Shown here: one piece after another, positions 1 to 60,125 of the stretch
How positions within the stretch are numbered: the first letter of the stretch is position 1
How the letters are laid out: the number at the start of each line of letters is the position of its first letter
Origin: a virus
Taxonomy: Duplodnaviria; Caudoviricetes
Direction: 5' to 3' (one strand)
Length of the DNA stretch: 60,125 nucleotides
IMG/VR virus record: IMGVR_UViG_3300044626_000224
Span: 1-60,125 of that record
Program-made: the position numbers and the translations under genes
The notes under the pieces: model-generated
Seen by the model: the letters and a program-made list of their open reading frames with translations, nothing else
Database searches by the model: none
Told to the model about the DNA's origin: nothing

Positions 1-127
1 TCAAGCGAAGGATGCCAGACGATCTACCCGCCGCAATGGGATGGGTTCATAAACCTCGTCTATTCAGAGATGAATAGATACAACCAAAAGACGATTCCAT
101 ATCTATTGGTGGAAAACGCTTGAATTA
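1..127. repeat. Exact 127-bp direct repeat of 54481-54607 (contig-end overlap; 3' end of endolysin gene)
   Basis: Base-by-base identical up to TGAATTA, then diverges (GAT vs AAA). Confidence 0.95.
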
Positions 128-157
128 GATACTCAATTATCGTAAACGATAATCCAT

Positions 158-1279
158 ATGGGAAATTGCAACGAAACCATTATAGTAGCATCCTACGCTA
201 GATCAGCAAAAGAAAGTGCTATCAGCGCGGCTCACTCTGCTTGTCTCGCACAGCAATCTATTGGAGCCAGCGGAGCCACAGGGGCAACTGGATTTGGGGC
301 AACAGGTGCTACAGGAGAAATAGGTGCGACAGGAGCGACAGGATTGACAGGAGCCACTGGTTTAGTTTCTCCCGCAGGTGGAATAAGATGGGCTTATACA
401 GGAAACGGGATTCAAACGGCATTTAATATTGTTGGAGCAATTTCTACGCTCGCTACTGCGTTTTTGGTAACAATTGATGGAGTCACGCAAGACCCGAACA
501 ATTACAGTATAACCGGAACTACTTTAACAATTTCAACTGCTGTCCCTAATGGATCAGTTATTGTAATTATTTCTTTAAATGGAATTCAAGGCGCGACAGG
601 CCCAAGTGGTGGCCCTATAGGCGCAACTGGAGCAACTGGCAGTGGCGCGACAGGAGCTACTGGAATTATGGGTGCTTCTGGTCAGCAAGGCGCGACTGGC
701 CCTCAAGGTGCTACTGGGATTGGAGCTTCTGGAGCTACGGGGGCTACAGGACAACAAGGCCCGATTGGCCCTCGCGGAGCAACTGGAATGGTCGGCCCTC
801 GCGGAGCTACGGGATTGACTGGGCCTATGGGAGCGAGCGGGTCTGGAGCTACAGGATCAACTGGAATCGAAGGGCCAACTGGGGCTACGGGATTAACTGG
901 AGCTACTGGCGCGGGAACTACTGGAGCTACTGGAATTGGTGCTACTGGCGCAACGGGAGTTGTAGGCGCAACGGGAGTTGTAGGCGCAACTGGAGCAACT
1001 GGCGTTGGAATTCAAGGGGCAACTGGTGCTACTGGAGTTTTGCCGCCATCAAATGCAGGAAATGTATGGACATTCACTGGTGATGGAACTACTGCAAGTT
1101 GGACATTGACAGGAAATACATCTGGGAGTATTGTATCTGCAAATTATTTAGTAGTTATTGATGGAATTTTCCAAGCACCAGCAAATTTCACTATAAACAA
1201 TGTATCTCCACGAACACTTTCAATATCAACTGTTCCATCTGGAAGTTCTCTTATAGTTGTATCTCTTTCAACCGCTTAA
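158..1279 (+). CDS. Collagen-like (Gly-Ala-Thr) tail fibre protein, variant A
   Basis: Long G-X-Y runs; two copies of a W.YTG.G...LV.IDG..Q.P..Y/F domain; N-terminus shared with 54638-56014. Confidence 0.8.
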
Positions 1280-1295
1280 AAGAAAAAACAAAAAT

Positions 1296-2198
1296 ATGCC
1301 TATCACAAAAGCAACAGCAAATGTCGTAGATTTTGCATCTCCCAGTTCTCAAATTATAGCAGTTCCGGGTGACGATCTTCTTGCAAAATACGCTCAAGCT
1401 ATAACTCTAACTCCACAAGGGAATGCTCTTTCCGCAACAAATAGAGCAACATTGATTATCTATCCCGGCGTTTACACATTATCAGCTCAATGGAATGTAA
1501 CCGCTGAATTTGTTGATATACTTGGTATCGGTGATCAATTACAAAATCCAGCCGTTCTTTATACTGGATTTAATGTAGATGTTAGCGCAAATAATGTAAG
1601 GATTACAGGAATTGGAACAACAACTAATTCTTTGCATATTAGTGGTTCATTGCCTTTAAATGTATTTGAAAACTGCAAAGCACGCAGAGGTTCTTTTGCT
1701 GGAGCCTTTGGCGGCCCAGCATCTGGAACATACGTTGGATGCTTGGTTACTGGCGGGGCCGCTAGCGGAGCGTTTGGTATCGGCAATGTTGCTGATGGAA
1801 CATTTATTAACTGCAAAGCAACTACGTCCGCATTTGCTGGAGGAGACAACAATAACACATCGCAAGTTGCTTCTGGGGTATTTGATAATTGCGAATCACT
1901 AGGCGGGTTTGGGGCTTTTGGTGGGTTTACTGGGACAGCAAGGAATTGCAAGGGAGGTAGCAATTCTTTTGCTTCAAACCCAACAAGCTCTTCAACAATA
2001 CTTTCTGGAACCTGTATAAATTGCGAAGGTGGGACTAGTTCATTCGGTAATGGTGGTTTGTATGGTCAACCAAGAATAAGCGGATCATTGTATTATTGCC
2101 GTATAACTCCCGGTGGTGGGGCATTTGCAACAGTTACTGGAACTGGAATTACAAGATTGTGTATTGATGGGAATAACACGGAAAATAACCAAGGATAA
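1296..2198 (+). CDS. Putative beta-helix tailspike / receptor-binding protein (variant A only)
   Basis: IIYPGVY motif then repeated G.F.NC...F units typical of right-handed beta-helices; ATG at 1296 after an A-rich leader. Confidence 0.6.
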   Translation: MPITKATANVVDFASPSSQIIAVPGDDLLAKYAQAITLTPQGNALSATNRATLIIYPGVYTLSAQWNVTAEFVDILGIGDQLQNPAVLYTGFNVDVSANNVRITGIGTTTNSLHISGSLPLNVFENCKARRGSFAGAFGGPASGTYVGCLVTGGAASGAFGIGNVADGTFINCKATTSAFAGGDNNNTSQVASGVFDNCESLGGFGAFGGFTGTARNCKGGSNSFASNPTSSSTILSGTCINCEGGTSSFGNGGLYGQPRISGSLYYCRITPGGGAFATVTGTGITRLCIDGNNTENNQG

Positions 2199-2200
2199 TT

Positions 2201-2410
2201 ATGAAAACTTTCTTCAAAACAAAAGAATCAAATTGGACTGAAATTACAGGAAATGATGTAACTCAAGAAGACATTAATACTGTTGAGCAAATACTATCTG
2301 AAAATATTCCATCTAATGCAGATTTAATCTCTGCAAACATTACAATTCCACAAGTGACTGGAATTATTAATTTTCGTGTTGATGGCGAGCATTTGCAGTC
2401 AAGATTTTAA
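2201..2410 (+). CDS. Small hypothetical protein (possible fibre chaperone)
   Basis: 69-aa ORF tightly following the tailspike gene. Confidence 0.5.
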   Translation: MKTFFKTKESNWTEITGNDVTQEDINTVEQILSENIPSNADLISANITIPQVTGIINFRVDGEHLQSRF

Positions 2411-2451
2411 AATCCTTGACTAAACAATAAACTATCGTTAACGATAAAACT

Positions 2452-3414
2452 ATGAGTTGCGGAAATTCCAGAAGTTCAAAATGCAATCCATGCGGGCCGA
2501 GTGAGGCAGCGATGAATGCGATTGCAGAAAAAGCAGCATACTACGCAAGACTTGCCCAATATGCTTCAGATGGATTCAGCCAAGTTTATCTTGGGGCGAA
2601 AGATGTAGCACCTACCGCTGACAATAATGGAAATCCTTTAATCGTTGGTGCTTTGTATTACAACACAGTAGATGATCTTATCTACACATGGGATGGAGCA
2701 ATCTGGTCTGCAATACTTGTTGGAACAAATACCAACCAAACAATAGCAGGAGTTAAAACATTTACCCAACCAATCGTTGGTAGCATTACAGGAAATGCTG
2801 GAACAGCAACAACGCTACAAACTGGAAGAACAATTGGAATATCTGGATCAGTTACCGGAACCGCAACATCATTTAATGGTAGTGCAAATATAATCATACC
2901 AACAACGATTACAACTGGTGCGACGATCACGTCTCCCAACCTTGCAGGAACAGCTACTGGAGCGTTGACATCTAAAGTTTTGCAGGGAATTACTGATGCG
3001 ACTTCAGCAACCGCTGGATTTATTGGTGAAACATTTTCCGCATCAACAAGCGCAACAAGTATTGCAGACGATGACATTGAAACTGGAGCAACATTGAATT
3101 TGCCTGCTGGTGTATGGGAAGTATTTGGACAAGCAATATTTAATTTTTCAGGAGTTACTACAACTTCAGTTCAACCAATTGTTGCATCAATTAGCCCCAG
3201 CACGGGTGTGATTAACTATGGTAATTGCAATCAAGTTCTTATTCCTGTAATTTCTACAAGTTTATCGCTTTCTCCAACATACTCATTAGTTCCATCATTA
3301 TACAGGGTTCAAAGCACGCTTAATTTTTCTGTATATATAACTGTTAAATCACCAACAAGGAATGCTGGAGCAATGACATTTGAAACTTCAATTACAGCAA
3401 TAAGAGTAAGGTAA
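2452..3414 (+). CDS. Tail fibre protein, variant A
   Basis: Cys-rich N-terminus shared with 56074-56718; YLGAK..APT.DN.GNPL..GALYYNT and ITGNAGTATTLQTGRTI fibre motifs. Confidence 0.75.
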   Translation: MSCGNSRSSKCNPCGPSEAAMNAIAEKAAYYARLAQYASDGFSQVYLGAKDVAPTADNNGNPLIVGALYYNTVDDLIYTWDGAIWSAILVGTNTNQTIAGVKTFTQPIVGSITGNAGTATTLQTGRTIGISGSVTGTATSFNGSANIIIPTTITTGATITSPNLAGTATGALTSKVLQGITDATSATAGFIGETFSASTSATSIADDDIETGATLNLPAGVWEVFGQAIFNFSGVTTTSVQPIVASISPSTGVINYGNCNQVLIPVISTSLSLSPTYSLVPSLYRVQSTLNFSVYITVKSPTRNAGAMTFETSITAIRVR

Positions 3415-3418
3415 AAAT

Positions 3419-4756
3419 ATGAGTTACTGCACACCATGCCCACCATGCGACACGCAATTTCCATTGCTTTGTGAACCACTTGAGTTAACAACGCAAGCAA
3501 GCCGACTTGTTGTTGAAGATACCGCTGCTTGTCAGAAAACACTTCAAACCCCATCTTCCTCACAACAGGTTCTGAAATCAGTAGGTGGAAACTTGTCTTG
3601 GACAAGTGGAGGCAATAATTCTCTTCTCACTAAAGACAATAATGGATTTGTCGAGTTGCGTAATGGATCGCTATCGGAACCGATAACACTTCCAAGCATC
3701 GCACAACATACCGCAAGTTCAGTCCCATCTCAACTTGTCATGTTGTCTGATGGAACAGTAAAAGTTTGGGAGCCTTCACTCACAGCAGATAAGTATATCG
3801 CATACTGGGATGGAACTAACTGGGTAGCATCAACGCTCACAAACATTCTACCTTCTGGTAATGGTGTATTCTTCCGCGATACCGCTGGCGCATTGCAGGT
3901 AGCCACGGCAGGCGTATCTGGATCAACATTGCAGATGGTTGGGTCTAATATCCAGTTCGTTGCGGCTGGGCCAAACCAACTTCCGCAAGGATATATCTAC
4001 GGACTCACAATATCCAACAACGCTGCATCTGGAAATGATACACTTGATGTAGCTGAAGGACGATGCAGAAATACAGCAAATACATCAGACTTGGTATTAT
4101 CCGCAACAATGGTGAAAAACATCAACGCCAATTGGACTGCTGGAACAAATCAAGGTGGATTGGATGTTGGAACTAAAGCATCCGATTCAACTTACCATGT
4201 ATTTGTAATAGGAAACGGAGTTGCATTCGATGTTATCTTTTCGTTGAATTCCGTTGTGCCAGCGGTTCCAGATACATCATATACTTCTTCTCGCAGGATT
4301 GGATCATTCACAACTGACTCAGTTGGAAACATCCGACTATTCAAACAGATTGGAGATAGATTCTTGTATTTCTCGGATATTACAGTAGTAAAACCAATTG
4401 CATCTCAAGGAGGTGTAGCTGTAGGTATTGGTGGATCAATTTTTATTCTTAACGGGATTCCATCTGATATTATCGTAAAGCCATTGTTTGTTGCATCAAT
4501 TACGGCAGCAGTTCAGTGGGCGGTATTTGAAGTTGGGCAGGCATATCCATCTACTCAAATACCAGCAGTAAATAATACTGGCACAAACTATTTGAGGCAA
4601 GGAACCAGCACATCTGTTGTGATGAATACAATAGAACTTTATACAAATACATCAAGGCAGATTGGTGTAGATGTATCTGCTGCTGTAACATCTGGAGCTA
4701 CTGGCTTATACATTGACGTGTATGGTTGGGTTGATGATCGCGGCAAAACATTCTAA
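3419..4756 (+). CDS. Tail fibre/appendage protein, variant A
   Basis: N-terminal CTP.PPCD..FPL.CEP...LVVED..AC.KTLQTP anchor shared with 58761-59612; GGLD.G......TYHVF..RRIGS C-terminal fibre domain. Confidence 0.7.
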   Translation: MSYCTPCPPCDTQFPLLCEPLELTTQASRLVVEDTAACQKTLQTPSSSQQVLKSVGGNLSWTSGGNNSLLTKDNNGFVELRNGSLSEPITLPSIAQHTASSVPSQLVMLSDGTVKVWEPSLTADKYIAYWDGTNWVASTLTNILPSGNGVFFRDTAGALQVATAGVSGSTLQMVGSNIQFVAAGPNQLPQGYIYGLTISNNAASGNDTLDVAEGRCRNTANTSDLVLSATMVKNINANWTAGTNQGGLDVGTKASDSTYHVFVIGNGVAFDVIFSLNSVVPAVPDTSYTSSRRIGSFTTDSVGNIRLFKQIGDRFLYFSDITVVKPIASQGGVAVGIGGSIFILNGIPSDIIVKPLFVASITAAVQWAVFEVGQAYPSTQIPAVNNTGTNYLRQGTSTSVVMNTIELYTNTSRQIGVDVSAAVTSGATGLYIDVYGWVDDRGKTF

Positions 4757-4758
4757 AA

Positions 4759-6603
4759 ATGCCATCCGAAGGATCAGTATTTGACGGATTCACAAGTATC
4801 ATAGCGCAAGACGCAGATACTCATCCATCATATCTACCAGAGTCAGTAGTATCAGAGTCGGTAAATAGGACATTCCGAGGAGGGATTAACCGAACAAGGA
4901 CAAGCATTCGGAATATCGTAATCAAAGCGGGAGATGGTCAACCATCAACTATCGTAAACGATATTCAGAATGGCAACTTCCAAGGGGCGTATCCATATCG
5001 CAGAACAAAATATGAATCTGCTGATGGAATACTATTGTCTGTATCTGGCGTGATCTACTTCTTAAAGATTACAAACAACTTTGCAACGGCATACAAGATC
5101 ATTGACGGGAACGATCCCGGCATGATGCACACATGGTTTGTGCAAGCAGAAGATAGAGTTTATATCCAGAATGGATACCAGAATGCCATAGCATGGGATG
5201 GCGACCTTAATACTCCAGCATACAGGCTCAATCCATTTAAGCAGCAAATGCCGATTGGGACGATCATGGAGTATGCTTTCGGGCGAGTCTTTGTATCTGA
5301 TAGGTTCAACCAAATCTACGCTTCGGATATTATCTACGGAAATGGATTTACCGATACCAAGAATACGGAGAACTTCACTGAGATAGGATACTGGGCAGAA
5401 GGCGGTGCATTCTCTACCCCTGCAATGATGGGGAATATCACAGGGATGAAAGTCATGCCACAGATTGGAACTAACCTTCGCGGTCAAGGTGAGCTTGTAA
5501 TCCTAACTGGCAACGGAGCATTCTCAATGGATGTATCTATCCCAAGGTCAGAATGGAATACTTCAAACATCCAGCGCATCTCACTCCTTGGGCGCGGATG
5601 CACATCGCCATACCTTGGACTTGCTAACTCTGAACTTTGGTTTAGGTCACACGATGGTTGGGCGTTCTATTCTAATAGCCAATCTGAATTTGCAAGATAC
5701 TTCTCGCTTCGTAAACTTTCGAGGGAAGTAAACAAGTGGGTCGAGAATGACACTCCTTGGCTGAAGCAATTCGCTTCTACGATGTTTTTTGATAACTACA
5801 TCATCAGCACAGTTTCTCCACAGACCTACCGAGCAGAAGGTGTAGAAGGACTGAATAGGTATCATAGGGGCATGGTTGTTCTCGACCTCGACCAATCTTC
5901 TTCCCCGTCTCCAGATGCAGAACTTAAATTTCGTTGGAATGGTATCTGGACAGGCATCAGACCAACTCAACTTCTGACTGCATTGATCCAAGGTGAAAAG
6001 CGTGGATTCGGATTCTCGTTTGATAAAGACAATAAGAACCGACTTTACGAGTTCACTATAGCCCAAGGTGATGACTACGGCCCAAATGGAAGCAGGCAGA
6101 TTGAATCCTTCTTCACAACTGGAAGGTATGACTTCAACCGAAGCGGGGCTACCAACAAGTTCCTCCGCAAAAAGATTACTGGTGGAGAAATGTGGATGAG
6201 TGAGATTAAGGGACAGGTAGAAAGTGATGTTGAGTTCCGCGCAGATAGTAATCCCTGTTGGTCAGAACTAAAAGTGCCTACGACATTTGGATGTGACCCA
6301 TGCTCGCCAGTAGTAACTGAATGCTTCCCGCAACGAGGAGGTAATCGCTACAAACGCTACAAGTTTAACACACCAGACCCAAGTGAGTGCAATGACTTGG
6401 CAGGCATTCCATCGGTAGAGGGGAGCGAGTTTCAGATTAAAGTCAACCTAACTGGAGCGGCTACAGTTGACCGAGTGCGACTGATGGCAAACATCAAGAA
6501 CAACGATGATTCTCCAGTTGGTGACTGCCCCGAAGAAAATCAAGAATGTGAACCATTTTTGTGTTGCCAAGAAAAATATTGGAATTACAATATTGTAAAT
6601 TAA
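4759..6603 (+). CDS. Putative tail nozzle / tail tubular protein B (P22 gp10/T7 gp12-like)
   Basis: 614 aa, beta-rich, positioned between fibres and adaptor/ejection genes; 5' part repeated at 59612-60125. Confidence 0.6.
   Translation: MPSEGSVFDGFTSIIAQDADTHPSYLPESVVSESVNRTFRGGINRTRTSIRNIVIKAGDGQPSTIVNDIQNGNFQGAYPYRRTKYESADGILLSVSGVIYFLKITNNFATAYKIIDGNDPGMMHTWFVQAEDRVYIQNGYQNAIAWDGDLNTPAYRLNPFKQQMPIGTIMEYAFGRVFVSDRFNQIYASDIIYGNGFTDTKNTENFTEIGYWAEGGAFSTPAMMGNITGMKVMPQIGTNLRGQGELVILTGNGAFSMDVSIPRSEWNTSNIQRISLLGRGCTSPYLGLANSELWFRSHDGWAFYSNSQSEFARYFSLRKLSREVNKWVENDTPWLKQFASTMFFDNYIISTVSPQTYRAEGVEGLNRYHRGMVVLDLDQSSSPSPDAELKFRWNGIWTGIRPTQLLTALIQGEKRGFGFSFDKDNKNRLYEFTIAQGDDYGPNGSRQIESFFTTGRYDFNRSGATNKFLRKKITGGEMWMSEIKGQVESDVEFRADSNPCWSELKVPTTFGCDPCSPVVTECFPQRGGNRYKRYKFNTPDPSECNDLAGIPSVEGSEFQIKVNLTGAATVDRVRLMANIKNNDDSPVGDCPEENQECEPFLCCQEKYWNYNIVN
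5146..5272. repeat. Exact 127-bp direct repeat of 59999-60125 (contig-end overlap)
   Basis: Identical for 127 nt; the preceding base differs (A5145 vs G59998). Confidence 0.95.
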
Positions 6604-6606
6604 GTT

Positions 6607-7098
6607 ATGGACAACGCCGATTCATCTCCAGCAATTACATTTCCAAATGTTCCAGATGATTTCTGTCCAACTGGTAACTGGCAAAATGTTTTTCAGCAAT
6701 TCATTGATGAGGTTCTTTCCAATGGAACAATTCTTGTTCCGGGTTTAGGCGATGTAACTCCAGCAGAAATTGCTAACATCAATCAAGACATTCAGAATCT
6801 TCAAAATCAAGTTGATGCTCTTGATACGATCCAGATTCGCAGAGGAGTTCTTACTGCAATTGGATCGGGAGATTCTACAAAACCTATTACTTTTGATAAT
6901 GATATGCCAGATAATGACTATACAGTATCATTGACTGCAATCTTACCATCTTCCCCAATAACAGCAGCGTCTCCAAATGTATTCCTTCTCAATGGAACAA
7001 AAGCAATAAATGGATTTACTGTAGCTATTGAAAACAACGGAACTTCCCCAGCAACAACCATAACAAGTATAGAGTGGCTTGCAATCTACTCTGCATAA
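6607..7098 (+). CDS. Virion structural protein (short coiled coil plus beta-sandwich C-terminus)
   Basis: 163 aa; ITF...MPD..Y.VSLT...GFTV...WLAI resembles fibre-tip/H-type lectin-like domains. Confidence 0.5.
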   Translation: MDNADSSPAITFPNVPDDFCPTGNWQNVFQQFIDEVLSNGTILVPGLGDVTPAEIANINQDIQNLQNQVDALDTIQIRRGVLTAIGSGDSTKPITFDNDMPDNDYTVSLTAILPSSPITAASPNVFLLNGTKAINGFTVAIENNGTSPATTITSIEWLAIYSA

Positions 7099-7116
7099 CA
7101 AAGAAAAAATAAAAAT

Positions 7117-7275
7117 ATGACACCACTAAAAGGAACCGATCCTAAACTCGTTAGCGGCGGCGCACCAACTCGCGGCATGATCCGTGAAGGTATGGGCAAT
7201 ATGCCTAACTTGGGCAAGAAGAAGCCAAGCATCTACACGACTGCTGGCACTCCAAAGCAAGGCTACCAGAAATAA
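7117..7275 (+). CDS. Small basic Gly/Pro/Lys-rich protein (52 aa, MTPLKGTDPK...GYQK), not in ORF track
   Basis: Translated by hand; fills the gap between 7098 and 7297; A-rich leader. Confidence 0.6.
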   Translation: MTPLKGTDPKLVSGGAPTRGMIREGMGNMPNLGKKKPSIYTTAGTPKQGYQK

Positions 7276-7296
7276 TTATCGGAAACGATAATCCCT

Positions 7297-8259
7297 ATGG
7301 CTGATACCCTCGAAGAGATGGTAGAGCTTGTGAAGGGTTTCGTCGGAGACAGTGGCGTTTGCAATTATGAACGTGCTGTCAAAGCCGTAAACCAAGCAAG
7401 GCGACTACTTTGGAACAAAAGGGCGTGGACTTCGCAAGAAGAATACGTCCAGATTTGTTGCGTGAACGATTGCTTCACGCTTCCAGCCCGATATGAGCAA
7501 ATCAAACTTGCTTGGATCGGTGATGAGTCTGCGAGCCTCGCTGACGAATGGTTCAATGCGACCAATGCTTTTGCTCTTCATGCGGATCACTCATGCCATA
7601 GAGGAATCGTAGAAGTAGGAGGACTCCATGTTCTCTTCAGAGATTATACCACGCATCCATACCAAATCGGGGTAATGGCCGAAGAGGTTGAAGACATCGG
7701 CGTAGAGTTGATGTTTGAAGCGCAAGACCAGTATGACACCTATCATAAAGTCAAGGTAACTATCGATACTCCTCCAACGCTGGCGAAGTCTGACCTTCTT
7801 GTGAAGGGGATTCGGTCAGTAACCAAACCAGTTACCAAAGGCAGGATTCGCGTGTATGCCTACGATACTGCATTGGAAGCAAAGACGCTGATAGCAATCT
7901 ATCAACCCAACGATGCTCATCCAACTTTCCGTAGGTTCAAAGCACCGAAGACTTGCGAGTGTATCACGCTTTACGCATCGAAGAAATACTTTGATTTGAC
8001 CGACCCGAAAGAGTTGGTTGAGTTCATCCCAGATGCAATGATCTATGCGGTTCTTGCATTGAACTCGCGTGAGAATCGCAAGGCACAAGAGTTCTTGCAA
8101 AATCTATCTCTTGCTGTTCAAGAGCAAGAGAAGGAGATGGAAGGCTTAGAAATCCCCACTTGCGCTCCATTGCGGGTAGCAAACTATAGTCGGGCAGACA
8201 ACCTAATCGGTGCTGATATATTGTCACCAACACCCAACGATTACTTCATGTATCGATGA
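7297..8259 (+). CDS. Putative head-tail adaptor / tail tubular protein A
   Basis: 320 aa; helical N-terminus (VNQARRLL), position in tail module. Confidence 0.5.
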   Translation: MADTLEEMVELVKGFVGDSGVCNYERAVKAVNQARRLLWNKRAWTSQEEYVQICCVNDCFTLPARYEQIKLAWIGDESASLADEWFNATNAFALHADHSCHRGIVEVGGLHVLFRDYTTHPYQIGVMAEEVEDIGVELMFEAQDQYDTYHKVKVTIDTPPTLAKSDLLVKGIRSVTKPVTKGRIRVYAYDTALEAKTLIAIYQPNDAHPTFRRFKAPKTCECITLYASKKYFDLTDPKELVEFIPDAMIYAVLALNSRENRKAQEFLQNLSLAVQEQEKEMEGLEIPTCAPLRVANYSRADNLIGADILSPTPNDYFMYR

Positions 8260-8744
8260 ATTTAACAATTCCAGACAAGATTGAAGCAAAGAGCGTAATT
8301 GGATATGGTGATCCAAACTACGAGCTTAACTTGATGGACTTGGAGATTCTGAAACTACCTCCACGGGAATGTCCGCTGGTGCATAGGTTTACTCCGGGTA
8401 TGTATATTCGGGAAATCTATATGCCGAAGGATACGATTCTGACAAGTTTACTCCATCTCACTACGCATCCATTCTTCGTGATGAAAGGTGATGTGACTGT
8501 CTGGTATCATGGTATCCCTGCCCACCGCTACAAAACGGGCTACAGTGGCATCACAGAAGCAGGAACGAGGCGTTTGCTGGCTACTCACAAAGACACAATC
8601 TGGACTACCTGCCATGTCACAGACTTAACTGATCCAGACGAAATTATTGACAGCATCACTTCAAGAGACTTTAATCCCCACATCGCCAAGGAAGACCCAA
8701 GGGTGCAGAAGTGGCGGCATAACCGAACCGACTTAATCAAATGA
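8256..8744 (+). CDS. Cupin-fold phage protein
   Basis: HRFTPGMYIREIYMPK...H...H.FFVMKG..V motif, commonly found before ejection-protein genes. Confidence 0.6.
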   Translation: MNLTIPDKIEAKSVIGYGDPNYELNLMDLEILKLPPRECPLVHRFTPGMYIREIYMPKDTILTSLLHLTTHPFFVMKGDVTVWYHGIPAHRYKTGYSGITEAGTRRLLATHKDTIWTTCHVTDLTDPDEIIDSITSRDFNPHIAKEDPRVQKWRHNRTDLIK

Positions 8745-9805
8745 GATTTCTTCTACCAGACCCATTAGGCAACGATAAACATTCTCAGATGTTTCACTCC
8801 AGCGGATTCGCTATTGCTGCTGGTGTGGTTGCCGTAGGTGCAGCGGCAGGATCAGCGGCTATCTCAATGTCGGCAGCGGATAGGGCTAAGAGGGGGCAAG
8901 GCAAAGCAGCGGCAGCATATAAAAAAGGACAACGCGAAGTCCAAAAGAGAATCGATGAGGTTAAGGCTCCAGAGTATAACCTCGCATCCATGATCGGTGA
9001 TGCTGGCAGAATTTCACAATATCAAAGAGGTGAATTGGAAAAGTTCCAGCCCGGAGCGGCGGCACTAAGAGCAAGGTCAGTTGGTCAAATCAACAAAGCA
9101 ATGGATGTTACTGACCAATACTTGAGGGGAGAAATCCCACAAGATGTCAGAGAACAAACCATGCGAAACATCGCTGAGTTTGGTGGGGCAGGATTCAACC
9201 CAGCAACAGCAGGCCGAGCAGGGGGATTCCAAGCAGCACAAGCATTGGTTCCAAGACAATTTGGATTAACCTCCCTTGATATTCAAGGAACTGGGATGGC
9301 GGCAATCCCTGCAATCCAAGGCACAGCACAAAACTGGCAGCAGTTGGCGCGAGCATTTACAGCAGACCCATTGGATGTAGGTAGGGTTCAACTTGGATTC
9401 CAAACGGCAGCAGCAGAAGTTGGATTGCAGAAAGCAAGAATGACTGCTGGCGTTTACGAGAACATCTACGGAGCAAACAAAGAGAATATCGCAGCAAGTT
9501 ACGCTGCACAGCAAGCAGTCGGCCAAGGTGTCTCTGACATTGGTAAGGCTACCTCTGGCGCGTTGATGGGCATGAGTAATATCAGTGCAGCACAACAAGG
9601 ACTGAATCTTGGAGGTATGGGTGGAGGTATGGGTGGATTTGGAACAGGATTTGGATCACAACCAGTAACAATTCAATCTAAAGCTGATTACGCAAGCAGG
9701 GTATCAAATCCTAATTTACAATATTTAGGTGGGCAAGTAGATACAATGACAGATACTTATAAAGGCCCAAGGTTGCAATCGCAAATCTACGGGGGAGGAA
9801 GGTAA
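8741..9805 (+). CDS. Internal virion / DNA-ejection protein 1
   Basis: Ala/Gly/Gln-rich with hydrophobic N-terminal segment; first of three progressively larger ORFs. Confidence 0.6.
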   Translation: MRFLLPDPLGNDKHSQMFHSSGFAIAAGVVAVGAAAGSAAISMSAADRAKRGQGKAAAAYKKGQREVQKRIDEVKAPEYNLASMIGDAGRISQYQRGELEKFQPGAAALRARSVGQINKAMDVTDQYLRGEIPQDVREQTMRNIAEFGGAGFNPATAGRAGGFQAAQALVPRQFGLTSLDIQGTGMAAIPAIQGTAQNWQQLARAFTADPLDVGRVQLGFQTAAAEVGLQKARMTAGVYENIYGANKENIAASYAAQQAVGQGVSDIGKATSGALMGMSNISAAQQGLNLGGMGGGMGGFGTGFGSQPVTIQSKADYASRVSNPNLQYLGGQVDTMTDTYKGPRLQSQIYGGGR

Positions 9806-9811
9806 AATACT

Positions 9812-11419
9812 ATGTCTATCGCAGAACTCATAATGACAGGAACCAACCGCGCATCGGAATCTACCGCATGGGTTGGAGAATCTTTGGCTAAACTTGGTCA
9901 GAATGTAGGTGCGGCATTGGCACAGAAAGAAGCGCAAAACCAAGCTCAAGCTGTGCTACCAGTATTGCAAGCCACATATAAAAGTGCGTTTGATAAAATC
10001 GGACAAGGAAATTTGAGTGAGGGGTATACTGATTTGATGAATGCTCAACTCCAATTTGGAGCATCGAGCAATCCATTTATCCAAAACATGAATCAGCAGA
10101 TGACCGCCATGTCTAAACAATTTGCTGATGATTATCTACGGAAGAGTCAGATTGAAGCATATAATAACAGGTATTCTGGAGGAACAAGCGGCGGTGGGGG
10201 TGGTGGATTGCCAGCAGGGCCACAAGCATTTTTTGGCACAAATCCAGCCGATAATGAACCATTGCCAACGCGAGAAAATTACGTTGAAACAGTTGATGGA
10301 ATGCCAGCAGATAATGCAATGCCCGCATTTACTGGTGGGTTTTCGGCTAGTCTTAATGAGCCTAATCAAAATCAAGAAATGCCTTGGTCTTATCAAATGC
10401 CCAATGCAGTTCAGCCAACTCCAGAAGTTTCAAAAGAATTTGATAAAAATCAACAAGAGTATTTAGGTGCATCTCCAGATAAACAAATAACATATCAGAA
10501 TAATTTAAGCTCTACAAAAGCTCCGATTGGAACAAATGTTTCTCAATTTGATTTTTCAAATATTAAATCATTACGAAATGTAGTCGGCATCGCTGCTCCA
10601 GTGGAAAATATTGTTGAAGTTCCAGAATCACTTTCAGTAACAGAAAACAATAAGGGAACTTCATACGTTACTAAGTTCAATAAGAAGACCACCAATGATA
10701 CTGTAATAGCTAAGTCGGGCGACTTAGTTCTTACTGATGTGCCAAAAGCATTGAGCAGAATATCAAGCAATAAAACCTTGTCAAAATTCTTTAAGGAAAA
10801 TGAATTGGGCAATCTTGATATTGGAGAAAAATCTGAATTAGTAAAAAAACGCGGAAAAGAAACAGAGAGAGTAGAATCTTATTACATTGGAATTGATGGT
10901 AAAAAAGATTCATATATTACAATTTCCAAAGATGACTTTATTGCTGCATCTACAATTCAGAATCTTCCATCAAGTGCTAAAACATTAGATTCTACATTTA
11001 TCATCACAGATAAACCACTTCCAAAAGAAGAACCCGCCGCAACAGAATCTGCAAAACAAAGTATGAGTGTGGCTGAACAAGTTCGTTCACAATATGGTAA
11101 AAAAGAAGAAACCACACCAGCGGCAGCAACACCAGCGGCACAAGAATTAACTCTTGAACAACAAGTGCAACAAGAATTGTCTGGCGCAAAAAAAACTGCA
11201 AGAACAGTAACTCCACAGCAAGCTAAGGCAGTTGAGCAATCAAGAATATCTTCACAAAAATCAAACCTTGAGTCTGAGAAAAGAAGACTTGAAAATCTAA
11301 TTTATACAGTTCAAAGGGCTTCTGGTAAGAAGACATTAAAAGCTGGAATCACAAAAGAAACAGAAGCCAAGGTTAATGCAGAGCTTGATAAAATTAATAA
11401 ACAACTTGCATCCCTGTAA
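9812..11419 (+). CDS. Internal virion / DNA-ejection protein 2
   Basis: 535 aa, helical Gln/Ala-rich N-terminus; synteny. Confidence 0.55.
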   Translation: MSIAELIMTGTNRASESTAWVGESLAKLGQNVGAALAQKEAQNQAQAVLPVLQATYKSAFDKIGQGNLSEGYTDLMNAQLQFGASSNPFIQNMNQQMTAMSKQFADDYLRKSQIEAYNNRYSGGTSGGGGGGLPAGPQAFFGTNPADNEPLPTRENYVETVDGMPADNAMPAFTGGFSASLNEPNQNQEMPWSYQMPNAVQPTPEVSKEFDKNQQEYLGASPDKQITYQNNLSSTKAPIGTNVSQFDFSNIKSLRNVVGIAAPVENIVEVPESLSVTENNKGTSYVTKFNKKTTNDTVIAKSGDLVLTDVPKALSRISSNKTLSKFFKENELGNLDIGEKSELVKKRGKETERVESYYIGIDGKKDSYITISKDDFIAASTIQNLPSSAKTLDSTFIITDKPLPKEEPAATESAKQSMSVAEQVRSQYGKKEETTPAAATPAAQELTLEQQVQQELSGAKKTARTVTPQQAKAVEQSRISSQKSNLESEKRRLENLIYTVQRASGKKTLKAGITKETEAKVNAELDKINKQLASL

Positions 11420-11440
11420 TCAACTTGATAAGTATTTCGC

Positions 11441-14400
11441 ATGACTTTTTCATTTGATGAACTCAAATCTCTTAGGAAAGAGGGATTCACGGACGATCAA
11501 ATTGCTTCTGTTTTATCGTCAAACGATAAAAGTATAGGAGATGTATTTAAAGAGGGCTATACATTAGATCAAATTACATCTGTGATTTCTGGTCAACCAA
11601 TACCAGAACCAGAACCAATCGAAGAGCGAGGTATAGTCCGCGCTGCTGGTGATGTTGGTGTAGCTTTCCTCCAAGGTGGAGTAGGTGCATTCCGTTCTTT
11701 GACTGATATATTTGGCGCAGATAATCCAGCTTCAACTGCACTTCGCGGAGTGGAAGAAGATGTTGGCAATCTCCTTTCTGCTCAAGCAAAGGAAGACAAG
11801 AACGAAGTATCACGCATTCTTACAGAAGCCCAAGATAAAGGAATCTATGATCAACTTGTTGCAGGTGTAGAAGCATTTGCTACTGCACCAGTTCTAACAA
11901 CAGCAGGCGCGGCGGGAAGTATTGCTGTGAACTTACTTGGTGGTATCACCGCTAATGCTGCATCATTAGGGATAAGGGGCGTTGCTTTGGGAGCTAAAGG
12001 CTTGATGGCTTCTCAAGCGGCAGTAGGTGCTGCTCAAGGTGCGGGAACTATCAAAGGTCAAATTTACGATGCAACTGAAAGCTACCTTTTAGAGCAAGGT
12101 ATGTCTCCAGAGATTGCCAAGCAAGGGGCAAGTGAAGCGCAATCATACGGAGGTAAAAATTTAGATAGCATACTTCTTGGAACGGGACTTGGTGCTGCCA
12201 ATGCATTGACTGGTGTAGAAAAGATTGCTGGCAATGTCATACTAAAACAGGGTGGTATCCCAACAAAATCAGCAGTAAGACGCTTTATTACTGGAACCGC
12301 TGGTGAAATGGCTCCAGAGGCAGTGCAAGCAGGACAAGCGGAAGCAGCACAAAACTTGGCACTGCAACGTGAAGGTGCTGATGTTCCAACTATGCGAGGC
12401 GTTGCATCTGCTGCTGCATTAGAGGGACTCGCTGGTGGTGCGCTTGGTGGCCCAACATCATTGTTCTTCAATAGACCAAGGGGGGAAACGCCACAGGTTG
12501 CTGAAGAAAGGGAAATAGATTCAACATCAGATCAAGTGGCAGACGAACTTGATAAGGAACCAACATCTCCAGCCACTGAAATGGCAATGAGGAGAATGCA
12601 GTCCCAAACTCAAATCGATAATCTTAAAACAGAAATCGAAGAGGACGAGCTTACTCTTCAGTCTATAGAGCAGACTTCACCAGATAGACAGAGGGCTGAG
12701 TTAGCACTGAGTGGCAAGAAAACTGCCTTGGCAAATTTAGTCTCAGAGTTCAATACAATTCCCAAAGAAGAATTATCGGAAACGATAATTAAGGAAGAGC
12801 AACCTGTCGCAGCACCTGCAACACCCACCGCTACCAAGGAATCAGCACTCGCAAAGATCGAAGAACTAAACAAGGAGTTCGATGCTTTGGATGAAAACGA
12901 CCAAGTAGGCATAAATAGGGTGAACGAAGCTATCGCAGTTGAGCAGAACAAACTCGCTGAACTTACCGCTATTGAGCAGGGAGTAGAACCACAGGGAACA
13001 ACTCCAACCCGTGAGATGGGACTTCCACCATCGGGTAGGAGATCAGAATTCGGAACCTTCTTTCCAGATCGACCAGTCCTTCAAGCATTCGTTAAGGCTA
13101 CAGACAAAGTTCTCGGAGCTATACAGGCTACAGGGAAACGCGCCCAGAAGCTCAAGAATGCGATCAGAACGGGGATTGCTGCCAATGCAGGGTTCTTGGC
13201 CGGAACGAACACAGAGGTTATCTCAAGCGAAGAATACGCCAAGCTGACAGGTGGCAAGCAAGTAGCCGCCGATACAGGCACATACCGCGCAACATTCCTC
13301 AATGGTAAAAAGTATCTGGTAGTTCCAGATGTAAATGTGCTTCAGCAATTAGCAACTCAAGGTGAACAACGAGCAGCAAGCAGAGACGCTGCATTGGATC
13401 AAGAGTCACGAGCAGCAGCCAAGAAACTGGAAGAGGAGATGATCCACCTCTCCATGTTCCAAGGTATCCAAGACGAGTATAAGGCTCTCAAGAAACCTAA
13501 ACTCACAGAGCAGGAATACATCGTAAAACGAATCTCTGACATAGCCCAAGAAGTAAAGCGCACCAATCCTAATGCTTTGCCGGGCGTTTCTGAAGTATAC
13601 TTGAACGAGAAGAACAAGAACCTCGATGACCTTACCTTCTCTCAAGAGTTCATGCGAATGGTGATCCAGCGCGTAAGAACTGGGCAGATCACCGAAGACT
13701 TGAATGCTATCAGAGCAGCAGAGAAAGAAGCATTCTCTGACAAAGATAAGGGTCTTATCGCGGCATGGAAGAACTCCATCCTTAACGCACTCAAGTTCGC
13801 TCGTAACTCCATCGCCCGTTACCTTGGCAAAGGAACCTCGACCAAGGAAGTGAAGAAGATGGAAGATGCCATCAACAACATCCTTGATGAGTATGGTATC
13901 GTAAAGGGTGAGGCTAACTACGAGTTTAAGGATTACTCTGCTGCTCAACCTAAAGGTGGAGTGAAAGCAGAACCCACCGAAGTTACCCCAACTACTGAGG
14001 AATCCTTACCAGTTGAAGCAGTATCGGAAACGATAACTCCAGCAATCGAAGCGAAGGCTGGCGGCAGATCAATGTTAGCAGCATTAGCAATTGCCGGACT
14101 TCCAATATCAGCTCCAATACAGCAAAGTAATATCAAGGGATCAGAAAAATTAGAAAACATACAGGGATATGAAAAGTATAAAGTTGGAGGAAAGGAATAC
14201 TATCGAATAGATACCTCCGTAAATCCAGAGTTAGAAAAAGCTACTACACTTGCGGCTGAAATCGGAGCTTCGTTATATACTAAACTTGATAATAGTCCAC
14301 AGGCAAAAATATACAAAAGAGTAGTTCTTGAAAGAAATGGAACTACTATTACAGAAAAAGATTTTACTGCTGATGAACTCGCCCAACTCCAAGATGCTGT

Positions 14401-17400
14401 AGTCAGCGCATTAATGAATGGCCGCAATTATGTAACTTATAAAGATTTTGGCATGGAGGTAGGTGATGCCGTTGTTACTAATAATCCTTGGATGGAAATA
14501 ATAGGAAGAGCCAAAATAGTTAAGGATAAATCTAATAACATATTTGTAAAAGACACTTACGATTTTAATCTAAGTCAAAAAGATGCATTCATATCACCAA
14601 CTTCAGTAATTGCAGAATCAGTAAGTAATCCAAGAGTTGCTGCAATATGGCTTGCTGCGCGAGTAGTCCCGCAAACGACTGAGGGTAAAACTGGAGTTCC
14701 TGTAAAAATAAAAATTTCTGGTCTGAAAGAACGAATGACAGAATCTTATTTTGAAAAGGCAGCTAATATTACACCTATCGAAGCGAAGGCAGGCGTAACT
14801 CCAGAAGGTGAACCAATGTCCAAGAGAGGGCAGAGCGTCATGCAGAAGATCACAACAAGAATGATCTCTGACTTGGAAGCTCAAGCAGAAATGCTTCGGC
14901 CAAAAGATAACAAGGCATACACCGAGTATCAGTCCCGCGCTGCACAGAAAGATAAGAAGTGGAATAAGGCATTACTTTCTCCGTTCTCAATCGCCGCGAA
15001 TCTATTCACATCGAACTCATTCACGGCAGCAAACAATGCCTTGGATAAGATTTTCAGAAACAATCCAGACGCTGACTTCTTTAGTGTTGCTCAGAACTTA
15101 GCAGGAATGGATGAGGCTACCGCACAGAGAGCATATAACATTTCTCCATACGAAAGATTGGTATTGATGGAGATGATGTATGAACTCTCTTCTGTTTACA
15201 GAAAAGAAGTGATGGACTCCAACATGAAGGCGACTGCCCGTGAATCTTTTGCTTTGGAATCCATAAATGTAGAGGCGGGATTGGCTCGTAACATTGCTCT
15301 TACTTTGCGTGAGAGTGGAAGAATGGTTCAAGCCGCCGCTGCCCTTCGCAAACTTGTCGGCGCAGGCATGGCTATCGATACCTACAAGAAGAACATCATT
15401 GCTTCGATGGGTAATCTGTCAGCAGTTACAAGATCATCATTCAATGAAGTAGCTAATGCCGTCCGAGGTGATCGGCGCAAGTCGATGGATAAGGTTTTCA
15501 ATACTAAAGAAGTATTTAGAAAAGCAGCATCCTTGATCAAGATGGCGCAGAGGAATCCAGAGAAGGTTCGTCAATCAATCCGCGCAGAGGTTTCTAAAAA
15601 GCAAACCGACTCAACCCGCCAGATTCTATTAGACTTTGCGGCGGGACTCTTCGATACCAAAGAAGACAAGTATGCCAACATGGTAGTAGACCAAACTGTT
15701 CAGAACATTCTCTCGATTGGAATGAACAAGAAGGAATTCTCCATCGATAATGTAACCAAGTTCATGTATCAGTCCTTCGCCGCTGCCGCAAAGCAGATGG
15801 GCATCCAACAAGCTGGGATTGAAAAGCAGAAGGCAGGCAAGCGCAGTGGCAAATACTTGGAGATGGTGAAGGCAGTTATCGGAAACGATAATGCTTACAA
15901 GTCCTTCTTGAACGATTTGGCAAACCGGATGGCAGAGAAGTATCAGAGCAGAGATGCATTCAACGCCGACTTCGCGGAACTCTTCAAGGCACTCCGATCA
16001 AACGAATGGGCAGACAAGTTAAGGACGCAGGCAATCAAAGACTCAGCAGACTTCTTGAACTACAAGTTCAATGATCTATTCACCTACCTTGGATCGAAGA
16101 GAGATGTAACACAAGAAGCAGTCAAGCAACACATCCGCACAGAGCTTCAAGGAACTGGCGCATCGAATGAACTGATCGAGAAGTTCATCCAAGACACAGA
16201 CAAGTATCTGAACGATGAAACGAGCAGAATTCTGCAAGATAAACTTGGATTCCGAATCGATGAGAAGACTGGCAAGGTAATGCCAAAGCCTCTCATGTCG
16301 GCTAAGATTCAAGAGGAGGCTGAAGCTCAGTTCAAAGCAATCAAGAACCTCAAAGACATCTCAAAGTTATCGACGAGCGATGAGGGTAACTTCAAACAAA
16401 ACTTGATCAGCAGGATCATCACTGAGGTTGGAATGGATGAGCAAAATGCTACTGAGTTGGCTACCTTAATCTCCGCTCAAATGGAGAAGGCAATGCTGGC
16501 GCAGAGGAGCGAGAATGTAGACAAGGCTATCAAGAAAGCTCAAGAGATATTATTAAACAATAAAGTTAAATCAACCGCCAATCAACGCACTATCCTCCAA
16601 AAACTAATTGAGATGGCAAACATGGGCGTATTGGATTCAGAGATGGTCTACGAAGCATTCAGACAAACCCATGACTTCCCTAAAGGTTTCATGCCATACG
16701 ATGCTGAGTTTGCAAATACCATCCGCGAGTGGGGTGATAGGATTTCCAAACTTCCAGCAGGAGTGATCCGTAGCATCGAAGAGGATAAGATGGGTCGAGC
16801 GTTGTTAGGTCGGTCTAAGTTCACTACTGGCGATGTTCTCTCAAGCTATTGGTATTTTGCACTGATCTCACAGGCATCAACTTCTGTGATTAACGCTTTA
16901 TCTGGTTCAAGTAACTTGATTGCCAACGTAGCTACATGGTCATTATACAATCCTAAATCATTCTTCCCAATGATGAAGGCGATGTATTCTGCTATTTCTG
17001 GGAAGCAGTCAGCGGCAGTCAATTCATTCCTGTATGTCATGCGTAACGGATTAAACCCATCTGGTATGCAGGATGAGAAGAGGGCTAAGTATCCTAAGAC
17101 GAATGTGCTTGAGGGTGCTACCCCAGAGAACACTCCCAAGATTGTTTATTACCTTACCAACTTCGGTGACGGGAAGATTAACTTCCTCCCCGATTGGATG
17201 AACACAGCATTGAAGAATGTTAACCCAAGGCAGTTGATGCGACTGATGAGGGCAACTGATATGTTCTTAAGGGAAGTTGCATACGAAGCGAAAGCAGCAC
17301 AACTTGGTGCAGCGGATTTTACAAGGGAAGGGTTTGACATGGCAAAGCGTCAAGCTGAGTTGGAGTTGGCATCATCGCAGGCTACTGGCAAACAGAAGGA

Positions 17401-18724
17401 GCAGGAGGTCATAATCCGCGCAAATGAAATCTATCGTGAGCAGAGATTGAAGGATGAGGAGAGACGAGCTATTGCGGAGCAGGCATCACTCGAAACTGCA
17501 TTCAACCAAGACCCGCAAGGCTTATTCGGCATGATGGCAAACTTTGTTAATGCACTTCTTGCCAAGTATCCAGCCACCAAATTCGTAATCCCATTCACAA
17601 ATGTTGTGGCTAACGTAACGAATGAGTTCCTTAACTACACATTCCCAGTTGCAATGTGGCGCGTGTATCAATCCAAAAAGAATGGATTGAAAGATCCGTT
17701 TACCCAAGGTCGAGCAGATAAAGAACATGAGATAGCAATTAAGGGCGTGATTGGTTTTGCTGCTTTGGTTGTTCCTTTCATTATCCAAGCACTCACAAGT
17801 GGAGATGAAGAGGATCAAGAGAAGCGTCCATATGTTCAGTTCTATGCTGAAGGGCCAAAAGACCCGCGACAAAAGAAAATCTGGCAGCAACGGGGAGGTC
17901 AGAAGTATTCAGTAAGAGTTGGTGATACATACTACTCATACCTATACACTCCACTTGTTATACCATTGGCTATGTCTGCGATGTTGCAGGAAGAAGTGAA
18001 GTCAATGAAGAAGAAGGGCGAAAAACTTCAAGCCGAAGACATGGGGAAACTTGCAGCAAGCGTTCTGACTGCACCATTCTCTGTTGGATTCGTTGCTGTC
18101 CTCAACCAATCATTCCTTACTGGTCTTGCTGACTTGCTGGAGTTCAAGGAATCTCAAGACCCAGTTCAAAAAGGAACGCAATTTGTAGGAGGAATCATAT
18201 CCCGTATGTTGGTTCCGGGTGCATTCCGCGACATCAACAAACTCTACACAGAAGACAAAGCAGTGGGTGGAGATTACCTTTCAAACTTCTTCAAGGATAT
18301 GCCCGGATCAGTGAACTTCTTGAACAAGGATGTGAACTACTTTGGTGATGATGCCAAGTTCCCATCTGCTGTGCAAGAGTCTGGATTCGGAAGACGCTTG
18401 GCAAGTGTTGTTGGCCGTATCGTTTCTACTGAGCAACCAGACCCAGCATGGGATGTTTTGTATAGAAACAACCTTACACCTCCAGCTTGGGATTCAAGCC
18501 TGTCATGGGATAATGGGAAGAAGATGACCAAGGAGCAGGAGTTGCAGTTTATCAGAGAGGCTGGGCCAATGATGCGTGATGCTATCATTGACATACAAAG
18601 TGATCTTGATGAGCTACCACTTGATGAAGCTCAAGACCTACTCAGCACAGAGATTCGTATCATCCGTAGAGAGGTGAAGGAAGACCTGCAAGATAGGTTG
18701 GAAATCCCTCTTGACATTGAGTGA
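11441..18724 (+). CDS. Large internal virion / DNA-ejection protein (2427 aa, polyvalent-protein-like)
   Basis: Size; Gly/Ala-rich membrane-like N-terminal part; C-terminal helical region with IPFT.V..N and YS.RVGD.YYSY motifs; last gene before a terminator. Confidence 0.65.
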   Translation: MTFSFDELKSLRKEGFTDDQIASVLSSNDKSIGDVFKEGYTLDQITSVISGQPIPEPEPIEERGIVRAAGDVGVAFLQGGVGAFRSLTDIFGADNPASTALRGVEEDVGNLLSAQAKEDKNEVSRILTEAQDKGIYDQLVAGVEAFATAPVLTTAGAAGSIAVNLLGGITANAASLGIRGVALGAKGLMASQAAVGAAQGAGTIKGQIYDATESYLLEQGMSPEIAKQGASEAQSYGGKNLDSILLGTGLGAANALTGVEKIAGNVILKQGGIPTKSAVRRFITGTAGEMAPEAVQAGQAEAAQNLALQREGADVPTMRGVASAAALEGLAGGALGGPTSLFFNRPRGETPQVAEEREIDSTSDQVADELDKEPTSPATEMAMRRMQSQTQIDNLKTEIEEDELTLQSIEQTSPDRQRAELALSGKKTALANLVSEFNTIPKEELSETIIKEEQPVAAPATPTATKESALAKIEELNKEFDALDENDQVGINRVNEAIAVEQNKLAELTAIEQGVEPQGTTPTREMGLPPSGRRSEFGTFFPDRPVLQAFVKATDKVLGAIQATGKRAQKLKNAIRTGIAANAGFLAGTNTEVISSEEYAKLTGGKQVAADTGTYRATFLNGKKYLVVPDVNVLQQLATQGEQRAASRDAALDQESRAAAKKLEEEMIHLSMFQGIQDEYKALKKPKLTEQEYIVKRISDIAQEVKRTNPNALPGVSEVYLNEKNKNLDDLTFSQEFMRMVIQRVRTGQITEDLNAIRAAEKEAFSDKDKGLIAAWKNSILNALKFARNSIARYLGKGTSTKEVKKMEDAINNILDEYGIVKGEANYEFKDYSAAQPKGGVKAEPTEVTPTTEESLPVEAVSETITPAIEAKAGGRSMLAALAIAGLPISAPIQQSNIKGSEKLENIQGYEKYKVGGKEYYRIDTSVNPELEKATTLAAEIGASLYTKLDNSPQAKIYKRVVLERNGTTITEKDFTADELAQLQDAVVSALMNGRNYVTYKDFGMEVGDAVVTNNPWMEIIGRAKIVKDKSNNIFVKDTYDFNLSQKDAFISPTSVIAESVSNPRVAAIWLAARVVPQTTEGKTGVPVKIKISGLKERMTESYFEKAANITPIEAKAGVTPEGEPMSKRGQSVMQKITTRMISDLEAQAEMLRPKDNKAYTEYQSRAAQKDKKWNKALLSPFSIAANLFTSNSFTAANNALDKIFRNNPDADFFSVAQNLAGMDEATAQRAYNISPYERLVLMEMMYELSSVYRKEVMDSNMKATARESFALESINVEAGLARNIALTLRESGRMVQAAAALRKLVGAGMAIDTYKKNIIASMGNLSAVTRSSFNEVANAVRGDRRKSMDKVFNTKEVFRKAASLIKMAQRNPEKVRQSIRAEVSKKQTDSTRQILLDFAAGLFDTKEDKYANMVVDQTVQNILSIGMNKKEFSIDNVTKFMYQSFAAAAKQMGIQQAGIEKQKAGKRSGKYLEMVKAVIGNDNAYKSFLNDLANRMAEKYQSRDAFNADFAELFKALRSNEWADKLRTQAIKDSADFLNYKFNDLFTYLGSKRDVTQEAVKQHIRTELQGTGASNELIEKFIQDTDKYLNDETSRILQDKLGFRIDEKTGKVMPKPLMSAKIQEEAEAQFKAIKNLKDISKLSTSDEGNFKQNLISRIITEVGMDEQNATELATLISAQMEKAMLAQRSENVDKAIKKAQEILLNNKVKSTANQRTILQKLIEMANMGVLDSEMVYEAFRQTHDFPKGFMPYDAEFANTIREWGDRISKLPAGVIRSIEEDKMGRALLGRSKFTTGDVLSSYWYFALISQASTSVINALSGSSNLIANVATWSLYNPKSFFPMMKAMYSAISGKQSAAVNSFLYVMRNGLNPSGMQDEKRAKYPKTNVLEGATPENTPKIVYYLTNFGDGKINFLPDWMNTALKNVNPRQLMRLMRATDMFLREVAYEAKAAQLGAADFTREGFDMAKRQAELELASSQATGKQKEQEVIIRANEIYREQRLKDEERRAIAEQASLETAFNQDPQGLFGMMANFVNALLAKYPATKFVIPFTNVVANVTNEFLNYTFPVAMWRVYQSKKNGLKDPFTQGRADKEHEIAIKGVIGFAALVVPFIIQALTSGDEEDQEKRPYVQFYAEGPKDPRQKKIWQQRGGQKYSVRVGDTYYSYLYTPLVIPLAMSAMLQEEVKSMKKKGEKLQAEDMGKLAASVLTAPFSVGFVAVLNQSFLTGLADLLEFKESQDPVQKGTQFVGGIISRMLVPGAFRDINKLYTEDKAVGGDYLSNFFKDMPGSVNFLNKDVNYFGDDAKFPSAVQESGFGRRLASVVGRIVSTEQPDPAWDVLYRNNLTPPAWDSSLSWDNGKKMTKEQELQFIREAGPMMRDAIIDIQSDLDELPLDEAQDLLSTEIRIIRREVKEDLQDRLEIPLDIE

Positions 18725-18786
18725 GGCTGATGTAGTCTGAGTCCGCAGCATTTCGGGATGTTGTATACGTGTTATTCATTAGGTTG

Positions 18787-18822
18787 ACGCACCTCGGAGA
18801 AATCTGGGGTGCGTTTTCTTTT
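18787..18822 (+). terminator. Rho-independent terminator ending the virion operon
   Basis: ACGCACCTCGGA-GAAA-TCTGGGGTGCGT hairpin followed by TTTCTTTT. Confidence 0.8.
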
Positions 18823-18866
18823 ATCGTTTCCGATAAAAATATTTTTAGAAATATTATAAAAATCTA

Positions 18867-18894
18867 TTGACGATTATCGGAGGATTGGTAGTAT
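18867..18894 (+). promoter_or_regulatory. Sigma70-like promoter for recombination/replication genes
   Basis: TTGACG-16 nt-TAGTAT with TG extension and AT-rich upstream tract. Confidence 0.55.
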
Positions 18895-18935
18895 CTACAT
18901 TGTTGGACGGCACAACCCCCGTCCACATAAAACTA

Positions 18936-19151
18936 ATGAAAGATACACCAACAGTAAAAAAAGAAACGACAGAAAAACCAGTAGTGCAGAACACAGAACT
19001 CCAGCGTGAAATCTATCTCCGCTTGGTTTCATCGGCAGCAGCAGACGGACGATTCCTCTTGGGTAATCTTCCCAATGCACAAGCAGTAGTCAAGCAAGGC
19101 GACCACCTCAAGGGTGTAGCTGAAATCCTTGCCAAGTGCTACGAGCAATGA
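18936..19151 (+). CDS. Hypothetical protein
   Basis: ATG at 18936 downstream of promoter; ATGA overlap with next gene. Confidence 0.6.
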   Translation: MKDTPTVKKETTEKPVVQNTELQREIYLRLVSSAAADGRFLLGNLPNAQAVVKQGDHLKGVAEILAKCYEQ

Positions 19152-20014
19152 CAATCACGAATAACTTCGGGCTTCCTGCCCCAATGTATCGGGCGTTAGC
19201 TCACGATGGTTACACGCCCGGAACGAAGAAGGCTGACATCTCCGTGACCAGCTTGATCGGGCCACCGAAGATCAACCAACTTAAGAAACGCTATTCTGAG
19301 CAGATCACAGAAGACGCATCCGATAGGGTGTGGGCATTGCTTGGTCAGTCAGTGCATAAAGTTCTTGAGTTGGCAGGAGGAGAGGACGAGATGACTGAGA
19401 AGCGTCTATACAAAGAGATCAATGGCTGGACGCTGACTGGTCAGACTGACCTTTACGAGACTGGTAACAAAGTAATCTCTGACTTCAAGGTAACATCGGT
19501 ATTCTCCTTTCTTCTCGGCGGCAAGTCTGAGTGGGAAGCGCAGATCAACCTCAACGCCATGCTCTGGAGAGAGTATGGATACGAAGTCAAGAAAGGTCAG
19601 ATCGTCGCCATCCTTCGGGACTGGCAGTCGAGCAAGGCTGAGTTTGACAAAGAGTATCCCCAGTGTGCAGTCCACATTGTAGACATACCTCTTTGGGATA
19701 ACGAAGAGTGCATAGCCTACGCAGCGGAGCGAATCAAACTTCACCAAGCGGCGGCAGCAATGCCAGACGATACCATCCCTGCCTGTGATCCAAAGGAACG
19801 CTGGGCTAAGTCAGATACCTTTGCCATCAAGAAAGATGGCAATAAACGAGCAGCTAAAGTGTGCGATACATTGGAGGAAGCGCAACAACTCCTTCCTACC
19901 TATGGCGCGAAACACTCAATCGAAAAACGAAGCGGAGGGGATATGCGTTGCGAGCGTTACTGCTCAGTAGCACCCTTCTGCCACTACTACAAAACAACCT
20001 ATACAAATGAATAG
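19148..20014 (+). CDS. PD-(D/E)XK Cas4/RecB-like exonuclease
   Basis: GQSVH..LE, E.RL, LTGQTDLY...ISDFKVT, Q.N.NA.L, C-terminal RCERYCSVAPFC. Confidence 0.8.
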   Translation: MTITNNFGLPAPMYRALAHDGYTPGTKKADISVTSLIGPPKINQLKKRYSEQITEDASDRVWALLGQSVHKVLELAGGEDEMTEKRLYKEINGWTLTGQTDLYETGNKVISDFKVTSVFSFLLGGKSEWEAQINLNAMLWREYGYEVKKGQIVAILRDWQSSKAEFDKEYPQCAVHIVDIPLWDNEECIAYAAERIKLHQAAAAMPDDTIPACDPKERWAKSDTFAIKKDGNKRAAKVCDTLEEAQQLLPTYGAKHSIEKRSGGDMRCERYCSVAPFCHYYKTTYTNE

Positions 20015-20243
20015 CAAGCTACTACCACCTATCGAAAGGCTGGCGATGTTGCCAGAAGAGAATAGGCAAGAAGCATTAGACTGGATGGCAAGTCAACCTC
20101 CAGCAATCATAGATGAAACTGTTGATCCAATGATGCGTTGGGAAGTCCGTATTTCTCTTAGCGGAGTATTTGACTTCAACTACATCTACGATAGAGCAAC
20201 CAAGGAAAAGAAATTATTAAAATCAAACGAAGACAACTGGTAA
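20007..20243 (+). CDS. Hypothetical protein
   Basis: 78-aa ORF in operon. Confidence 0.55.
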   Translation: MNSKLLPPIERLAMLPEENRQEALDWMASQPPAIIDETVDPMMRWEVRISLSGVFDFNYIYDRATKEKKLLKSNEDNW

Positions 20244-20250
20244 ATAAATT

Positions 20251-21069
20251 ATGAGTAACCAATTAGACGGCATTGAGCCAAACGACATCATCAAGAAAGT
20301 AACAGGGAAGATCACCAAACTATACAAAGCAAGAAATGTAAATACAAAGTATGGCGAAAAGAACTTCCAAGATGGAGAAATTGAAATCGACGGAAACGCT
20401 TACAAAATAACTTTTTGTAATAATAAACAAAAAGATTCAGTAAAAAATAGAACTGTAACTTTGTCTTCAACTCGCGGTAAACAAGGGTTGAATGGAGTTA
20501 CATTTGCAGAAGAAAAATACGAGAACAAAGAAGGTAAGCAGGTTTGCAATCAAGTCATCAAGGTTTCAGCTTCAGCAAAAGTGGAATACGATGGAGTAAG
20601 TGAAGAGCCTGCCCGTGTTGCATCAACACCCAAGGTTATCGTAACCGATAATCCAGAGCAGGCACTCGATGAGATTGTGGAGCTTCACCAGTATATTGAT
20701 AGCCTCGTCCGCATGGCATACCTTGGCAAGATTACAGACGAAGAAACCCTTCGCTCGTATGTCTCGTCGGTATTCATCGAAGCTAACCGCAAAGGTATCC
20801 ACTACTCATCGAAGGTAGAAGCACCTAAGAAGGAAGAACCGAAAGCAGAGGAATTCGATCCAAAAGATTGGGCATCTGCTATCGTTCCAAGTGGTTCACA
20901 CAAGGGCGAGAAACTTGCCGAGATTGGCAAGAAAGACCTCACTAAACTCTATCAATTCTACTTGGAGAAAGGGTTCACAACTCCCTTCTCTAAGTGTGTA
21001 GAGCAAGCCGCAATAGACTTCAACCTCGATGCTCCTGTTGAAGAGGACGCAGACGAGATTCCATATTGA
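20251..21069 (+). CDS. Putative single-stranded DNA-binding protein
   Basis: OB-fold-like N-terminus; acidic tail ending DADEIPY; next to exonuclease. Confidence 0.55.
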   Translation: MSNQLDGIEPNDIIKKVTGKITKLYKARNVNTKYGEKNFQDGEIEIDGNAYKITFCNNKQKDSVKNRTVTLSSTRGKQGLNGVTFAEEKYENKEGKQVCNQVIKVSASAKVEYDGVSEEPARVASTPKVIVTDNPEQALDEIVELHQYIDSLVRMAYLGKITDEETLRSYVSSVFIEANRKGIHYSSKVEAPKKEEPKAEEFDPKDWASAIVPSGSHKGEKLAEIGKKDLTKLYQFYLEKGFTTPFSKCVEQAAIDFNLDAPVEEDADEIPY

Positions 21070-21111
21070 TTCTGTTCTCCCCAGAACACCTAACCTAAAC
21101 ACAAATACAAC

Positions 21112-22089
21112 ATGAAAAAGAAAGAATTAGAATTGTTCAGCCCAACTCAAGAGGGAGTTATTGTCCCTCTGTCAACCTACCTCCGTCACATGGGGGAGTT
21201 TGTTAAAACCGAATGGCCGGGGATCAACATCACCGAAGCTCACATCAAGAAGGCATGGAGCAAACTCCAGAAGAACGAATACCTTGGCGACGATGCGCCA
21301 GATGAAATGCTGGAGATGTATGAGAAGATGTCCGCTGACTTGGACATGGCTGAGGAAATGGAAAAGGAACGCGCCGCAACGTGGGATCGGATGGTCGGGC
21401 TAATTGATGTTGAAGTAACCGAGGATGAACCCAAGAACGAATCCCTCGCCCTTGTGGAGAGTGTAAAGGATGGTTTGGAATTGTCCTCATTCACTCAGAA
21501 GTTCGACATTGGATCGGGAATGACGCAGTGCGTTCCTAAAGGTAAGGTAGAGATGAAAGACTGGGTGGCGGCATTTGCATTCGGTCTGACTCTGGAGTCT
21601 GGCGCACAATGGATCATTGGTGATTCGGTGGTAGCCTTGGAGAATGCGGGGCATGAGGATGTAGTCAACCAACTCTGCTCCAACTTCAAGAAGAGCTATC
21701 CAACTGTCTCTGGTTACGCCCGTGCTTGCCGTGCCTTCCCTGCTGATAAACGCGATGCTACGCTTCCGTTCACTGTTTACAGGGAAATCGGCAACGCTAA
21801 CTTCGGTGAAGACTCCGCTAAGAAACAAAGTGAGCTTCTGGAAGCAGCGAAGACAGAGAAGCTATCCTCGACTGAGGTTCGCAACCGAGTGCGGCATGAG
21901 CAGGGTAAAGAAGTAGATAAACCATCCGGTCATCGCTTCCTTCTCCTCAATATCGGCAACTTCTCCAACTCAGAAGTCCTCCGCTCAATGCCCGAAGAAG
22001 TGCAAGAACACCAACTCTTGATCGACCTTGGCGACAAGTCATGGTTTGATCCAGCGGAAGGTGAATGGCTAAAATTCTTGAAGGAATAA
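21112..22089 (+). CDS. Putative DNA-binding protein with LmbU-like helical domain
   Basis: QWIIGD...YPTVSGYARACRAF...R...LPF..YREI resembles the LmbU-family W.GDW...YQTLRNYAWVAR.F...LSF.HH.EV pattern (by eye). Confidence 0.45.
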   Translation: MKKKELELFSPTQEGVIVPLSTYLRHMGEFVKTEWPGINITEAHIKKAWSKLQKNEYLGDDAPDEMLEMYEKMSADLDMAEEMEKERAATWDRMVGLIDVEVTEDEPKNESLALVESVKDGLELSSFTQKFDIGSGMTQCVPKGKVEMKDWVAAFAFGLTLESGAQWIIGDSVVALENAGHEDVVNQLCSNFKKSYPTVSGYARACRAFPADKRDATLPFTVYREIGNANFGEDSAKKQSELLEAAKTEKLSSTEVRNRVRHEQGKEVDKPSGHRFLLLNIGNFSNSEVLRSMPEEVQEHQLLIDLGDKSWFDPAEGEWLKFLKE

Positions 22090-22259
22090 TGAAAGAGCTT
22101 GCTGTATCAGAAAACATAACGATCCAAGCTGTTCTGCAATTTGAAATCAAGAAACGCTGGGAAGAAAGAACAGATTCATATTGGAAGAGAACAATCAAAT
22201 CATATGTGAAAGCATTAAGAGCATTTAGAAACAACCACATTTACCTAAAAGAAAAATGA
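22089..22259 (+). CDS. Small hypothetical protein (paralogue of 27484-27627)
   Basis: ATG overlaps upstream stop; W..R...YWKR.IKSYVKALR motif. Confidence 0.55.
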   Translation: MKELAVSENITIQAVLQFEIKKRWEERTDSYWKRTIKSYVKALRAFRNNHIYLKEK

Positions 22260-22399
22260 AAAAAGATTACGAAGATGATCCAGAAGCCTATTGGCAGGAT
22301 AAAGCAGACCGGAAAGAACAAGACGGCAAAGAGAAACTAACCCGTTGGGAAAAAGAAAACCCAGAGTGGCCCTACGGATTCAAACCAAAAGATTGTTAA
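22256..22399 (+). CDS. Small hypothetical protein (47 aa, MKKDYEDDPEAYW...), not in ORF track
   Basis: Start/stop overlaps with both neighbours. Confidence 0.55.
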   Translation: MKKDYEDDPEAYWQDKADRKEQDGKEKLTRWEKENPEWPYGFKPKDC

Positions 22400-22686
22400 T
22401 GATAGACCAAGACATCAATGAGAAAATTGCCTTCGCGCAAAATATCTGCTTCAATGGTTATTACAAAACGCCAAGCGGGTTTGTAGTAGGTTGTCCAGAT
22501 TATGTGGAAGATTTGAATGCTGTCCATATAGCAGAGGAAAATCTACTAACCGATCCATATGTGCGAAGAAAATACTATGAGACGTTGGATAAGATGACTG
22601 GCGACCAATGGAATACAATTGTAGCATCTGCTCGCGCAAGATCAGTTGCACTCTTGAAAACACTCGGAAAATGGCAAGAACAATGA
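22399..22686 (+). CDS. Phage ABA-sandwich-like protein
   Basis: IN..IA...PDY..DLNA.H.AE...A.AR.R..ALLKTLGKW; paralogue at 36611-36913. Confidence 0.55.
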   Translation: MIDQDINEKIAFAQNICFNGYYKTPSGFVVGCPDYVEDLNAVHIAEENLLTDPYVRRKYYETLDKMTGDQWNTIVASARARSVALLKTLGKWQEQ

Positions 22687-22928
22687 TTCAAAAAATCTTA
22701 GTGAAGCTATGCGTGTTCTCATCTAAACAACTCATAGGCATTGCTAACAAAGCATTGAATGATAGGCAGGAAATCTTAGAGAGATCAGAGAAAGAAAAAG
22801 CGAGACTCCAAACTATCAACTCACGCTTGCTGGTAAGGCTGGCTATGACAGAGAGAGCGCGAAACGAAGCTGAAGCAGAAGTGCAAAGGCTAACCAACTT
22901 AGAAATAGCAAGACAACAAAACAAATAA
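22683..22928 (+). CDS. Coiled-coil hypothetical protein
   Basis: ATGA overlap at 22683. Confidence 0.5.
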   Translation: MIQKILVKLCVFSSKQLIGIANKALNDRQEILERSEKEKARLQTINSRLLVRLAMTERARNEAEAEVQRLTNLEIARQQNK

Positions 22929-22931
22929 TTT

Positions 22932-23213
22932 ATGTCAGAACCAACACAACAAAACGAAACCTCGAAAGCGGTGATGGAAGCATTTACTTTCATCAAGTCC
23001 GGCGACGAGACACTAAACGAACGAGTCCACGCAATGGCAAGCCTGTTGCATACAGCAGCAATGATGGTAGTCCGATCCGAATCCCGTAAAGGTGAAGGGT
23101 TTGAAGCTATCCGCTATTTGGAAACGGCATTCCTTTACTACAAAGAAAGCCAATTCCGCAAGCGATTCGATACTGAAGAGGAGAAAGAAGAGCCTTCTCG
23201 GATTATCAGCTAA
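22932..23213 (+). CDS. Hypothetical protein
   Basis: 93-aa ORF ending just before a palindrome and terminator. Confidence 0.6.
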   Translation: MSEPTQQNETSKAVMEAFTFIKSGDETLNERVHAMASLLHTAAMMVVRSESRKGEGFEAIRYLETAFLYYKESQFRKRFDTEEEKEEPSRIIS

Positions 23214-23235
23214 AGTATCGTAACCGATAAAAACA

Positions 23236-23281
23236 AAAAAGCCCACCTTGGATTTCTCCTCGGTGGGCTTCTTGCTTTTTA
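23236..23281. terminator. Bidirectional terminator between convergent operons
   Basis: AAAAAGCCCACC...GGTGGGCTT stem with A-run on one side and T-runs on the other. Confidence 0.75.
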
Positions 23282-24913
23282 GGCAGTCACTTCTTTCGGT
23301 GCTACTGATATCGTTCCATCTACCTCACCATCCATGAGGGTATCCATGCGCTTGAGTTTAGCGTCAAGCGAACTGCATACTGACTCTTCGATGTCTACAC
23401 CAGCGGCGTAGATGAGATACTGAATCGACTTGGACTTACCACCAGCGCGATGGACTCGACCAAGAACCTGCTTGAGATCAAAGACCGAGTAGGTTGGCAT
23501 GATGAGAGCAACACGGGAGTATTTGCCGTTGAGATCGTGAAGGTTCAGACCCTCTCGACAGGCTTGGATAATGCCGATTATAACTCTCGACTTGTCATTC
23601 TGGAATGAGTCGATGTTGCCTCTTCGGACAATATCACTCTGACCTCCGCGAATGGAGCAGGTAGTCTTGAGTTCTTCTTCCATAAACTTGAGAGTCTCGG
23701 TGAAGTTGACCGCAATGAAGACACTATTACCTTCTTCGATCAAATCCTTTACCATTGCACAGACTGCTGGTGCTTTGAAGAGTTCGATCTTCTGACGGGC
23801 ACGGGTCATCTCAGCGAGGACTGCACCCATCGAGGATGCGACATTCTCCTGCATTTTGATCTGCTCTACCCTCATAAGAAGGTCATCGTATTCTTTGGCA
23901 ATTTCACGGGCAGTATCCATGTCAAATGCTCTGGCTTGGATGAGTGTCTCTGGGAAGGCACTGCCAACATCAGATGGTTTGAGTCGATTACCTCGATCTG
24001 GAAAGATACGGCCATGAAGGTTCTTGAGAACTTTATTGTTACCCTTGAACTGCATACCGAACTGAGTGTTGTAGCATCCGTTGGCGTTGAGGAATCGGAA
24101 GAAGTCCCTACCACCTTGATGAAGACCAAGGAACTGCCCGATTGCCCACATCTTTGTAGGATCATCAGCTATCGTAGCCGATAATGCTATGGTGGGGATG
24201 TTCTGGACTACAGCATCGCGGAGCAGGAAGGCATTCTGTGTGTTACCTTGAGCCTTGGCGCGGTGAACCTCATCGAAGATAAGATCGGTATCTGACGGCA
24301 GCATGAATTGGAATTCCTTCTTCTTATCATCTGTCCACCTACCAATCTTACTCTTGCCGGTCTTGACCCACTCCCACCCACAGACCTCGTAGGTTTCAAC
24401 GCCAAGGTATTTGGCAAGCCTATGCCAGTCGGTGGTGATGGGTTTAGGGCAGATCACAGCAACGCGCCTGCCACGCTCACGGGCCACAGCAAGGGCGATA
24501 GCAGTCTTACCCATGCCAGTGCCATGCCCAAGCAATGCACGATTGTATTTAGACATGGAACGAAGTGCCAACTGAACTGAAGTAAGTTGATACTCAAATA
24601 ACTTTTCGGGATACAAGAGTGGAGGAAGGTCATACTTAACCTCCGGTTCTACCTTCTCTGGTGAGGAGGAAGGGATTGTCGGAAACGATAAATCGGCGCG
24701 TGACCACCAAGCAATCTCCCATTCATCTCTGAACTTGGAAAGCTGAAGACCTAAGTCTCCCATAGCTTGTTTGTAGTCATCTTTATCTTCTCGGTATAAA
24801 GCCCAGAACTCCGAGGTGACGCTCGCCTTCCGAAGAAGACGAGGGCCACGCTTGGTGGAAGTGGACATAGGTTGAGAGAACTCAAGAGTATCGAGTAATG
24901 CTTTTAGGTTCAT
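23279..24913 (-). CDS. Superfamily 2 (SNF2/DEAH-like) helicase
   Basis: GTGMGKT Walker A, IFDEVHRAK, LSAT, EGLNL, QVLGRVHRAG. Confidence 0.9.
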   Translation of the reverse strand: MNLKALLDTLEFSQPMSTSTKRGPRLLRKASVTSEFWALYREDKDDYKQAMGDLGLQLSKFRDEWEIAWWSRADLSFPTIPSSSPEKVEPEVKYDLPPLLYPEKLFEYQLTSVQLALRSMSKYNRALLGHGTGMGKTAIALAVARERGRRVAVICPKPITTDWHRLAKYLGVETYEVCGWEWVKTGKSKIGRWTDDKKKEFQFMLPSDTDLIFDEVHRAKAQGNTQNAFLLRDAVVQNIPTIALSATIADDPTKMWAIGQFLGLHQGGRDFFRFLNANGCYNTQFGMQFKGNNKVLKNLHGRIFPDRGNRLKPSDVGSAFPETLIQARAFDMDTAREIAKEYDDLLMRVEQIKMQENVASSMGAVLAEMTRARQKIELFKAPAVCAMVKDLIEEGNSVFIAVNFTETLKFMEEELKTTCSIRGGQSDIVRRGNIDSFQNDKSRVIIGIIQACREGLNLHDLNGKYSRVALIMPTYSVFDLKQVLGRVHRAGGKSKSIQYLIYAAGVDIEESVCSSLDAKLKRMDTLMDGEVDGTISVAPKEVTA

Positions 24914-24921
24914 TATGCTTT

Positions 24922-25223
24922 TTATTCTACTTTTCCAATAGCCTTTAGTGCATGAGCGAGAATATCTGCCCGTGTATCATTTGGACTAACTACCATCGCG
25001 GCGATGTCCTGCAATGCAGTCAATAGTAGTTTCTCACGGGCAGTCATGCCGCGCTTGCGTGTATGTTTTTTCCAGTTGGTATTCATTTTGATTTTTTAGT
25101 AGGTTGAGGTTTTGGATAGACCGAAGAACGAAACTTCGGCACATTGTTATCGCAGTGGCGAATGATGCGGATGTATGCCTCCGGTGGAAGGCAGGTTGGT
25201 TGGTTTTTCTCTGTTGCACTCAT
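24922..25223 (-). CDS. Two small coupled ORFs (25083-25223, 46 aa; 24922-25086, 54 aa), not in ORF track
   Basis: Hand translation; ATGA overlaps chain them to 25220-25456. Confidence 0.5.
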
Positions 25224-25456
25224 TGGTTATATTTGTTGCTGATGTGTTGGATGAGTTGATCAAGCACAGACTGCTTGTTACCTTTGAATCCAAAGTCTTT
25301 CTTAACTTTAGCATAGACTGATCCTTTGCTGTGCTTCATGCCAGCGACTTCTAACTTGAGTGCTGACTTTAGTCGAAGAAGAGCATAAAGCTCAAACTCT
25401 TGTGGTTCGATTATAGTATACATAGGTTTCTGTTTGTATAGGTTATGTGTTCTCAT
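25220..25456 (-). CDS. Small early phage protein
   Basis: LKSALKLEVAGMK..KGSVYA.VKK.FGFKGNKQSVL; ATG directly after hairpin element (the longer track ORF runs through non-coding structure). Confidence 0.65.
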   Translation of the reverse strand: MRTHNLYKQKPMYTIIEPQEFELYALLRLKSALKLEVAGMKHSKGSVYAKVKKDFGFKGNKQSVLDQLIQHISNKYNQ

Positions 25457-25529
25457 TGGGTTTTTCCAGTAGCACCATGCTACCAGACTGCTCCCCACTA
25501 TCGTGAACGATAATGAGGAGAGTGTCTGG

Positions 25530-25748
25530 TTACTTCCAAATCGGGCCGAGGGACTCCAAGTATCTATACATTGGAGTGAACATAGGGATAAGACGCGACT
25601 GACCATCGCGGCGAATCCACTCGCACCCATGCATTTTACCATTGCTCCAATACCAAGCGGAACATCTACCAGTAAAATTGGGAGATGTGATCTTGTGAAG
25701 AGCAAAGCCTTGCTTGCCTTCGTTGAATAATACTTTTTGTATGTTCAT
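25530..25748 (-). CDS. Small early protein
   Basis: Stop codon abuts hairpin element; ATGA overlap with upstream gene. Confidence 0.55.
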   Translation of the reverse strand: MNIQKVLFNEGKQGFALHKITSPNFTGRCSAWYWSNGKMHGCEWIRRDGQSRLIPMFTPMYRYLESLGPIWK

Positions 25749-26164
25749 GGGCAGGCGTGGTTGTAGCAATCTTCTGGTGAGTTGAATGGGCCTTGAGACA
25801 TAGCCATGTCATCATAGTAATACCAACCCGGATGTTCGATGCCTGTCACTTGGAAAGGATCAACATTCTTGATGGCATCTTTGATGTTGTCGATGAACTC
25901 TTGAGCTTCTGGGAGCCAGCAATTATCATCATACTCAATCCAATTACCATCGCGGATCATGTGATCTTGATAGTTATTAACCTCCTCGCGGAAGGCAGTA
26001 TAGTCATATTCTTTGAGGACATCGCCAGCTGACATATGAGTGAATGGGCCGCCTACCTTGTAGAAGTCATATCTTTCATTGAGCATCTCGATAGTAGCTT
26101 CTTCGACATCTATGTATTCATGTTCATCATAGACTCTTTCTTCTAAGTATTGTTCTCTTGTCAT
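25745..26164 (-). CDS. Acidic early protein
   Basis: 139 aa, Asp/Glu/Tyr-rich; VLKEYD.TAFRE motif. Confidence 0.65.
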   Translation of the reverse strand: MTREQYLEERVYDEHEYIDVEEATIEMLNERYDFYKVGGPFTHMSAGDVLKEYDYTAFREEVNNYQDHMIRDGNWIEYDDNCWLPEAQEFIDNIKDAIKNVDPFQVTGIEHPGWYYYDDMAMSQGPFNSPEDCYNHACP

Positions 26165-26258
26165 GTTATTGTATTTGGTTATTGTTTCGTGTTTTTCTAC
26201 TTACACCATGTAAGCAGACTGCTGGCATTATCGTTTCCGATAACACCAGAGTGTCTGA

Positions 26259-26488
26259 CTACGCCCAATACTTGCCGTCACATACGCGAATGACTTGTTT
26301 GTCTTTCTTTGTTATGATGGTGACAGGTTGTTTCTTGGGAGTGGTGGCGCGGACAACGCCGATTTGTTTGATGGGGATAGCATCGAATAGCTTTCGAGCC
26401 TTTACCTTAGTTATTTCGAGCATAGGATGAGAGTAGCTACTACTACTTGGAAGAGCATGATGAGTATGAGAAGGTTTCTTACACTCAT
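26259..26488 (-). CDS. Two small ORFs: 26411-26488 (25-aa hydrophobic peptide) and 26259-26423 (54-aa basic protein)
   Basis: Hand translation; first overlaps upstream stop (ATGA), second ends at a hairpin element. Confidence 0.45.
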
Positions 26489-27162
26489 GCTAAAGCCTCC
26501 ACAGCTTTACGCACTTGGTATCCATGAGGATTGATCCAGACAGATGGGAGAGATGAGCGGCGATAGTTGCCGTCACACAATCCACACTCTGAACAAGACA
26601 ATCCCTTGGCATCTGCGAGACATTCGATATCGTTAACGATAGGCTCGTTACTGACAGTGAATGTCCGAAGACCAAGGTTCTTAGCATACTCCACATTGCT
26701 GGAATTGGTAGATGCCATGAAGTATCTACCATATGATTTTGCAAGTGGCGCAGGCATAGAATGCCAATCATGGAAGTATCCTGTAATCCGCTTGGCGAGC
26801 TTGGCAATGTCATATACCATTTCCAAAGGAATGTGGGATGGATTACCATATGCGCCAAAGCGGACATAGGGGACAGAGAAGAAGTCATACCACTCGCGTG
26901 TCCCCATCTGAAGGTATTCATAGGAGCCGCGCTGATATGCTCGCCAGATAGCACCGAGAGGATTGTCAGAGACATAACAACCTTGCTTGGAAGCAAACTC
27001 GCATCCATTGCATTGGTTGTCTGCATCTGGGCCTTTCCTAGATTCGGTAGGATGCATACGAGCATCCATAATCCATATCTGGACAGACTTGCCTGTCTTT
27101 CTGTTGCTACTATTCCTTGTGGCGATTACCACAATATCGTTGGTTTCATGTATAATATACAT
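26485..27162 (-). CDS. Cys-rich Gp88-like phage protein (possible Fe-S / radical-SAM-related fold)
   Basis: S.N.KTG, C..C......GCY, VRFGAYG.P, GY.H.W, C...GL.C..CGLC, I.PHG; ATG at 27162 after hairpin element. Confidence 0.55.
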   Translation of the reverse strand: MYIIHETNDIVVIATRNSSNRKTGKSVQIWIMDARMHPTESRKGPDADNQCNGCEFASKQGCYVSDNPLGAIWRAYQRGSYEYLQMGTREWYDFFSVPYVRFGAYGNPSHIPLEMVYDIAKLAKRITGYFHDWHSMPAPLAKSYGRYFMASTNSSNVEYAKNLGLRTFTVSNEPIVNDIECLADAKGLSCSECGLCDGNYRRSSLPSVWINPHGYQVRKAVEALA

Positions 27163-27236
27163 TTGGTTTCGTGTTTTCCGACATGGTTGTATGTCAGACT
27201 GCCGCTCCCCGTTATCGTAAACGAGAAGCGGAGTGT

Positions 27237-27398
27237 CTAACTGCAAGCGTAAAAAGGGTGATATTCGCTTGCGATTGGGCGAGTCTTTAGGAAAGACGCT
27301 TTGAGTTTGCGTAAAACTCGCATTGCTTTTTCTTCCTTTTCTGGAGTATATTCCCAAATCTTTGATCGAATTCGACGGAGTTGTTTTTCGTAGTTCAT
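27237..27398 (-). CDS. Small basic early protein (53 aa), not in ORF track
   Basis: Lies exactly between two hairpin elements; stop TAG is inside the P1 stem. Confidence 0.6.
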   Translation of the reverse strand: MNYEKQLRRIRSKIWEYTPEKEEKAMRVLRKLKASFLKTRPIASEYHPFYACS

Positions 27399-27483
27399 AA
27401 TTCTTTATTTGTTTCGTGTTTTCGCTGATTGGTTGTAATCAGCCTGCTGCCCTAATATCGTAAACGATACCAGAGCAGAGTGG

Positions 27484-27627
27484 CTAACTACGCAGGTAGC
27501 GCAGGGCGTCGATGTAGGAACGAACCCGCTTTCTGAAGTAAGGTAGATGGCGCAACCGCCAGCATTCCTTGATGGATTTTAAGGTAGCAACATGGAGTGT
27601 TACCTTGATGTCGTATGGAATAGTCAT
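27484..27627 (-). CDS. Small early protein (47 aa), paralogue of 22089-22259
   Basis: ATGA overlap; W..R...YFRKRVRSYIDALR; stop inside P1 stem. Confidence 0.6.
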   Translation of the reverse strand: MTIPYDIKVTLHVATLKSIKECWRLRHLPYFRKRVRSYIDALRYLRS

Positions 27628-27863
27628 TCGATGATAAGAAGCCCCATTGTTAAGAGTTCCTCCATGCCATACACCTTGCGTTCACCGCAGCACTCACAAA
27701 GATACTTGCGAGCGTCTGGCTCAACACCATCTACTTCCTCACCGCAGGTTAAGCACCATCCGGGAGAGTCCATGCCGAACATGATTTGCTCCATCTCTTC
27801 GGTGGAAACGACAGGAACGATATACTCGTTACCTTTATCGGATACGATAGTCTTCGTAGTCAT
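27624..27863 (-). CDS. Zn-ribbon protein
   Basis: GWCLTCG...VEPDARKYLCECCG. Confidence 0.7.
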   Translation of the reverse strand: MTTKTIVSDKGNEYIVPVVSTEEMEQIMFGMDSPGWCLTCGEEVDGVEPDARKYLCECCGERKVYGMEELLTMGLLIIE

Positions 27864-28099
27864 TAGAAGCCCTCCGGTTTGAATCCTTCCTCACCGCGAA
27901 GAAAGCCCTTGGAGAACGCTGTAATGCAAGCGTCAAGGACAGCGGCGGGAACATGACCATAGGTCATAACATGGGAACCATTGTGCATAACGGAATAGCC
28001 CTTGCCATTTCCAGATGCTTGGCATGAGAGTTCAAAATGAACTCCAGTGACATTAAACAGGTAATCCAACCTGTCGCGTAATAATTTTCGTGTTATCAT
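27863..28099 (-). CDS. First early gene, hypothetical
   Basis: ATG at 28099 after ACACGAAACAA leader. Confidence 0.6.
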   Translation of the reverse strand: MITRKLLRDRLDYLFNVTGVHFELSCQASGNGKGYSVMHNGSHVMTYGHVPAAVLDACITAFSKGFLRGEEGFKPEGF

Positions 28100-28298
28100 T
28101 TGTTTCGTGTGTTGTGACTCTGCGTTTGCGTTATGCTTTACGGGATTGTCACCGCTTTGAATTATCGGATACGATAACCAAATCCGCATTAACCTCGCCG
28201 TCCATAACAGACGACAAGGCCACGAAAAACCGAAACTGAAAACCTGAAATTGAAATGATCGATTGTCGTGGGAAAACTACTCTTCCCCGACTTTCAAT

Positions 28299-28327
28299 AG
28301 TCTACCACAAGTCACCCCTTTTGTCAA
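28299..28327 (-). promoter_or_regulatory. Strong sigma70-type early promoter
   Basis: TTGACA-17 nt-TAGACT with TG extension on minus strand. Confidence 0.7.
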
Positions 28328-28404
28328 TAGTTTGATGTAATTATTTTACATTTAGTCAAAATATTTTTATTGAATTATCGTGTCAGATAAAATACATTCC
28401 CGCC

Positions 28405-29004
28405 ATGAAAGCAAAGAAGCAAGTCGATGCGCGGAAGAAGTGGGACATGGATAAAGTGCGAGCGTTATACATCCAAGGGATAGAGATCGCCGACATCGTA
28501 AAGATGCCAGAATTCAATGGACTCTCACGCTTCTATGTGAAGAATGTAATGATCAAGGGCAAGTGGTCACAGCAAAGACAGCTCATCCGAACGCAATCTA
28601 CTGGATTGATAGAGAAGACGATAGTAGATGCAATGAAGGATCAAACGGAGGATCACCTGCGTTTTATGCTGAAACAGATCAGCGAGGAAAGAGCCGAGAT
28701 AGTTGCCAGAAAAAAGATGGGCAACATAAAAGACCAGCGGGAACGCTTGGAAGTGTTATCAGAATTAGATAAAACCGCGAGAAGGACGCTTGGCTTGGAT
28801 GAACAAAACATTGCAGATAAACGAGCAATGAGCGTGAACGCAATGATCAGCCTCCATATCAGACCACCAAGCAAAGCGGAAGAGGTGGAAGTAATATCCG
28901 GGCAATATGTGGAAGGGGAAAGGGGGGAACAGAACGAGGTGGAAGAGGCTATCGTTTACGATAACGAAGGGGAAGTGGAAGAAGGGGAAGAGCAAGTAGT
29001 CTGA
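28405..29004 (+). CDS. terS: Putative terminase small subunit
   Basis: N-terminal HTH-like WDMDKVRALYIQG.....I...KGKW..QR, central coiled coil, RRTLGLD, acidic tail. Confidence 0.55.
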   Translation: MKAKKQVDARKKWDMDKVRALYIQGIEIADIVKMPEFNGLSRFYVKNVMIKGKWSQQRQLIRTQSTGLIEKTIVDAMKDQTEDHLRFMLKQISEERAEIVARKKMGNIKDQRERLEVLSELDKTARRTLGLDEQNIADKRAMSVNAMISLHIRPPSKAEEVEVISGQYVEGERGEQNEVEEAIVYDNEGEVEEGEEQVV

Positions 29005-29035
29005 GCCTATCAAATCGCAGATTATTTTTGGGCAC

Positions 29036-29073
29036 AAAAAAGGGTGACACCCGAAGATGTCACCCGATTTTTT
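29036..29073. terminator. Bidirectional terminator
   Basis: AAAAAA-GGGTGACA...TGTCACCC-GATTTTTT between convergent genes. Confidence 0.75.
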
Positions 29074-29153
29074 ATAGTAGTCTAAAGACTACGAAGGCGG
29101 CCATGACGGCCAATAGTAGAACCTTTAGTAGAACCTTTTCTTGTATACTCATG

Positions 29154-29915
29154 TTACTTTTTAGCTTTGAGGGTCTGAACGGCGGCAGCTGCGTCGGCAT
29201 GCATAAGAAGGTATCCGCCTAAGTTGAGCTTGGCAATCACTTGCCTTGCAATCTTCAAACGAGCCTCACCCTCTGCAATCTTCGAATATTTATCGGTATA
29301 CGATAAAAGCAGAGTCTCGAGCTTGTCGGCTTCATCCGCGAAGTTTACTGCTTTCGGTTCACTGGTTTCTTCCTGCTTTGCTGGTTTTTCTTTTGGCTGG
29401 ATTGACTCTTTCACCGCACGAGGGGATTTCCCCTCATTAAGTAATGCGACTGCTTGCTGACTGGTTTCCTCGCCCTTTAATAGCTTGGAAACCTCGCGCA
29501 GCGCATAGAGGTCTTTTACCTTGTCAATCGAAAGGCCTTTATCCTCAAATGAGGGGAGAGCTTTTGAGATACTGATAAGGTTTGGAATAGTAGAACCACT
29601 CCAGCGCAATTTGAGCTGATCAGCGTATGCCTTGCTTTGCTCCTCTGGTTTGTTTTTAAACACCCATGCGGAGAATAGGATTGCGTCTCTGATAGCAGAT
29701 TGACCAGCGTCAAGTTTGGTGACAACATAACCGACCGCGTCATCTACTGATATGTCCGCTGCTTTGCTGCTTTCCAAATATCCAAGAGAGTTTCTTTTAA
29801 ACATTTGATCGATTGCGATTGGCTCGCGCACTACGCTAAGGTTTACTGCTTTCGCTTTGTCGAGTTTCGCGTGAATATCTGCTTTGACTGCTTTTGTATT
29901 TGTAGCTGTTTTCAT
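29154..29915 (-). CDS. Lys/Ala-rich helical hypothetical protein with its own promoter
   Basis: ATG at 29915; single gene between promoter 30088-30116 and terminator. Confidence 0.7.
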   Translation of the reverse strand: MKTATNTKAVKADIHAKLDKAKAVNLSVVREPIAIDQMFKRNSLGYLESSKAADISVDDAVGYVVTKLDAGQSAIRDAILFSAWVFKNKPEEQSKAYADQLKLRWSGSTIPNLISISKALPSFEDKGLSIDKVKDLYALREVSKLLKGEETSQQAVALLNEGKSPRAVKESIQPKEKPAKQEETSEPKAVNFADEADKLETLLLSYTDKYSKIAEGEARLKIARQVIAKLNLGGYLLMHADAAAAVQTLKAKK

Positions 29916-30087
29916 GATTTTAACTTTCGGTTTACCCACAGGCCATACGCATCAATTCAAATGTGAATCGATCATGATCATTTCATGCCTTAATGGACAG
30001 ATTGCCTGCAGATTGCCGAAAGCTAAAAAGTAAAATCAAACTGTCAGAGATCAAATTGCAAAAGGCACTGTGCCTTTCACTGTTAAG

Positions 30088-30116
30088 AGACTACCAGCAA
30101 ACAGTGCAGGCGTCAA
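30088..30116 (-). promoter_or_regulatory. Sigma70-type promoter
   Basis: TTGACG-17 nt-TAGTCT with TG extension. Confidence 0.65.
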
Positions 30117-30348
30117 GAGTCTGAGTGAATTATTTTGAGATTATTTTCTCGTTAACGATATCAGTTCTACCAAGTAGCATCCTTATATCGTCATGCAGCG
30201 ATGGAAGGAATCTCTTTTTCTATGAGTGACAGAGGCCACCGGCCACCCACCCCACACACCCCAGCGTCCAAGGCTCCATCGTGGAAACCCCTCCCCCCAT
30301 AAAAACTGCCATTTTGTATGTCAATAAAAATCTATTAACAGATGATAA

Positions 30349-30391
30349 GTCTTATGCTAATGTCTTATGCTATGCCTAATGTCTTATGCTA
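30349..30391. repeat. Three direct copies of GTCTTATGCTA
   Basis: 30349, 30362, 30381. Confidence 0.85.
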
Positions 30392-30931
30392 CTCACATGA
30401 GTAGATGGTATCTTGGAGTTTGAGTTTTGGGAGGGTGGGTAGGGTGTAGGAGTTATCTTGGAAGGCTACTCTATTGGTGGGTTGGATGGTTAGTCTTCCG
30501 TTGGTGAGTTCTATGAAGATGAATTCTTTGTCTTGGTCTGGGCTATCTGACCAGCCATCGTTTAGGTGGGCGGTTGAGAATAGGTAGGTTCCCTTTAGTA
30601 TGTTTGGCCCTATCTTCGTTGTTACTGGCATTCCTCTTAGTATTGGGTTTTGTAGTATGGTGAAGTTGTATGAGTAGCAGTCCCAGAGTTGGCTTTCTTC
30701 TATGCGCCAGTTTTCGAGTGCTTGTTCTTTGAATCTTACTGCGTTTGGTGGGATGTTTCTGTAGAGTGCGCCGCCGTCTCTTAGGATGACATTTATTCCC
30801 CATGCTCTACTTGGTATGGAGGTTAGTCCTATCCACATAGCTTCTACTGGCCTGATTGGTTTTTCGTGAGTGTATTCGCTGTCTATCCAGATGTAGCGAT
30901 GAGTTGGGAGTGCGCCGATTTTTGTATTCAT
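30389..30931 (-). CDS. Conserved phage hypothetical protein
   Basis: GLTSIP.RA...GALY...P...QLWDCYSY...G.YLF...DKEF.FI.L.NG...IQP.NR. Confidence 0.65.
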   Translation of the reverse strand: MNTKIGALPTHRYIWIDSEYTHEKPIRPVEAMWIGLTSIPSRAWGINVILRDGGALYRNIPPNAVRFKEQALENWRIEESQLWDCYSYNFTILQNPILRGMPVTTKIGPNILKGTYLFSTAHLNDGWSDSPDQDKEFIFIELTNGRLTIQPTNRVAFQDNSYTLPTLPKLKLQDTIYSCE

Positions 30932-31025
30932 GTTATCGTTACCGATAATTACTTTCTGGTTGTTTCTATTATGAAGCAGGCTACTATGATAGTCCATGCT
31001 AAGATTAGTGCCATTATTTCGTCAT

Positions 31026-31538
31026 TCATAGTCCGAGTATCTTTGCCCCGTTTGGGTAGGTTCCGCGATAGATTTCCGTCTGTGCTTTCCTTACCACAAA
31101 TACAGATGGTTTTCCGCTGTGATCCCAGTAGGAGGTTAGTGGTTCTTTCTTAAATTGGACTACTGTGACTCCCATTTTTTCTGCTATCTCTAAGGCTATT
31201 GGGTCGGATTTGTAGATTTCTTTGTAGAGGACTCTCTTTATCTTATAGGCGGCTATGGTCTTTAGGCAGTCTCTACATGGGAGTAGGGTGGATACCAGTG
31301 TCTTTCCTTCGCCCGGACTTGTATATCTCAAGGCATTCTGCTCTGCGTGGATTACGAACTTTGATCTTTCTTCTCTTGATGACCAATCTTCTTCTACACC
31401 TTGAGGGAATCCATTATACCCTACTGAGGCTATGGAGTTGTCTTCTCTTAAGATCACCGCGCCGACCTTATGCCACGGGTCTTTACTTTTCTTAGCCACT
31501 ACCTCGGCTATGCTCATTGCGTATTCATCCCAGTTCAT
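31026..31538 (-). CDS. dCMP deaminase
   Basis: SKDP..KVGAVI, GYNGFP.G, HAEQNAL, PC..C zinc motif. Confidence 0.9.
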   Translation of the reverse strand: MNWDEYAMSIAEVVAKKSKDPWHKVGAVILREDNSIASVGYNGFPQGVEEDWSSREERSKFVIHAEQNALRYTSPGEGKTLVSTLLPCRDCLKTIAAYKIKRVLYKEIYKSDPIALEIAEKMGVTVVQFKKEPLTSYWDHSGKPSVFVVRKAQTEIYRGTYPNGAKILGL

Positions 31539-32521
31539 TTTGAGTTATATATTTCTAAAAAACAATTGATTCGATTTATAAATGTATGGTTGTTTTTCAC
31601 ATATTCCATTTGCTCCTTAATCAAGGGATAGTTTTTAGCATTGTTTTCTGTGTCTTTGAATAAAAGATATGGATCATTGTTATATATAATTCTTCCACTA
31701 AATAGGTCATTAACAGCTTTAGAATTTGTTGATCCAACTTGTCCATATGAGATATTTTTGAATGTGCGGCATGGGATATATCCAATATCAAGGTGGTTGC
31801 AATCTTGTGGTGTAGATTCACCGCAAGTTACCCCGCTTCCCCTAATGTCTGGGGCTATATATGAACGCTGAATAATCTCTTTATGATTTTCAACAGTTGC
31901 ATAATCTCCCCAAGGATTTTTGTTTATGAATTCAATTTCGTTGTCTTCGCAGGCTTTTTTGAATTGATTGATTTCAATTTGATTTGCTGACCATAAAGAA
32001 CCTATATACCAAACTTTTCGTTCTCGTTCTATATACATATCGTCAAAGTTAAACTCGTTTGGCAGCGTGTCAGTTGCCCATGATGTATATACAGCTTCGT
32101 ATCCAGATACGTTATTACGGAACTTTTCTCGCAGCGCATTGTCTGATGCGTTTTGTTCGTAGAATGTAACGCAATCAAGTTGCTGGCACTTTGATTTGTC
32201 TAATACGTAATCGTATGTGAAGTCTTTTGTGCCTTTCACATTGAAACGGATGTCTATCAATCTACATCCAGAACTTAAATACTTGGAAGGATTTTTGCAC
32301 ATATGAACAAAGTATGTGCTATTACTATTCAATGGTATGTTATTGTCAGCGTATCCTTCAGTTATAAATAGGCAATTGGAATAATCAAAATCGGACGGAA
32401 ATTGTCCATCGTGAAACCAATATGTTTCGTATCCAATACTTTTAAATGCCTTATACCATCCATAATGAACGTATGAATGAGTGTGACTATATAGAGGAAA
32501 TCCCCAGATTATAACTTTCAT
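31535..32521 (-). CDS. Glycosyltransferase-like protein (GT-B, CgeB-like C-terminus)
   Basis: YIG...PCRTFKNISYG...VKNNHTFINR. Confidence 0.6.
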   Translation of the reverse strand: MKVIIWGFPLYSHTHSYVHYGWYKAFKSIGYETYWFHDGQFPSDFDYSNCLFITEGYADNNIPLNSNSTYFVHMCKNPSKYLSSGCRLIDIRFNVKGTKDFTYDYVLDKSKCQQLDCVTFYEQNASDNALREKFRNNVSGYEAVYTSWATDTLPNEFNFDDMYIERERKVWYIGSLWSANQIEINQFKKACEDNEIEFINKNPWGDYATVENHKEIIQRSYIAPDIRGSGVTCGESTPQDCNHLDIGYIPCRTFKNISYGQVGSTNSKAVNDLFSGRIIYNNDPYLLFKDTENNAKNYPLIKEQMEYVKNNHTFINRINCFLEIYNSK

Positions 32522-33516
32522 TTATAAATTAACTTCCATTTATCTAATGTTTCACTCTTGATCATTGTTGAATACTTTGTAAAATCGTGTTTATTACAAT
32601 TTTTTAGTGCTTTAATTATGTTTGGTATTTCTTCAATTGAATCAAAATAATACCTACACTTTTCAAGTTTTGGATTATACCATTCAGACAATTTAGCGAG
32701 GTCTTCTGTAAGTATTTCTGCCCCTCCATATCCCGTTATATTGAACAAATAATTTCCTTGTTTGCTTAACTTCATCAATAACTCTACTGATGGAAGTAAT
32801 ACTGGAATGTTGTTGTGTATTGCTTCAAATGAAAACCATTTGCAAAATGTATCTGGTAAGGTGACGAACGCTGAATACTTATTCAACTGACTTGGAGAGT
32901 AAAAAGTTCCATTGCAAACAGACAGATCATTTGATCTTAAATAATCTGCCATTTTAAAAAACTGATTATCGTTGTGATAAAATGGAACAAATACATCAGC
33001 ATCAAGTAATTCTTTTGACTCTCCATACATCTCATTAAATACATTTGCCCTTGGTATGTTAAAATCTAAATCATGTTTGCCGAGTGGATTAATTACGGGA
33101 TTGAACATGATATTAGAGCCATGCTGCAAACACCATAACTTCTCAAATAAAGTTGAAGCGACAATTGTTATTTTAGGATTATTCGTAGCATTACGGAATA
33201 ATTCGTAATACTCAATATCTCCAGACATTCCATAATCAAAACGATTACATATCCATATGATTAATTTTGGTTTTAACTTTTCTATGTTTTGTAGAAATGG
33301 TCTGGATAATGGTGCTGTATCAGAAATAAGAATATAATCATACGAGTTAAATAGTTCTTCATTCTTATTCCAAAAATCATCAGCTATTTCTTTTGTAATC
33401 CTAAATACATTGTCAGTGAATTTGTGATTATCAACATGGAGTCCAAGTTTATTGAGTATATATTGCTGATCTCTAAAACATCCAATATGATGAGAGATGT
33501 GTAATACTTTCTTCAT
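32518..33516 (-). CDS. Putative glycosyltransferase
   Basis: KKVLHISHH N-terminus; FEAIH..IPVLLPS; flanked by glycosyltransferases. Confidence 0.5.
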   Translation of the reverse strand: MKKVLHISHHIGCFRDQQYILNKLGLHVDNHKFTDNVFRITKEIADDFWNKNEELFNSYDYILISDTAPLSRPFLQNIEKLKPKLIIWICNRFDYGMSGDIEYYELFRNATNNPKITIVASTLFEKLWCLQHGSNIMFNPVINPLGKHDLDFNIPRANVFNEMYGESKELLDADVFVPFYHNDNQFFKMADYLRSNDLSVCNGTFYSPSQLNKYSAFVTLPDTFCKWFSFEAIHNNIPVLLPSVELLMKLSKQGNYLFNITGYGGAEILTEDLAKLSEWYNPKLEKCRYYFDSIEEIPNIIKALKNCNKHDFTKYSTMIKSETLDKWKLIYK

Positions 33517-34640
33517 GGATAGTATCTGTTCATTGCTTCGATGTCGTTTCCTTTGGCATACCACCCGTCTCCGGTATATACATCCATGACATCTGCGAAG
33601 TATTTCTCATACATTGGTGCTACCCGCTCCAAGGTGAAGTTTTTTCCAAATCTGTGGCAGTCGTATGGGCAGATTTGGTCGATGTTCTTAATCGCATCTA
33701 TGTAGTCACCCATAGTCCGGCAGCGGAATCCTGTATAACCATGTAGGTTATTCTCGGTGAACGATCCCCAGTCGGTAGTAATTGTCGGAGTGCCAGAGAG
33801 TAGGTTTTCTATTTGGACTCCACCGAATGGTTCTACATACTGACTTGGAAGGAAGGATGCTTTAGCCCTCGACATGAGCTTCTTTCTGGTAGGAACATCG
33901 GCGTATCCTACATAGGTAACATGGTCTGGTAGTTTGTAACCTTCCTCTTTTTGGCCTGCGATTACCAGTTTAACCCCTGCTCGTTTAGTAGCTTCAATGG
34001 CAATATCTACACCTTTTCCGCTATATACCCTACCCAGATAGAGAAAGTAATCTTCTTTCTGGTCACAGAAGTCGAAGTCTTCTTTATCAAAGTAGTTTGG
34101 GATTACTACGGCATAGTTATCTTGCTGGCAATTTCCTACTGCCTGCATTCCGCAGAACGCATGGTAGATTGCGTAGGATTCAAATACTTTCCACCTCGCC
34201 CAGTGTCCACCTGCATATCCAATCCCCGGCTCGACTGTGATTAAGTCTGGATGAGCGTCACAAATAGGACGAACGCCACTTCCCCAGAATGGGAGAATGA
34301 AGTCATTCTTCTGCTTACGCTGCCCGATTGCCTTAATCGCGTTTCGATAGAATGTTTGGTAGGCATGGTCATTGGTATCAAACTTGAAGAATGTCTTCCT
34401 CCAGTCATGTGATCCGTAGCTTTTGTTGAAGTCATCATTGGTTAGGACAGGGACGTGTTCTGTGCAGATTAAGTCTGAATCTTCGTGTCCGTAGTGGATT
34501 ACTTCATGGCCGCGCTGGGTCATCATCTTCCCGAACTTCACTACCTTTTGGGTATAAGCGCAGGCGTTGAACTCTTTGGAACTTACTGTGTGAGGCAAGC
34601 CAAGGATATGGAATCTAAATTTATCGTTAACGATACTCAT
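33513..34640 (-). CDS. GT4-family glycosyltransferase
   Basis: YLGRV...KG..IAI, EPFGGVQIE..LSGTP.ITTD.G. Confidence 0.85.
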   Translation of the reverse strand: MSIVNDKFRFHILGLPHTVSSKEFNACAYTQKVVKFGKMMTQRGHEVIHYGHEDSDLICTEHVPVLTNDDFNKSYGSHDWRKTFFKFDTNDHAYQTFYRNAIKAIGQRKQKNDFILPFWGSGVRPICDAHPDLITVEPGIGYAGGHWARWKVFESYAIYHAFCGMQAVGNCQQDNYAVVIPNYFDKEDFDFCDQKEDYFLYLGRVYSGKGVDIAIEATKRAGVKLVIAGQKEEGYKLPDHVTYVGYADVPTRKKLMSRAKASFLPSQYVEPFGGVQIENLLSGTPTITTDWGSFTENNLHGYTGFRCRTMGDYIDAIKNIDQICPYDCHRFGKNFTLERVAPMYEKYFADVMDVYTGDGWYAKGNDIEAMNRYYP

Positions 34641-34843
34641 GGTTTTTTGAACTGAATTTCATCTAACATATCTGATGGGTCTTGATCGCCATTTGCCATA
34701 GCTTCAATCCATGTCGCGGGATTAATGGTTGCGGTGTGCGCCCATCCTTCACTTGTTAATTTTTCTTCGTGCGCTTCATCTACTGTTAAGCACAATATCT
34801 TACCTTCTTTTGCATAGATAAAAAGGAATTGTGGGATACTCAT
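34637..34843 (-). CDS. Hypothetical protein
   Basis: ATGA overlaps. Confidence 0.55.
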   Translation of the reverse strand: MSIPQFLFIYAKEGKILCLTVDEAHEEKLTSEGWAHTATINPATWIEAMANGDQDPSDMLDEIQFKKP

Positions 34844-35097
34844 AGGTCTAATAATATCTTTCTCGCCCATGCAGGCGTGTTGTCATCTACTGATATTGTC
34901 CAGTTACCATTTGCAGATTGGCTCATAGACAGAGGTTGAATAAACTTTCTTTCGTAAACTCCTTTTTTAAGTTGAACGATTACTTCGTTAGTAGTGAATC
35001 TTTCTCCACACTCACAAGCTCTTCTCCTCCTTACTCCTGCATCTTTCTTCCTGCTGTCTATTACTGATGTTGCTTTATTGCACTTAGGACAATTCAT
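34840..35097 (-). CDS. NrdR-like N-terminal zinc-ribbon protein
   Basis: MNCPKC....SVIDSR....VRRRRACECGERFTT.E. Confidence 0.75.
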   Translation of the reverse strand: MNCPKCNKATSVIDSRKKDAGVRRRRACECGERFTTNEVIVQLKKGVYERKFIQPLSMSQSANGNWTISVDDNTPAWARKILLDL

Positions 35098-35868
35098 TTC
35101 TTTTCTTGTCCAGTAAGCGTAAACCGCTTCATGCCGCGCTTCTTGAAGAAGTCTTCACAGGCTTTAGCAATTTGCTTGGAGTTGAGTGGATACTTCCATC
35201 CTACTCTGGCATCATTTTGGTCAACATTGCCCTCTGTATCTTTGCCGTTGATCTTCATTTCATTGACTTGCTGCCCTTGCACTTCCACTTCTTGCGCGAG
35301 AGATTATTCGGGGAGTTAGGATCGGATTTCCAATCGCCTTTAATTTTGGCTGAACGAGCGCAATACGCATCACCTTTGGCCGTGCCGGGGCGAATACGAT
35401 CACCGCCATCTTTAGCCTTGCCAGCTTGACCATACTTCACAGTCTTAGTCCTGCCAGTCTTAGCGTTCTTGACTACTTTCGTGAATCGCTTTTCCATTTT
35501 AATAGTCCCAAAAATAATCGTCAGAATAAGTTGTAATTTTCATTTTTTCTTTGCAGTTTTAGCTGATTGCTTGAACGCTTTGGCGGTAGGTGCGCCTTTG
35601 CTGCCAACCTTCCGCATCTTCTCACCACTACCAGCGGCGATGCGTTTTTTCTTTGCGTTAATATTTGAGTATAATCCAGTTTTCATTTCTTCTTAGCCAT
35701 TCCCGCACGCGATAATGCAATTGCAACTGCTTGTTTGCGGCTCTTGGCCATTGGTGCTTTCTTCGGGCCTTTAGGGTTGATACCAGCTTTCAGTTTGCCA
35801 GCTTTGTATTCACGCATTGTTTTTGCCACCTTCGCGGCCTTACCTGCTTTTGTTGTTGGTTTTTTCAT
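35094..35868 (-). CDS. Cluster of four small, mostly Lys-rich proteins (35094-35258, 35255-35497, 35540-35686, 35683-35868)
   Basis: Overlapping start/stop codons; KVAKTMREYKAGKL..KSRKQAVAIALS and GLY.NI.AK..RI..GSGEKMRK.GSKGAP patterns. Confidence 0.65.
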
Positions 35869-36006
35869 AAATTGCTTCTGGTGTTTCTATTTTATATTTA
35901 TCGCAAATTGTTTTAATAATATCGTAAATTGCAACATCGTCTGGAAGATTTACAACATACTTATATACACAATATTTGTCGTCAATTGTTATTATGAATT
36001 CATTTT

Positions 36007-36336
36007 TCATAATGATTCCATCCCATCTCTGAGAAGTTTAAAGAAAGTGTCGGCAGAGATTGTGACCTTCCAGTTCTTATTGTTTTTCTTATGAGCCACT
36101 GCCCACGCAATGCCTTTAGCATCCCGCTCGGCCTGCTCACAAGCCTTATCTAAATTTAAGTTCTCTACGCACTTTACTTCAAAGTGGAGTTTACCTTTCA
36201 GTTCCTCACAGATTACATCTGGTGAGTCTTGACCTCCAGCAAACTGCTGTCCTCGTTTAGCAGTGTAGCCTTCAGCGCGAAGTTGATCCCTCCACTGCCG
36301 CTCACCTCTTGCTCCTTTAGCTCTGGAGTTAATCAT
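36007..36336 (-). CDS. Holliday junction resolvase (archaeal-type PD-(D/E)XK)
   Basis: NSRAKGARGER...L...G..A.RG.Q..G..DSPDV....HFEVK. Confidence 0.8.
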   Translation of the reverse strand: MINSRAKGARGERQWRDQLRAEGYTAKRGQQFAGGQDSPDVICEELKGKLHFEVKCVENLNLDKACEQAERDAKGIAWAVAHKKNNKNWKVTISADTFFKLLRDGMESL

Positions 36337-36341
36337 AGTTC

Positions 36342-37535
36342 TTAAAGCTCCCAACTTATCGGAAGTAAATCAAGTTTGTCTCGGTAGCGATCAACTTGCT
36401 CGCGTGCCTCATCTCGCTCTTTGCAAAGTTTATTAACCTCCAGCATATTCTCTACTGCAAGCGTGTCGTATTTCTCCCGCGCCTCGTTGCGCTCGCGTTT
36501 TAGTTTGCGAGCAACTTCGGCATCAATTAGTTCCATGTGCTGAATACTGCCATCTCTTTTGTGAATGCAGAGTCGTTGAACAATGGTTGAATCTATCTCT
36601 GGTGTATCGTTCATTTCGCTTCCTCCCATTTACCGATTGTTTTTAGAAATGCCTCTGCTCGTTGGTGAGAGGTTGTGTGAATGCCCCACCAAATTCCATG
36701 ATGTTTCGGTAATAACTGATCGCAGAAAACTTCAATTTGGTCGCGTGTAAGTATCTTCTCCGCTCCGTGCATGGCATTGAGGTCGTTGCAGTAGTCGGGT
36801 GCGTATATAGGTCTCAGCCTACCATTTTCGGAGTGAAAGAACGAGTTTTTCTCAGGCTCCCATTTCCATCCGAAAATCTCAAAAATCGCGATGTTGATTT
36901 GTTTTTCGCTCATTTCCAGACCTCCCATTTGTTAATGTCAATTTTCCCGCGCAGCGTTTGCCAAATAATCCATGGAACGCACAGAGCAATTATTCCTATA
37001 GTTTTTAATAGTTTCATATTTTTTGTTTATTTAAGTTGGTCGAGTTCGGCGCGGTGAAGTTTAACAGTATTCGGGTGAAGGGTTTCGCAATTCAGCAAAA
37101 TCCTCTCCGCAATATCTCGCAGCTTGGCGTTTTGCTGCCTCACCTCGTCGCGCTCGCGCTCCAGTTTCTGTGCATGTTCCATCATTTCACTATACCGATC
37201 TGAAAGAACGCGAGGGTTATGTAGTTCGCAATTCAACGCATCCGTATCTGGTGTATTGGATGGCGATGAGAAAAAATCCGCTACGGGATTGTCGTTGCCT
37301 TTCATTATTTCAATTACTGCATTTGTTTCTTGCCCGTCATTCATGGGAGCATTAAATCAATATCTTGTGGTTCTGTCAATACTTTTGTTTCAGAAAAGTA
37401 TTGGTTCATAATCTTGAGTCCTTCGTTGTGGTAGTTTTCTGCTATGCAATACCTTTCTTTGTCTTGAGCTTCCCAGATTGCGTTTGCCGCCTCCAAATAC
37501 TTCAACGCTTTTCCGTATGCTTGGTCGATTGTCAT
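36342..37535 (-). CDS. Run of small hypothetical genes (36342-36614, 36611-36913 ABA-sandwich-like, 36910-37017, 37027-37344, 37341-37535)
   Basis: Overlapping ORFs; two share a TP.(I/T)D...KL.RER.E.R coiled-coil motif. Confidence 0.55.
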
Positions 37536-38767
37536 TAGTATACCTCCTCAAGTTTTGAGATGTCACCACGCATGATGATTTCAGTCATGTAGTTCCTTTG
37601 GCCTCGGCGGTTCTTCTTGATCGTCAGCCTACTCTTCTCCTTGATGTGTTCGATATACACAACTTGGTCAGAGTGCATTCCAATTGCCCGTGATTCGCGT
37701 AGTCTTCCTTCGTCGTTCAACTGAGAAGCTGTGAGCATAATCGAGTTATTCTTCAGTGCTGCGAGTTTTAATCTCCTTGCAATCTCTGAAATCTGGCTTT
37801 CCCTACCCTCTTCACCATCAGATGAGATGATTTGAAGGTAATCTACCACGATTACATCTGCCCGTTTTTCTCCAACGTATCGGTTGATTTGGGCCTCAAT
37901 TTCGTCAATTTCGGCTACTCCATCCACGATTTCGATGGGTAACTGGTGTAATTTCAACAATGCAGCGTTAATTTTGAGGAGTTCGTGTTGGTTTGCGTTC
38001 TTGTAATCCTCTGGTTCACGCACCGGATACCCTGCCAAGTTGCAAGCCATGCGAGTTAGGATGTCTTTTGCCTTCATTTCGAGGCTGAAGAACAGAACTG
38101 ACTTGCCTTCTTCAAGATTTGCGAGTGCTGCTTGGACGAGATAGATAGATTTACCACCACCTGTCTCTGATGCTACTGTCATCATCTCGCCTTTGTGCAT
38201 TCCACCCTTGAGCGCACGATCTACTTTCAGTAGTCCAGTAGGAAAGAAATCCTTTACTGCTTTTCCTTCCATCTCGTCGATGATTTCGATGATGAGGTCT
38301 TTGACTGGTTTTACTTTTGTTGTCCTATCCTCGGCACACTTCATTATCGTTTCCGATAATTCCTTCAAATCGGTCTTACCTGCGCGGAGGTTTACTTCTT
38401 CCTTCTCCATGAGGGTAAGAACATCGCGGTATGCTTTAGTGCGGTGCAGGTGCTTCCGGTAGTCATCTGCCATGTCTTGGCAAACCTTTCCCGAAGCTAC
38501 CTTCATCGTGCATAATGTGTCGTGGACAGATTCTTCACCACCCGCTGCTTCCAGTTGTCCGGTTGCTTCCAGTTCTGCAATGGCAGAAAACGGGCAGCAA
38601 ACCCCTGTCCGCTGGTGAACCCCTTGGAGCGCATTAAAAACGATCCTGTGAGCTGGTATGGCGAAATAATCGCTATCCCATGTTTGTTGGGAAAGGATGT
38701 TTCTGTCGATTGCGATGAGCGACAATACTGCCGCTTCACTCTTTCGTGCTATTGGGACTTTTTTCAT
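37535..38767 (-). CDS. dnaB: Replicative DNA helicase DnaB-like
   Basis: E.AVL, PTGL..VD.., SETGGGKS, FFSLEM, IVVDYLQII, SQLN...LRES.AI..HSD, KNRRG. Confidence 0.9.
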   Translation of the reverse strand: MKKVPIARKSEAAVLSLIAIDRNILSQQTWDSDYFAIPAHRIVFNALQGVHQRTGVCCPFSAIAELEATGQLEAAGGEESVHDTLCTMKVASGKVCQDMADDYRKHLHRTKAYRDVLTLMEKEEVNLRAGKTDLKELSETIMKCAEDRTTKVKPVKDLIIEIIDEMEGKAVKDFFPTGLLKVDRALKGGMHKGEMMTVASETGGGKSIYLVQAALANLEEGKSVLFFSLEMKAKDILTRMACNLAGYPVREPEDYKNANQHELLKINAALLKLHQLPIEIVDGVAEIDEIEAQINRYVGEKRADVIVVDYLQIISSDGEEGRESQISEIARRLKLAALKNNSIMLTASQLNDEGRLRESRAIGMHSDQVVYIEHIKEKSRLTIKKNRRGQRNYMTEIIMRGDISKLEEVY

Positions 38768-38773
38768 TAGGGA

Positions 38774-39403
38774 TTAAAAGTTGGAGAATCGTTCTGGTTT
38801 GGTAGTTGCTGATCGGTTGATCCAGTTTGCGAGGAATGCGCGGCTGAACAAACGAGGTGGGTTAGCGAGTATCCAAGTCCGAGCTTTCTGCGCTTCACGT
38901 TCAACGTCCTTATCGGGGTTGAGTCGTTTCAGTTCAGTGATGAAAGCATCATCAACAAGTTTTGGTTTTCTTTTTTCAGATTTTTCTTTTTCTTTTATTT
39001 CATTACTTACTTTATCTAGTCTTTCTTTATTAGTCACAGGTTTTTCCGAATCGGTAAAATCCCGAGTCGGCTTTTCACTGAGTCGGGAATCTTCTTCAAG
39101 CTGAGGTTCGTCATACACGAAATACTCCCAACCACCGGGATTGACACCGCTATTGGGCTGGCGAAAAACATATCTCTTTGCGATAAGTTCGTTCATGCCA
39201 GAAACCACGGACTCGTAACCATCAGTTGACGCTTTCGCCAACTGAGATAAATATACTGACCACTTATCCGGTTTGGATAGCAAGTAGCACAAGATAGCTT
39301 TTGCCTTGAAACTCAACTCTGTATTGTTGAGCATTTCATTCGGGATAACTGTGTAGTTAGCTTTTCTTTTTTGACGTATGATATTTGGCATATCTTTTCT
39401 CAC
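38774..39403 (-). CDS. Phage replication initiator (N-terminal winged HTH)
   Basis: NYTVIPN....LSFKAKAIL.YLLSKP..W...EL....YV; immediately upstream of DnaB. Confidence 0.75.
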   Translation of the reverse strand: MRKDMPNIIRQKRKANYTVIPNEMLNNTELSFKAKAILCYLLSKPDKWSVYLSQLAKASTDGYESVVSGMNELIAKRYVFRQPNSGVNPGGWEYFVYDEPQLEEDSRLSEKPTRDFTDSEKPVTNKERLDKVSNEIKEKEKSEKRKPKLVDDAFITELKRLNPDKDVEREAQKARTWILANPPRLFSRAFLANWINRSATTKPERFSNF

Positions 39404-39681
39404 TTAGACCCCTCTTCCCAACTCGCGTCTTCATTCAATACCCACTTCTTGTCTTTGTTGAGCTTCAAGAACCGGAGTCCAACCAGCGTCATAAAAGCGT
39501 TATGAGCTTGTGTTTCCGTAATGCCAATTATGTCGGCGACAGATTGGATTTCTTTTTCGTCAAACCCGCCATCGTAATTGTCAATGACTGCGAATACTTG
39601 TTTCTTCCTATCGTCGATGATCGACAATCTGATTATTTCTTTACGAACGAAGATACCATCGTTCTTTTCTAATGGATTCAT
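39400..39681 (-). CDS. Small winged-helix-like protein
   Basis: ATG at 39681; VADIIGITETQAH.AF..L....FL. Confidence 0.5.
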   Translation of the reverse strand: MNPLEKNDGIFVRKEIIRLSIIDDRKKQVFAVIDNYDGGFDEKEIQSVADIIGITETQAHNAFMTLVGLRFLKLNKDKKWVLNEDASWEEGSK

Positions 39682-39882
39682 TTTATGAAAGGCGACCCCT
39701 TGTAGTGGCGAAGAAGTGCGGCAACAGACGCATGAAGGTGGATTACCACCACAAGGGATCATTTAGTTTTATTTGGTTAACTTAAACTTCTTCAATCCGG
39801 CCTTCACCCCGGATGTGCAATTTCTCGCACCACTGAAAACTACTATAGGTTGTGTTCGATGTCAAGCATCTTTTTTTATCGG

Positions 39883-40260
39883 TTACGATAACCAGTCCAT
39901 TTCAACCTTCTCAACTTCACCTTTCGACCACTCATACATTCTATCATTGAGTAAGTCCCATATTTGACTGGCATCTTCTTCTGTCTCGCACTGGAAGGTG
40001 GAGCGGCGTTCACCGATACCATCCTTTGTAATGACAATATCTGACTTAATAACAGTATTACTATTTACACCTGTCGCGGCCATGATTGCAGTGTTGTTTA
40101 TTCTGAGTGCCATGACGAGAATACCTTCATCACTTTCATAGGTAGCCATGAAAGGAGTCTCCAGCGCGGCGGCTAAAGATAGGTTTGTAACCATGACAGT
40201 TTGCCTTACTCCAGCGAGTAATTTTTCTGCGTTGTCTTTGATGTTGTTAGTGTTATCCAT
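39883..40260 (-). CDS. Hypothetical protein
   Basis: ORF directly downstream of promoter 40269-40297. Confidence 0.6.
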   Translation of the reverse strand: MDNTNNIKDNAEKLLAGVRQTVMVTNLSLAAALETPFMATYESDEGILVMALRINNTAIMAATGVNSNTVIKSDIVITKDGIGERRSTFQCETEEDASQIWDLLNDRMYEWSKGEVEKVEMDWLS

Positions 40261-40268
40261 AAGCAATC

Positions 40269-40314
40269 ATAGTATCAAAAAAATATTGACTTGTCAATAG
40301 TTCTGGTTTATTTT
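40269..40314. promoter_or_regulatory. Overlapping divergent sigma70 promoters
   Basis: Minus: TTGACA(40297)-17-TACTAT; plus: TTGACT(40286)-17-TATTTT; -35 boxes form the inverted repeat TATTGAC-TT-GTCAATA. Confidence 0.6.
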
Positions 40315-40316
40315 TT

Positions 40317-40655
40317 ATGGAAATGAAACATCCATTAGAAACTGCTTATGAATCTTGCATGAGTGCCTACGAGCAATCACGCACGATTCGTTCTCTTGGA
40401 CGAAAGACTTTCGCCAGCCAGCTTCGTGAAACAAGGAGATTGCTGAAATTGACTGTCCGTGAACTTGGAGACAAGATCGGCGTGACAGGATCACTGGTAA
40501 ACCAGATTGAAGTAAACTCCAAGAGTATCCTAAAGAAAGAACAAGTCGAAAAAGTAATCGCTCTATGCTACAAAGAAAAACGCCCCTACAGGCAAAAACA
40601 GGATTTAAAAAGCGAGGAGGAAAGCTCAGAGCAGTCTCCAGCTCCCGAAGAGTAA
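40317..40655 (+). CDS. XRE/Cro-CI family HTH regulator
   Basis: FASQLRETR..LKLT.RELGDKIGVT.S.VNQIE. Confidence 0.85.
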   Translation: MEMKHPLETAYESCMSAYEQSRTIRSLGRKTFASQLRETRRLLKLTVRELGDKIGVTGSLVNQIEVNSKSILKKEQVEKVIALCYKEKRPYRQKQDLKSEEESSEQSPAPEE

Positions 40656-40882
40656 AAAATGCCGAATACGAAAAAGTCAAAGCAGAATACTTTGAAGAAA
40701 AAAACTACCAGTGTGAGATATGTAATGGGCAAGGCACAGACCTTCACCATAAGAAAGGAAGGGGCAAGTTCTTATGTGACAAGTCCTCATTCATGGTGGC
40801 TTGTCGCAAATGTCATTCAAGGCTGCACCATGAAGTAGCATGGGCAAGAGAGAATGGATATATAATTTATGACTACAAATAA
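40565..40882 (+). CDS. HNH endonuclease
   Basis: CEIC....TDLHHKKGRG......MVACRKCH..LH. Confidence 0.8.
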   Translation: MLQRKTPLQAKTGFKKRGGKLRAVSSSRRVKNAEYEKVKAEYFEEKNYQCEICNGQGTDLHHKKGRGKFLCDKSSFMVACRKCHSRLHHEVAWARENGYIIYDYK

Positions 40883-41096
40883 TACGTTTGAATCCCGCAT
40901 CATCTGCGAGGGAACTGAAGTAACCAATACACCGGAAAAGATTCTGTTTCGTCAGAAATTCAATCAATGTTGGGTGAAGAAAAGCGACATCCGACTGCAT
41001 GAAACCATTGGACATCTTGACGGGGAGAAAGTAATCCGTATTGTAGTCCCAGAAGAAGTAGCGAATACTTTGGAACTTGCAGGTATTCTCGATTGA
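40869..41096 (+). CDS. Hypothetical protein
   Basis: 75 aa; T.EKILF.....WV.KS.I. Confidence 0.6.
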   Translation: MTTNNTFESRIICEGTEVTNTPEKILFRQKFNQCWVKKSDIRLHETIGHLDGEKVIRIVVPEEVANTLELAGILD

Positions 41097-41462
41097 TCTT
41101 TGGAATAATTTGTCACGTTCTTTTGCCGGACGAACGTATTCATCCAATTCGGATTGGGCATTCCCGACGAGATAGTAGATGTAGAAAAGCGCACAATGGC
41201 AACATGGATGACCAATGGACATCAATTGTGCGGCGTGACAATAACTTTACTGGGAAGCATGGAGTCATGCAGCTAACTACGAGCTTTGAAGTAGTCTTGT
41301 GTAAAGTGGCAAAAAGAGCCAAACGGCAATACATGGGGCCGTCACTAAAACCATGACCAAGAGTAACGCCTTGGCCCAGTATTAATTTTATATGGTCGGC
41401 GGATGAGGTCGGTGCGCTTTTAAACGCCCTTACCGATAATGCTGAGTTAACCCGGCCACCCT

Positions 41463-43313
41463 TTACCAATCTCCGTTATCGTCTGATCCGTAGTCATCAT
41501 CTGGAGTGGTATCAATTGATACTTCATCCCGCGCCCAAAATCGGTTAGTTGGAACTGGTTTATCGTTTCCGATAAAAATAAGTCCATTACGCCGCGCCAT
41601 TTCGAGGGCATAGATTAGGCTATCGCTCAAGTCGGGCGAGTATCCCGTTCTTCCTTTAAGCTCATCTTTAGTCTCAATGGCAATCTTCTTGGACTTAATT
41701 GTGTATCGGCGCAAGCAAAGTTCCCGCGCTAAATCCGAAGCAGGATCAATCCCAAAGATAACGCGACTTTTGAAGGCATGATAAGCTGAGTAGTAGTATT
41801 CAGAAACAAGTCTATCGTAAACATCCTTACACGGGCGTTTATCAACCTCTGCCGCGATTCGGTCAGTAGGTTTACCCATAGATGAGATAAGAGCGATAGC
41901 GGCTCCAGAAGCGTCAAAGCGTAGCCACTCACGAATGATAGCCTGCCCGACTCGTCCACCATCACCAGACACGTCCATACCAAACTTAGAAGGTTGAACG
42001 CCAGCCGCACGGCACAACTGAACAACTTCAGTAGCAAGTTGAATCTCAAACTCAGCAGCGGCGTTAGCGGATAGTTGAATTACCTTCTGACTTTCCAACC
42101 ACATTACACGATTGCGAGTCCCGCGCACGAACCCAAGTTTGGCGATAGTAAGAACGCATCGATCCCCGCCGATTGTAAATGCGGTATCGAATCCAGCTAC
42201 CTTTGTAAATCCTTCGGAATCCCATAGTGGTTCTTCGTTGGTATCAGCATTACGGATCAAGTCAGCGGTAAGTATGGTCTGAGCAAATCCAGTCTTCGGC
42301 CACCAACCAATAGCGTTACGAACATAGTCAATTGCATTTTCGTCTCCATAACACAATTTGAGCATCATCTCCTGCTTCTTACGATCCATGAGAAATGGAA
42401 ATGGAGAGGGTTCATTAGCAGGCGCGGCGAAGTTTGGGCTACGCATACCATTGTAGAACAAGCAAACTCCGGTCTCAGTCTCCCACTTATCCATGTCTGG
42501 GTTTACTGAATCAAAGTTAGAACAACCTTTCGGCATAGCCCAACGAGTGTGAGGATTATCACCAGCAGATGGGTTTCCGATACCGATAAAGGTAACATCA
42601 TCGTTTGCACCCAAGTTAACTTTTGAGGTGATCGCGCCCATTTCCATTTCTGGCAACTCATCAAGTGCAAGACGGATTCGATCATTCTTACGACCACGGG
42701 TTGTATCAACTGCCTTTTGACCTTCATTACCAGATGGAAATGCGAGGGCTTTGATAGCATTATCGTATTCCTTTTCCTCATCGTTTGTTGCTCCACCCCA
42801 AACAATCATATGGCGGTAGTCGATTAGCTTACCTATTTGAACGCGAGCGCATTTATAGAGCTTGGAGATGATACCCCAGATACGATCTTCAGATGCGCCT
42901 AACGTAGTAGTAGCTACCCATGATGAAGTGCAGTGTGGGGCAGCGCACCAATCAAGATAAATCCAAAGACCAACCGGAAAACTTTTTCCCATTGAAGCGG
43001 CTCCAGCTAAACAAATATCAACATTACTGCAAAGTTCATCTAAGGTTCTAATCAACTGAGTGTTTGTATATCCTCGGTTGTAAATAGAAACTTCAGTCGG
43101 CCATTGAAGTTTAACTGCATTAAGGAAATGCTCAGACGGAGAAAGTAGTTTAAAATCTGAAAGATTTATATTTTGTCTAATACAATAAGTTCTACCATAT
43201 TGTCCTCGGCTTATAGCGTAGCAGTATAACTCAATACCAAGGTCATCCATGTTTTCTGGGAATTGAATTCCGTAACGACGAATACCTTTGTTTGAAGAAA
43301 AAACTCTTGACAT
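41463..43313 (-). CDS. terL: Terminase large subunit
   Basis: GAASMGKS Walker A, LALDE Walker B, GIGNP, GFD.AF..GGD.C nuclease, SPDLSDSL; ATG at 43313. Confidence 0.85.
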   Translation of the reverse strand: MSRVFSSNKGIRRYGIQFPENMDDLGIELYCYAISRGQYGRTYCIRQNINLSDFKLLSPSEHFLNAVKLQWPTEVSIYNRGYTNTQLIRTLDELCSNVDICLAGAASMGKSFPVGLWIYLDWCAAPHCTSSWVATTTLGASEDRIWGIISKLYKCARVQIGKLIDYRHMIVWGGATNDEEKEYDNAIKALAFPSGNEGQKAVDTTRGRKNDRIRLALDELPEMEMGAITSKVNLGANDDVTFIGIGNPSAGDNPHTRWAMPKGCSNFDSVNPDMDKWETETGVCLFYNGMRSPNFAAPANEPSPFPFLMDRKKQEMMLKLCYGDENAIDYVRNAIGWWPKTGFAQTILTADLIRNADTNEEPLWDSEGFTKVAGFDTAFTIGGDRCVLTIAKLGFVRGTRNRVMWLESQKVIQLSANAAAEFEIQLATEVVQLCRAAGVQPSKFGMDVSGDGGRVGQAIIREWLRFDASGAAIALISSMGKPTDRIAAEVDKRPCKDVYDRLVSEYYYSAYHAFKSRVIFGIDPASDLARELCLRRYTIKSKKIAIETKDELKGRTGYSPDLSDSLIYALEMARRNGLIFIGNDKPVPTNRFWARDEVSIDTTPDDDYGSDDNGDW

Positions 43314-43349
43314 ATCAATAAGAAAATATATTTTCCGACGAAAGGCAAG

Positions 43350-43727
43350 ATGAAACTGAAAAACAAGAACCTCGCTCCAGTCGGTGGATGGTATTGGAAG
43401 TATGAGATCAAGCGCGATAAACTCACCTTTCCAGCAATTGTTTACGGAAGCACATGGAGTAGTTTGATGCAAAACATCCAGAAAGACTATCGCTCAAACG
43501 GAGTTGAACTTCCTGCCAACATTGAGCAGATGGTAGAAGATCAAATCTGCCAACGCCAACCAAGTGATCGTTGCTGGTATAGCGATGGGCTTGGAGATAC
43601 GATAGCACAAGCGATCCACACGGTAGCAGCAGTTACTGACAAAGTTTTTAAAACGAAACTTGAGCATAAGGCTCGCGGGTGCAGTTCGTGCAACAAACGA
43701 AGGATTTCTTGGAATCGTTCTGAATAA
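43350..43727 (+). CDS. Cys-containing hypothetical protein
   Basis: P.GGW.W; C-terminal GLGD.IA...GCSSCNKRR. Confidence 0.6.
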   Translation: MKLKNKNLAPVGGWYWKYEIKRDKLTFPAIVYGSTWSSLMQNIQKDYRSNGVELPANIEQMVEDQICQRQPSDRCWYSDGLGDTIAQAIHTVAAVTDKVFKTKLEHKARGCSSCNKRRISWNRSE

Positions 43728-43777
43728 ATTAAGAAATGCCTTGAATTCATTATCGTAAACGATAAAAGTAAAATCTT

Positions 43778-46282
43778 ATGCTCTCAATCGGCTCCGACAA
43801 CTTTTCCCTTGCAGTTTTAGATCAAGACGGCAAGCCACCCGAAACACGAATCTCTAACGCCTCGCATTGCTGGAATATAGCAAACCATCTTCGACTTGCG
43901 AACATCGGACGCGAGAATAAACGCTTGCGTATCTATAAGGCTTACAAAATGTTCCCGCCTACAGGTTACAGCAAACTTGCCGAGAAACGTCTTCCTTGGC
44001 AGTCCGATGTGAACTACGGACAACTTGGGTTTATCGTTGATAACCAGAAGTCCAGTTACTACGATGTCATTACCGAACGGCAGGCTTGCTGCACCATCAA
44101 AAGTAAATTTGGCAATGAAAAAGAACGCCTCGTTAACTCAGAGAACATCGGAATCGCATTTGACCAAGCAATCCGCGAATGGCCCGGATACCTCTACAAC
44201 ACAGAGCAAGACCTTGAAGAAATGTTGCTGTATGGAAAAGGAATCGGAATGTGGGATAGCCCACTCGGATGGATGCCAGAACACGTTTACCTCTCCGACC
44301 TTCTCTTTCCAGACGACATTAGGATCGACTTTTGCAACCTTGAGGAGTTTGTCCGCCGTGTCCGTCTGACACCATACGAACTCTACAAGAAGATCGAGAA
44401 TCGTGCGGCGGCAGAAGCAATGGGATGGAATGTGGACGCAGCAATTGACGCTATTCGCTTCCACCGCGCATTCAGCAACAATCGCAAGACACGCGAAGAC
44501 TTCTTCCGCACAATCAGCGAAGCAGGATTTAACTGGTCACTTTCCGTAAACCAAAAGATCGACCTCTACGAAGTTTACTGGAGGGAGTTCGACGGAAAGA
44601 TCAGCAAGGCGATTATCCTTCAAGACTACCAACCCATCTCGGACTACATCAACTCCAACATTAAAGGAGCAGGTAAGATCAGCGAAGATGATGTCAGAAG
44701 CCAACATGGGTTTATGATGCTCAAGATTGGACTCTTCAACTCATGGGATGAGATCATGTATATGCTGACCGACTCGGTTGGCAGCGGACTCTTCCAAGAC
44801 ATTAAGAGCCAAGCGGAATCAGCATTCGTCGCCTGCCGCCAGTATGACTTCACGATGAACTCATTGGTTGATGCCGTTCGCCTCAACTCCATGTTGATGA
44901 TCGAAGGTCAAGGCCCAGACGCAACAAAGATGTTGAAGCAGATGGAATGGTTGCCAATCAGCGTAATGCCAGATGGCGCGAAGTTCATCCAGAACCGCTT
45001 CCAGCTTCCAGTAGCAGAGAGCATGAGTTTCATGCAGTTCTTCATGGGAGATATGTATCGCGGCATGGGTCAGTATCGCATCAATGCTCCAACTGCTGGA
45101 GGAAAGCAACGCACGAAAGGTGAAGCGGAACTTGATGCCGCTGAGTCTGCAAAACTATCTGGAACTCAGATTCGCCGATTCAACGAGTGCCAAACTCTTT
45201 ACTTCAAGCAACTCTACAAACGCTTCGTAAACGCCAAATCCAGCGATGATGGATACGAATACGTTAAGAAGTTCTATGAAGTTTTGGAAGAACTTGGAAC
45301 TCCGAAAGAAGCCGCCGCTTGGAAGAACATCACAAGCATCCGTTCTAACCTCATCAACGGAGCGGGTAGCCCATCATTCAAACTCATCACGGCAGAGAAG
45401 CTATTGAGCATTACAGCAATTACTCCAGCCAACGAAGGGCAAGAAAACGCAGTTAAAGATGCAATCGCGGCACTCTCTGGCAGGGACAACGTAGCTCGCT
45501 ACCGGAATACTAAACCAACTAAGATTACTGATACCGCTCGCGTAATCGGATTTGAGAATGCTGGCATGACGGATGCGTTCGTTAACCCGCAAAACTTCCC
45601 TGTGCTGCCAACTGATCCGCATATCGAACACGCAGTTGGTCACTTGCAGGACATGATGATGCAGTTGCAGATGAACCTGCAATCTGTGCAGCAAGGTCAA
45701 CCAGAGCTTACAGAACTTTCCAAGGCAGTTCGCTCAGTCAAATTCAAAGGTGGTCACATCATGGCTCACGTTGAATATATCAGTAAGGATGAATCCAAGC
45801 AGGACTTCTTGAAGCAATTCATGCAGGGAATGAATGAAGCACAAGCAATGGCCGACGAACTTCAACAAGTTTACGTTCAGATGGCTGAAGCTGAAGCTCA
45901 GAAATCCGGTCAACCTAACTCCGAGGAAGACATCAAACTTCAATACCTCGCTGCTAAATCCGGTATCGAAATCGACACCAAGAAGAAACTTGCTGACATC
46001 TCAATTGGCAAGGCTTCTATCAGTCATGCTCAACGCACTGAGCAGCGTAAGGAACAAGGCATTACTCAACTCGCGCTTCAGAAGGCTAAAGCTCGCGCCG
46101 AAATTCAGAAGGAGAAATCCAAGCAAGCAGCAATGCAAGGCAAGGCTCCTGAGATGGAAGAACCAGAAATGGAAGAAGAAGAGCCAGAAGAAATGGAGAC
46201 TGAAACCGAAGAGGTTGAGACTCCAGAAGGAACTGAAGAAGTTGAGATGGAAGTAGAGGAGCCACCACCAGCAACACTATGA
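43778..46282 (+). CDS. Portal protein
   Basis: 834 aa, first large head gene; RTKGEA motif; long helical C-terminal barrel with acidic low-complexity tail. Confidence 0.75.
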   Translation: MLSIGSDNFSLAVLDQDGKPPETRISNASHCWNIANHLRLANIGRENKRLRIYKAYKMFPPTGYSKLAEKRLPWQSDVNYGQLGFIVDNQKSSYYDVITERQACCTIKSKFGNEKERLVNSENIGIAFDQAIREWPGYLYNTEQDLEEMLLYGKGIGMWDSPLGWMPEHVYLSDLLFPDDIRIDFCNLEEFVRRVRLTPYELYKKIENRAAAEAMGWNVDAAIDAIRFHRAFSNNRKTREDFFRTISEAGFNWSLSVNQKIDLYEVYWREFDGKISKAIILQDYQPISDYINSNIKGAGKISEDDVRSQHGFMMLKIGLFNSWDEIMYMLTDSVGSGLFQDIKSQAESAFVACRQYDFTMNSLVDAVRLNSMLMIEGQGPDATKMLKQMEWLPISVMPDGAKFIQNRFQLPVAESMSFMQFFMGDMYRGMGQYRINAPTAGGKQRTKGEAELDAAESAKLSGTQIRRFNECQTLYFKQLYKRFVNAKSSDDGYEYVKKFYEVLEELGTPKEAAAWKNITSIRSNLINGAGSPSFKLITAEKLLSITAITPANEGQENAVKDAIAALSGRDNVARYRNTKPTKITDTARVIGFENAGMTDAFVNPQNFPVLPTDPHIEHAVGHLQDMMMQLQMNLQSVQQGQPELTELSKAVRSVKFKGGHIMAHVEYISKDESKQDFLKQFMQGMNEAQAMADELQQVYVQMAEAEAQKSGQPNSEEDIKLQYLAAKSGIEIDTKKKLADISIGKASISHAQRTEQRKEQGITQLALQKAKARAEIQKEKSKQAAMQGKAPEMEEPEMEEEEPEEMETETEEVETPEGTEEVEMEVEEPPPATL

Positions 46283-46920
46283 AAATATACGATATATTAA
46301 CAAATGTTGTTTCTGGAGAAAATAAAACTCCATCATTTGATGAAACGCAATACACTCCAGATGTTAGAAAAGATAGACAAAAAGTTCTTTTAAAAGGATT
46401 TAATCCAGAAAGTTCTGACTATGATTATCTAAATGCAGAAAAGGCTGGAATATTGCCAGAAATGACAGGTAGGAATAAAGGTCACATGGGTTCCGTTGCT
46501 CCTGTAACATCTGAAATATACGAGCAATATAAAAAACATGGGTTGCCTTCTGGAGAGGCTTACATGGTTTTAAAAGGAGCAAGTCATCCAACTCACAATT
46601 ATTTGGTAGAGGGAGAAGCTGAACGAGGATTTGAAATCAAAAAATATGGAGACAGATATTTTTCTGTTCCAAAACAAACGCAATCAATTGAATCTATTTT
46701 GAATTTTATTGATGAAAAACAAATTGTTCCAAAATTTAATCTTACTCCAGAACAGGAAAAAGCAATTGCTGGAACTCAGTATGGTAAGATTCAAGACAAG
46801 ACCGCATTAAAACAAAATTTCTTAGCCAGCATTATTGCGGGAAATGAATCAGTTGGAACAATAACTCCAATGCAAAAGCGTTGGGCTGACTGGCTAAAAA
46901 CACAACTACCAAAAGAATGA
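46279..46920 (+). CDS. Hypothetical protein (AT-richer than neighbours)
   Basis: 213-aa ORF with ATGA overlaps. Confidence 0.6.
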   Translation: MKIYDILTNVVSGENKTPSFDETQYTPDVRKDRQKVLLKGFNPESSDYDYLNAEKAGILPEMTGRNKGHMGSVAPVTSEIYEQYKKHGLPSGEAYMVLKGASHPTHNYLVEGEAERGFEIKKYGDRYFSVPKQTQSIESILNFIDEKQIVPKFNLTPEQEKAIAGTQYGKIQDKTALKQNFLASIIAGNESVGTITPMQKRWADWLKTQLPKE

Positions 46921-47162
46921 CAACAGAAAAAGTAAAATCCCTATGCGCGGCGATAACATCACACGAAGACTGGAACAAACTACAGGCGTATTTACTACTT
47001 AATGTAAACCCACCAGAAGGAGTAACCACGCTTATCCATGCAATCAAAACTATTGAAGCTATTGGAACAGAAGAGCAAGGAGCATTCAAAAAAACAAAAG
47101 TTGCTGGAAAGCATAAAGAGCCAGCGGACATCACGATTGATCCCGACCTCGACGAAATCTAA
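46917..47162 (+). CDS. Small head-module protein
   Basis: 81 aa between portal and scaffold. Confidence 0.55.
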   Translation: MTTEKVKSLCAAITSHEDWNKLQAYLLLNVNPPEGVTTLIHAIKTIEAIGTEEQGAFKKTKVAGKHKEPADITIDPDLDEI

Positions 47163-47165
47163 TTT

Positions 47166-48449
47166 ATGGCAGACACAAACGACACAGCAGACGTAATCGC
47201 GGAACTGAAATCCAAACCTCAAGTCCCGATTAAAGGTAACACATCTGACTTCCTAAAGAAGTTCAGCAAACAACAAGCCGACGAGGGTAAGCCAAGTGCT
47301 ACCAATGTTGGTGATCCTAACCTTGGAATAGCAAAATACAATGAAGAAGAACCACCAGAAGAAGTGGCGGGAGTTACCGAAGCTGAAATCACATCTGACC
47401 GAACAGGAAAAAAGAAAGGTTTCGTTGAGCGACAAATCGAAGAAAACCGCAAGCTCAAAGAAGAACTTGAGAAATACAAGAAAGATGAAATCCCCAAGTT
47501 TGAAACCAAAATCCAAGAACTTGAGCGAATGGTCTCCGAGTCAACATCGACTAAAGAAGCCAACCACTACCAAGAACAACTCAACAAAGCCAACCAAGAA
47601 AAGTTGGAAGTTGAGCAACAACTATCAGAACAAATCAAAGACCTTCGGGGCAAGCTGGACTTCCACGACATCACAAGTAATCCAGATTTCAAAAAGACTT
47701 ACCTCGATCCTATCAAAAGCACCTACGATACTGCGCGACAATTGTTATCGAATGATCCAACTCTTCTTTCGACATTCTCCCGTGCTGTCAATGCAAATTC
47801 CTCCATCTTCAATGCGACCTCCGAAGAGGATCGTAGAGCGGCAGAAACCGACCGCGACCAAGCGTTCGAGGAAATCACGAACTCGCTCTCGCAGTTCAAG
47901 CAATACCAGTTCGCGGAGCAAGTCAACAGCTTCATCAAAGCAACTCAAGGACATCACGCTGCTCTTGTCAACTTTGAAGAAACCAAGCAGAATATCCTTC
48001 AAACCGCTAAACAAAAAGAACAAGAAGGCAGGAACAAGTATCTGAACCAGTGGCGTGAGGGCTACAAGAATACTCAGCAAGAGATTGATCGTGCGACTGA
48101 AATCCCAGATACAATTGCTGACTACATGAAGGAGAAGGGAATCAAGTATGACATCTCCCGCGACGAGGCTATTGCTCTGGCAGCTACACAACAGACCAAT
48201 GAGCAGGCATCAGTTGAAGACATGAACCGACTGATCCACCAAGGCCGCGCCTATCAGAAGATTCAAGCACAACTGAAAGCATACCAAGAGATGGTAAAAG
48301 AGAAAGACGATTACATCGCGCAACTGAAAGGTTCGTCGCGCATCTCGTCATCATCAAGTGCATCGGATTCCCAGAAACCAAGAATGAGCATCACGGAAGG
48401 ACTGGCTGCTAAACTTGCGAAGTTCTCACCGCAAGGTCGAACAGCATAA
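47166..48449 (+). CDS. Capsid scaffolding protein
   Basis: Highly charged coiled coil directly upstream of major capsid gene. Confidence 0.65.
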   Translation: MADTNDTADVIAELKSKPQVPIKGNTSDFLKKFSKQQADEGKPSATNVGDPNLGIAKYNEEEPPEEVAGVTEAEITSDRTGKKKGFVERQIEENRKLKEELEKYKKDEIPKFETKIQELERMVSESTSTKEANHYQEQLNKANQEKLEVEQQLSEQIKDLRGKLDFHDITSNPDFKKTYLDPIKSTYDTARQLLSNDPTLLSTFSRAVNANSSIFNATSEEDRRAAETDRDQAFEEITNSLSQFKQYQFAEQVNSFIKATQGHHAALVNFEETKQNILQTAKQKEQEGRNKYLNQWREGYKNTQQEIDRATEIPDTIADYMKEKGIKYDISRDEAIALAATQQTNEQASVEDMNRLIHQGRAYQKIQAQLKAYQEMVKEKDDYIAQLKGSSRISSSSSASDSQKPRMSITEGLAAKLAKFSPQGRTA

Positions 48450-48478
48450 GCCTTACATTCTTGAGTCTGGTCATAGAC

Positions 48479-48521
48479 GGGGGAGGTAGTTTGGTATGAC
48501 TACCTCCCCCAAACTTTTTTT
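48479..48521 (+). terminator. Rho-independent terminator
   Basis: GGGGGAGGTAGT...ACTACCTCCCCC followed by AAAC and a T-run. Confidence 0.7.
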
Positions 48522-48777
48522 AAAAATATCGCTTGACATACTAAATAGGTGATTGCAATGTCCCGAAAAGAGAAATCCGAAAGTTATCGTTTACGATAAT
48601 TATTAGGGATTCAGCCGCACTCTGGCTGGCGAGTTTTCGACCTCGCATGAAAAACGATTTCTGGACAGATAAAAACTCTGGGTTGAGTCCAGCAGAGGAA
48701 ACCAAGCACTCGCTTGCTATTCCTCATGGTGTAGTTTGCGGTGCAAAACTAAACCAAAACCAAAATCAAATAAATCA

Positions 48778-50187
48778 ATGAGCGATCAACTCTACTTCAA
48801 TAGTTGTGCCGAGATTGACAGTTTCTTCCGCGAGGGCCGCGAATATTTCAACGACCTCTATGTGAAGAAGCTTGTCACCAACTCTGCATATTTCACCCGT
48901 TTCGAGGAGCAAGCATGGCCCTTGAACCACACAACCGAACAGAAAGCATTCCGCTTTGGCCGTGGATTCCACGATCCTTGCGCTCCTTTCCGCACGATTA
49001 CCGACACCTACTGCGAGACTGATTCTTGCGATAGCAAACCCGAAGTCATCCAACGCCCCGGCACTGAGAGCTACACTTTCGAGCTTCTCCGTAAAGAGAT
49101 GACCACTGACTGGATTTGCGTTGAGAGCTTGCTCTATCGCCTCTTCCCCGCTGAAGAGATTCTCCAGTTTGAGGAGTCGAATGCCCGTATCACCAAGAAC
49201 GTCCACGAAGAGTTCCTTCGCTCCAACTACATCGGTGGTTCTGGACACAAATGGATGGGCATCACCACGGATGACGGAACCTACTGCGGTTTGGTCGATG
49301 ACCAAGCATGGTTCGTTCCAGAGCATACGCTCAACAACGAAGCTGGCTACGACCTCTGCGCTCTTCGCGTTAAGATGGCTCCAGCCGACCTCAACAAGAT
49401 CGCTTATCTCTCGCTTGATATGCTCGACGATGCTCTCGTTGACCTTCAAGACGAAGATGACGCTTTCCGCCTTGATCTCCAAGACGCGACTGGTCAGCCT
49501 CTGCTCGACATCGTTATCCCCGATCCTCAAGTTGGCCGTGCGCTTTACTTCCAAGCCAAGCGCAACAATGGTTACTGGGATGCTAACACGGATTTCGACG
49601 AACGCCTCACCCGTCTGAAACTCGGCATCAATCGTATCATCGGCGACTACGCCTTCGGTTACGACATCAACGCCGCTCGTTTCAACGCTGACACTGCCTT
49701 CAACGCAAGCCTCGCTCCATTCAATGAAGCTGATCCTGCGACATGGGCACGTCTCGTTCGCGTTCCTCGTTACATCAAGGTTGTCCAAGAAAACGGCTGC
49801 TCCTATGTTCCTAACCGCGCTTACCGCAATGCCGACTTCGGTATCTCGGTTGCTATGGTGAACAAAGCAATGTGCAAATGGACAATGCCATCCTCGACTG
49901 GATACGGCCAAGCCCAACAAATGACCCAGAACTACGCTGGTGATTGGGAATGGAAGAACCCAGATTGGGAGTGCAACCGCTGGCGCAAATCGGGCTTCTA
50001 TCAAGCTCAGTTCCGTCTCGCCGCACAGGTTAAAGACCCAACCATCATGCACTCGTTCCTGCATCGCCTGCCACAAAGCAAGAGCCTCTATGGTTCCTGC
50101 TGCGAGGTTCAGAGCTACATCGTTCCTGAAAACAATCAGGACTGCTATAGCTGCGCTGGTGTGGGTGACATCGTTGTGCCTTCCTAA
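48778..50187 (+). CDS. Major capsid protein
   Basis: 469 aa from ATG 48778; strong C/T-ending codon bias; follows scaffold; hairpin at 50196-50223 downstream. Confidence 0.75.
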   Translation: MSDQLYFNSCAEIDSFFREGREYFNDLYVKKLVTNSAYFTRFEEQAWPLNHTTEQKAFRFGRGFHDPCAPFRTITDTYCETDSCDSKPEVIQRPGTESYTFELLRKEMTTDWICVESLLYRLFPAEEILQFEESNARITKNVHEEFLRSNYIGGSGHKWMGITTDDGTYCGLVDDQAWFVPEHTLNNEAGYDLCALRVKMAPADLNKIAYLSLDMLDDALVDLQDEDDAFRLDLQDATGQPLLDIVIPDPQVGRALYFQAKRNNGYWDANTDFDERLTRLKLGINRIIGDYAFGYDINAARFNADTAFNASLAPFNEADPATWARLVRVPRYIKVVQENGCSYVPNRAYRNADFGISVAMVNKAMCKWTMPSSTGYGQAQQMTQNYAGDWEWKNPDWECNRWRKSGFYQAQFRLAAQVKDPTIMHSFLHRLPQSKSLYGSCCEVQSYIVPENNQDCYSCAGVGDIVVPS

Positions 50188-50247
50188 GTTAAATAGGGGA
50201 GGGGCTTATTCAAGCCTCTCCCCACAACCTTAAATAAAATACAAAAT

Positions 50248-50862
50248 ATGTCTAATTCACGACCACTCGCTTATGATCGCGTCAACTTGTTTGGCCCGAT
50301 TGCTGTTAACCTCCTCGCTACTGGAGACGCTGACCTCCTCGTTCTTAACGACGAAGATACCAAGTTCTTTCCAACAAGCATCGTTTTGGAAACTGCCTAC
50401 GCTCGCGGAACCACTGCCACCGATCCAGTTGTGATCGTTGATAACGGAACCACTGGCGAAAACATCACTTCCTCGCTGACCATCACGGACGCTCTTGATA
50501 ACCAAGGCCGCTACAATCCTCTCGCGCTTGTTGCTAATCCTTTTGTTATCACTGGTTCCCGCAAACTCCGCTTGCTGAAAAGCACAGTTGGAGCTGGTCA
50601 AGCTACCGCAACTCGTTCCCGCACTTCGGGCGTTGCTACAATCGTTACTGGTGCTGCTCATGGTTTTACCACGGGTGATGTCATTACGATTGCCAGCATG
50701 ACCGACACTACGTTCAATGATTTGCAAGCTGAAGTTACTGTCGTTGACTCGACTACATTCACCTACGCAAACGCTGGCGTAAATGTTGCTTCCGGTGCTG
50801 ATACCGCTGGACGTGTTGGCGCACTTTATGTGAATGCCTACGTTGTTGGCATCTACTACTAA
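50248..50862 (+). CDS. Putative capsid decoration / structural protein
   Basis: Same codon bias as MCP; ATIVT.AAHGF.TGD.ITI....TFTY beta-barrel motif. Confidence 0.55.
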   Translation: MSNSRPLAYDRVNLFGPIAVNLLATGDADLLVLNDEDTKFFPTSIVLETAYARGTTATDPVVIVDNGTTGENITSSLTITDALDNQGRYNPLALVANPFVITGSRKLRLLKSTVGAGQATATRSRTSGVATIVTGAAHGFTTGDVITIASMTDTTFNDLQAEVTVVDSTTFTYANAGVNVASGADTAGRVGALYVNAYVVGIYY

Positions 50863-50918
50863 ACCTCAACCTTGGGTGGGGAAGTAAATACTTCCTCACC
50901 CTTACCCTTTTCTAAATT

Positions 50919-51465
50919 ATGGCTTGTTTCACATCTCTTCCTTACCGCGATAAAACTTATCCATTTCTTCAAACTATTTTTGCTGCCACTGAACTTACTC
51001 CCATTTCTTTTGGGTGTTATGATGCAGCGACTGATGCCTCCAAGCTCTATCAGTTCTATCTTGGCTTCGCAACCATCGGCGGCCTTACCCCAGTTACTGA
51101 AAACTGCTTTGTGCAAAAAACTGAAGACCAGCAATACTATCTCACTAACGAAGCTCTTGCTGCTGCTCTTGCTTAATTATCGTAACCGATAAAATATTAT
51201 GGCACTCACTCAACCCTGCTTTACCAATCTAACTCCAGATCAACAGAATTTCAATATCTATGAATCTCTGAAAGAGATTGCGGGGTTTGAGATTCCTGCC
51301 TACGATCAGATTGACATTAGTTACTATGGTTCGACTAACAATATTGCCACTGTGCAGTATCTAAAAGACGGAACTCCAGTTGCAACGCTAACCCTTGCTT
51401 ACGCTATCCAGCCTCCAGTTACTAACGATGCGAATCTTACAACTGTGTCTGTAGCTTACCCATAA
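50919..51465 (+). CDS. Two small structural proteins (50919-51176, 51199-51465)
   Basis: Both carry CF..L/K..DQQ/DK-type motifs; located in head module. Confidence 0.55.
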
Positions 51466-51468
51466 TAT

Positions 51469-53400
51469 ATGGCACTTACATTTAATCCTTTTACTGGTAA
51501 ACTTGATTTTACCGGAAGTTCAGCAACCGCTGGAATTGGCGCAACAGGAGCCACTGGCCCAAGTGGTGGCCCGACAGGAGCTACCGGAATTCAGGGCAGC
51601 ACAGGCGCGACAGGCTCTGGAAGCACCGGGGCAACTGGTTTAGTTGGCGCGACAGGTGCTACAGGAACCTCTGGTGGACAAGGTAGCACAGGAGCCACTG
51701 GTTTGTCTGGCAATGACGGAGCTACAGGAAGCACAGGCGCGACTGGGTTAAGTGGAAACGATGGTGCGACTGGAGCCACGGGTATTGCTGGGGCAGATGG
51801 AGCTACAGGATCGACCGGGGCTACGGGCGTTGCTGGCGCGGATGGTGCTACAGGAAGCACTGGAGCCACTGGAGCCGCAGGTAACGATGGTGCTACAGGA
51901 GCTACTGGCGTAGGTGCAAGCGGAGCTACGGGAGCTACAGGTTTGCAAGGTGCTACAGGTTTGACAGGTGCTGGTGGAGCGTCTGGTTTTTACGGATCAT
52001 ATTTTAGCAATGTTGATCAAACTGCTGCCGTTATTAATACTGCATATGCAATGACAGTAAATAATGTCATTGGACAAAATGGTATTTCAGTAGTTAGTGG
52101 ATCACAAATTACTTTTACAAGTTCGGGAACATACGACATTCAATTCTCCGCTCAATTGCATAACAATGGTGGTGGAGGTGGCGGCGATATTGTTCAAATT
52201 TGGTTCCGTAAAAATGGAACTGATATTCCAGATTCTGCTACTCGCGTATCTGTTCCAACAAATAATCCATATGTGGTTGCTGCGTGGGACTTCATGGATA
52301 ATTTTGCCGCTGGAGACAATTTCCAGATCATGTGGTCAACTAACAATACCAATATTGGTATTGACCACAATACAGCAACTGCACCAGCACCGAATATTCC
52401 ATCTGTAATTATTTCAGTAATGCAGGTGATGTATAACCAGCTTGGGCCTCAAGGCGCAACTGGCGTTCAAGGTGCAACAGGCGTTGGAGCAACGGGTAGC
52501 ACTGGGGCAACTGGGGTTGGAGCGACTGGAGCAACTGGAGTTGGAGAGCAAGGCGCAACCGGAGCGACTGGCGGAACGATTTCTCCACAAATTGACCGAT
52601 TCGTAGGTGCTGGCACATGGACAAAACCCGCAGGCGCAAAACAAGTTGTAGTTGAATGCGTTGGTGGTGGTGGCGGTGGTGGCAGAGGAATTCTTGTTGC
52701 CGCTGGAGCTTCCGTGTCTGGTGGTGCTGGAGGAGGTAGTGGTGGCTTTACAAGGGTATTGGTAAATGCAGTAGATTTAACAGATGCAACATATACAGTA
52801 ACAGTTGGTTCTGGTGGGTCTGGAGGAACCACGGGAAATGCAACAGCAGGAACTCCGTCAAATGTAAGCGGATCAACTTTAGGTGTTTTTGTAAACGCTA
52901 ACGGAGGAGGCGCTGCGGGGATTGGAACAGCGGGAGGCACATCAACTGCGGGTGTGCCCGGTGCGCCTGCTGGAAATATAGGAGGTTCTGGAAACATAAC
53001 TGCCGCTGGAGGAAGTGGATCAGGACAAAGTTACGCCCCGTCAGCTGGTGGTGCTGGAGGCGGATGTTCAATAACAACTCCATTTAACGGAGGAACGGGT
53101 GGAGCAGCGCAGTTTATTTCGGGCGGAACTGGGGTTGGCGGAATTGCCTCAACTACTGGCAATGGAGGGAATGGAGCAGCTGTTACCCCTCGCGCAATAC
53201 CATCGCTCGTAATCAATGGTAGTGGAGGCGGTGGCGGTGGGGCATCTACATTTGCTGGAGCAAGTGGCGGAGCAGGAGCAAGTGCCACTGGGTTTGGTTG
53301 TGGCGGTGGCGGTGGAGGATCGGTATCTGCTGCAACAGGAACTGGTGGCAACGGAGGTAATGGCGCACCCGGAATTGTAATGATTACAACTTACTTCTAA
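51469..53400 (+). CDS. Collagen-like / glycine-rich fibre protein
   Basis: [10 protein letters not shown]-terminus, GAT repeats, C1q-like middle domain, [18 protein letters not shown] Gly-rich domain. Confidence 0.8.
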
Positions 53401-53401
53401 A

Positions 53402-53566
53402 ATGGAAATCGACGACTGGGCAATAATTAACAAAGAAGGAAATTTCGTAGAAATGGTCATCCGATGGGATGGCAATACGGAAACTTGGCCTTTGCCAGAA
53501 GGCACATATGCAGTTAAGCGAAGCGAATTAGATTATTCAACGATCAACGAGAAACCACAAGAATGA
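53402..53566 (+). CDS. Small fibre-associated protein (54 aa), not in ORF track
   Basis: WAII...G..V..VI.WDG...W..PEG pattern, typical after Gly-rich fibre genes. Confidence 0.55.
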   Translation: MEIDDWAIINKEGNFVEMVIRWDGNTETWPLPEGTYAVKRSELDYSTINEKPQE

Positions 53567-53739
53567 ACGATAATACGACACTCACAGGCATTTTGGGAAC
53601 CACCACAAGTTTTACTGGTTTTATGGTTTCTATGATGCCACACATTGAAACTGGATTGCGAGTGAGCGGATTGTTTGTTTCTCTTATTGCGGGGCTTCTC
53701 ACAGCAGTTTATATGTTCAACAAAATCCGTAAACAATGA
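53563..53739 (+). CDS. Holin-like membrane protein (58 aa), not in ORF track
   Basis: Two hydrophobic segments, basic C-terminus KIRKQ; ATGA overlaps. Confidence 0.55.
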   Translation: MNDNTTLTGILGTTTSFTGFMVSMMPHIETGLRVSGLFVSLIAGLLTAVYMFNKIRKQ

Positions 53740-53894
53740 ACCCTAAACAAATCGCACTTGGACTAATTTTGATCTCGCTTGCATTTTTTGCAATGGCATT
53801 CTTGACTGGTTGCTCTACACTTGGAGTATCTTTTGAAACACAATATGGTAGGTTCACTTATGAACTTCCCGAACCGAAAGGAACAAAAAAATGA
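53736..53894 (+). CDS. Small lipoprotein, spanin candidate (52 aa), not in ORF track
   Basis: Signal peptide with lipobox LTG-C. Confidence 0.6.
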   Translation: MNPKQIALGLILISLAFFAMAFLTGCSTLGVSFETQYGRFTYELPEPKGTKK

Positions 53895-54061
53895 AACTAA
53901 ACGATTGGAAAACAACACTTCTTGGAGTATTTACGATTATTGCAGCAGTTGCTGACGCAGGTAAAGAATTTTTGGCTAACGGCACACTGGGCGATATCGG
54001 CTTGCTATTTGCTGCTGTTACCGCAGGAGTTGGTCTTATCCTCGCCAAAGATTCTAAATAA
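53891..54061 (+). CDS. Holin-like protein (56 aa), not in ORF track
   Basis: WKTTLLG...GVGLILAKD, two TM segments; stop overlaps endolysin ATG. Confidence 0.65.
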   Translation: MKLNDWKTTLLGVFTIIAAVADAGKEFLANGTLGDIGLLFAAVTAGVGLILAKDSK

Positions 54062-54603
54062 TGGTTCCGAATTCCAGACCGCAGCAAGCAAAAGAAAAGA
54101 CCCTCGCAATGGTCATCAAAGCGGGGATCGAAGATCGCGTCGCGTTGGTCGGAATTCGTGGATATTATGCAGACTCAATGGGGGTCAAAGGAAAAAATGA
54201 TCGGGGCATCTATGACGATGCGATTATACTATTATCTCCTTCTGTTCATGCTACTTTCAACGCTAATACTGATCCATCAGTTTACAAGAAAGGCATTGCG
54301 GTGCTTAAAACGGGCGTTCATAGATTTCGTAAAGGGAATCACGGCATTAGCAAGCCCGATGGCGGCTATCCAGCGTTGCGACCTGCTAACGCCAAAGAGG
54401 AGTTGCCTGTTACGCGAGACGGCACTGGAGACGATATGGGAATCGCTATCAACATCCATAAGGGCAGTTATAAATCGACTTCAAGCGAAGGATGCCAGAC
54501 GATCTACCCGCCGCAATGGGATGGGTTCATAAACCTCGTCTATTCAGAGATGAATAGATACAACCAAAAGACGATTCCATATCTATTGGTGGAAAACGCT
54601 TGA
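54061..54603 (+). CDS. Putative endolysin, YkuD/L,D-transpeptidase-like Cys peptidase
   Basis: LVGIRG, YDD, NTDPS, INIHKG....TSSEGCQT (H...S.GC); follows holin-like genes. Confidence 0.7.
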   Translation: MVPNSRPQQAKEKTLAMVIKAGIEDRVALVGIRGYYADSMGVKGKNDRGIYDDAIILLSPSVHATFNANTDPSVYKKGIAVLKTGVHRFRKGNHGISKPDGGYPALRPANAKEELPVTRDGTGDDMGIAINIHKGSYKSTSSEGCQTIYPPQWDGFINLVYSEMNRYNQKTIPYLLVENA

Positions 54604-54637
54604 ATTAAAAATCACTTTATCGTAAACGATAATCCAT

Positions 54638-56014
54638 ATGGGAAACTGTAATGAAACTATCATAGTTGCATCTTATGCAAGGTCAGCAAAAGAAAGTGCC
54701 ATCAGCGCGGCTCAATCTGCTTGTCTTGCACAGCAATCCATTGGAGCAAGTGGAGCCACAGGAGCTACTGGAGTCGGAGCTACAGGAGCCACGGGACTTA
54801 CTGGTTCTACTGGCCCATCTGGTGGCCCAACAGGAGCAACTGGAGCCACTGGTCAAGGCTCGACTGGGGCTACAGGCATCTCTGGTATCAACGGAACCAC
54901 AGGGGCTACAGGTCTTCGCGGAGCCACTGGAAGCACAGGAATTCAAGGACAGCAAGGTGCTACAGGATTGCAGGGTTCTACTGGGATTGGCGCATCGGGA
55001 GCTACAGGAGCAACTGGTCAACAAGGGCCGATTGGGCCACAAGGATCAACTGGAATGGTCGGCCCTCGCGGAGCTACAGGTTTGACTGGCCCAATTGGGG
55101 CGAGTGGGTCTGGAGCTACTGGTTCAACTGGAATCGAAGGGCCAACTGGGGCTACGGGATTAGAAGGGGCGACTGGCGAGGGAACTACTGGAGCTACTGG
55201 TGTAGATGGTTCAACTGGAGCCACGGGAGCCACAGGGCCAGAAGGAAGCACTGGGGCTACAGGGATCGGGGCCACAGGCGCAACAGGAATTCAAGGTGCA
55301 ACGGGACTTACTGGGCAATCATCTACTTTTTACAATTACAAAGCTGACACAACTATAACGAGCGGAACCCCTGCAATCAATACATTGTATTGGGATAACG
55401 CTACGCAAACATCTTCTGCTGTTGTAACGCTTTCTCACATTGACGCGCTTGGAAATGACATTGATGTCTTCTTTCCGTTATTCAAAACAAACGATACATT
55501 CATTGTTCAAGACCAAAGCAATTCAACCAATTTCCAAACTTGGAGGATTACCGCTACACCTACTGTTGTTCTTAATAGTTATATTTCAATTCCAGTAACA
55601 CTTGTTACATCTGGAGGAACATCTCAATTCACAAACAATCAGCAATTGATATTTGCAATTGTTACATCTGGATTGACTGGAGCCACGGGATTACAAGGTA
55701 GCACAGGAGCCACTGGAATTGCGGGAGGACAAGGCTCAACGGGCAGCACTGGCATTCAAGGCGGCACTGGAGCTACAGGTATCGGTTCAACTGGAGCAAC
55801 TGGGGTTGGAGCTACAGGTGCTACTGGCCCCTCTGGAAGTGCTGGTGGAGCTACAGGTGCAGGAACTGATGCCATCTTCTTTCTGAATGGACAAACAGTA
55901 AATACATCTTACACAATTCCAGTAGCACAAAACGCTGGTAGTTTTGGCCCAATCACAATTGCGTCTGGTGCTGTAGTAACAGTCCCATCTGGTGGAATAT
56001 GGACTGTGGTGTAA
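54638..56014 (+). CDS. Collagen-like tail fibre protein, variant B
   Basis: Same N-terminus as 158-1279; different middle and C-terminal domains. Confidence 0.8.
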
Positions 56015-56073
56015 TTTATCAAAAAAATGCTTGCAATGAAAACAATCAACACTATCGTAAACGATAATCAACT

Positions 56074-56718
56074 ATGAGTTGTGGAAATTCCAGAAGTTCT
56101 AAATGCAATCCGTGCGGCCCAAGTGAGGCCGCAATTAATTCTATTGCGGATCGTGCAGCTTACTATGCTCGTATAGCTATAGTTGCTTCGGAGACTGGTG
56201 GCGGTATCCGTTGGGGATATATCGGTGATGGAACTGAAGTTACCTTCAACATTGATGGAGCCGCGACAACCAATAGCGCATCATTCCTTGTAACAATTGA
56301 TGGAGTAGTCCAAGACCCATTGGATTACACAATCACCCAAGGATACCCATATACCATTACAATGAACAATCCCGTCCCGTCTGGTGATGAGATTGTCATT
56401 GTATCATTGAATGGTAAGACTGGTGCAACTGGCCCCGGAGCAGGAGCTACTGGCCCAATAGGGCCAACTGGAGCTACAGGCATTCAAGGCCCAATCGGGC
56501 CGGGTGGTGGTGCTACTGGAGCAACGGGAGCCACTGGGGTAACAGGAATTGGAATTACAGGTGGAGGAACAGATGAAGTATTTTGGGAAAACGATCAAGT
56601 TGTTACTACAAATTACACGATCACCACAAACAAAAATGCGTTTACAGCAGGGCCAATTACAATAAACGCAGGAGTAGTAGTAACAGTGCCATCAAGTTCA
56701 ACATGGACAGTAGTATAA
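56074..56718 (+). CDS. Tail fibre protein, variant B
   Basis: Same N-terminal ~33 aa as 2452-3414. Confidence 0.75.
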   Translation: MSCGNSRSSKCNPCGPSEAAINSIADRAAYYARIAIVASETGGGIRWGYIGDGTEVTFNIDGAATTNSASFLVTIDGVVQDPLDYTITQGYPYTITMNNPVPSGDEIVIVSLNGKTGATGPGAGATGPIGPTGATGIQGPIGPGGGATGATGATGVTGIGITGGGTDEVFWENDQVVTTNYTITTNKNAFTAGPITINAGVVVTVPSSSTWTVV

Positions 56719-56730
56719 AGGATTAAAATT

Positions 56731-58346
56731 ATGCCAGTAACAATTAACGGAACAACAGGAGTAGTAACACCCGGAGCAACCATTGGATCAATCAATGGTA
56801 TTTTGAAATCATCTTCTGGAGTAGTATCGCAAGCAGTAGCTGGACAAGATTATGGACAACTAACTCTCGCAACCGAACAAGCTGCATCTGGAACTTCGGT
56901 TGACTTTACTGGTATTCCTTCGTGGGCAAAACGAATTACTGTAATGCTCAATGGTGTTAGTATTGGTGGAACATCAGCTTTTCTAATACAAATTGGTTCT
57001 GGTTCTTTTACAACATCTGGCTATAAATCTGGTTCTTGCGGTGCGTCAGTCTCATCAAATGTCTCTGTTGGGACAAGCTCAACAGCGGGTTTTACAGTAT
57101 GCAGCCTCTACGCAGCAAGCACAAATAGCGCAATTATTACGTTGGCTCTTTTTTCATCAAATACTTGGGTTGAATCCCATAGTTCTTACACGGTTGGCGG
57201 GGCGTTTACATTTACATTTACTGGTGCTGGAACTCTTGCTTTGGGTGGCACTCTTGATAGATTAAGAATCACGACAACAAACGGCACAGACACATTTGAC
57301 GCTGGAACAATTAACATTTCTTACGAATAACATATGGCAACATCACTCACATTAGAAAACGACTCCAGCCTCGCGCAAGGGTATCTCAAGGTCAATGGCT
57401 CAACTGCCGCCACGCTGACTACGAGTGGCATTACAGGTAACTTGACTGGGAATGTTACTGGTAACGCTGATACTGCTACAAAGTTCTCAACTACGACTGG
57501 TTCTGCTCCTGCTTACGCTTGCCGAGCATGGGTGCATTTTGATGGAACACGCGATACTACTGGCGCAGTTAGCACAGCAAATACAAATCGTCTCATTCGC
57601 GCAAGTGGAAATGTATCGAGCGTTTTGAGAAATTCTGTTGGTAATTATACGATTACATTCACTATTGCGATGACGGATGCGTTTTATTGCCCATCTGGAA
57701 TGTGTTACTATGATAACGCTTCTAATTATTTAGCTATTCCTCTTATTGTAACTTTAAATACTGGTTCATTTAGAGTTATATCTGCTGTTGAAAATTTGAC
57801 AACTGGAGTTGCAGTGCCTCTTGATACATCTGTATTTTCAGTTCAAATCTTTGGAAACTAATCATTATGCCAACAACAATCGACTCCGCAGGAATTACTT
57901 TTAACGATGCAACCTCACTGACGAGTGCTGTGCTTGCAGCTAACTCTGTTGGTGCAACGCAGATTGCTAATGGTTCAGTCACCGCAGTAAAACTTGGAAC
58001 TAACGAGCAGAAGCAGATTTGCAAAGCATGGGTGAATTTTAATGGGACTACATCGCCCGGAACGATCCGCTCCAGCTACAATGTCTCCAGCGTTACGAAG
58101 AATGGAACTGGCGATTATACTGTGAATTTTACAAGTGCGTTGTCTGATGCGAATTATAGTGTTTGCGGCACAGGAAATGGCGTGGTAGGAGGAAGCTCAA
58201 TAACAAGTGGAGGTCTTATTAGTATAAATACAGCTACAACATCAACTCCACTTCAAATTGGATCGGTAAGATTAATTGGCTCAACAAAAGATTTTACAAG
58301 TGCAGCAGATAACTCAATTGTAAATGTCCAAATCTTCGGAAACTAA
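56731..58346 (+). CDS. Three fibre-subunit proteins, variant B only (56731-57330, 57334-57861, 57867-58346)
   Basis: SGTSVDFTGIPSWAKRITV and C(R/K)AWV.F.G...IR.S.NVSSV.....G.YT..F..A..DA.Y motifs of fibre proteins. Confidence 0.7.
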
Positions 58347-58350
58347 TTTT

Positions 58351-58755
58351 ATGTTTATCACTTACCCACAACCCAATGGACAAGTAGCAGTAGTTATTCC
58401 TACTGGCGATGTTAATGACGCAATCAAAGATGTTCCAGCAGGAGTAGAATACAAGATTATCGAATCAGTTGATATTGATAACGACTACTTCAACGCATAC
58501 GAGTTTGACGCTGAACTTGGCGCAAAGGTCAATATTGATAAAGCTAAAGCTATTCACCTTGATAAGTTTCGTAATGCTCGCGCTCCTAAACTTTCCAAAC
58601 TCGACATTAACTTTATGAAGGCAGTTGAGACCAACGACGAAGAGAAGAAAGCTGAAATCATTGCCGCTAAACAAGCACTCCGCGATGTTACTTTGACTCC
58701 GCTTCCAGATGATCTTGCTGGCATCAAAGCAACTTGGCCCGATATTCTGAATTAA
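58351..58755 (+). CDS. Tail fibre assembly chaperone-like protein
   Basis: KDVPAG..YKI, R.AR.P.L..LD..FMKA.E...KQALRD.T...W. Confidence 0.6.
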   Translation: MFITYPQPNGQVAVVIPTGDVNDAIKDVPAGVEYKIIESVDIDNDYFNAYEFDAELGAKVNIDKAKAIHLDKFRNARAPKLSKLDINFMKAVETNDEEKKAEIIAAKQALRDVTLTPLPDDLAGIKATWPDILN

Positions 58756-58760
58756 ATATT

Positions 58761-59612
58761 ATGACTCCATGCACTCCAGCACCTCCATGCGACTTGGAAT
58801 ATCCATTGTTCTGTGAACCCCGTGAGATTACAGCAATCGCTAAAAGGTTGGTTGTAGAAGATTCATCTGCTTGCGATAAGACGCTTCAGACTCCACCATC
58901 CAGTCAAGTTCTTGTGTCTAACACAAACGGAACAATATCGTGGACTAATGGAGCGAATGATACTCTTCTACGAAAGACATCAACTGGAAGCGTTGAGTTT
59001 GCTACGCTGAATAACATTCTTCAAGCTAACCCAGTTAATCTTGGTAGCCAATCATTGACTACTACCGGAACGATAAATGCAGGAATAGTCAATGCTACCA
59101 GCGTTACTCTTGCCGCGAATCCAACTACAAATCTTCAAGCTACAACCAAGCAGTATGTTGATGCCGCTGATGCTCTGAAGCTCAATAAGGCTGGAGATAC
59201 GATGACTGGTGCGCTTATTGTGAACAGCACGATTTCCAGCAACTCGACCATCTTGGCGAATGGAAACTCATCCAAAATTGGATATGACACAGGTGCTGGT
59301 GGATCGGTTACCCAAGGCGCGGGAGCAAAGACAAATTCTGTTACACTCAATCGTCCTACTGGAATTATCGTTACCGATAGCGCGGCACTCGCGGCCAATA
59401 CTGCCGTTACCTTCAACTTGAGCAATTCGGTTATCGACGCTACTGACATTGTTGTTGTAAGTCATATCTCTGGAGGAACACTTGGATCATACAACTTTGC
59501 GGTAGCTCCAGCGGCAGGCAATGCTAACATCGTGATTAGGAATATCACCGCAGGAAGTTTGTCTGAAGCACTGACATTGCGGTTCATTGCAATCAAGAGT
59601 GTCAACGCATAA
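58761..59612 (+). CDS. Tail fibre/appendage protein, variant B
   Basis: N-terminal anchor shared with 3419-4756; ATTKQYVD...KAGDTMTG fibre motif. Confidence 0.7.
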   Translation: MTPCTPAPPCDLEYPLFCEPREITAIAKRLVVEDSSACDKTLQTPPSSQVLVSNTNGTISWTNGANDTLLRKTSTGSVEFATLNNILQANPVNLGSQSLTTTGTINAGIVNATSVTLAANPTTNLQATTKQYVDAADALKLNKAGDTMTGALIVNSTISSNSTILANGNSSKIGYDTGAGGSVTQGAGAKTNSVTLNRPTGIIVTDSAALAANTAVTFNLSNSVIDATDIVVVSHISGGTLGSYNFAVAPAAGNANIVIRNITAGSLSEALTLRFIAIKSVNA

Positions 59613-60125
59613 TGCCAGCAGAAGGGTCAGTCTTTGATGGATTCACAAGTATCATCGCGCAAGACGCAGATACCCATCCATCGTATTTACCAGAGTCTGT
59701 AGTATCAGAATCGGTAAATAGGACATTCCGAGGCGGCATTAACAGGACAAGACCAAGTATTCGGAACATCCCGATTATGGCTGGAGACGGAGAAGCTGAA
59801 ACTATCGTTAACGATATTCTTGGAGGTAACTTCCAAGGTGCGTATCCATATCGTGCAACTAACTTGAAAACGAGCGATGGTATCTTGCTATCGGTATCTG
59901 GGATCATCTACTTTCTGAAGATGGTAAACAACCGAGCGTTTGCCTACAAGGTCATCGAAGGCAACGATCCGGGCATGATGCACACATGGTTCGTGCAGGC
60001 AGAAGATAGAGTTTATATCCAGAATGGATACCAGAATGCCATAGCATGGGATGGCGACCTTAATACTCCAGCATACAGGCTCAATCCATTTAAGCAGCAA
60101 ATGCCGATTGGGACGATCATGGAGT
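59612..60125 (+). CDS. 5' part of tail nozzle gene, variant B allele (truncated by window end)
   Basis: MPAEGSVFDGFTSIIAQDADTHPSYLPESVV, homologous to 4759 onward with many synonymous changes. Confidence 0.85.
   Translation, partial: MPAEGSVFDGFTSIIAQDADTHPSYLPESVVSESVNRTFRGGINRTRPSIRNIPIMAGDGEAETIVNDILGGNFQGAYPYRATNLKTSDGILLSVSGIIYFLKMVNNRAFAYKVIEGNDPGMMHTWFVQAEDRVYIQNGYQNAIAWDGDLNTPAYRLNPFKQQMPIGTIME

Follow-up and report, generated by a model that had tools for sequence, protein, structure and literature searches.

The genome of this phage carries 31 exact copies of a 14-bp palindrome, TATCG-N4-CGATA, which we interpret, with a probability of roughly 45%, as dispersed sites for a two-fold-symmetric DNA-binding protein of the phage itself. 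The window, a complete virus record of 60,125 bp, holds its first copy at 138–151 (TATCGTAAACGATA) and its last at 59803–59816. Dinucleotide shuffles yielded a mean of 0.03 copies and a maximum of one, with 0 of 100 reaching 31, confirming a real excess. Our recount returned the same copies at the same coordinates as an earlier note on this DNA, and likewise the 27 copies that it assigned to one genome unit (the first 54,480 bp of a ~54.5-kb unit) and the largest gap, now measured at 5,497 bp. The near-matches it mentioned amount to five one-mismatch copies, at 24677–24690, 27213–27226, 28376–28389, 30147 and 45964.

Within the window, TATCG is the sole enriched 5-4-5 palindrome (the runner-up has 3 copies) and 5-4-5 is the only enriched spacing, with 31 copies compared to 0–2 at the other spacings from 0 to 12. 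Direct or everted half-site arrangements are not enriched in the window, and lone half-sites stay near expectation (99 TATCG and 85 CGATA in 60 kb). The spacer reads K-W-W-M in all copies except TAGC at 24170 and TGAA at 25499, the same symmetric pattern with two exceptions described previously. Across the 31 window copies and 322 distinct copies from relatives, position 6 takes no base other than G or T and position 9 none other than C or A, and a one-base extension per side (T...A) is present in 69% and 87% of them, respectively. The half-site centers lie 9 bp apart. These complementary spacer and flank preferences, seen in window and relatives alike, support the dimer-type site suggested earlier, as the symmetry is that expected for a dimeric binder.

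By curated gene calls, 19 of the 31 copies lie in ORFs and 12 in the non-coding 6.9% of the sequence, a 5.6-fold enrichment of the motif in non-coding DNA. The earlier note had argued that selection acts on DNA rather than protein and had proposed a codon-preserving shuffle and a look at synonymous sites, both of which bear it out. When synonymous codons were permuted within each ORF, 1000 runs left 1.6 in-ORF copies on average and never more than 5, whereas the real sequence has 22 by the greedy ORF set used there. The copy at 41561–41574, within the 3' portion of the ORF for the large terminase (TerL), is intact in 76 of 76 loci; 107 distinct sequences agree fully (100%) at the four third-codon positions among its fixed bases, compared to 64.9% identity elsewhere, and none of 656 same-phase windows is conserved to that degree. 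For the copy in the DnaB-like helicase ORF (38345–38358), third positions are 98–100% identical versus 68.5% elsewhere, with 2 of 397 windows as conserved (56 sequences). Three further in-gene copies are matched by 0/143, 1/581 and 0/365 windows, the first being 20637–20650 (ORF 20251–21069; intact in 5/5 relatives) and the last 34622–34635 (5' end of the GT4 glycosyltransferase ORF; intact in 16/16). Because of the codon-shuffle excess and the third-position identity in the TerL copy, selection on DNA, not protein, is supported. The in-ORF copies are read in two frames, as had been noted, but this holds for nearly all rather than all of them, with one exception in frame 0.

The other in-gene copies lie at 3672–3685 (ORF 3419–4756), 4950–4963 (ORF 4759–6603; intact in 6/6 aligned relatives), 12774–12787, 14022–14035 and 15877–15890 (all within the 2427-aa ORF 11441–18724), 24170–24183 (SF2 helicase ORF), 26628–26641 (ORF 26485–27357), 30934–30947 (ORF 30389–30997) and 59366–59379 (ORF 58734–59612). 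The related genome G007 has a copy at the place homologous to 15877, and both G007 and G006, the latter from the most distant clade, have copies at the places homologous to 24170 and to the TerL copy. Some copies are dispensable: three of six close relatives have lost the one at 24170, and that at 39877–39890, in the gap before ORF 39883–40266, is lost in 13 of 25 relatives and intact in 12.

Many remaining copies sit at gene boundaries, in line with the earlier observation of copies just before starts and next to terminators. They end 5–7 nt before six ATGs: 158 (copy at 138, intergenic, 6 nt before a tail-fibre-like gene), 2452 (2433–2446, intergenic, 5 nt), 7297 (7277–7290, gene junction, 6 nt), 51199 (51178–51191, 7 nt; intact in 13/14), 54638 (54618–54631) and 56074 (56053–56066, 7 nt). 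A further copy, at 43751–43764 (intact in 38/42), lies between ORF 43350–43727 and the portal-like ORF 43778–46282, 13 nt before the ATG of the latter, and that at 48585–48598 (intact in 27/27) occupies the gap before the likely major capsid ORF 48736–50187. The TAA stop codon of the upstream gene often falls within the motif spacer. The copy at 18822–18835 directly follows a terminator-like hairpin (18786–18815, 13 pairs) and T-run, and the one at 23216–23229, where plus- and minus-strand gene blocks converge, adjoins a minus-strand terminator hairpin, a GCCCACC/GGTGGGC stem with T-run directly before the copy that was read by eye. Among gaps of at least 16 nt, 15 of 28 have no copy. Copies are spread along the chromosome as the earlier note described: spacing is more even than random in 8 of 8 genomes (CV 0.50–0.79 versus 0.93–0.95; P ≤ 0.026 in 7 of 8), and the early region holds a dense cluster of ~10 copies in 4.8 kb.

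A scan of related phage contigs, as proposed earlier, revealed the motif throughout a large uncultured phage lineage at 16–29 copies per genome. Among close relatives it is found in 80 of 80 loci (372 copies in 905 kb, versus 2 for the reversed control), and a further 60 loci, with TerL identity as low as 50%, all have it; whole genomes carry 19, 21, 16, 23, 29, 29 and 27 copies. The core bases are invariant, with the flanking base changing from T/A to C/G in the G006 clade. A sister clade (TerL identity 41–42.5%) is nearly motif-free, with 5 copies in ~201 kb across 17 loci (our own sum from a per-locus table) and counts of 1, 1, 0, 0 and 0 in five whole records. Within this clade, the 91%-complete genome G012 has the structural genes common to the motif lineage and lacks the exonuclease, 20251, 21112, SF2 helicase, 25745, 28405, 35255 (minus strand), DnaB and giant-protein families. 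On this contrast, which is drawn from one 91%-complete and two partial sister genomes, the motif appears to track the early/replication gene module and not the shared structural module. As the whole early module co-varies with the motif, this profile is unable to single out one gene.

The best candidate for the binder is a 199-aa protein, hereafter F4, encoded on the plus strand at 28405–29004. All 10 complete or near-complete records with the motif that were searched encode it (eight whole genomes plus G008 and the G011 phage contig), and none of the three motif-poor ones (G012–G014) does. The predicted fold of F4 begins with three N-terminal helices forming an HTH-like domain, continues into a long helical hairpin and ends in a disordered, acidic tail. 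The model of the N-terminal domain (pLDDT 80, three helices) has as its best structural matches almost exclusively HTH DNA-binding domains, headed by Tn3 resolvase (Z 4.9), GcrA (4.7) and the cluster A2 immunity repressor (4.4), all of them weak (Z ≤ 4.9 or Foldseek E > 2); F4 has no sequence match in Pfam, PHROG or PDB. Its gene is preceded by a promoter of the form TTGAAT/TTGATT-17-TACATT/TACTTT, then 6–7 nt and the ATG. In the window, G004 and G005 the promoter spacer contains the motif, exact or with one mismatch; the window's version is TATCGTGTCAGATA at 28376–28389, in the spacer of the sigma-70-like TTGAAT-17-TACATT, 6 nt before ATG 28405, and G005 has an exact copy at the same place. 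In G006 the motif overlaps the -10 element, and the promoter has no motif in four motif-bearing genomes (G001–G003 and G007). Further copies lie nearby, at 27836–27849 (in 27592–27882, a stretch of uncertain coding status), at 28163–28176 (just within the start of the minus-strand ORF 27863–28189, 242 nt upstream of the F4 gene) and at 28950–28963, in the 3' end of the F4 gene itself. The last, at gene position +545, is shared with G004, G005 and G007, and G006 has a copy at +835.

F4 was absent from the earlier note's list of possible binders and fits better than the four proteins on it. The second candidate, a 112-aa protein encoded at 40317–40655 (plus strand), does have a real Xre-type HTH (HTH_3) but was not found in the motif-bearing clade of G006. 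The protein at 21112–22089 is present in all clades but has no recognizable DNA-binding domain, that at 29154–29939 was found in G007 but not in G006, and that at 39400–39762 was found in neither. A third candidate of our own, F5 (35255–35497, minus strand; 80 aa, pI 10.5), shows good conservation in each of the three clades that carry the motif, with a jackhmmer E of 8e-40 to G006, and has no family match.

We infer that (T)TATCG-K-W-W-M-CGATA(A) would be recognized, in a sequence-specific way, by a two-fold-symmetric binder that the phage would encode within its early/replication module, possibly F4, with its HTH-like N-terminal domain and coiled-coil-like helical hairpin. Each monomer would read one half-site, TATCGKW, and ~16–29 such sites would be distributed over the whole chromosome. 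Those at promoters and early elements may be operators serving auto-repression and early-gene shut-off, and those at junctions, behind terminators and in genes may be dispersed anchoring or road-block sites that mark and organize the phage chromosome. Weighing against this reading, an operator role is not obvious for the 19 of 31 in-gene copies. Also counting against it are the gaps without a copy, the dispensable copies, the weakness of F4's structural matches and the four F4 promoters with no motif. The system resembles mycobacteriophage stoperators but lacks their defining features. Five genomes yielded neither an integrase nor a resolvase, and so prophage silencing, the classical reason for genome-wide repressor sites, seems not to apply.

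F4 also invites an alternative that we consider unlikely, in which it is the small terminase and the palindromes are many dispersed pac-like sites that let headful packaging start on any piece of phage DNA, and on phage DNA only. Small terminases typically combine an N-terminal HTH, a helical oligomerization hairpin and a disordered acidic tail, which is the layout predicted for F4. Its nearest named ESM Atlas clusters (scores 0.94 and 0.93) carry Terminase_5 in 76% and 72% of members, but their feature counts of 165 and 161 are below the 170 usual for same-family matches; the Sf6, P74-26 and G20c small terminases are among its weak structural matches, but the Terminase_5 HMM had no match at E ≤ 1 in any of 5 genomes, and searches of PHROGs, Pfam and PDB sequences gave no terminase match. 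Pac sites lie in or near terS genes, a placement resembled by the motif cluster, which is densest around the F4 gene and includes the 3'-end copy kept in three deep clades. Even spacing would suit a whole-genome tag, and the terminal repeats of G002 and G006 (86 and 127 bp), which resemble the overlaps left by assembling circular or permuted genomes, would fit headful packaging. However, most small terminases have ring symmetry, to which a two-fold palindrome is ill-suited, and we know of no phage with tens of pac sites. The real small terminase could instead be the product of 43350–43727, a small conserved gene between those for TerL and portal that is also present in the motif-free sister clade.

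The palindrome could also be a box read by a regulator or nucleoid protein of the host, with the phage copies titrating that protein during replication of the phage DNA or mimicking self, an account to which we give still less credence. FNR/CRP-type boxes and some LexA-type ones have the same 5-4-5 geometry, an invariant core across deep phage divergence is what a conserved host reader would produce, and the phage binder is so far a candidate. Bacterial genomes, however, argue otherwise. In two MAGs with related phage contigs there is no enrichment outside phage contigs: 20 of 20 matches in one are on its phage contig, and 9 of 12 in the other on three small phage-like contigs. Among 301 genomes from the phylum of one of these MAGs, 43 have a match, each at most 4, with a similar result for the reversed control. 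A search of genome_contigs (one genome per species, 185,579) with one 16-mer gave one exact match per stretch, in many phyla; several stretches held further 14-bp copies, and two of these were phage contigs. The self-mark mimicry raised in the earlier note thus found no enrichment behind it in the bacterial genomes tested, a set that may not include the host. The motif also follows the early gene module instead of the shared structural one, and its string, which the earlier note did not recognize, was not found in print.

A transcribed hairpin (5–6-bp stem, 4-nt loop) read by an RNA-binding protein or RNase, controlling translation of a gene 5–8 nt downstream or processing of operon transcripts, is improbable. 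Where an ATG-initiated ORF follows a copy by 2–29 nt, the gap is 6–8 nt in 77 of 165 distinct contexts, a ribosome-binding position, and 36 of 41 genes lack a Shine-Dalgarno sequence; the short gap may, however, just reflect very tight gene junctions. The central spacer bases on the sense strand are AA in 17 copies versus TT in 4 (our own count). Also in favor, a minus-strand region at 25440–27527 has four copies of a ~90–130-nt element upstream of early genes (25440–25570, 26170–26300, 27154–27284 and 27397–27527); in each, a long imperfect hairpin whose apex is the motif is followed by a small hairpin, a GAAAACACGAAAC-like sequence and an ATG. The apical copies are at 25499–25512 (element A, upstream of a minus-strand gene), 26229–26242 (B) and 27456–27469 (C), with the one-mismatch copy at 27213 in element D. 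The stems differ in sequence but keep their complementarity (MFE -38 to -46 kcal/mol). In the motif itself, by contrast, there are no compensatory stem changes, the same ten bases recurring in every copy and clade; a 5-bp, largely A-U stem would be weak; flanks of ordinary copies show no extended pairing (mean 5/20); Rfam has no match in the window; and the complementary spacer and flank sets (K/M, W/W, T/A) fit a dimer-read duplex but have no reason in a single-stranded loop.

Least probable is a target for a modifying, nicking or cleaving enzyme (a methyltransferase, a T5-type nickase or a self/non-self nuclease system): palindromic bipartite sites like this one are typical of type II enzymes, and the phage encodes a PD-(D/E)XK-type exonuclease, a weak Hjc/PDDEXK-like protein and a cluster of dCMP deaminase plus glycosyltransferase, but a restriction target would normally be avoided instead of enriched 1000-fold, the proteins scanned with Pfam or PHROGs include no methyltransferase family, no glycosyltransferase homologue was found in the motif-bearing G006 and G007, and the phage nick sites known to us are asymmetric and on one strand.

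The ends of the window are diverged duplicates, with 1–316 matching 54481–54796 at 90.5% identity and 4758–5272 matching 59611–60125 at 83.5%. The copy at 54618, in the second, diverged tail-fibre region, is the counterpart of that at 138, and the copy at 59803, within ORF 59612–60124, is the counterpart of that at 4950.

The window contains 31 exact copies of the palindrome TATCG-N4-CGATA, each at the position that the earlier note had assigned to it, against 0.03 expected from dinucleotide shuffles; five further copies carry one mismatch. Other spacings of the two half-sites occur 0–2 times each, other 5-4-5 palindromes at most three times each, and lone half-sites close to their expected count, indicating that the enrichment is a property of the dyad. 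The codon-preserving shuffle that had been proposed as a check, which retains every protein and its codon usage, gave a mean of 1.6 copies within ORFs and a maximum of 5 in 1000 runs, compared with 22 observed. Together these counts exclude chance or base composition as the source of the copies. The full site spans 16 bp, T-TATCG-K-W-W-M-CGATA-A, with only G or T at position 6 and only the complementary set, C or A, at position 9; it is a perfect dyad of 14–16 bp with symmetric degeneracy. A repeated peptide motif was rejected because the copies are read in two frames and also lie between genes, and because their synonymous sites are frozen, while a mobile element or MITE was rejected because ordinary copies share flanks of just one base.

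The window comprises an entire virus record (60,125 bp) from a tailed phage, very few of whose proteins are recognisable. Those that can be named include a large terminase (TerL, a weak match; 41463–43472, minus strand), a DnaB-like helicase (37535–38767, minus), a replication-initiator or DnaD-like protein (38774–39403, minus), an SF2 helicase (23279–24913, minus), an exonuclease (19136–20014) and an Xre-type helix-turn-helix (HTH) protein (40317–40655, plus), together with a dCMP deaminase, a GT4 glycosyltransferase, an NrdR-type zinc-ribbon protein and tail-fibre-like proteins. A tblastn search of TerL against 50,697 phage records returned no cultured relatives. Positions 1–5272 and 54481–60125 are diverged copies of one tail-fibre region (blocks 90.5%, 83%, 82% and 83.5% identical, separated by unrelated genes), which sets the genome unit at ~54.5 kb and the motif count at 27 per unit. 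The duplicated ends reflect either an assembly that continued into another strain or a genuine tandem variant cassette containing receptor-binding genes; two relatives have terminal overlaps of 86 and 127 bp and look like circular assemblies.

According to curated gene calls, 19 of the 31 copies lie in ORFs and 12 in the non-coding 6.9% of the window, where 13 of the 28 gaps of at least 16 nt hold a copy. Across all loci, the distance from a copy to the ATG of an ORF that follows it peaks at 6–8 nt (77 of 165 distinct contexts), and the preceding gene often has its stop codon within a TAAA or TAAC spacer; many copies are therefore packed into minimal junctions between genes. Two copies are situated directly 3’ of terminator hairpins. 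The motif is densest in the early region (24.2–29.0 kb), as it is in two more distant motif-bearing genomes, G006 and G007.

Within this region, four repeated elements of ~90–130 nt (25440–25570, 26170–26300, 27154–27284 and 27397–27527, all minus strand) lie upstream of minus-strand early genes. In each, the motif (a one-mismatch copy in one element) occupies the apex of a long imperfect hairpin, the stem of which varies in sequence between elements while retaining its pairing. Downstream follow a small co-varying hairpin, a GAAAACACGAAAC-like word (also found in G007 and in two close relatives, G004 and G005) and, 12–30 nt on, an ATG. Predicted RNA folds of the elements range from −38 to −46 kcal/mol, and the elements may function as processing sites, 5’ stabilisers, promoters or cruciforms. 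A sigma-70 promoter scan counted 16 matches in 23000–30000 (11.3 ± 3.9 in shuffles) and 8 in 18500–23500 (6.7 ± 2.3 in shuffles); as neither count exceeds the shuffles, we make no general promoter claim.

Related phage contigs, which the earlier note had suggested scanning, carry the motif down to 50% TerL identity. All 80 loci recovered as close relatives by a terminase search (83–99% identity) contain it, amounting to 372 copies over 905 kb where the reversed control gives 2, and the five whole close relatives (G001–G005) have 19, 21, 16, 23 and 29 copies. Distant clades were reached via representatives of distant terminases and an alignment of those; the TerL representatives P0001 and P0002 yielded no loci in viral_contigs, and alignments A1 and A4 were used instead. 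The motif occurs at 0.3–0.8 copies per kb in a clade with 72–76% TerL identity and 50% G+C, and likewise in one genome at only 50% TerL identity. The whole genomes G007 and G006 contain 27 and 29 copies, and G006 retains all ten core bases but has C/G in place of T/A as the flanking base. By contrast, a sister clade with 41–42.5% TerL identity, found with the second alignment, has five copies in total across 17 loci (~201 kb by our own sum) and 1, 1, 0, 0 and 0 in its five whole records, with no other palindrome enriched. The motif is lineage-wide, real and strongly selected, in a lineage represented by hundreds of contigs, all from metagenomes. Two of the sister-clade copies (G012:14973–14986 and G013:23417–23430, spacer TTCC/GGAA) lie inside the likely major capsid gene; this capsid-gene copy is present in at least two sister whole records, and five sister loci have one copy each.

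Conservation at synonymous sites supports the proposal that selection acts on the DNA rather than on the protein. The copy in TerL is intact in 107 distinct sequences, and the four third-codon positions that fall on its fixed bases are 100% identical, compared with an average of 64.9% for third positions elsewhere in the gene; none of 656 same-phase windows is as conserved. For the DnaB copy, 2 of 397 windows are as conserved (56 sequences). Genes beyond these two were admitted with a lower minimum of aligned sequences, and there the copies at 20637 (0 of 143 windows), 4950 (1 of 581) and 34622 (0 of 365) also stand out, while that at 30934 is unremarkable (16 of 176). The test left out copies 3672, 12774, 14022, 15877, 28950 and 26628, which have too few aligned relatives. 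Compared singly, most copies are retained while their flanks vary; copy 24170 is lost in three of six relatives and copy 39877 is intact in just 12 of 25.

Over longer distances single positions turn over. Between 73% and 91% of the mappable copies of the window have a counterpart at the corresponding position of the five close genomes, as do 8 of 14 in G007 and 3 of 4 in G006, the TerL and helicase copies being among the old ones. Most copies in G006 and G007 lie in sequence that can no longer be aligned, yet the totals are still 27–29. Copies, one per ~2 kb, are also spaced more evenly than random in all eight genomes (coefficient of variation 0.50–0.79 vs 0.93–0.95; P ≤ 0.026 in seven), the close genomes being mutually non-independent and the window, G006 and G007 largely independent. 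Copy number and even spacing are maintained while individual sites turn over.

The sister clade indicates which genes accompany the motif. G012, a 91%-complete sister genome, shares TerL, the 43350–43727 gene, portal, capsid and tail genes with the window. Missing from it are homologues of the exonuclease, the proteins at 20251, 21112 and 25745, the SF2 helicase, the protein at 28405, a basic 80-aa protein (35255–35497, minus), DnaB and a 2427-aa protein encoded among the tail genes. The motif travels with the early/replication module. Three candidate readers are poor on these grounds: the Xre-type protein at 40317–40655, which the earlier note had put forward for binding assays, is missing from motif-bearing G006, as is the NrdR-type protein at 34840–35097, and the 43350–43727 gene is also present in the motif-free sister clade. 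The sole ESM Atlas match of the 43350–43727 protein is an unnamed cluster at 0.77.

Among the families common to all motif-bearing clades, only the 199-aa protein encoded at 28405–29004 (plus strand), hereafter F4, looks in structural models like a specific DNA binder. Its residues 15–52 are predicted to form three helices (pLDDT close to 90 in the model of the whole protein, and 80 overall for the domain folded by itself), followed by a helical hairpin (residues 54–129) and a tail that is acidic and disordered. In structural searches, almost all of the top-ranking matches to the N-terminal domain are HTH DNA-binding domains at Z ≤ 4.9, a resemblance that is suggestive only. Foldseek returned no match at E ≤ 0.001 for either the full model or the N-terminal domain, a wide structural search (VIA) with the full model gave rows filled by helical hairpins, and a profile search against PDB sequences gave two chance-level rows only. 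All 77 homologues belong to this lineage, have no Pfam domain and are named ‘hypothetical protein’, save one ‘GreA/GreB family factor’. A profile of the protein detected the gene in two additional motif-bearing records but in none of the three sister records searched.

A sigma-70-like promoter (28370–28404; TTGAAT-17-TACATT) ends 6 nt before the ATG of the F4 gene, a distance that implies a leaderless or nearly leaderless transcript. The promoter spacer includes an exact or one-mismatch copy of the motif in the window, G004 and G005; the copy in G006 overlaps the −10 element, and the promoters of G001–G003 and G007 have none. With the exception of G001–G003, all clades also have a copy inside the gene, at its 3’ end. 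At the promoter position G007 has TTGACA-17-TAGCTT followed by 7 nt, and similar promoter-like matches occur in other relatives. These arrangements suggest leaderless transcripts, which, together with the missing Shine-Dalgarno sequence upstream of 36 of 41 genes, are a clue to the host.

The symmetry of the site, its frozen core, the selection at silent positions and its linkage to a phage gene module together point to a dimeric DNA-binding protein encoded by the phage, with F4 as the first candidate. From the sequence evidence we tentatively give this reading a probability of roughly 0.45. Copies in the F4 promoter and the early elements would then act as operators, and the evenly spread remainder, mostly intragenic, may serve as road-blocks or in bridging or marking, since an even spread that lies mostly inside genes suggests a role dependent on covering the whole chromosome. 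A bolder version, which we consider unlikely, is that the motif is a ‘self’ tag placed at regular intervals, coding sequence included, and read by F4 as an HTH/coiled-coil protein resembling a terminase small subunit. The phage would pay for such a tag in synonymous freedom within its coding sequence and could in return tell its own DNA from that of the host along its full length, whether to package it from many entry points, to compact it or to shield it from the nucleases of the phage itself. We know of no virus for which such a system has been described.

Quite unlikely, by our estimate, is a many-site packaging signal with F4 as the small terminase. In pac/cosB systems the small terminase, an HTH protein with a helix for oligomerisation, recognises short repeated elements within or close to the gene that encodes it; F4 is predicted to have this layout, and the densest motif cluster lies around its gene, which has the conserved internal copy. 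The nearest ESM Atlas neighbours of F4 are unnamed viral clusters, and the next nearest carry Terminase_5. However, the Terminase_5 HMM, PHROGs, PDB sequences and the 77 homologues supplied no terminase name, and the fold rows reach only Z ≤ 4.9, leaving the terminase identity of F4 as a lead. Furthermore, known pac/cosB systems have one site region per genome, in contrast to the ~27 dispersed palindromes here.

It is improbable that a host protein reads the motif, and the earlier idea that the copies mimic a host self-mark found no support in the bacterial genomes tested. When one 16-mer form was scanned against one genome per bacterial or archaeal species, it gave one exact match per stretch across many phyla; the 14-bp motif occurred two to four times in 8 of 120 stretches, two of which are phage contigs binned into metagenome-assembled genomes (MAGs). 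In the first of these MAGs, G011, all 20 copies lie on a 51.8-kb phage contig (C3; L216), and in the second, G010, 9 of 12 lie on three small phage-like contigs (C96, C130 and C186), the other three having G+C-rich spacers. The contigs are probably binning artefacts. The MAGs are labelled as a Woesearchaeota archaeon (G011) and a Chthoniobacter species (G010), and the latter label is at best a weak hint of the host. Of 301 genomes from the phylum of G010, 43 have a match, none more than four, and the reversed control gives a similar picture; in the cellular genomes tested, the motif is therefore no inherent feature. HIP1-like palindromes occur in thousands of copies in a cellular genome and are passed to its phages, and no such iteration was seen in any bacterial genome searched. 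The host regulator consensus sequences known to us, LexA and FNR/CRP-type 5-4-5 boxes, differ from the motif.

An RNA hairpin signal is very improbable. The early elements place the motif at hairpin apices; ordinary copies have no extended pairing around them, and Rfam gave no match at gathering score anywhere in the window. Least probable of the readings we considered is that the palindrome is the target of an enzyme.

The closest known system is the set of stoperators of cluster A mycobacteriophages such as L5, Bxb1 and TipsytheTRex, with which the earlier note had compared the layout. These are described as more than 20 stoperators or operators in a ~50-kb genome, bound by one phage HTH protein; each is an asymmetric 13-mer bound by a monomer, lies in a promoter or short intergenic space and is oriented with transcription, and the phages are temperate (PMC9283540). 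The comparison holds for copy number (27 per unit here, 16–29 in seven relatives), for genome-wide spread and for sites at promoters and gene junctions. It fails for symmetry and placement: the motif is a perfect dyad rather than an asymmetric 13-mer, and 19 of 31 copies are intragenic. A palindrome has no orientation, only its spacer being skewed. Nor does the lineage look temperate; the window has one Xre-type HTH gene, and no Phage_integrase or Resolvase match was found in five genomes at E ≤ 0.1, with positive controls detected in 14 and 13 of 14 control genomes.

Two other phage repeats bear comparison. SPBRE of the Bacillus prophage SPbeta, a 15-bp element in about 9–10 promoter regions, was likewise noticed in silico as a conserved repeat dispersed over a phage genome and later identified as the recognition site of MrpR, a master repressor with a recombinase fold (PMC10516654). 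The motif here differs in having ~27 copies, mostly intragenic, in a genome in which no lysogeny genes were found. In T1-like virulent phages (TLS), ~20 copies of 21-nt repeats near gene starts are reported with their function unexplained and are likened by the authors to stoperators; they are direct repeats that follow the direction of transcription, lie about 76 nt ahead of start codons and are intergenic in 18 of 21 cases (PMC11447400). The present motif is instead a palindrome lying 5–8 nt from starts or inside genes. Literature searches with motif strings returned unrelated oligonucleotides only.

In its logic the system is nearer to the palindromes that organise chromosomes. The sites of matS/MatP, SlmA, Noc and parS/ParB and the KorB operators of RK2 are palindromes of 12–16 bp in tens of copies, within and between genes, read by dimeric proteins that may bridge via a coiled coil, and their function lies in their distribution along the replicon. 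The motif resembles them in number, placement and non-random distribution, and its even spacing fits the same logic. Such palindromes belong to cellular chromosomes or plasmids, and we know of none from a 55-kb virulent phage. No Pfam match to MatP, ParB, TetR/SlmA or similar families was found among the window proteins scanned, many of which have no family.

To our knowledge, whole-genome dispersed protein-binding sites have been characterised in detail in just a few temperate phages, in which they silence the prophage. If a phage protein reads the sites described here, they would represent a compact natural sequence code laid over coding sequence that marks a whole replicon, and a new specific protein-DNA pair. 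The 14-bp motif is also a simple marker for fragments of this lineage in metagenomes and for mis-binned MAGs, of which we encountered two cases.

Several smaller observations concern the motif spacer and neighbouring genes. Read along the sense strand of the surrounding genes, 17 copies have AA as the two central spacer bases and 4 have TT (hand count), an excess of AA beyond what A-richness of the strand would by itself predict (approximate binomial P of 0.01 by our own estimate); codon constraints could cause this skew, and strand composition (AT skew) may explain it. The NrdR-type protein (34840–35097, minus strand; 85 aa) has a zinc ribbon (E = 1.1e-13) and no ATP-cone, adjoins the dCMP deaminase and GT4 glycosyltransferase genes, and is present in most relatives, G006 excepted. 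Beside it, the minus-strand interval 35094–35868 encodes small lysine-rich basic ORFs (35255–35497, 35540–35686 and 35683–35868) that greedy ORF calling hides behind spurious plus-strand ORFs; the first is the 80-aa basic protein, which is well conserved across the lineage and matches no family. The 2427-aa ORF (11441–18724) is also present in G006 and G007; without a Pfam, PHROG or PDB sequence match, its product gained no support as a virion RNA polymerase using hairpin promoters. Finally, the TerL match extends over 2577–2967 nt in four loci (L067, L080, L081 and L082) and about 2007 nt elsewhere, an increase of ~0.6–1 kb such as an intein or other insertion would give.

Follow-up and report, generated by a model that had tools for sequence, protein, structure and literature searches.

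A repeated, covarying intercistronic RNA element in the early operon of an uncultured lake phage

Introduction

The early mRNA of bacteriophage T7 carries the RNase III sites R0.3 to R1.3, which are asymmetric-loop hairpins located between the cistrons of the early transcript that the host polymerase makes as one polycistronic RNA; the upstream message would keep the hairpin as a cap at its 3' end. The REP elements of enterobacteria are repeated imperfect palindromes that lie in operons just after stop codons and can stabilize the upstream mRNA; found across the chromosome in either orientation, they are associated with RAYT transposases. The attC sites of integrons belong to same-orientation arrays of promoterless gene-plus-hairpin units behind one promoter, combine a conserved basal stem and an unpaired spacer with a variable stem and tip, fold in a strand-specific manner and have extrahelical bases in the L stem. 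In their paired R''/R' boxes, AAC faces GTT; the R' box is given as 5'-GTTRRRY-3' in PMC9892861, which also reports attC clusters without an integrase in virulent phages. For RNase III sites, PMC1540722 gives a total helix of about two turns and no conserved positive sequence determinants; coaxially stacked helices may provide this length, and an internal loop or bulge can restrict the cut to a single strand. The promoter-early stem-loops (PeSLs) of T4-type phages are described, in PMC2839356 and PMC4122927, as repeated intergenic motifs that reach from an upstream stop to a downstream start, are concentrated among small variable early genes, have G-T pairs in their stems and contain the borders of indels and replacements between relatives. 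A PeSL consists of a strong sigma-70 promoter and a stem-loop, and the latter has been shown to terminate transcription (PMC2839356).

Here we present an element that is repeated in the early operon of an uncultured lake phage. It resembles the T7 sites in its position and asymmetric loop and in the 3' cap proposed here, but with a basal helix of just 5 bp it would reach two turns only by the stacking of a second hairpin, its base and loop are conserved in sequence, and it starts at or inside a stop codon and marks cassette boundaries. All of the general PeSL features listed above apply to it, whereas the scan detected neither a promoter-like nor a terminator-like site inside it, and its conserved internal loop and second hairpin have no counterpart in the PeSLs as described in PMC2839356 and PMC4122927. 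It shares with REP elements the location after stop codons and, as proposed here, the stabilization of upstream mRNA, but is found in one orientation and only in the phage early operon, with no transposase family among 64 ORFs. The array, the stem layout and the strand-specific folding recall attC sites, although the better-folding strand is here the sense strand and the irregular pairs are G-U.

Organization of the early operon

The window, i.e. the whole stretch of DNA that was analyzed, is a complete virus record of 60,125 bp. The features that delimit the early operon are as follows.

28299-28327, minus strand: sigma-70-like promoter (TTGACA, 17 nt, TAGACT; TG before the second hexamer)
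23279-28099, minus strand: early operon, blocks of small genes that overlap or abut (TAATG and ATGA junctions)
23279-24913, minus strand: SNF2/DEAD-type helicase gene (544 aa), the last gene of the operon
23231-23268, minus strand: intrinsic-terminator-like hairpin GCCCACC...GGTGGGC with T run, after the helicase gene
23217-23228: solitary palindrome, following the terminator-like hairpin

The promoter at 28327-28299 is the only strong one of the operon and lies upstream of all four elements. The hairpin with T run at 23231-23268 was read from the sequence, being missing from the terminator scan (loop longer than 8 nt), and is probably the end of the operon. In a scan of positions 23000-29300, none of the four elements contained a site resembling a promoter or a terminator. 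Shine-Dalgarno motifs precede 6 of 59 starts (5 of 59 in the control), so that the genome is without them; the sequence upstream of starts is A-rich and G-poor.

The elements separate the gene blocks of the operon and occupy four of its five non-overlapping gene junctions.

Element A, 27396-27487, minus strand: hairpin 1 at 27487-27440 (UAGCC/GGCUG base, ACU/CA loop, 14-bp upper helix, apex palindrome UAUCG-UUUA-CGAUA); hairpin 2 at 27440-27427 (loop ACAACC); basal helix containing the stop TAG (27486-27484) that ends the upstream 47-aa gene; leader AAAACACGAAAC at 27422-27411; next ATG at 27398
Element B, 27160-27240, minus strand: hairpin 1 at 27240-27195 (UAGAC/GUCUG base, ACU/CA loop, 12-bp upper helix, 6-nt loop; palindrome copy with one mismatch, out of register); hairpin 2 at 27195-27180; stop TAG at 27239-27237, inside the basal helix; leader at 27177-27166; next ATG at 27162
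Element C, 26162-26258, minus strand: hairpin 1 at 26258-26215 (CAGAC/GUCUG base, ACU/CA loop, 12-bp upper helix, apex UAUCG-GAAA-CGAUA); hairpin 2 at 26215-26199 (loop UGG); upstream stop TAG at 26261-26259; leader at 26195-26184; next ATG at 26164
Element D, 25421-25529, minus strand: hairpin 1 at 25529-25484 (ACU/CA loop, 13-bp upper helix, apex UAUCG-UUCA-CGAUA; basal helix of 6 bp, CCAGAC/GUCUGG, if G 25483 is counted); hairpin 2 at 25484-25468 (loop UGG); upstream stop TAA at 25532-25530; A-rich leader up to an in-frame ATG at 25456 or 25423

In each copy, the asymmetric internal loop ACU/CA separates a basal helix of 5 bp from an upper helix of 12-14 bp; hairpin 2 has the final G of the basal helix as its first nucleotide, adjoins hairpin 1 and is followed by an A/C-rich leader rather than by a T run. 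The upstream stop codon lies within the basal helix in A and B (TAG) and just upstream of it in C (1 nt) and D; in the window as in relatives, hairpin 1 either contains the stop or lies within 0-2 nt of it. The leader to the next start codon is unstructured, A/C-rich and without a Shine-Dalgarno motif, and the sequence AAAACACGAAAC recurs exactly in three of the four copies. Exactly four copies are present, all on the minus (sense) strand. The pattern CACTC-N20-40-GCAGKCTG likewise matched four times and only on that strand (0.06 matches expected from shuffled sequences; none of 100 shuffles reached four). The window spans the complete virus record, so this phage has no further copies. These results agree with the original prediction, which had described four minus-strand copies that start at or overlap the upstream stop codon, each followed by a second small hairpin (loop UGG or ACAACC) and an A-rich leader.

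Structure and covariation

The covariance model of the element finds 55 copies, 41 of them distinct, in 17 loci. In the alignment of the distinct copies, 99.9% of the 697 pair cells are paired (99.8% in the upper helix, which has no conserved bulge), and compensatory changes occur at 16 of the 18 pairs; none of 500 shuffles reached the observed values, and in slid controls only 31-48% of the cells pair. RNAalifold recovered the same fold independently from a plain MAFFT alignment, with compensatory changes at 10 of 18 pairs. The claim that the stems differ while pairing is kept therefore extends from the window to a wider alignment.

All irregular pairs in the window are G-U on the sense strand, as had been predicted, and the family alignment contains 88 G-U cells, no A-C cell and one other irregular cell, which identifies the sense strand as the folding one. 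RNA folding z-scores were -4.5 to -6.7 for the sense strand (none of 200 shuffles folded as well) and -1.4 to -2.7 for the antisense strand, and the intergenic segments with elements had folding energies of -29 to -36 kcal/mol. The four window copies scored 42-72 bits on the sense strand, whereas antisense matches scored at most 27 bits. Both strands are also able to fold as single-stranded DNA; stability is much greater as RNA.

The basal helix is conserved in sequence (mostly YAGAC/GUCUG) and measures 5 bp in 47 of 48 distinct element contexts; the 41 distinct copies contain CAGAC/GTCTG (22), TAGAC/GTCTG (11), TAGCC/GGCTG (4) and four singletons. In contrast, the upper helix covaries freely and has 10-18 bp in nearly all copies (mean 13.0 +/- 1.6 bp). 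The asymmetric loop is present in all 41 distinct copies, usually as 3x2 and sometimes as 2x1, with the consensus A-C-N opposite N-A, in which the first 5' A and the last 3' A are invariant (41/41). The ACU/CA loop, which had been called invariant, is so in the window (4/4) but not in the family, where 29 of the 41 distinct copies have it. Hairpin 2 was found in 32 of 34 distinct downstream segments, with loops of several kinds. By inspection, almost every segment continues after hairpin 2 with the dinucleotide RG, which is able to pair with the CU of GUCUG. Two mutually exclusive pairings are possible for the 3' CUG, and the leader is unpaired in both.

As a structured RNA motif the element is well supported, and Rfam does not contain it. 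A search of Rfam 15 yielded no match at gathering scores in the whole window and none at E-values up to 5 in positions 25380-27520, in line with the predicted novelty, and literature searches revealed no earlier description of the motif.

The apical palindrome was found to be a separate motif that is spread genome-wide. Among 53 copies of the element counted, it lies at the apex in 43 and serves as hairpin 2 in four, whereas six have no exact copy. It is dispensable to the element, because copies in unrelated phages are entirely without it; the proposed fusion of RNA motif and palindrome thus describes the usual apex but not an integral part of the element.

Distribution and cassette exchange

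Several lineages of uncultured freshwater phages share the conserved base, including distantly related ones (terminase approximately 28% identical); basal helix and loop stay nearly invariant even at core-protein identities of only 20-50% and over a GC range from 42.5% to 54.5%. Some other phages carry single copies of the element. The wide pattern scan was unspecific: it returned at least 117 loci, and of the 100 scanned with model R1 six held true elements. The next 15 loci yielded none with model R2 (the last two were on contigs already covered). Model R2 also found nothing in 264 kb, including the loci L018, L019 and L022 and the whole G004 genome. In the element-free relatives L022 and L018, seven intergenic segments folded no better than shuffled sequences (z +1.6 to -1.5). 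As to cultured relatives, 50,697 phage records gave no DNA match for positions 23000-29200 and no match for the terminase protein.

According to a cassette map of 13 loci, the genes between the elements differ cassette-wise among relatives, and an extra gene block always comes with an extra element. A reassortment table showed that the type of hairpin 1 goes with the upstream gene and that junctions lie on either side of hairpin 2; taken with the map, this places the borders of indels and replacements in the element when related phages are compared. A homologue of the 72-aa gene is found together with its hairpin, as a unit, in a distantly related 69-kb phage. As a pattern, the elements mark the points at which small early genes are swapped between relatives, which bears out the earlier suggestion of a cassette junction.

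Possible functions

The element is a composite intercistronic RNA structure within one long early mRNA. As a tentative reading of its sequence, to which we assign a probability of about 0.4, it may act as RNase III-type processing and stabilizing punctuation that doubles as a recombination junction. An RNase III-type, double-strand-specific endoribonuclease would bind the roughly two-turn helix of hairpin 2 stacked on hairpin 1, with the cut placed at the internal loop. The upstream message would then be closed by a protective 3' hairpin directly behind its stop codon, and the downstream message would start with hairpin 2, which would grow by 3 bp via the freed CUG into a protective 5' hairpin before the open, ribosome-loading leader; each gene block would obtain its own stabilized mRNA. 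Since every block has the same conserved ends, the elements may also act as crossover points for the gain, loss and exchange of cassettes. The loop is, in all 41 distinct copies, of a kind able to confine RNase III cleavage to one strand. Basal helix (5 bp) and upper helix (13.0 bp) add up to about 18 bp, or to 22.8 +/- 2.0 bp with hairpin 2 in an assumed coaxial stack (45 contexts); the two-turn length hinges on this stack, as the basal helix alone has only 5 bp. The lengths of the upper helix and hairpin 2 showed no significant compensation (Spearman -0.21, p 0.16). One metatranscriptome run contained contigs approximately 90% similar to parts of the early operon; their ends at 27430/27431 and 27160 are uninformative on RNA ends and expression because they coincide with repeats or branch points at which the DNA contigs stop as well.

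The near-invariant base and loop, unlike RNase III sites, point to a sequence-specific partner instead. By analogy with lambda nut/N and the two-hairpin put RNA of HK022, the element might be an operator at which a phage or host RNA-binding factor recognizes the basal helix and the A-C/A loop and acts on translation or processive antitermination without cleavage. Such an operator, which we regard as rather unlikely, would fit a base and loop conserved in sequence below an upper helix free to vary, the same base in distantly related or unrelated phages and the two-hairpin layout, seen in 32 of the 34 distinct segments downstream; the mutually exclusive pairings of the 3' CUG could be switched by a ribosome that terminates at the neighbouring stop. 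However, Pfam found no RNA-binding or antiterminator family in the 64 ORFs, the 2427-aa ORF or 10 small early ORFs, PHROGs on 19 ORFs named no such function, and no protein of the window is common to all element-bearing genomes yet missing from element-free ones. Moreover, the leader is unpaired in both conformations, so there is no obvious occlusion of the start site, and antitermination sites normally occur once per operon, not once per gene block. It is very improbable that the element is an attenuator, pause site or U-tract-independent terminator that lowers transcript levels stepwise along the operon. The stable hairpins directly after coding regions would suit this role, and PeSL stem-loops terminate transcription (PMC2839356), but no copy is followed by a T run, whereas operon ends in the same genome carry canonical hairpin-plus-T-run terminators. 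The essential helicase gene follows all four copies and has no separate promoter, and intrinsic termination would leave the conserved internal loop without a role. RNA anti-CRISPRs are a precedent for decoys against host defence. The lower stem, asymmetric bulge, variable upper stem and adjoining hairpin could, by likeness, mimic a guide-RNA scaffold or CRISPR repeat, made early to sequester an effector. The location among hypervariable small early genes, the conserved base with its free upper stem and the spread among unrelated phages of similar habitats would be expected of a decoy; its tight coupling to stop codons and leaders would not be needed, and we consider the idea far-fetched.

Alternatively, the element might work mainly at the DNA level and delimit mobile early-gene cassettes as their recombination site, with the RNA structure incidental; it would be either a folded single strand for a recombinase, as in integron attC sites, or just a short conserved sequence acting as a homologous-recombination hotspot, as in PeSLs. 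The unidirectional array of gene-plus-hairpin units behind a single promoter, the extra element with each extra block, the linkage of hairpin 1 type to the upstream gene with junctions on either side of hairpin 2, the 72-aa gene homologue travelling with its hairpin, the conserved ends around a variable middle and the ability to fold as DNA are all consistent with this, as is the occurrence of integrase-less attC clusters in virulent phages (PMC9892861). On the other hand, the 64 ORFs, the further ORFs scanned and the 10 small early ORFs yielded no match to a recombinase family (integrase, transposase or other), AAC is paired with GTT in the basal helix of none of the 41 distinct copies, which have GAC/GUC or variants instead, and the 99.9% paired cells leave no extrahelical bases. 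The excess of G-U over A-C cells (88 vs 0) and the far greater stability as RNA agree with selection acting on the transcript, the strict placement at stop codons and before leaders fits a role in expression, and single copies in other phages have no partner in the same genome. A role mainly on DNA is judged distinctly improbable. In a bolder version, lytic phages would possess an integron-like cassette system with the hairpins as its recombination sites, the unit being an early gene with its 3' hairpin (conserved 5-bp base, unpaired A-C/A spacer, single-strand fold). A recombinase of phage or host would recognize the hairpin, so that early genes, probably for host takeover or anti-defence, could be captured, excised and passed between unrelated phages while one promoter expresses all cassettes; we hold this to be highly doubtful.

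Other candidates were rejected. An N4-like hairpin promoter for a phage RNA polymerase is contradicted by the 2427-aa ORF, which matched nothing in Pfam, PHROGs or the PDB and contains neither a DxDGD nor a DxDxD motif, by the absence of a polymerase family in the 64 ORFs and by the several kinds of hairpin 2 loops. As to programmed frameshifting or read-through, frames span elements B and D but are shifted in opposite directions (-1 and +1), and none is listed for A and C. The giant virion protein was dismissed as a partner specific to element-bearing genomes, different parts of it matching in different genomes.

Implications

The element offers a handle on the organization of long polycistronic early messages in phages of hosts without Shine-Dalgarno initiation, on what recognizes a small, invariant A-C/A internal loop and on the cassette exchange of hypervariable early genes. 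If the base is a recognition site for a protein or nuclease, it would represent a compact new RNA-protein module; if the element is a recombination site, it would represent a new cassette system in lytic phages.

Organization of the early operon

The window is a complete uncultured virus record (60,125 bp; CheckV 100%) whose DNA is also contained in lake-water metagenomes, and its terminase yielded no match in a search of 50,697 cultured-phage records. The features of the early run are as follows:

28327-28299, minus strand: sigma-70-like promoter (TTGACA-17 nt-TAGACT), heading a run of small early genes
27396-27487, minus strand: element A
27160-27240, minus strand: element B
26162-26258, minus strand: element C
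25421-25529, minus strand: element D
last gene of the early run, minus strand: 544-aa SNF2/DEAD helicase
near 23268-23231, minus strand: hairpin-plus-T-run terminator, probably closing the early run after the helicase

Junctions within the operon are mostly overlapping or abutting genes (TAATG, ATGA), and the element occupies four of the five non-overlapping ones. A scan of the early region revealed no promoter-like or terminator-like sites inside the elements; phage polymerase and recombinase families were not found among 64 ORFs of the window.

Exactly four matches to the pattern CACTC-N20-40-GCAGKCTG lie in the window, always on the minus strand (0.06 occurrences expected), and no further element copies were found elsewhere in this genome. 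Hairpin 1 of these copies comprises a basal helix of 5 bp (YAGAC/GUCUG; in one copy the compensatory variant UAGCC/GGCUG), an internal 3x2 loop with ACU facing CA, and an upper helix of 12-14 bp in which pairing is kept although the sequence varies from copy to copy. In A and B the basal helix contains the upstream gene's stop codon, which in C and D lies just upstream of the helix. Hairpin 2 starts at the final G of the basal helix and is followed by an A/C-rich single-stranded leader, with AAAACACGAAAC in three copies, that extends to the next ATG. RNA folding compared with shuffles gave z-scores of -4.5 to -6.7 for the sense strand, versus -1.4 to -2.7 for the antisense strand.

Shine-Dalgarno sequences are not used by this genome (6 of 59 starts, versus 5 of 59 in a control inside genes), and positions -14 to -3 of the starts are A-rich and G-poor throughout the window; such starts are typical of Bacteroidota hosts. 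In the early operon's untranslated leader, 28225-28245 (minus strand) contains GTTTCGGTTTTTCGTG, which nearly matches the reverse complement of AAAACACGAAAC and could therefore pair with the downstream leaders. Two hairpin-less relatives (viral loci L022:2634-5690 and L018:3065-5547) nevertheless carry AACACACATGAAAAC, an A/C-rich leader repeated at the starts of early genes, so the leader is older and more widespread than the hairpin.

Covariation and comparison with Rfam

Using the helicase protein, 14 related viral loci were gathered, and a simple regular expression recovered 38 copies (18 distinct hairpin sequences). Searching 17 sources with a covariance model made from eight gap-free copies identified 53 copies on the sense strand, spread over 13 of the sources (E below 2e-5); of the four that gave no match, three are more distantly related (helicase 64-66% identical) and one is a locus without the early region. 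The four sense-strand copies of the window scored 42-72 bits, and no antisense match exceeded 27 bits. Further lineages were obtained by two pattern scans of the viral collection and filtered with the covariance model.

In the resulting pooled alignment (55 copies, 41 distinct, 17 loci), which was fitted to the structure of the model, standard pairs accounted for 99.9% of 697 cells, 16 of the 18 pairs showed changes on both sides, and no observed measure was equalled by any of 500 shuffles; with the partners displaced by 1-3 columns, pairing fell to 31-48%. As a check independent of the model, RNAalifold applied to a plain MAFFT alignment of 20 copies returned the same 5 + 13 pairs (10 compensatory). 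The presence of 88 G-U cells and no A-C cells in the pooled alignment shows that the sense strand is the one that folds. The original prediction of a repeated covarying RNA element is borne out by these data, and its novelty relative to Rfam holds, as neither gathering scores nor an E cutoff of 5 produced a match in Rfam 15. The ACU/CA loop, originally described as invariant, is so in the four copies of the window but not in the family, where it is present in 29 of 41 distinct copies and only its first and last A are constant.

Distribution and cassette exchange

Each of three complete genomes has its copies in a single early-region cluster (3, 4 and 4 sense-strand copies). G003 and G004, near-complete relatives with replication and structural proteins 56-86% identical to those of the window, contain no copies, and no analogous hairpins were found in seven intergenic segments of element-free relatives. 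The far more distant phage genome G001 (53.5 kb, GC 54.5%), with core proteins of 25-52% identity and no early gene in common, carries three copies with the same base. G006 and G007 (about 68 kb), related to the window by terminase and portal at 20-28% identity, have one copy each; that of G006 sits after a 55% identical homologue of the 72-aa gene that precedes element D in the window.

Common to the window and G006, an otherwise distantly related 69-kb phage, are a dCMP deaminase (31026-31538, minus; 75%), a group-1 glycosyltransferase (33513-34640, minus; 81%) and two small proteins (25530-25748, minus, 55%; 35540-35686, minus, 85%), which points to recent gene exchange and perhaps to a modified-base pathway.

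ORF families and elements were mapped in 13 loci, in which conserved gene blocks are parted by elements and the intervening slots are variable. In the slot that follows the first element, five different contents are found (a single gene in four of them, two genes in the other); elsewhere this slot is empty, with two elements side by side, or is missing along with one element. Wherever a block is added (a 124-142-aa gene or a 182-183-aa gene), an extra element accompanies it. These arrangements agree with the alternative, also proposed originally, that the element is a cassette junction. The type of hairpin 1 tracks the upstream gene, and hairpin 2 tracks the upstream unit in some cases and the downstream unit in others, which places the junctions on either side of hairpin 2.

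Apical palindrome

The palindrome ATCG-N4-CGAT occurs 32 times in the window (0.66 expected), in coding and non-coding DNA and often 4-8 nt before late-gene start codons:

139-150, 2434-2445, 7278-7289, 43752-43763, 54619-54630, 56054-56065: examples of the palindrome

Its full form is TTATCG-N4-CGATAA, and some copies lie within long genes in differing reading frames. In sense orientation the central four bases are GAAA/TAAA 15 times versus TTTC/TTTA 3 times. The 14-bp form TATCG-N4-CGATA, conserved in number among distant relatives, has 31 copies in the window, 26 in G001 and 17 in each of G003 and G004; G006 and G007 have none.

Of the 53 element copies counted, 43 carry the palindrome at the tip of hairpin 1, 4 use it as hairpin 2 and 6 have no exact version of it; element copies of palindrome-free phages have apexes of the ordinary tetraloop type. 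The element core is therefore the conserved base plus loop, and the palindrome, originally regarded as fused with the element, is a separate module, either a family-specific passenger or an added function.

In element B (27213-27228, minus strand) a one-mismatch palindrome, TTCTCG-TTTA-CGATAA, lies 2 nt off the RNA hairpin axis, a hint that it may be recognised by its sequence (DNA?) and not through this RNA stem. At L011:4874-4893, L015:1231-1250 and L010:4483-4502 (viral loci) the palindrome is hairpin 2 (GUUAUCG-UUUC-CGAUAAU), and hairpin 1 has a G+C-rich upper helix and a GNRA-like loop without palindrome; the palindrome is thus kept within the element at a different position.

Other genes of the window

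A 199-aa gene without a Pfam family (28405-29004, plus strand) is divergent from the early promoter, with a degenerate palindrome (TTATCG-TGTC-AGATAA) directly upstream of its start. Its product, a candidate DNA-binding or packaging protein, is the sole early-region protein also present in G001 (37%) and in G003 and G004 (31%), the genomes in which the palindrome is also present. Collagen-repeat tail-fibre-like genes occur in two sets (158-1279 / 54638-56014; 2452-3414 / 56074-56718; all plus strand) that have nearly identical upstream regions, palindrome included, and first proteins 68% identical; they look like duplicated or alternative receptor-binding modules. An ORF of 2427 aa (11441-18724, plus strand), Gly- and Ala-rich in its N-terminal part, had no match in Pfam, PHROG or PDB. 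G001 and G007 conserve its C-terminal half, G006 conserves its N-terminal part, G004 matches over only 53 aa, and G003 gave no match.

Proposed function and relation to known systems

Tentatively, with a probability of roughly 0.4, the element is read as processing and stabilising punctuation, recombination at the repeated ends being a consequence. This reading is favoured by the length, the internal loop and a possible 5' hairpin after cleavage. If stacking is assumed, hairpin 2, basal helix and upper helix together measure 22.8 +/- 2.0 bp, close to the two helical turns that RNase III substrates typically have. An RNase III-type cut would free a CUG, and in almost all of 34 distinct downstream segments (by inspection) hairpin 2 is followed by RG, with which this CUG could pair to create a 5'-terminal hairpin ahead of the open leader. 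The T7 early RNase III sites would be closest to the element in manner of working. For RNase III substrates, passages of PMC1540722 describe that coaxial stacking can provide the two-turn length, that internal loops limit cleavage to one strand and that the product retains a protective 3' hairpin.

The main objection is that the base is conserved in sequence across distant phages, whereas RNase III needs no such conservation. This conservation fits a site for a sequence-specific binder, which is considered rather unlikely, and also a recombination site, considered less likely still; both strands are foldable as DNA, so a role in DNA is possible. The single RNA run contained only contigs, which break at repeats.

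In evolutionary behaviour the element resembles the PeSLs (promoter-early stem-loops) of T4-type phages, which (PMC2839356; PMC4122927) have a promoter and a terminator for which the scan found no counterpart in the element. The layout of the array resembles that of integron attC sites, clusters of which are reported in virulent phages (PMC9892861), but the element is without the AAC/GTT core and the extrahelical bases, and no integrase was found among 64 ORFs of the window. The element belongs to no Rfam family and is judged to be new, a structured intercistronic element found in early operons of phages.
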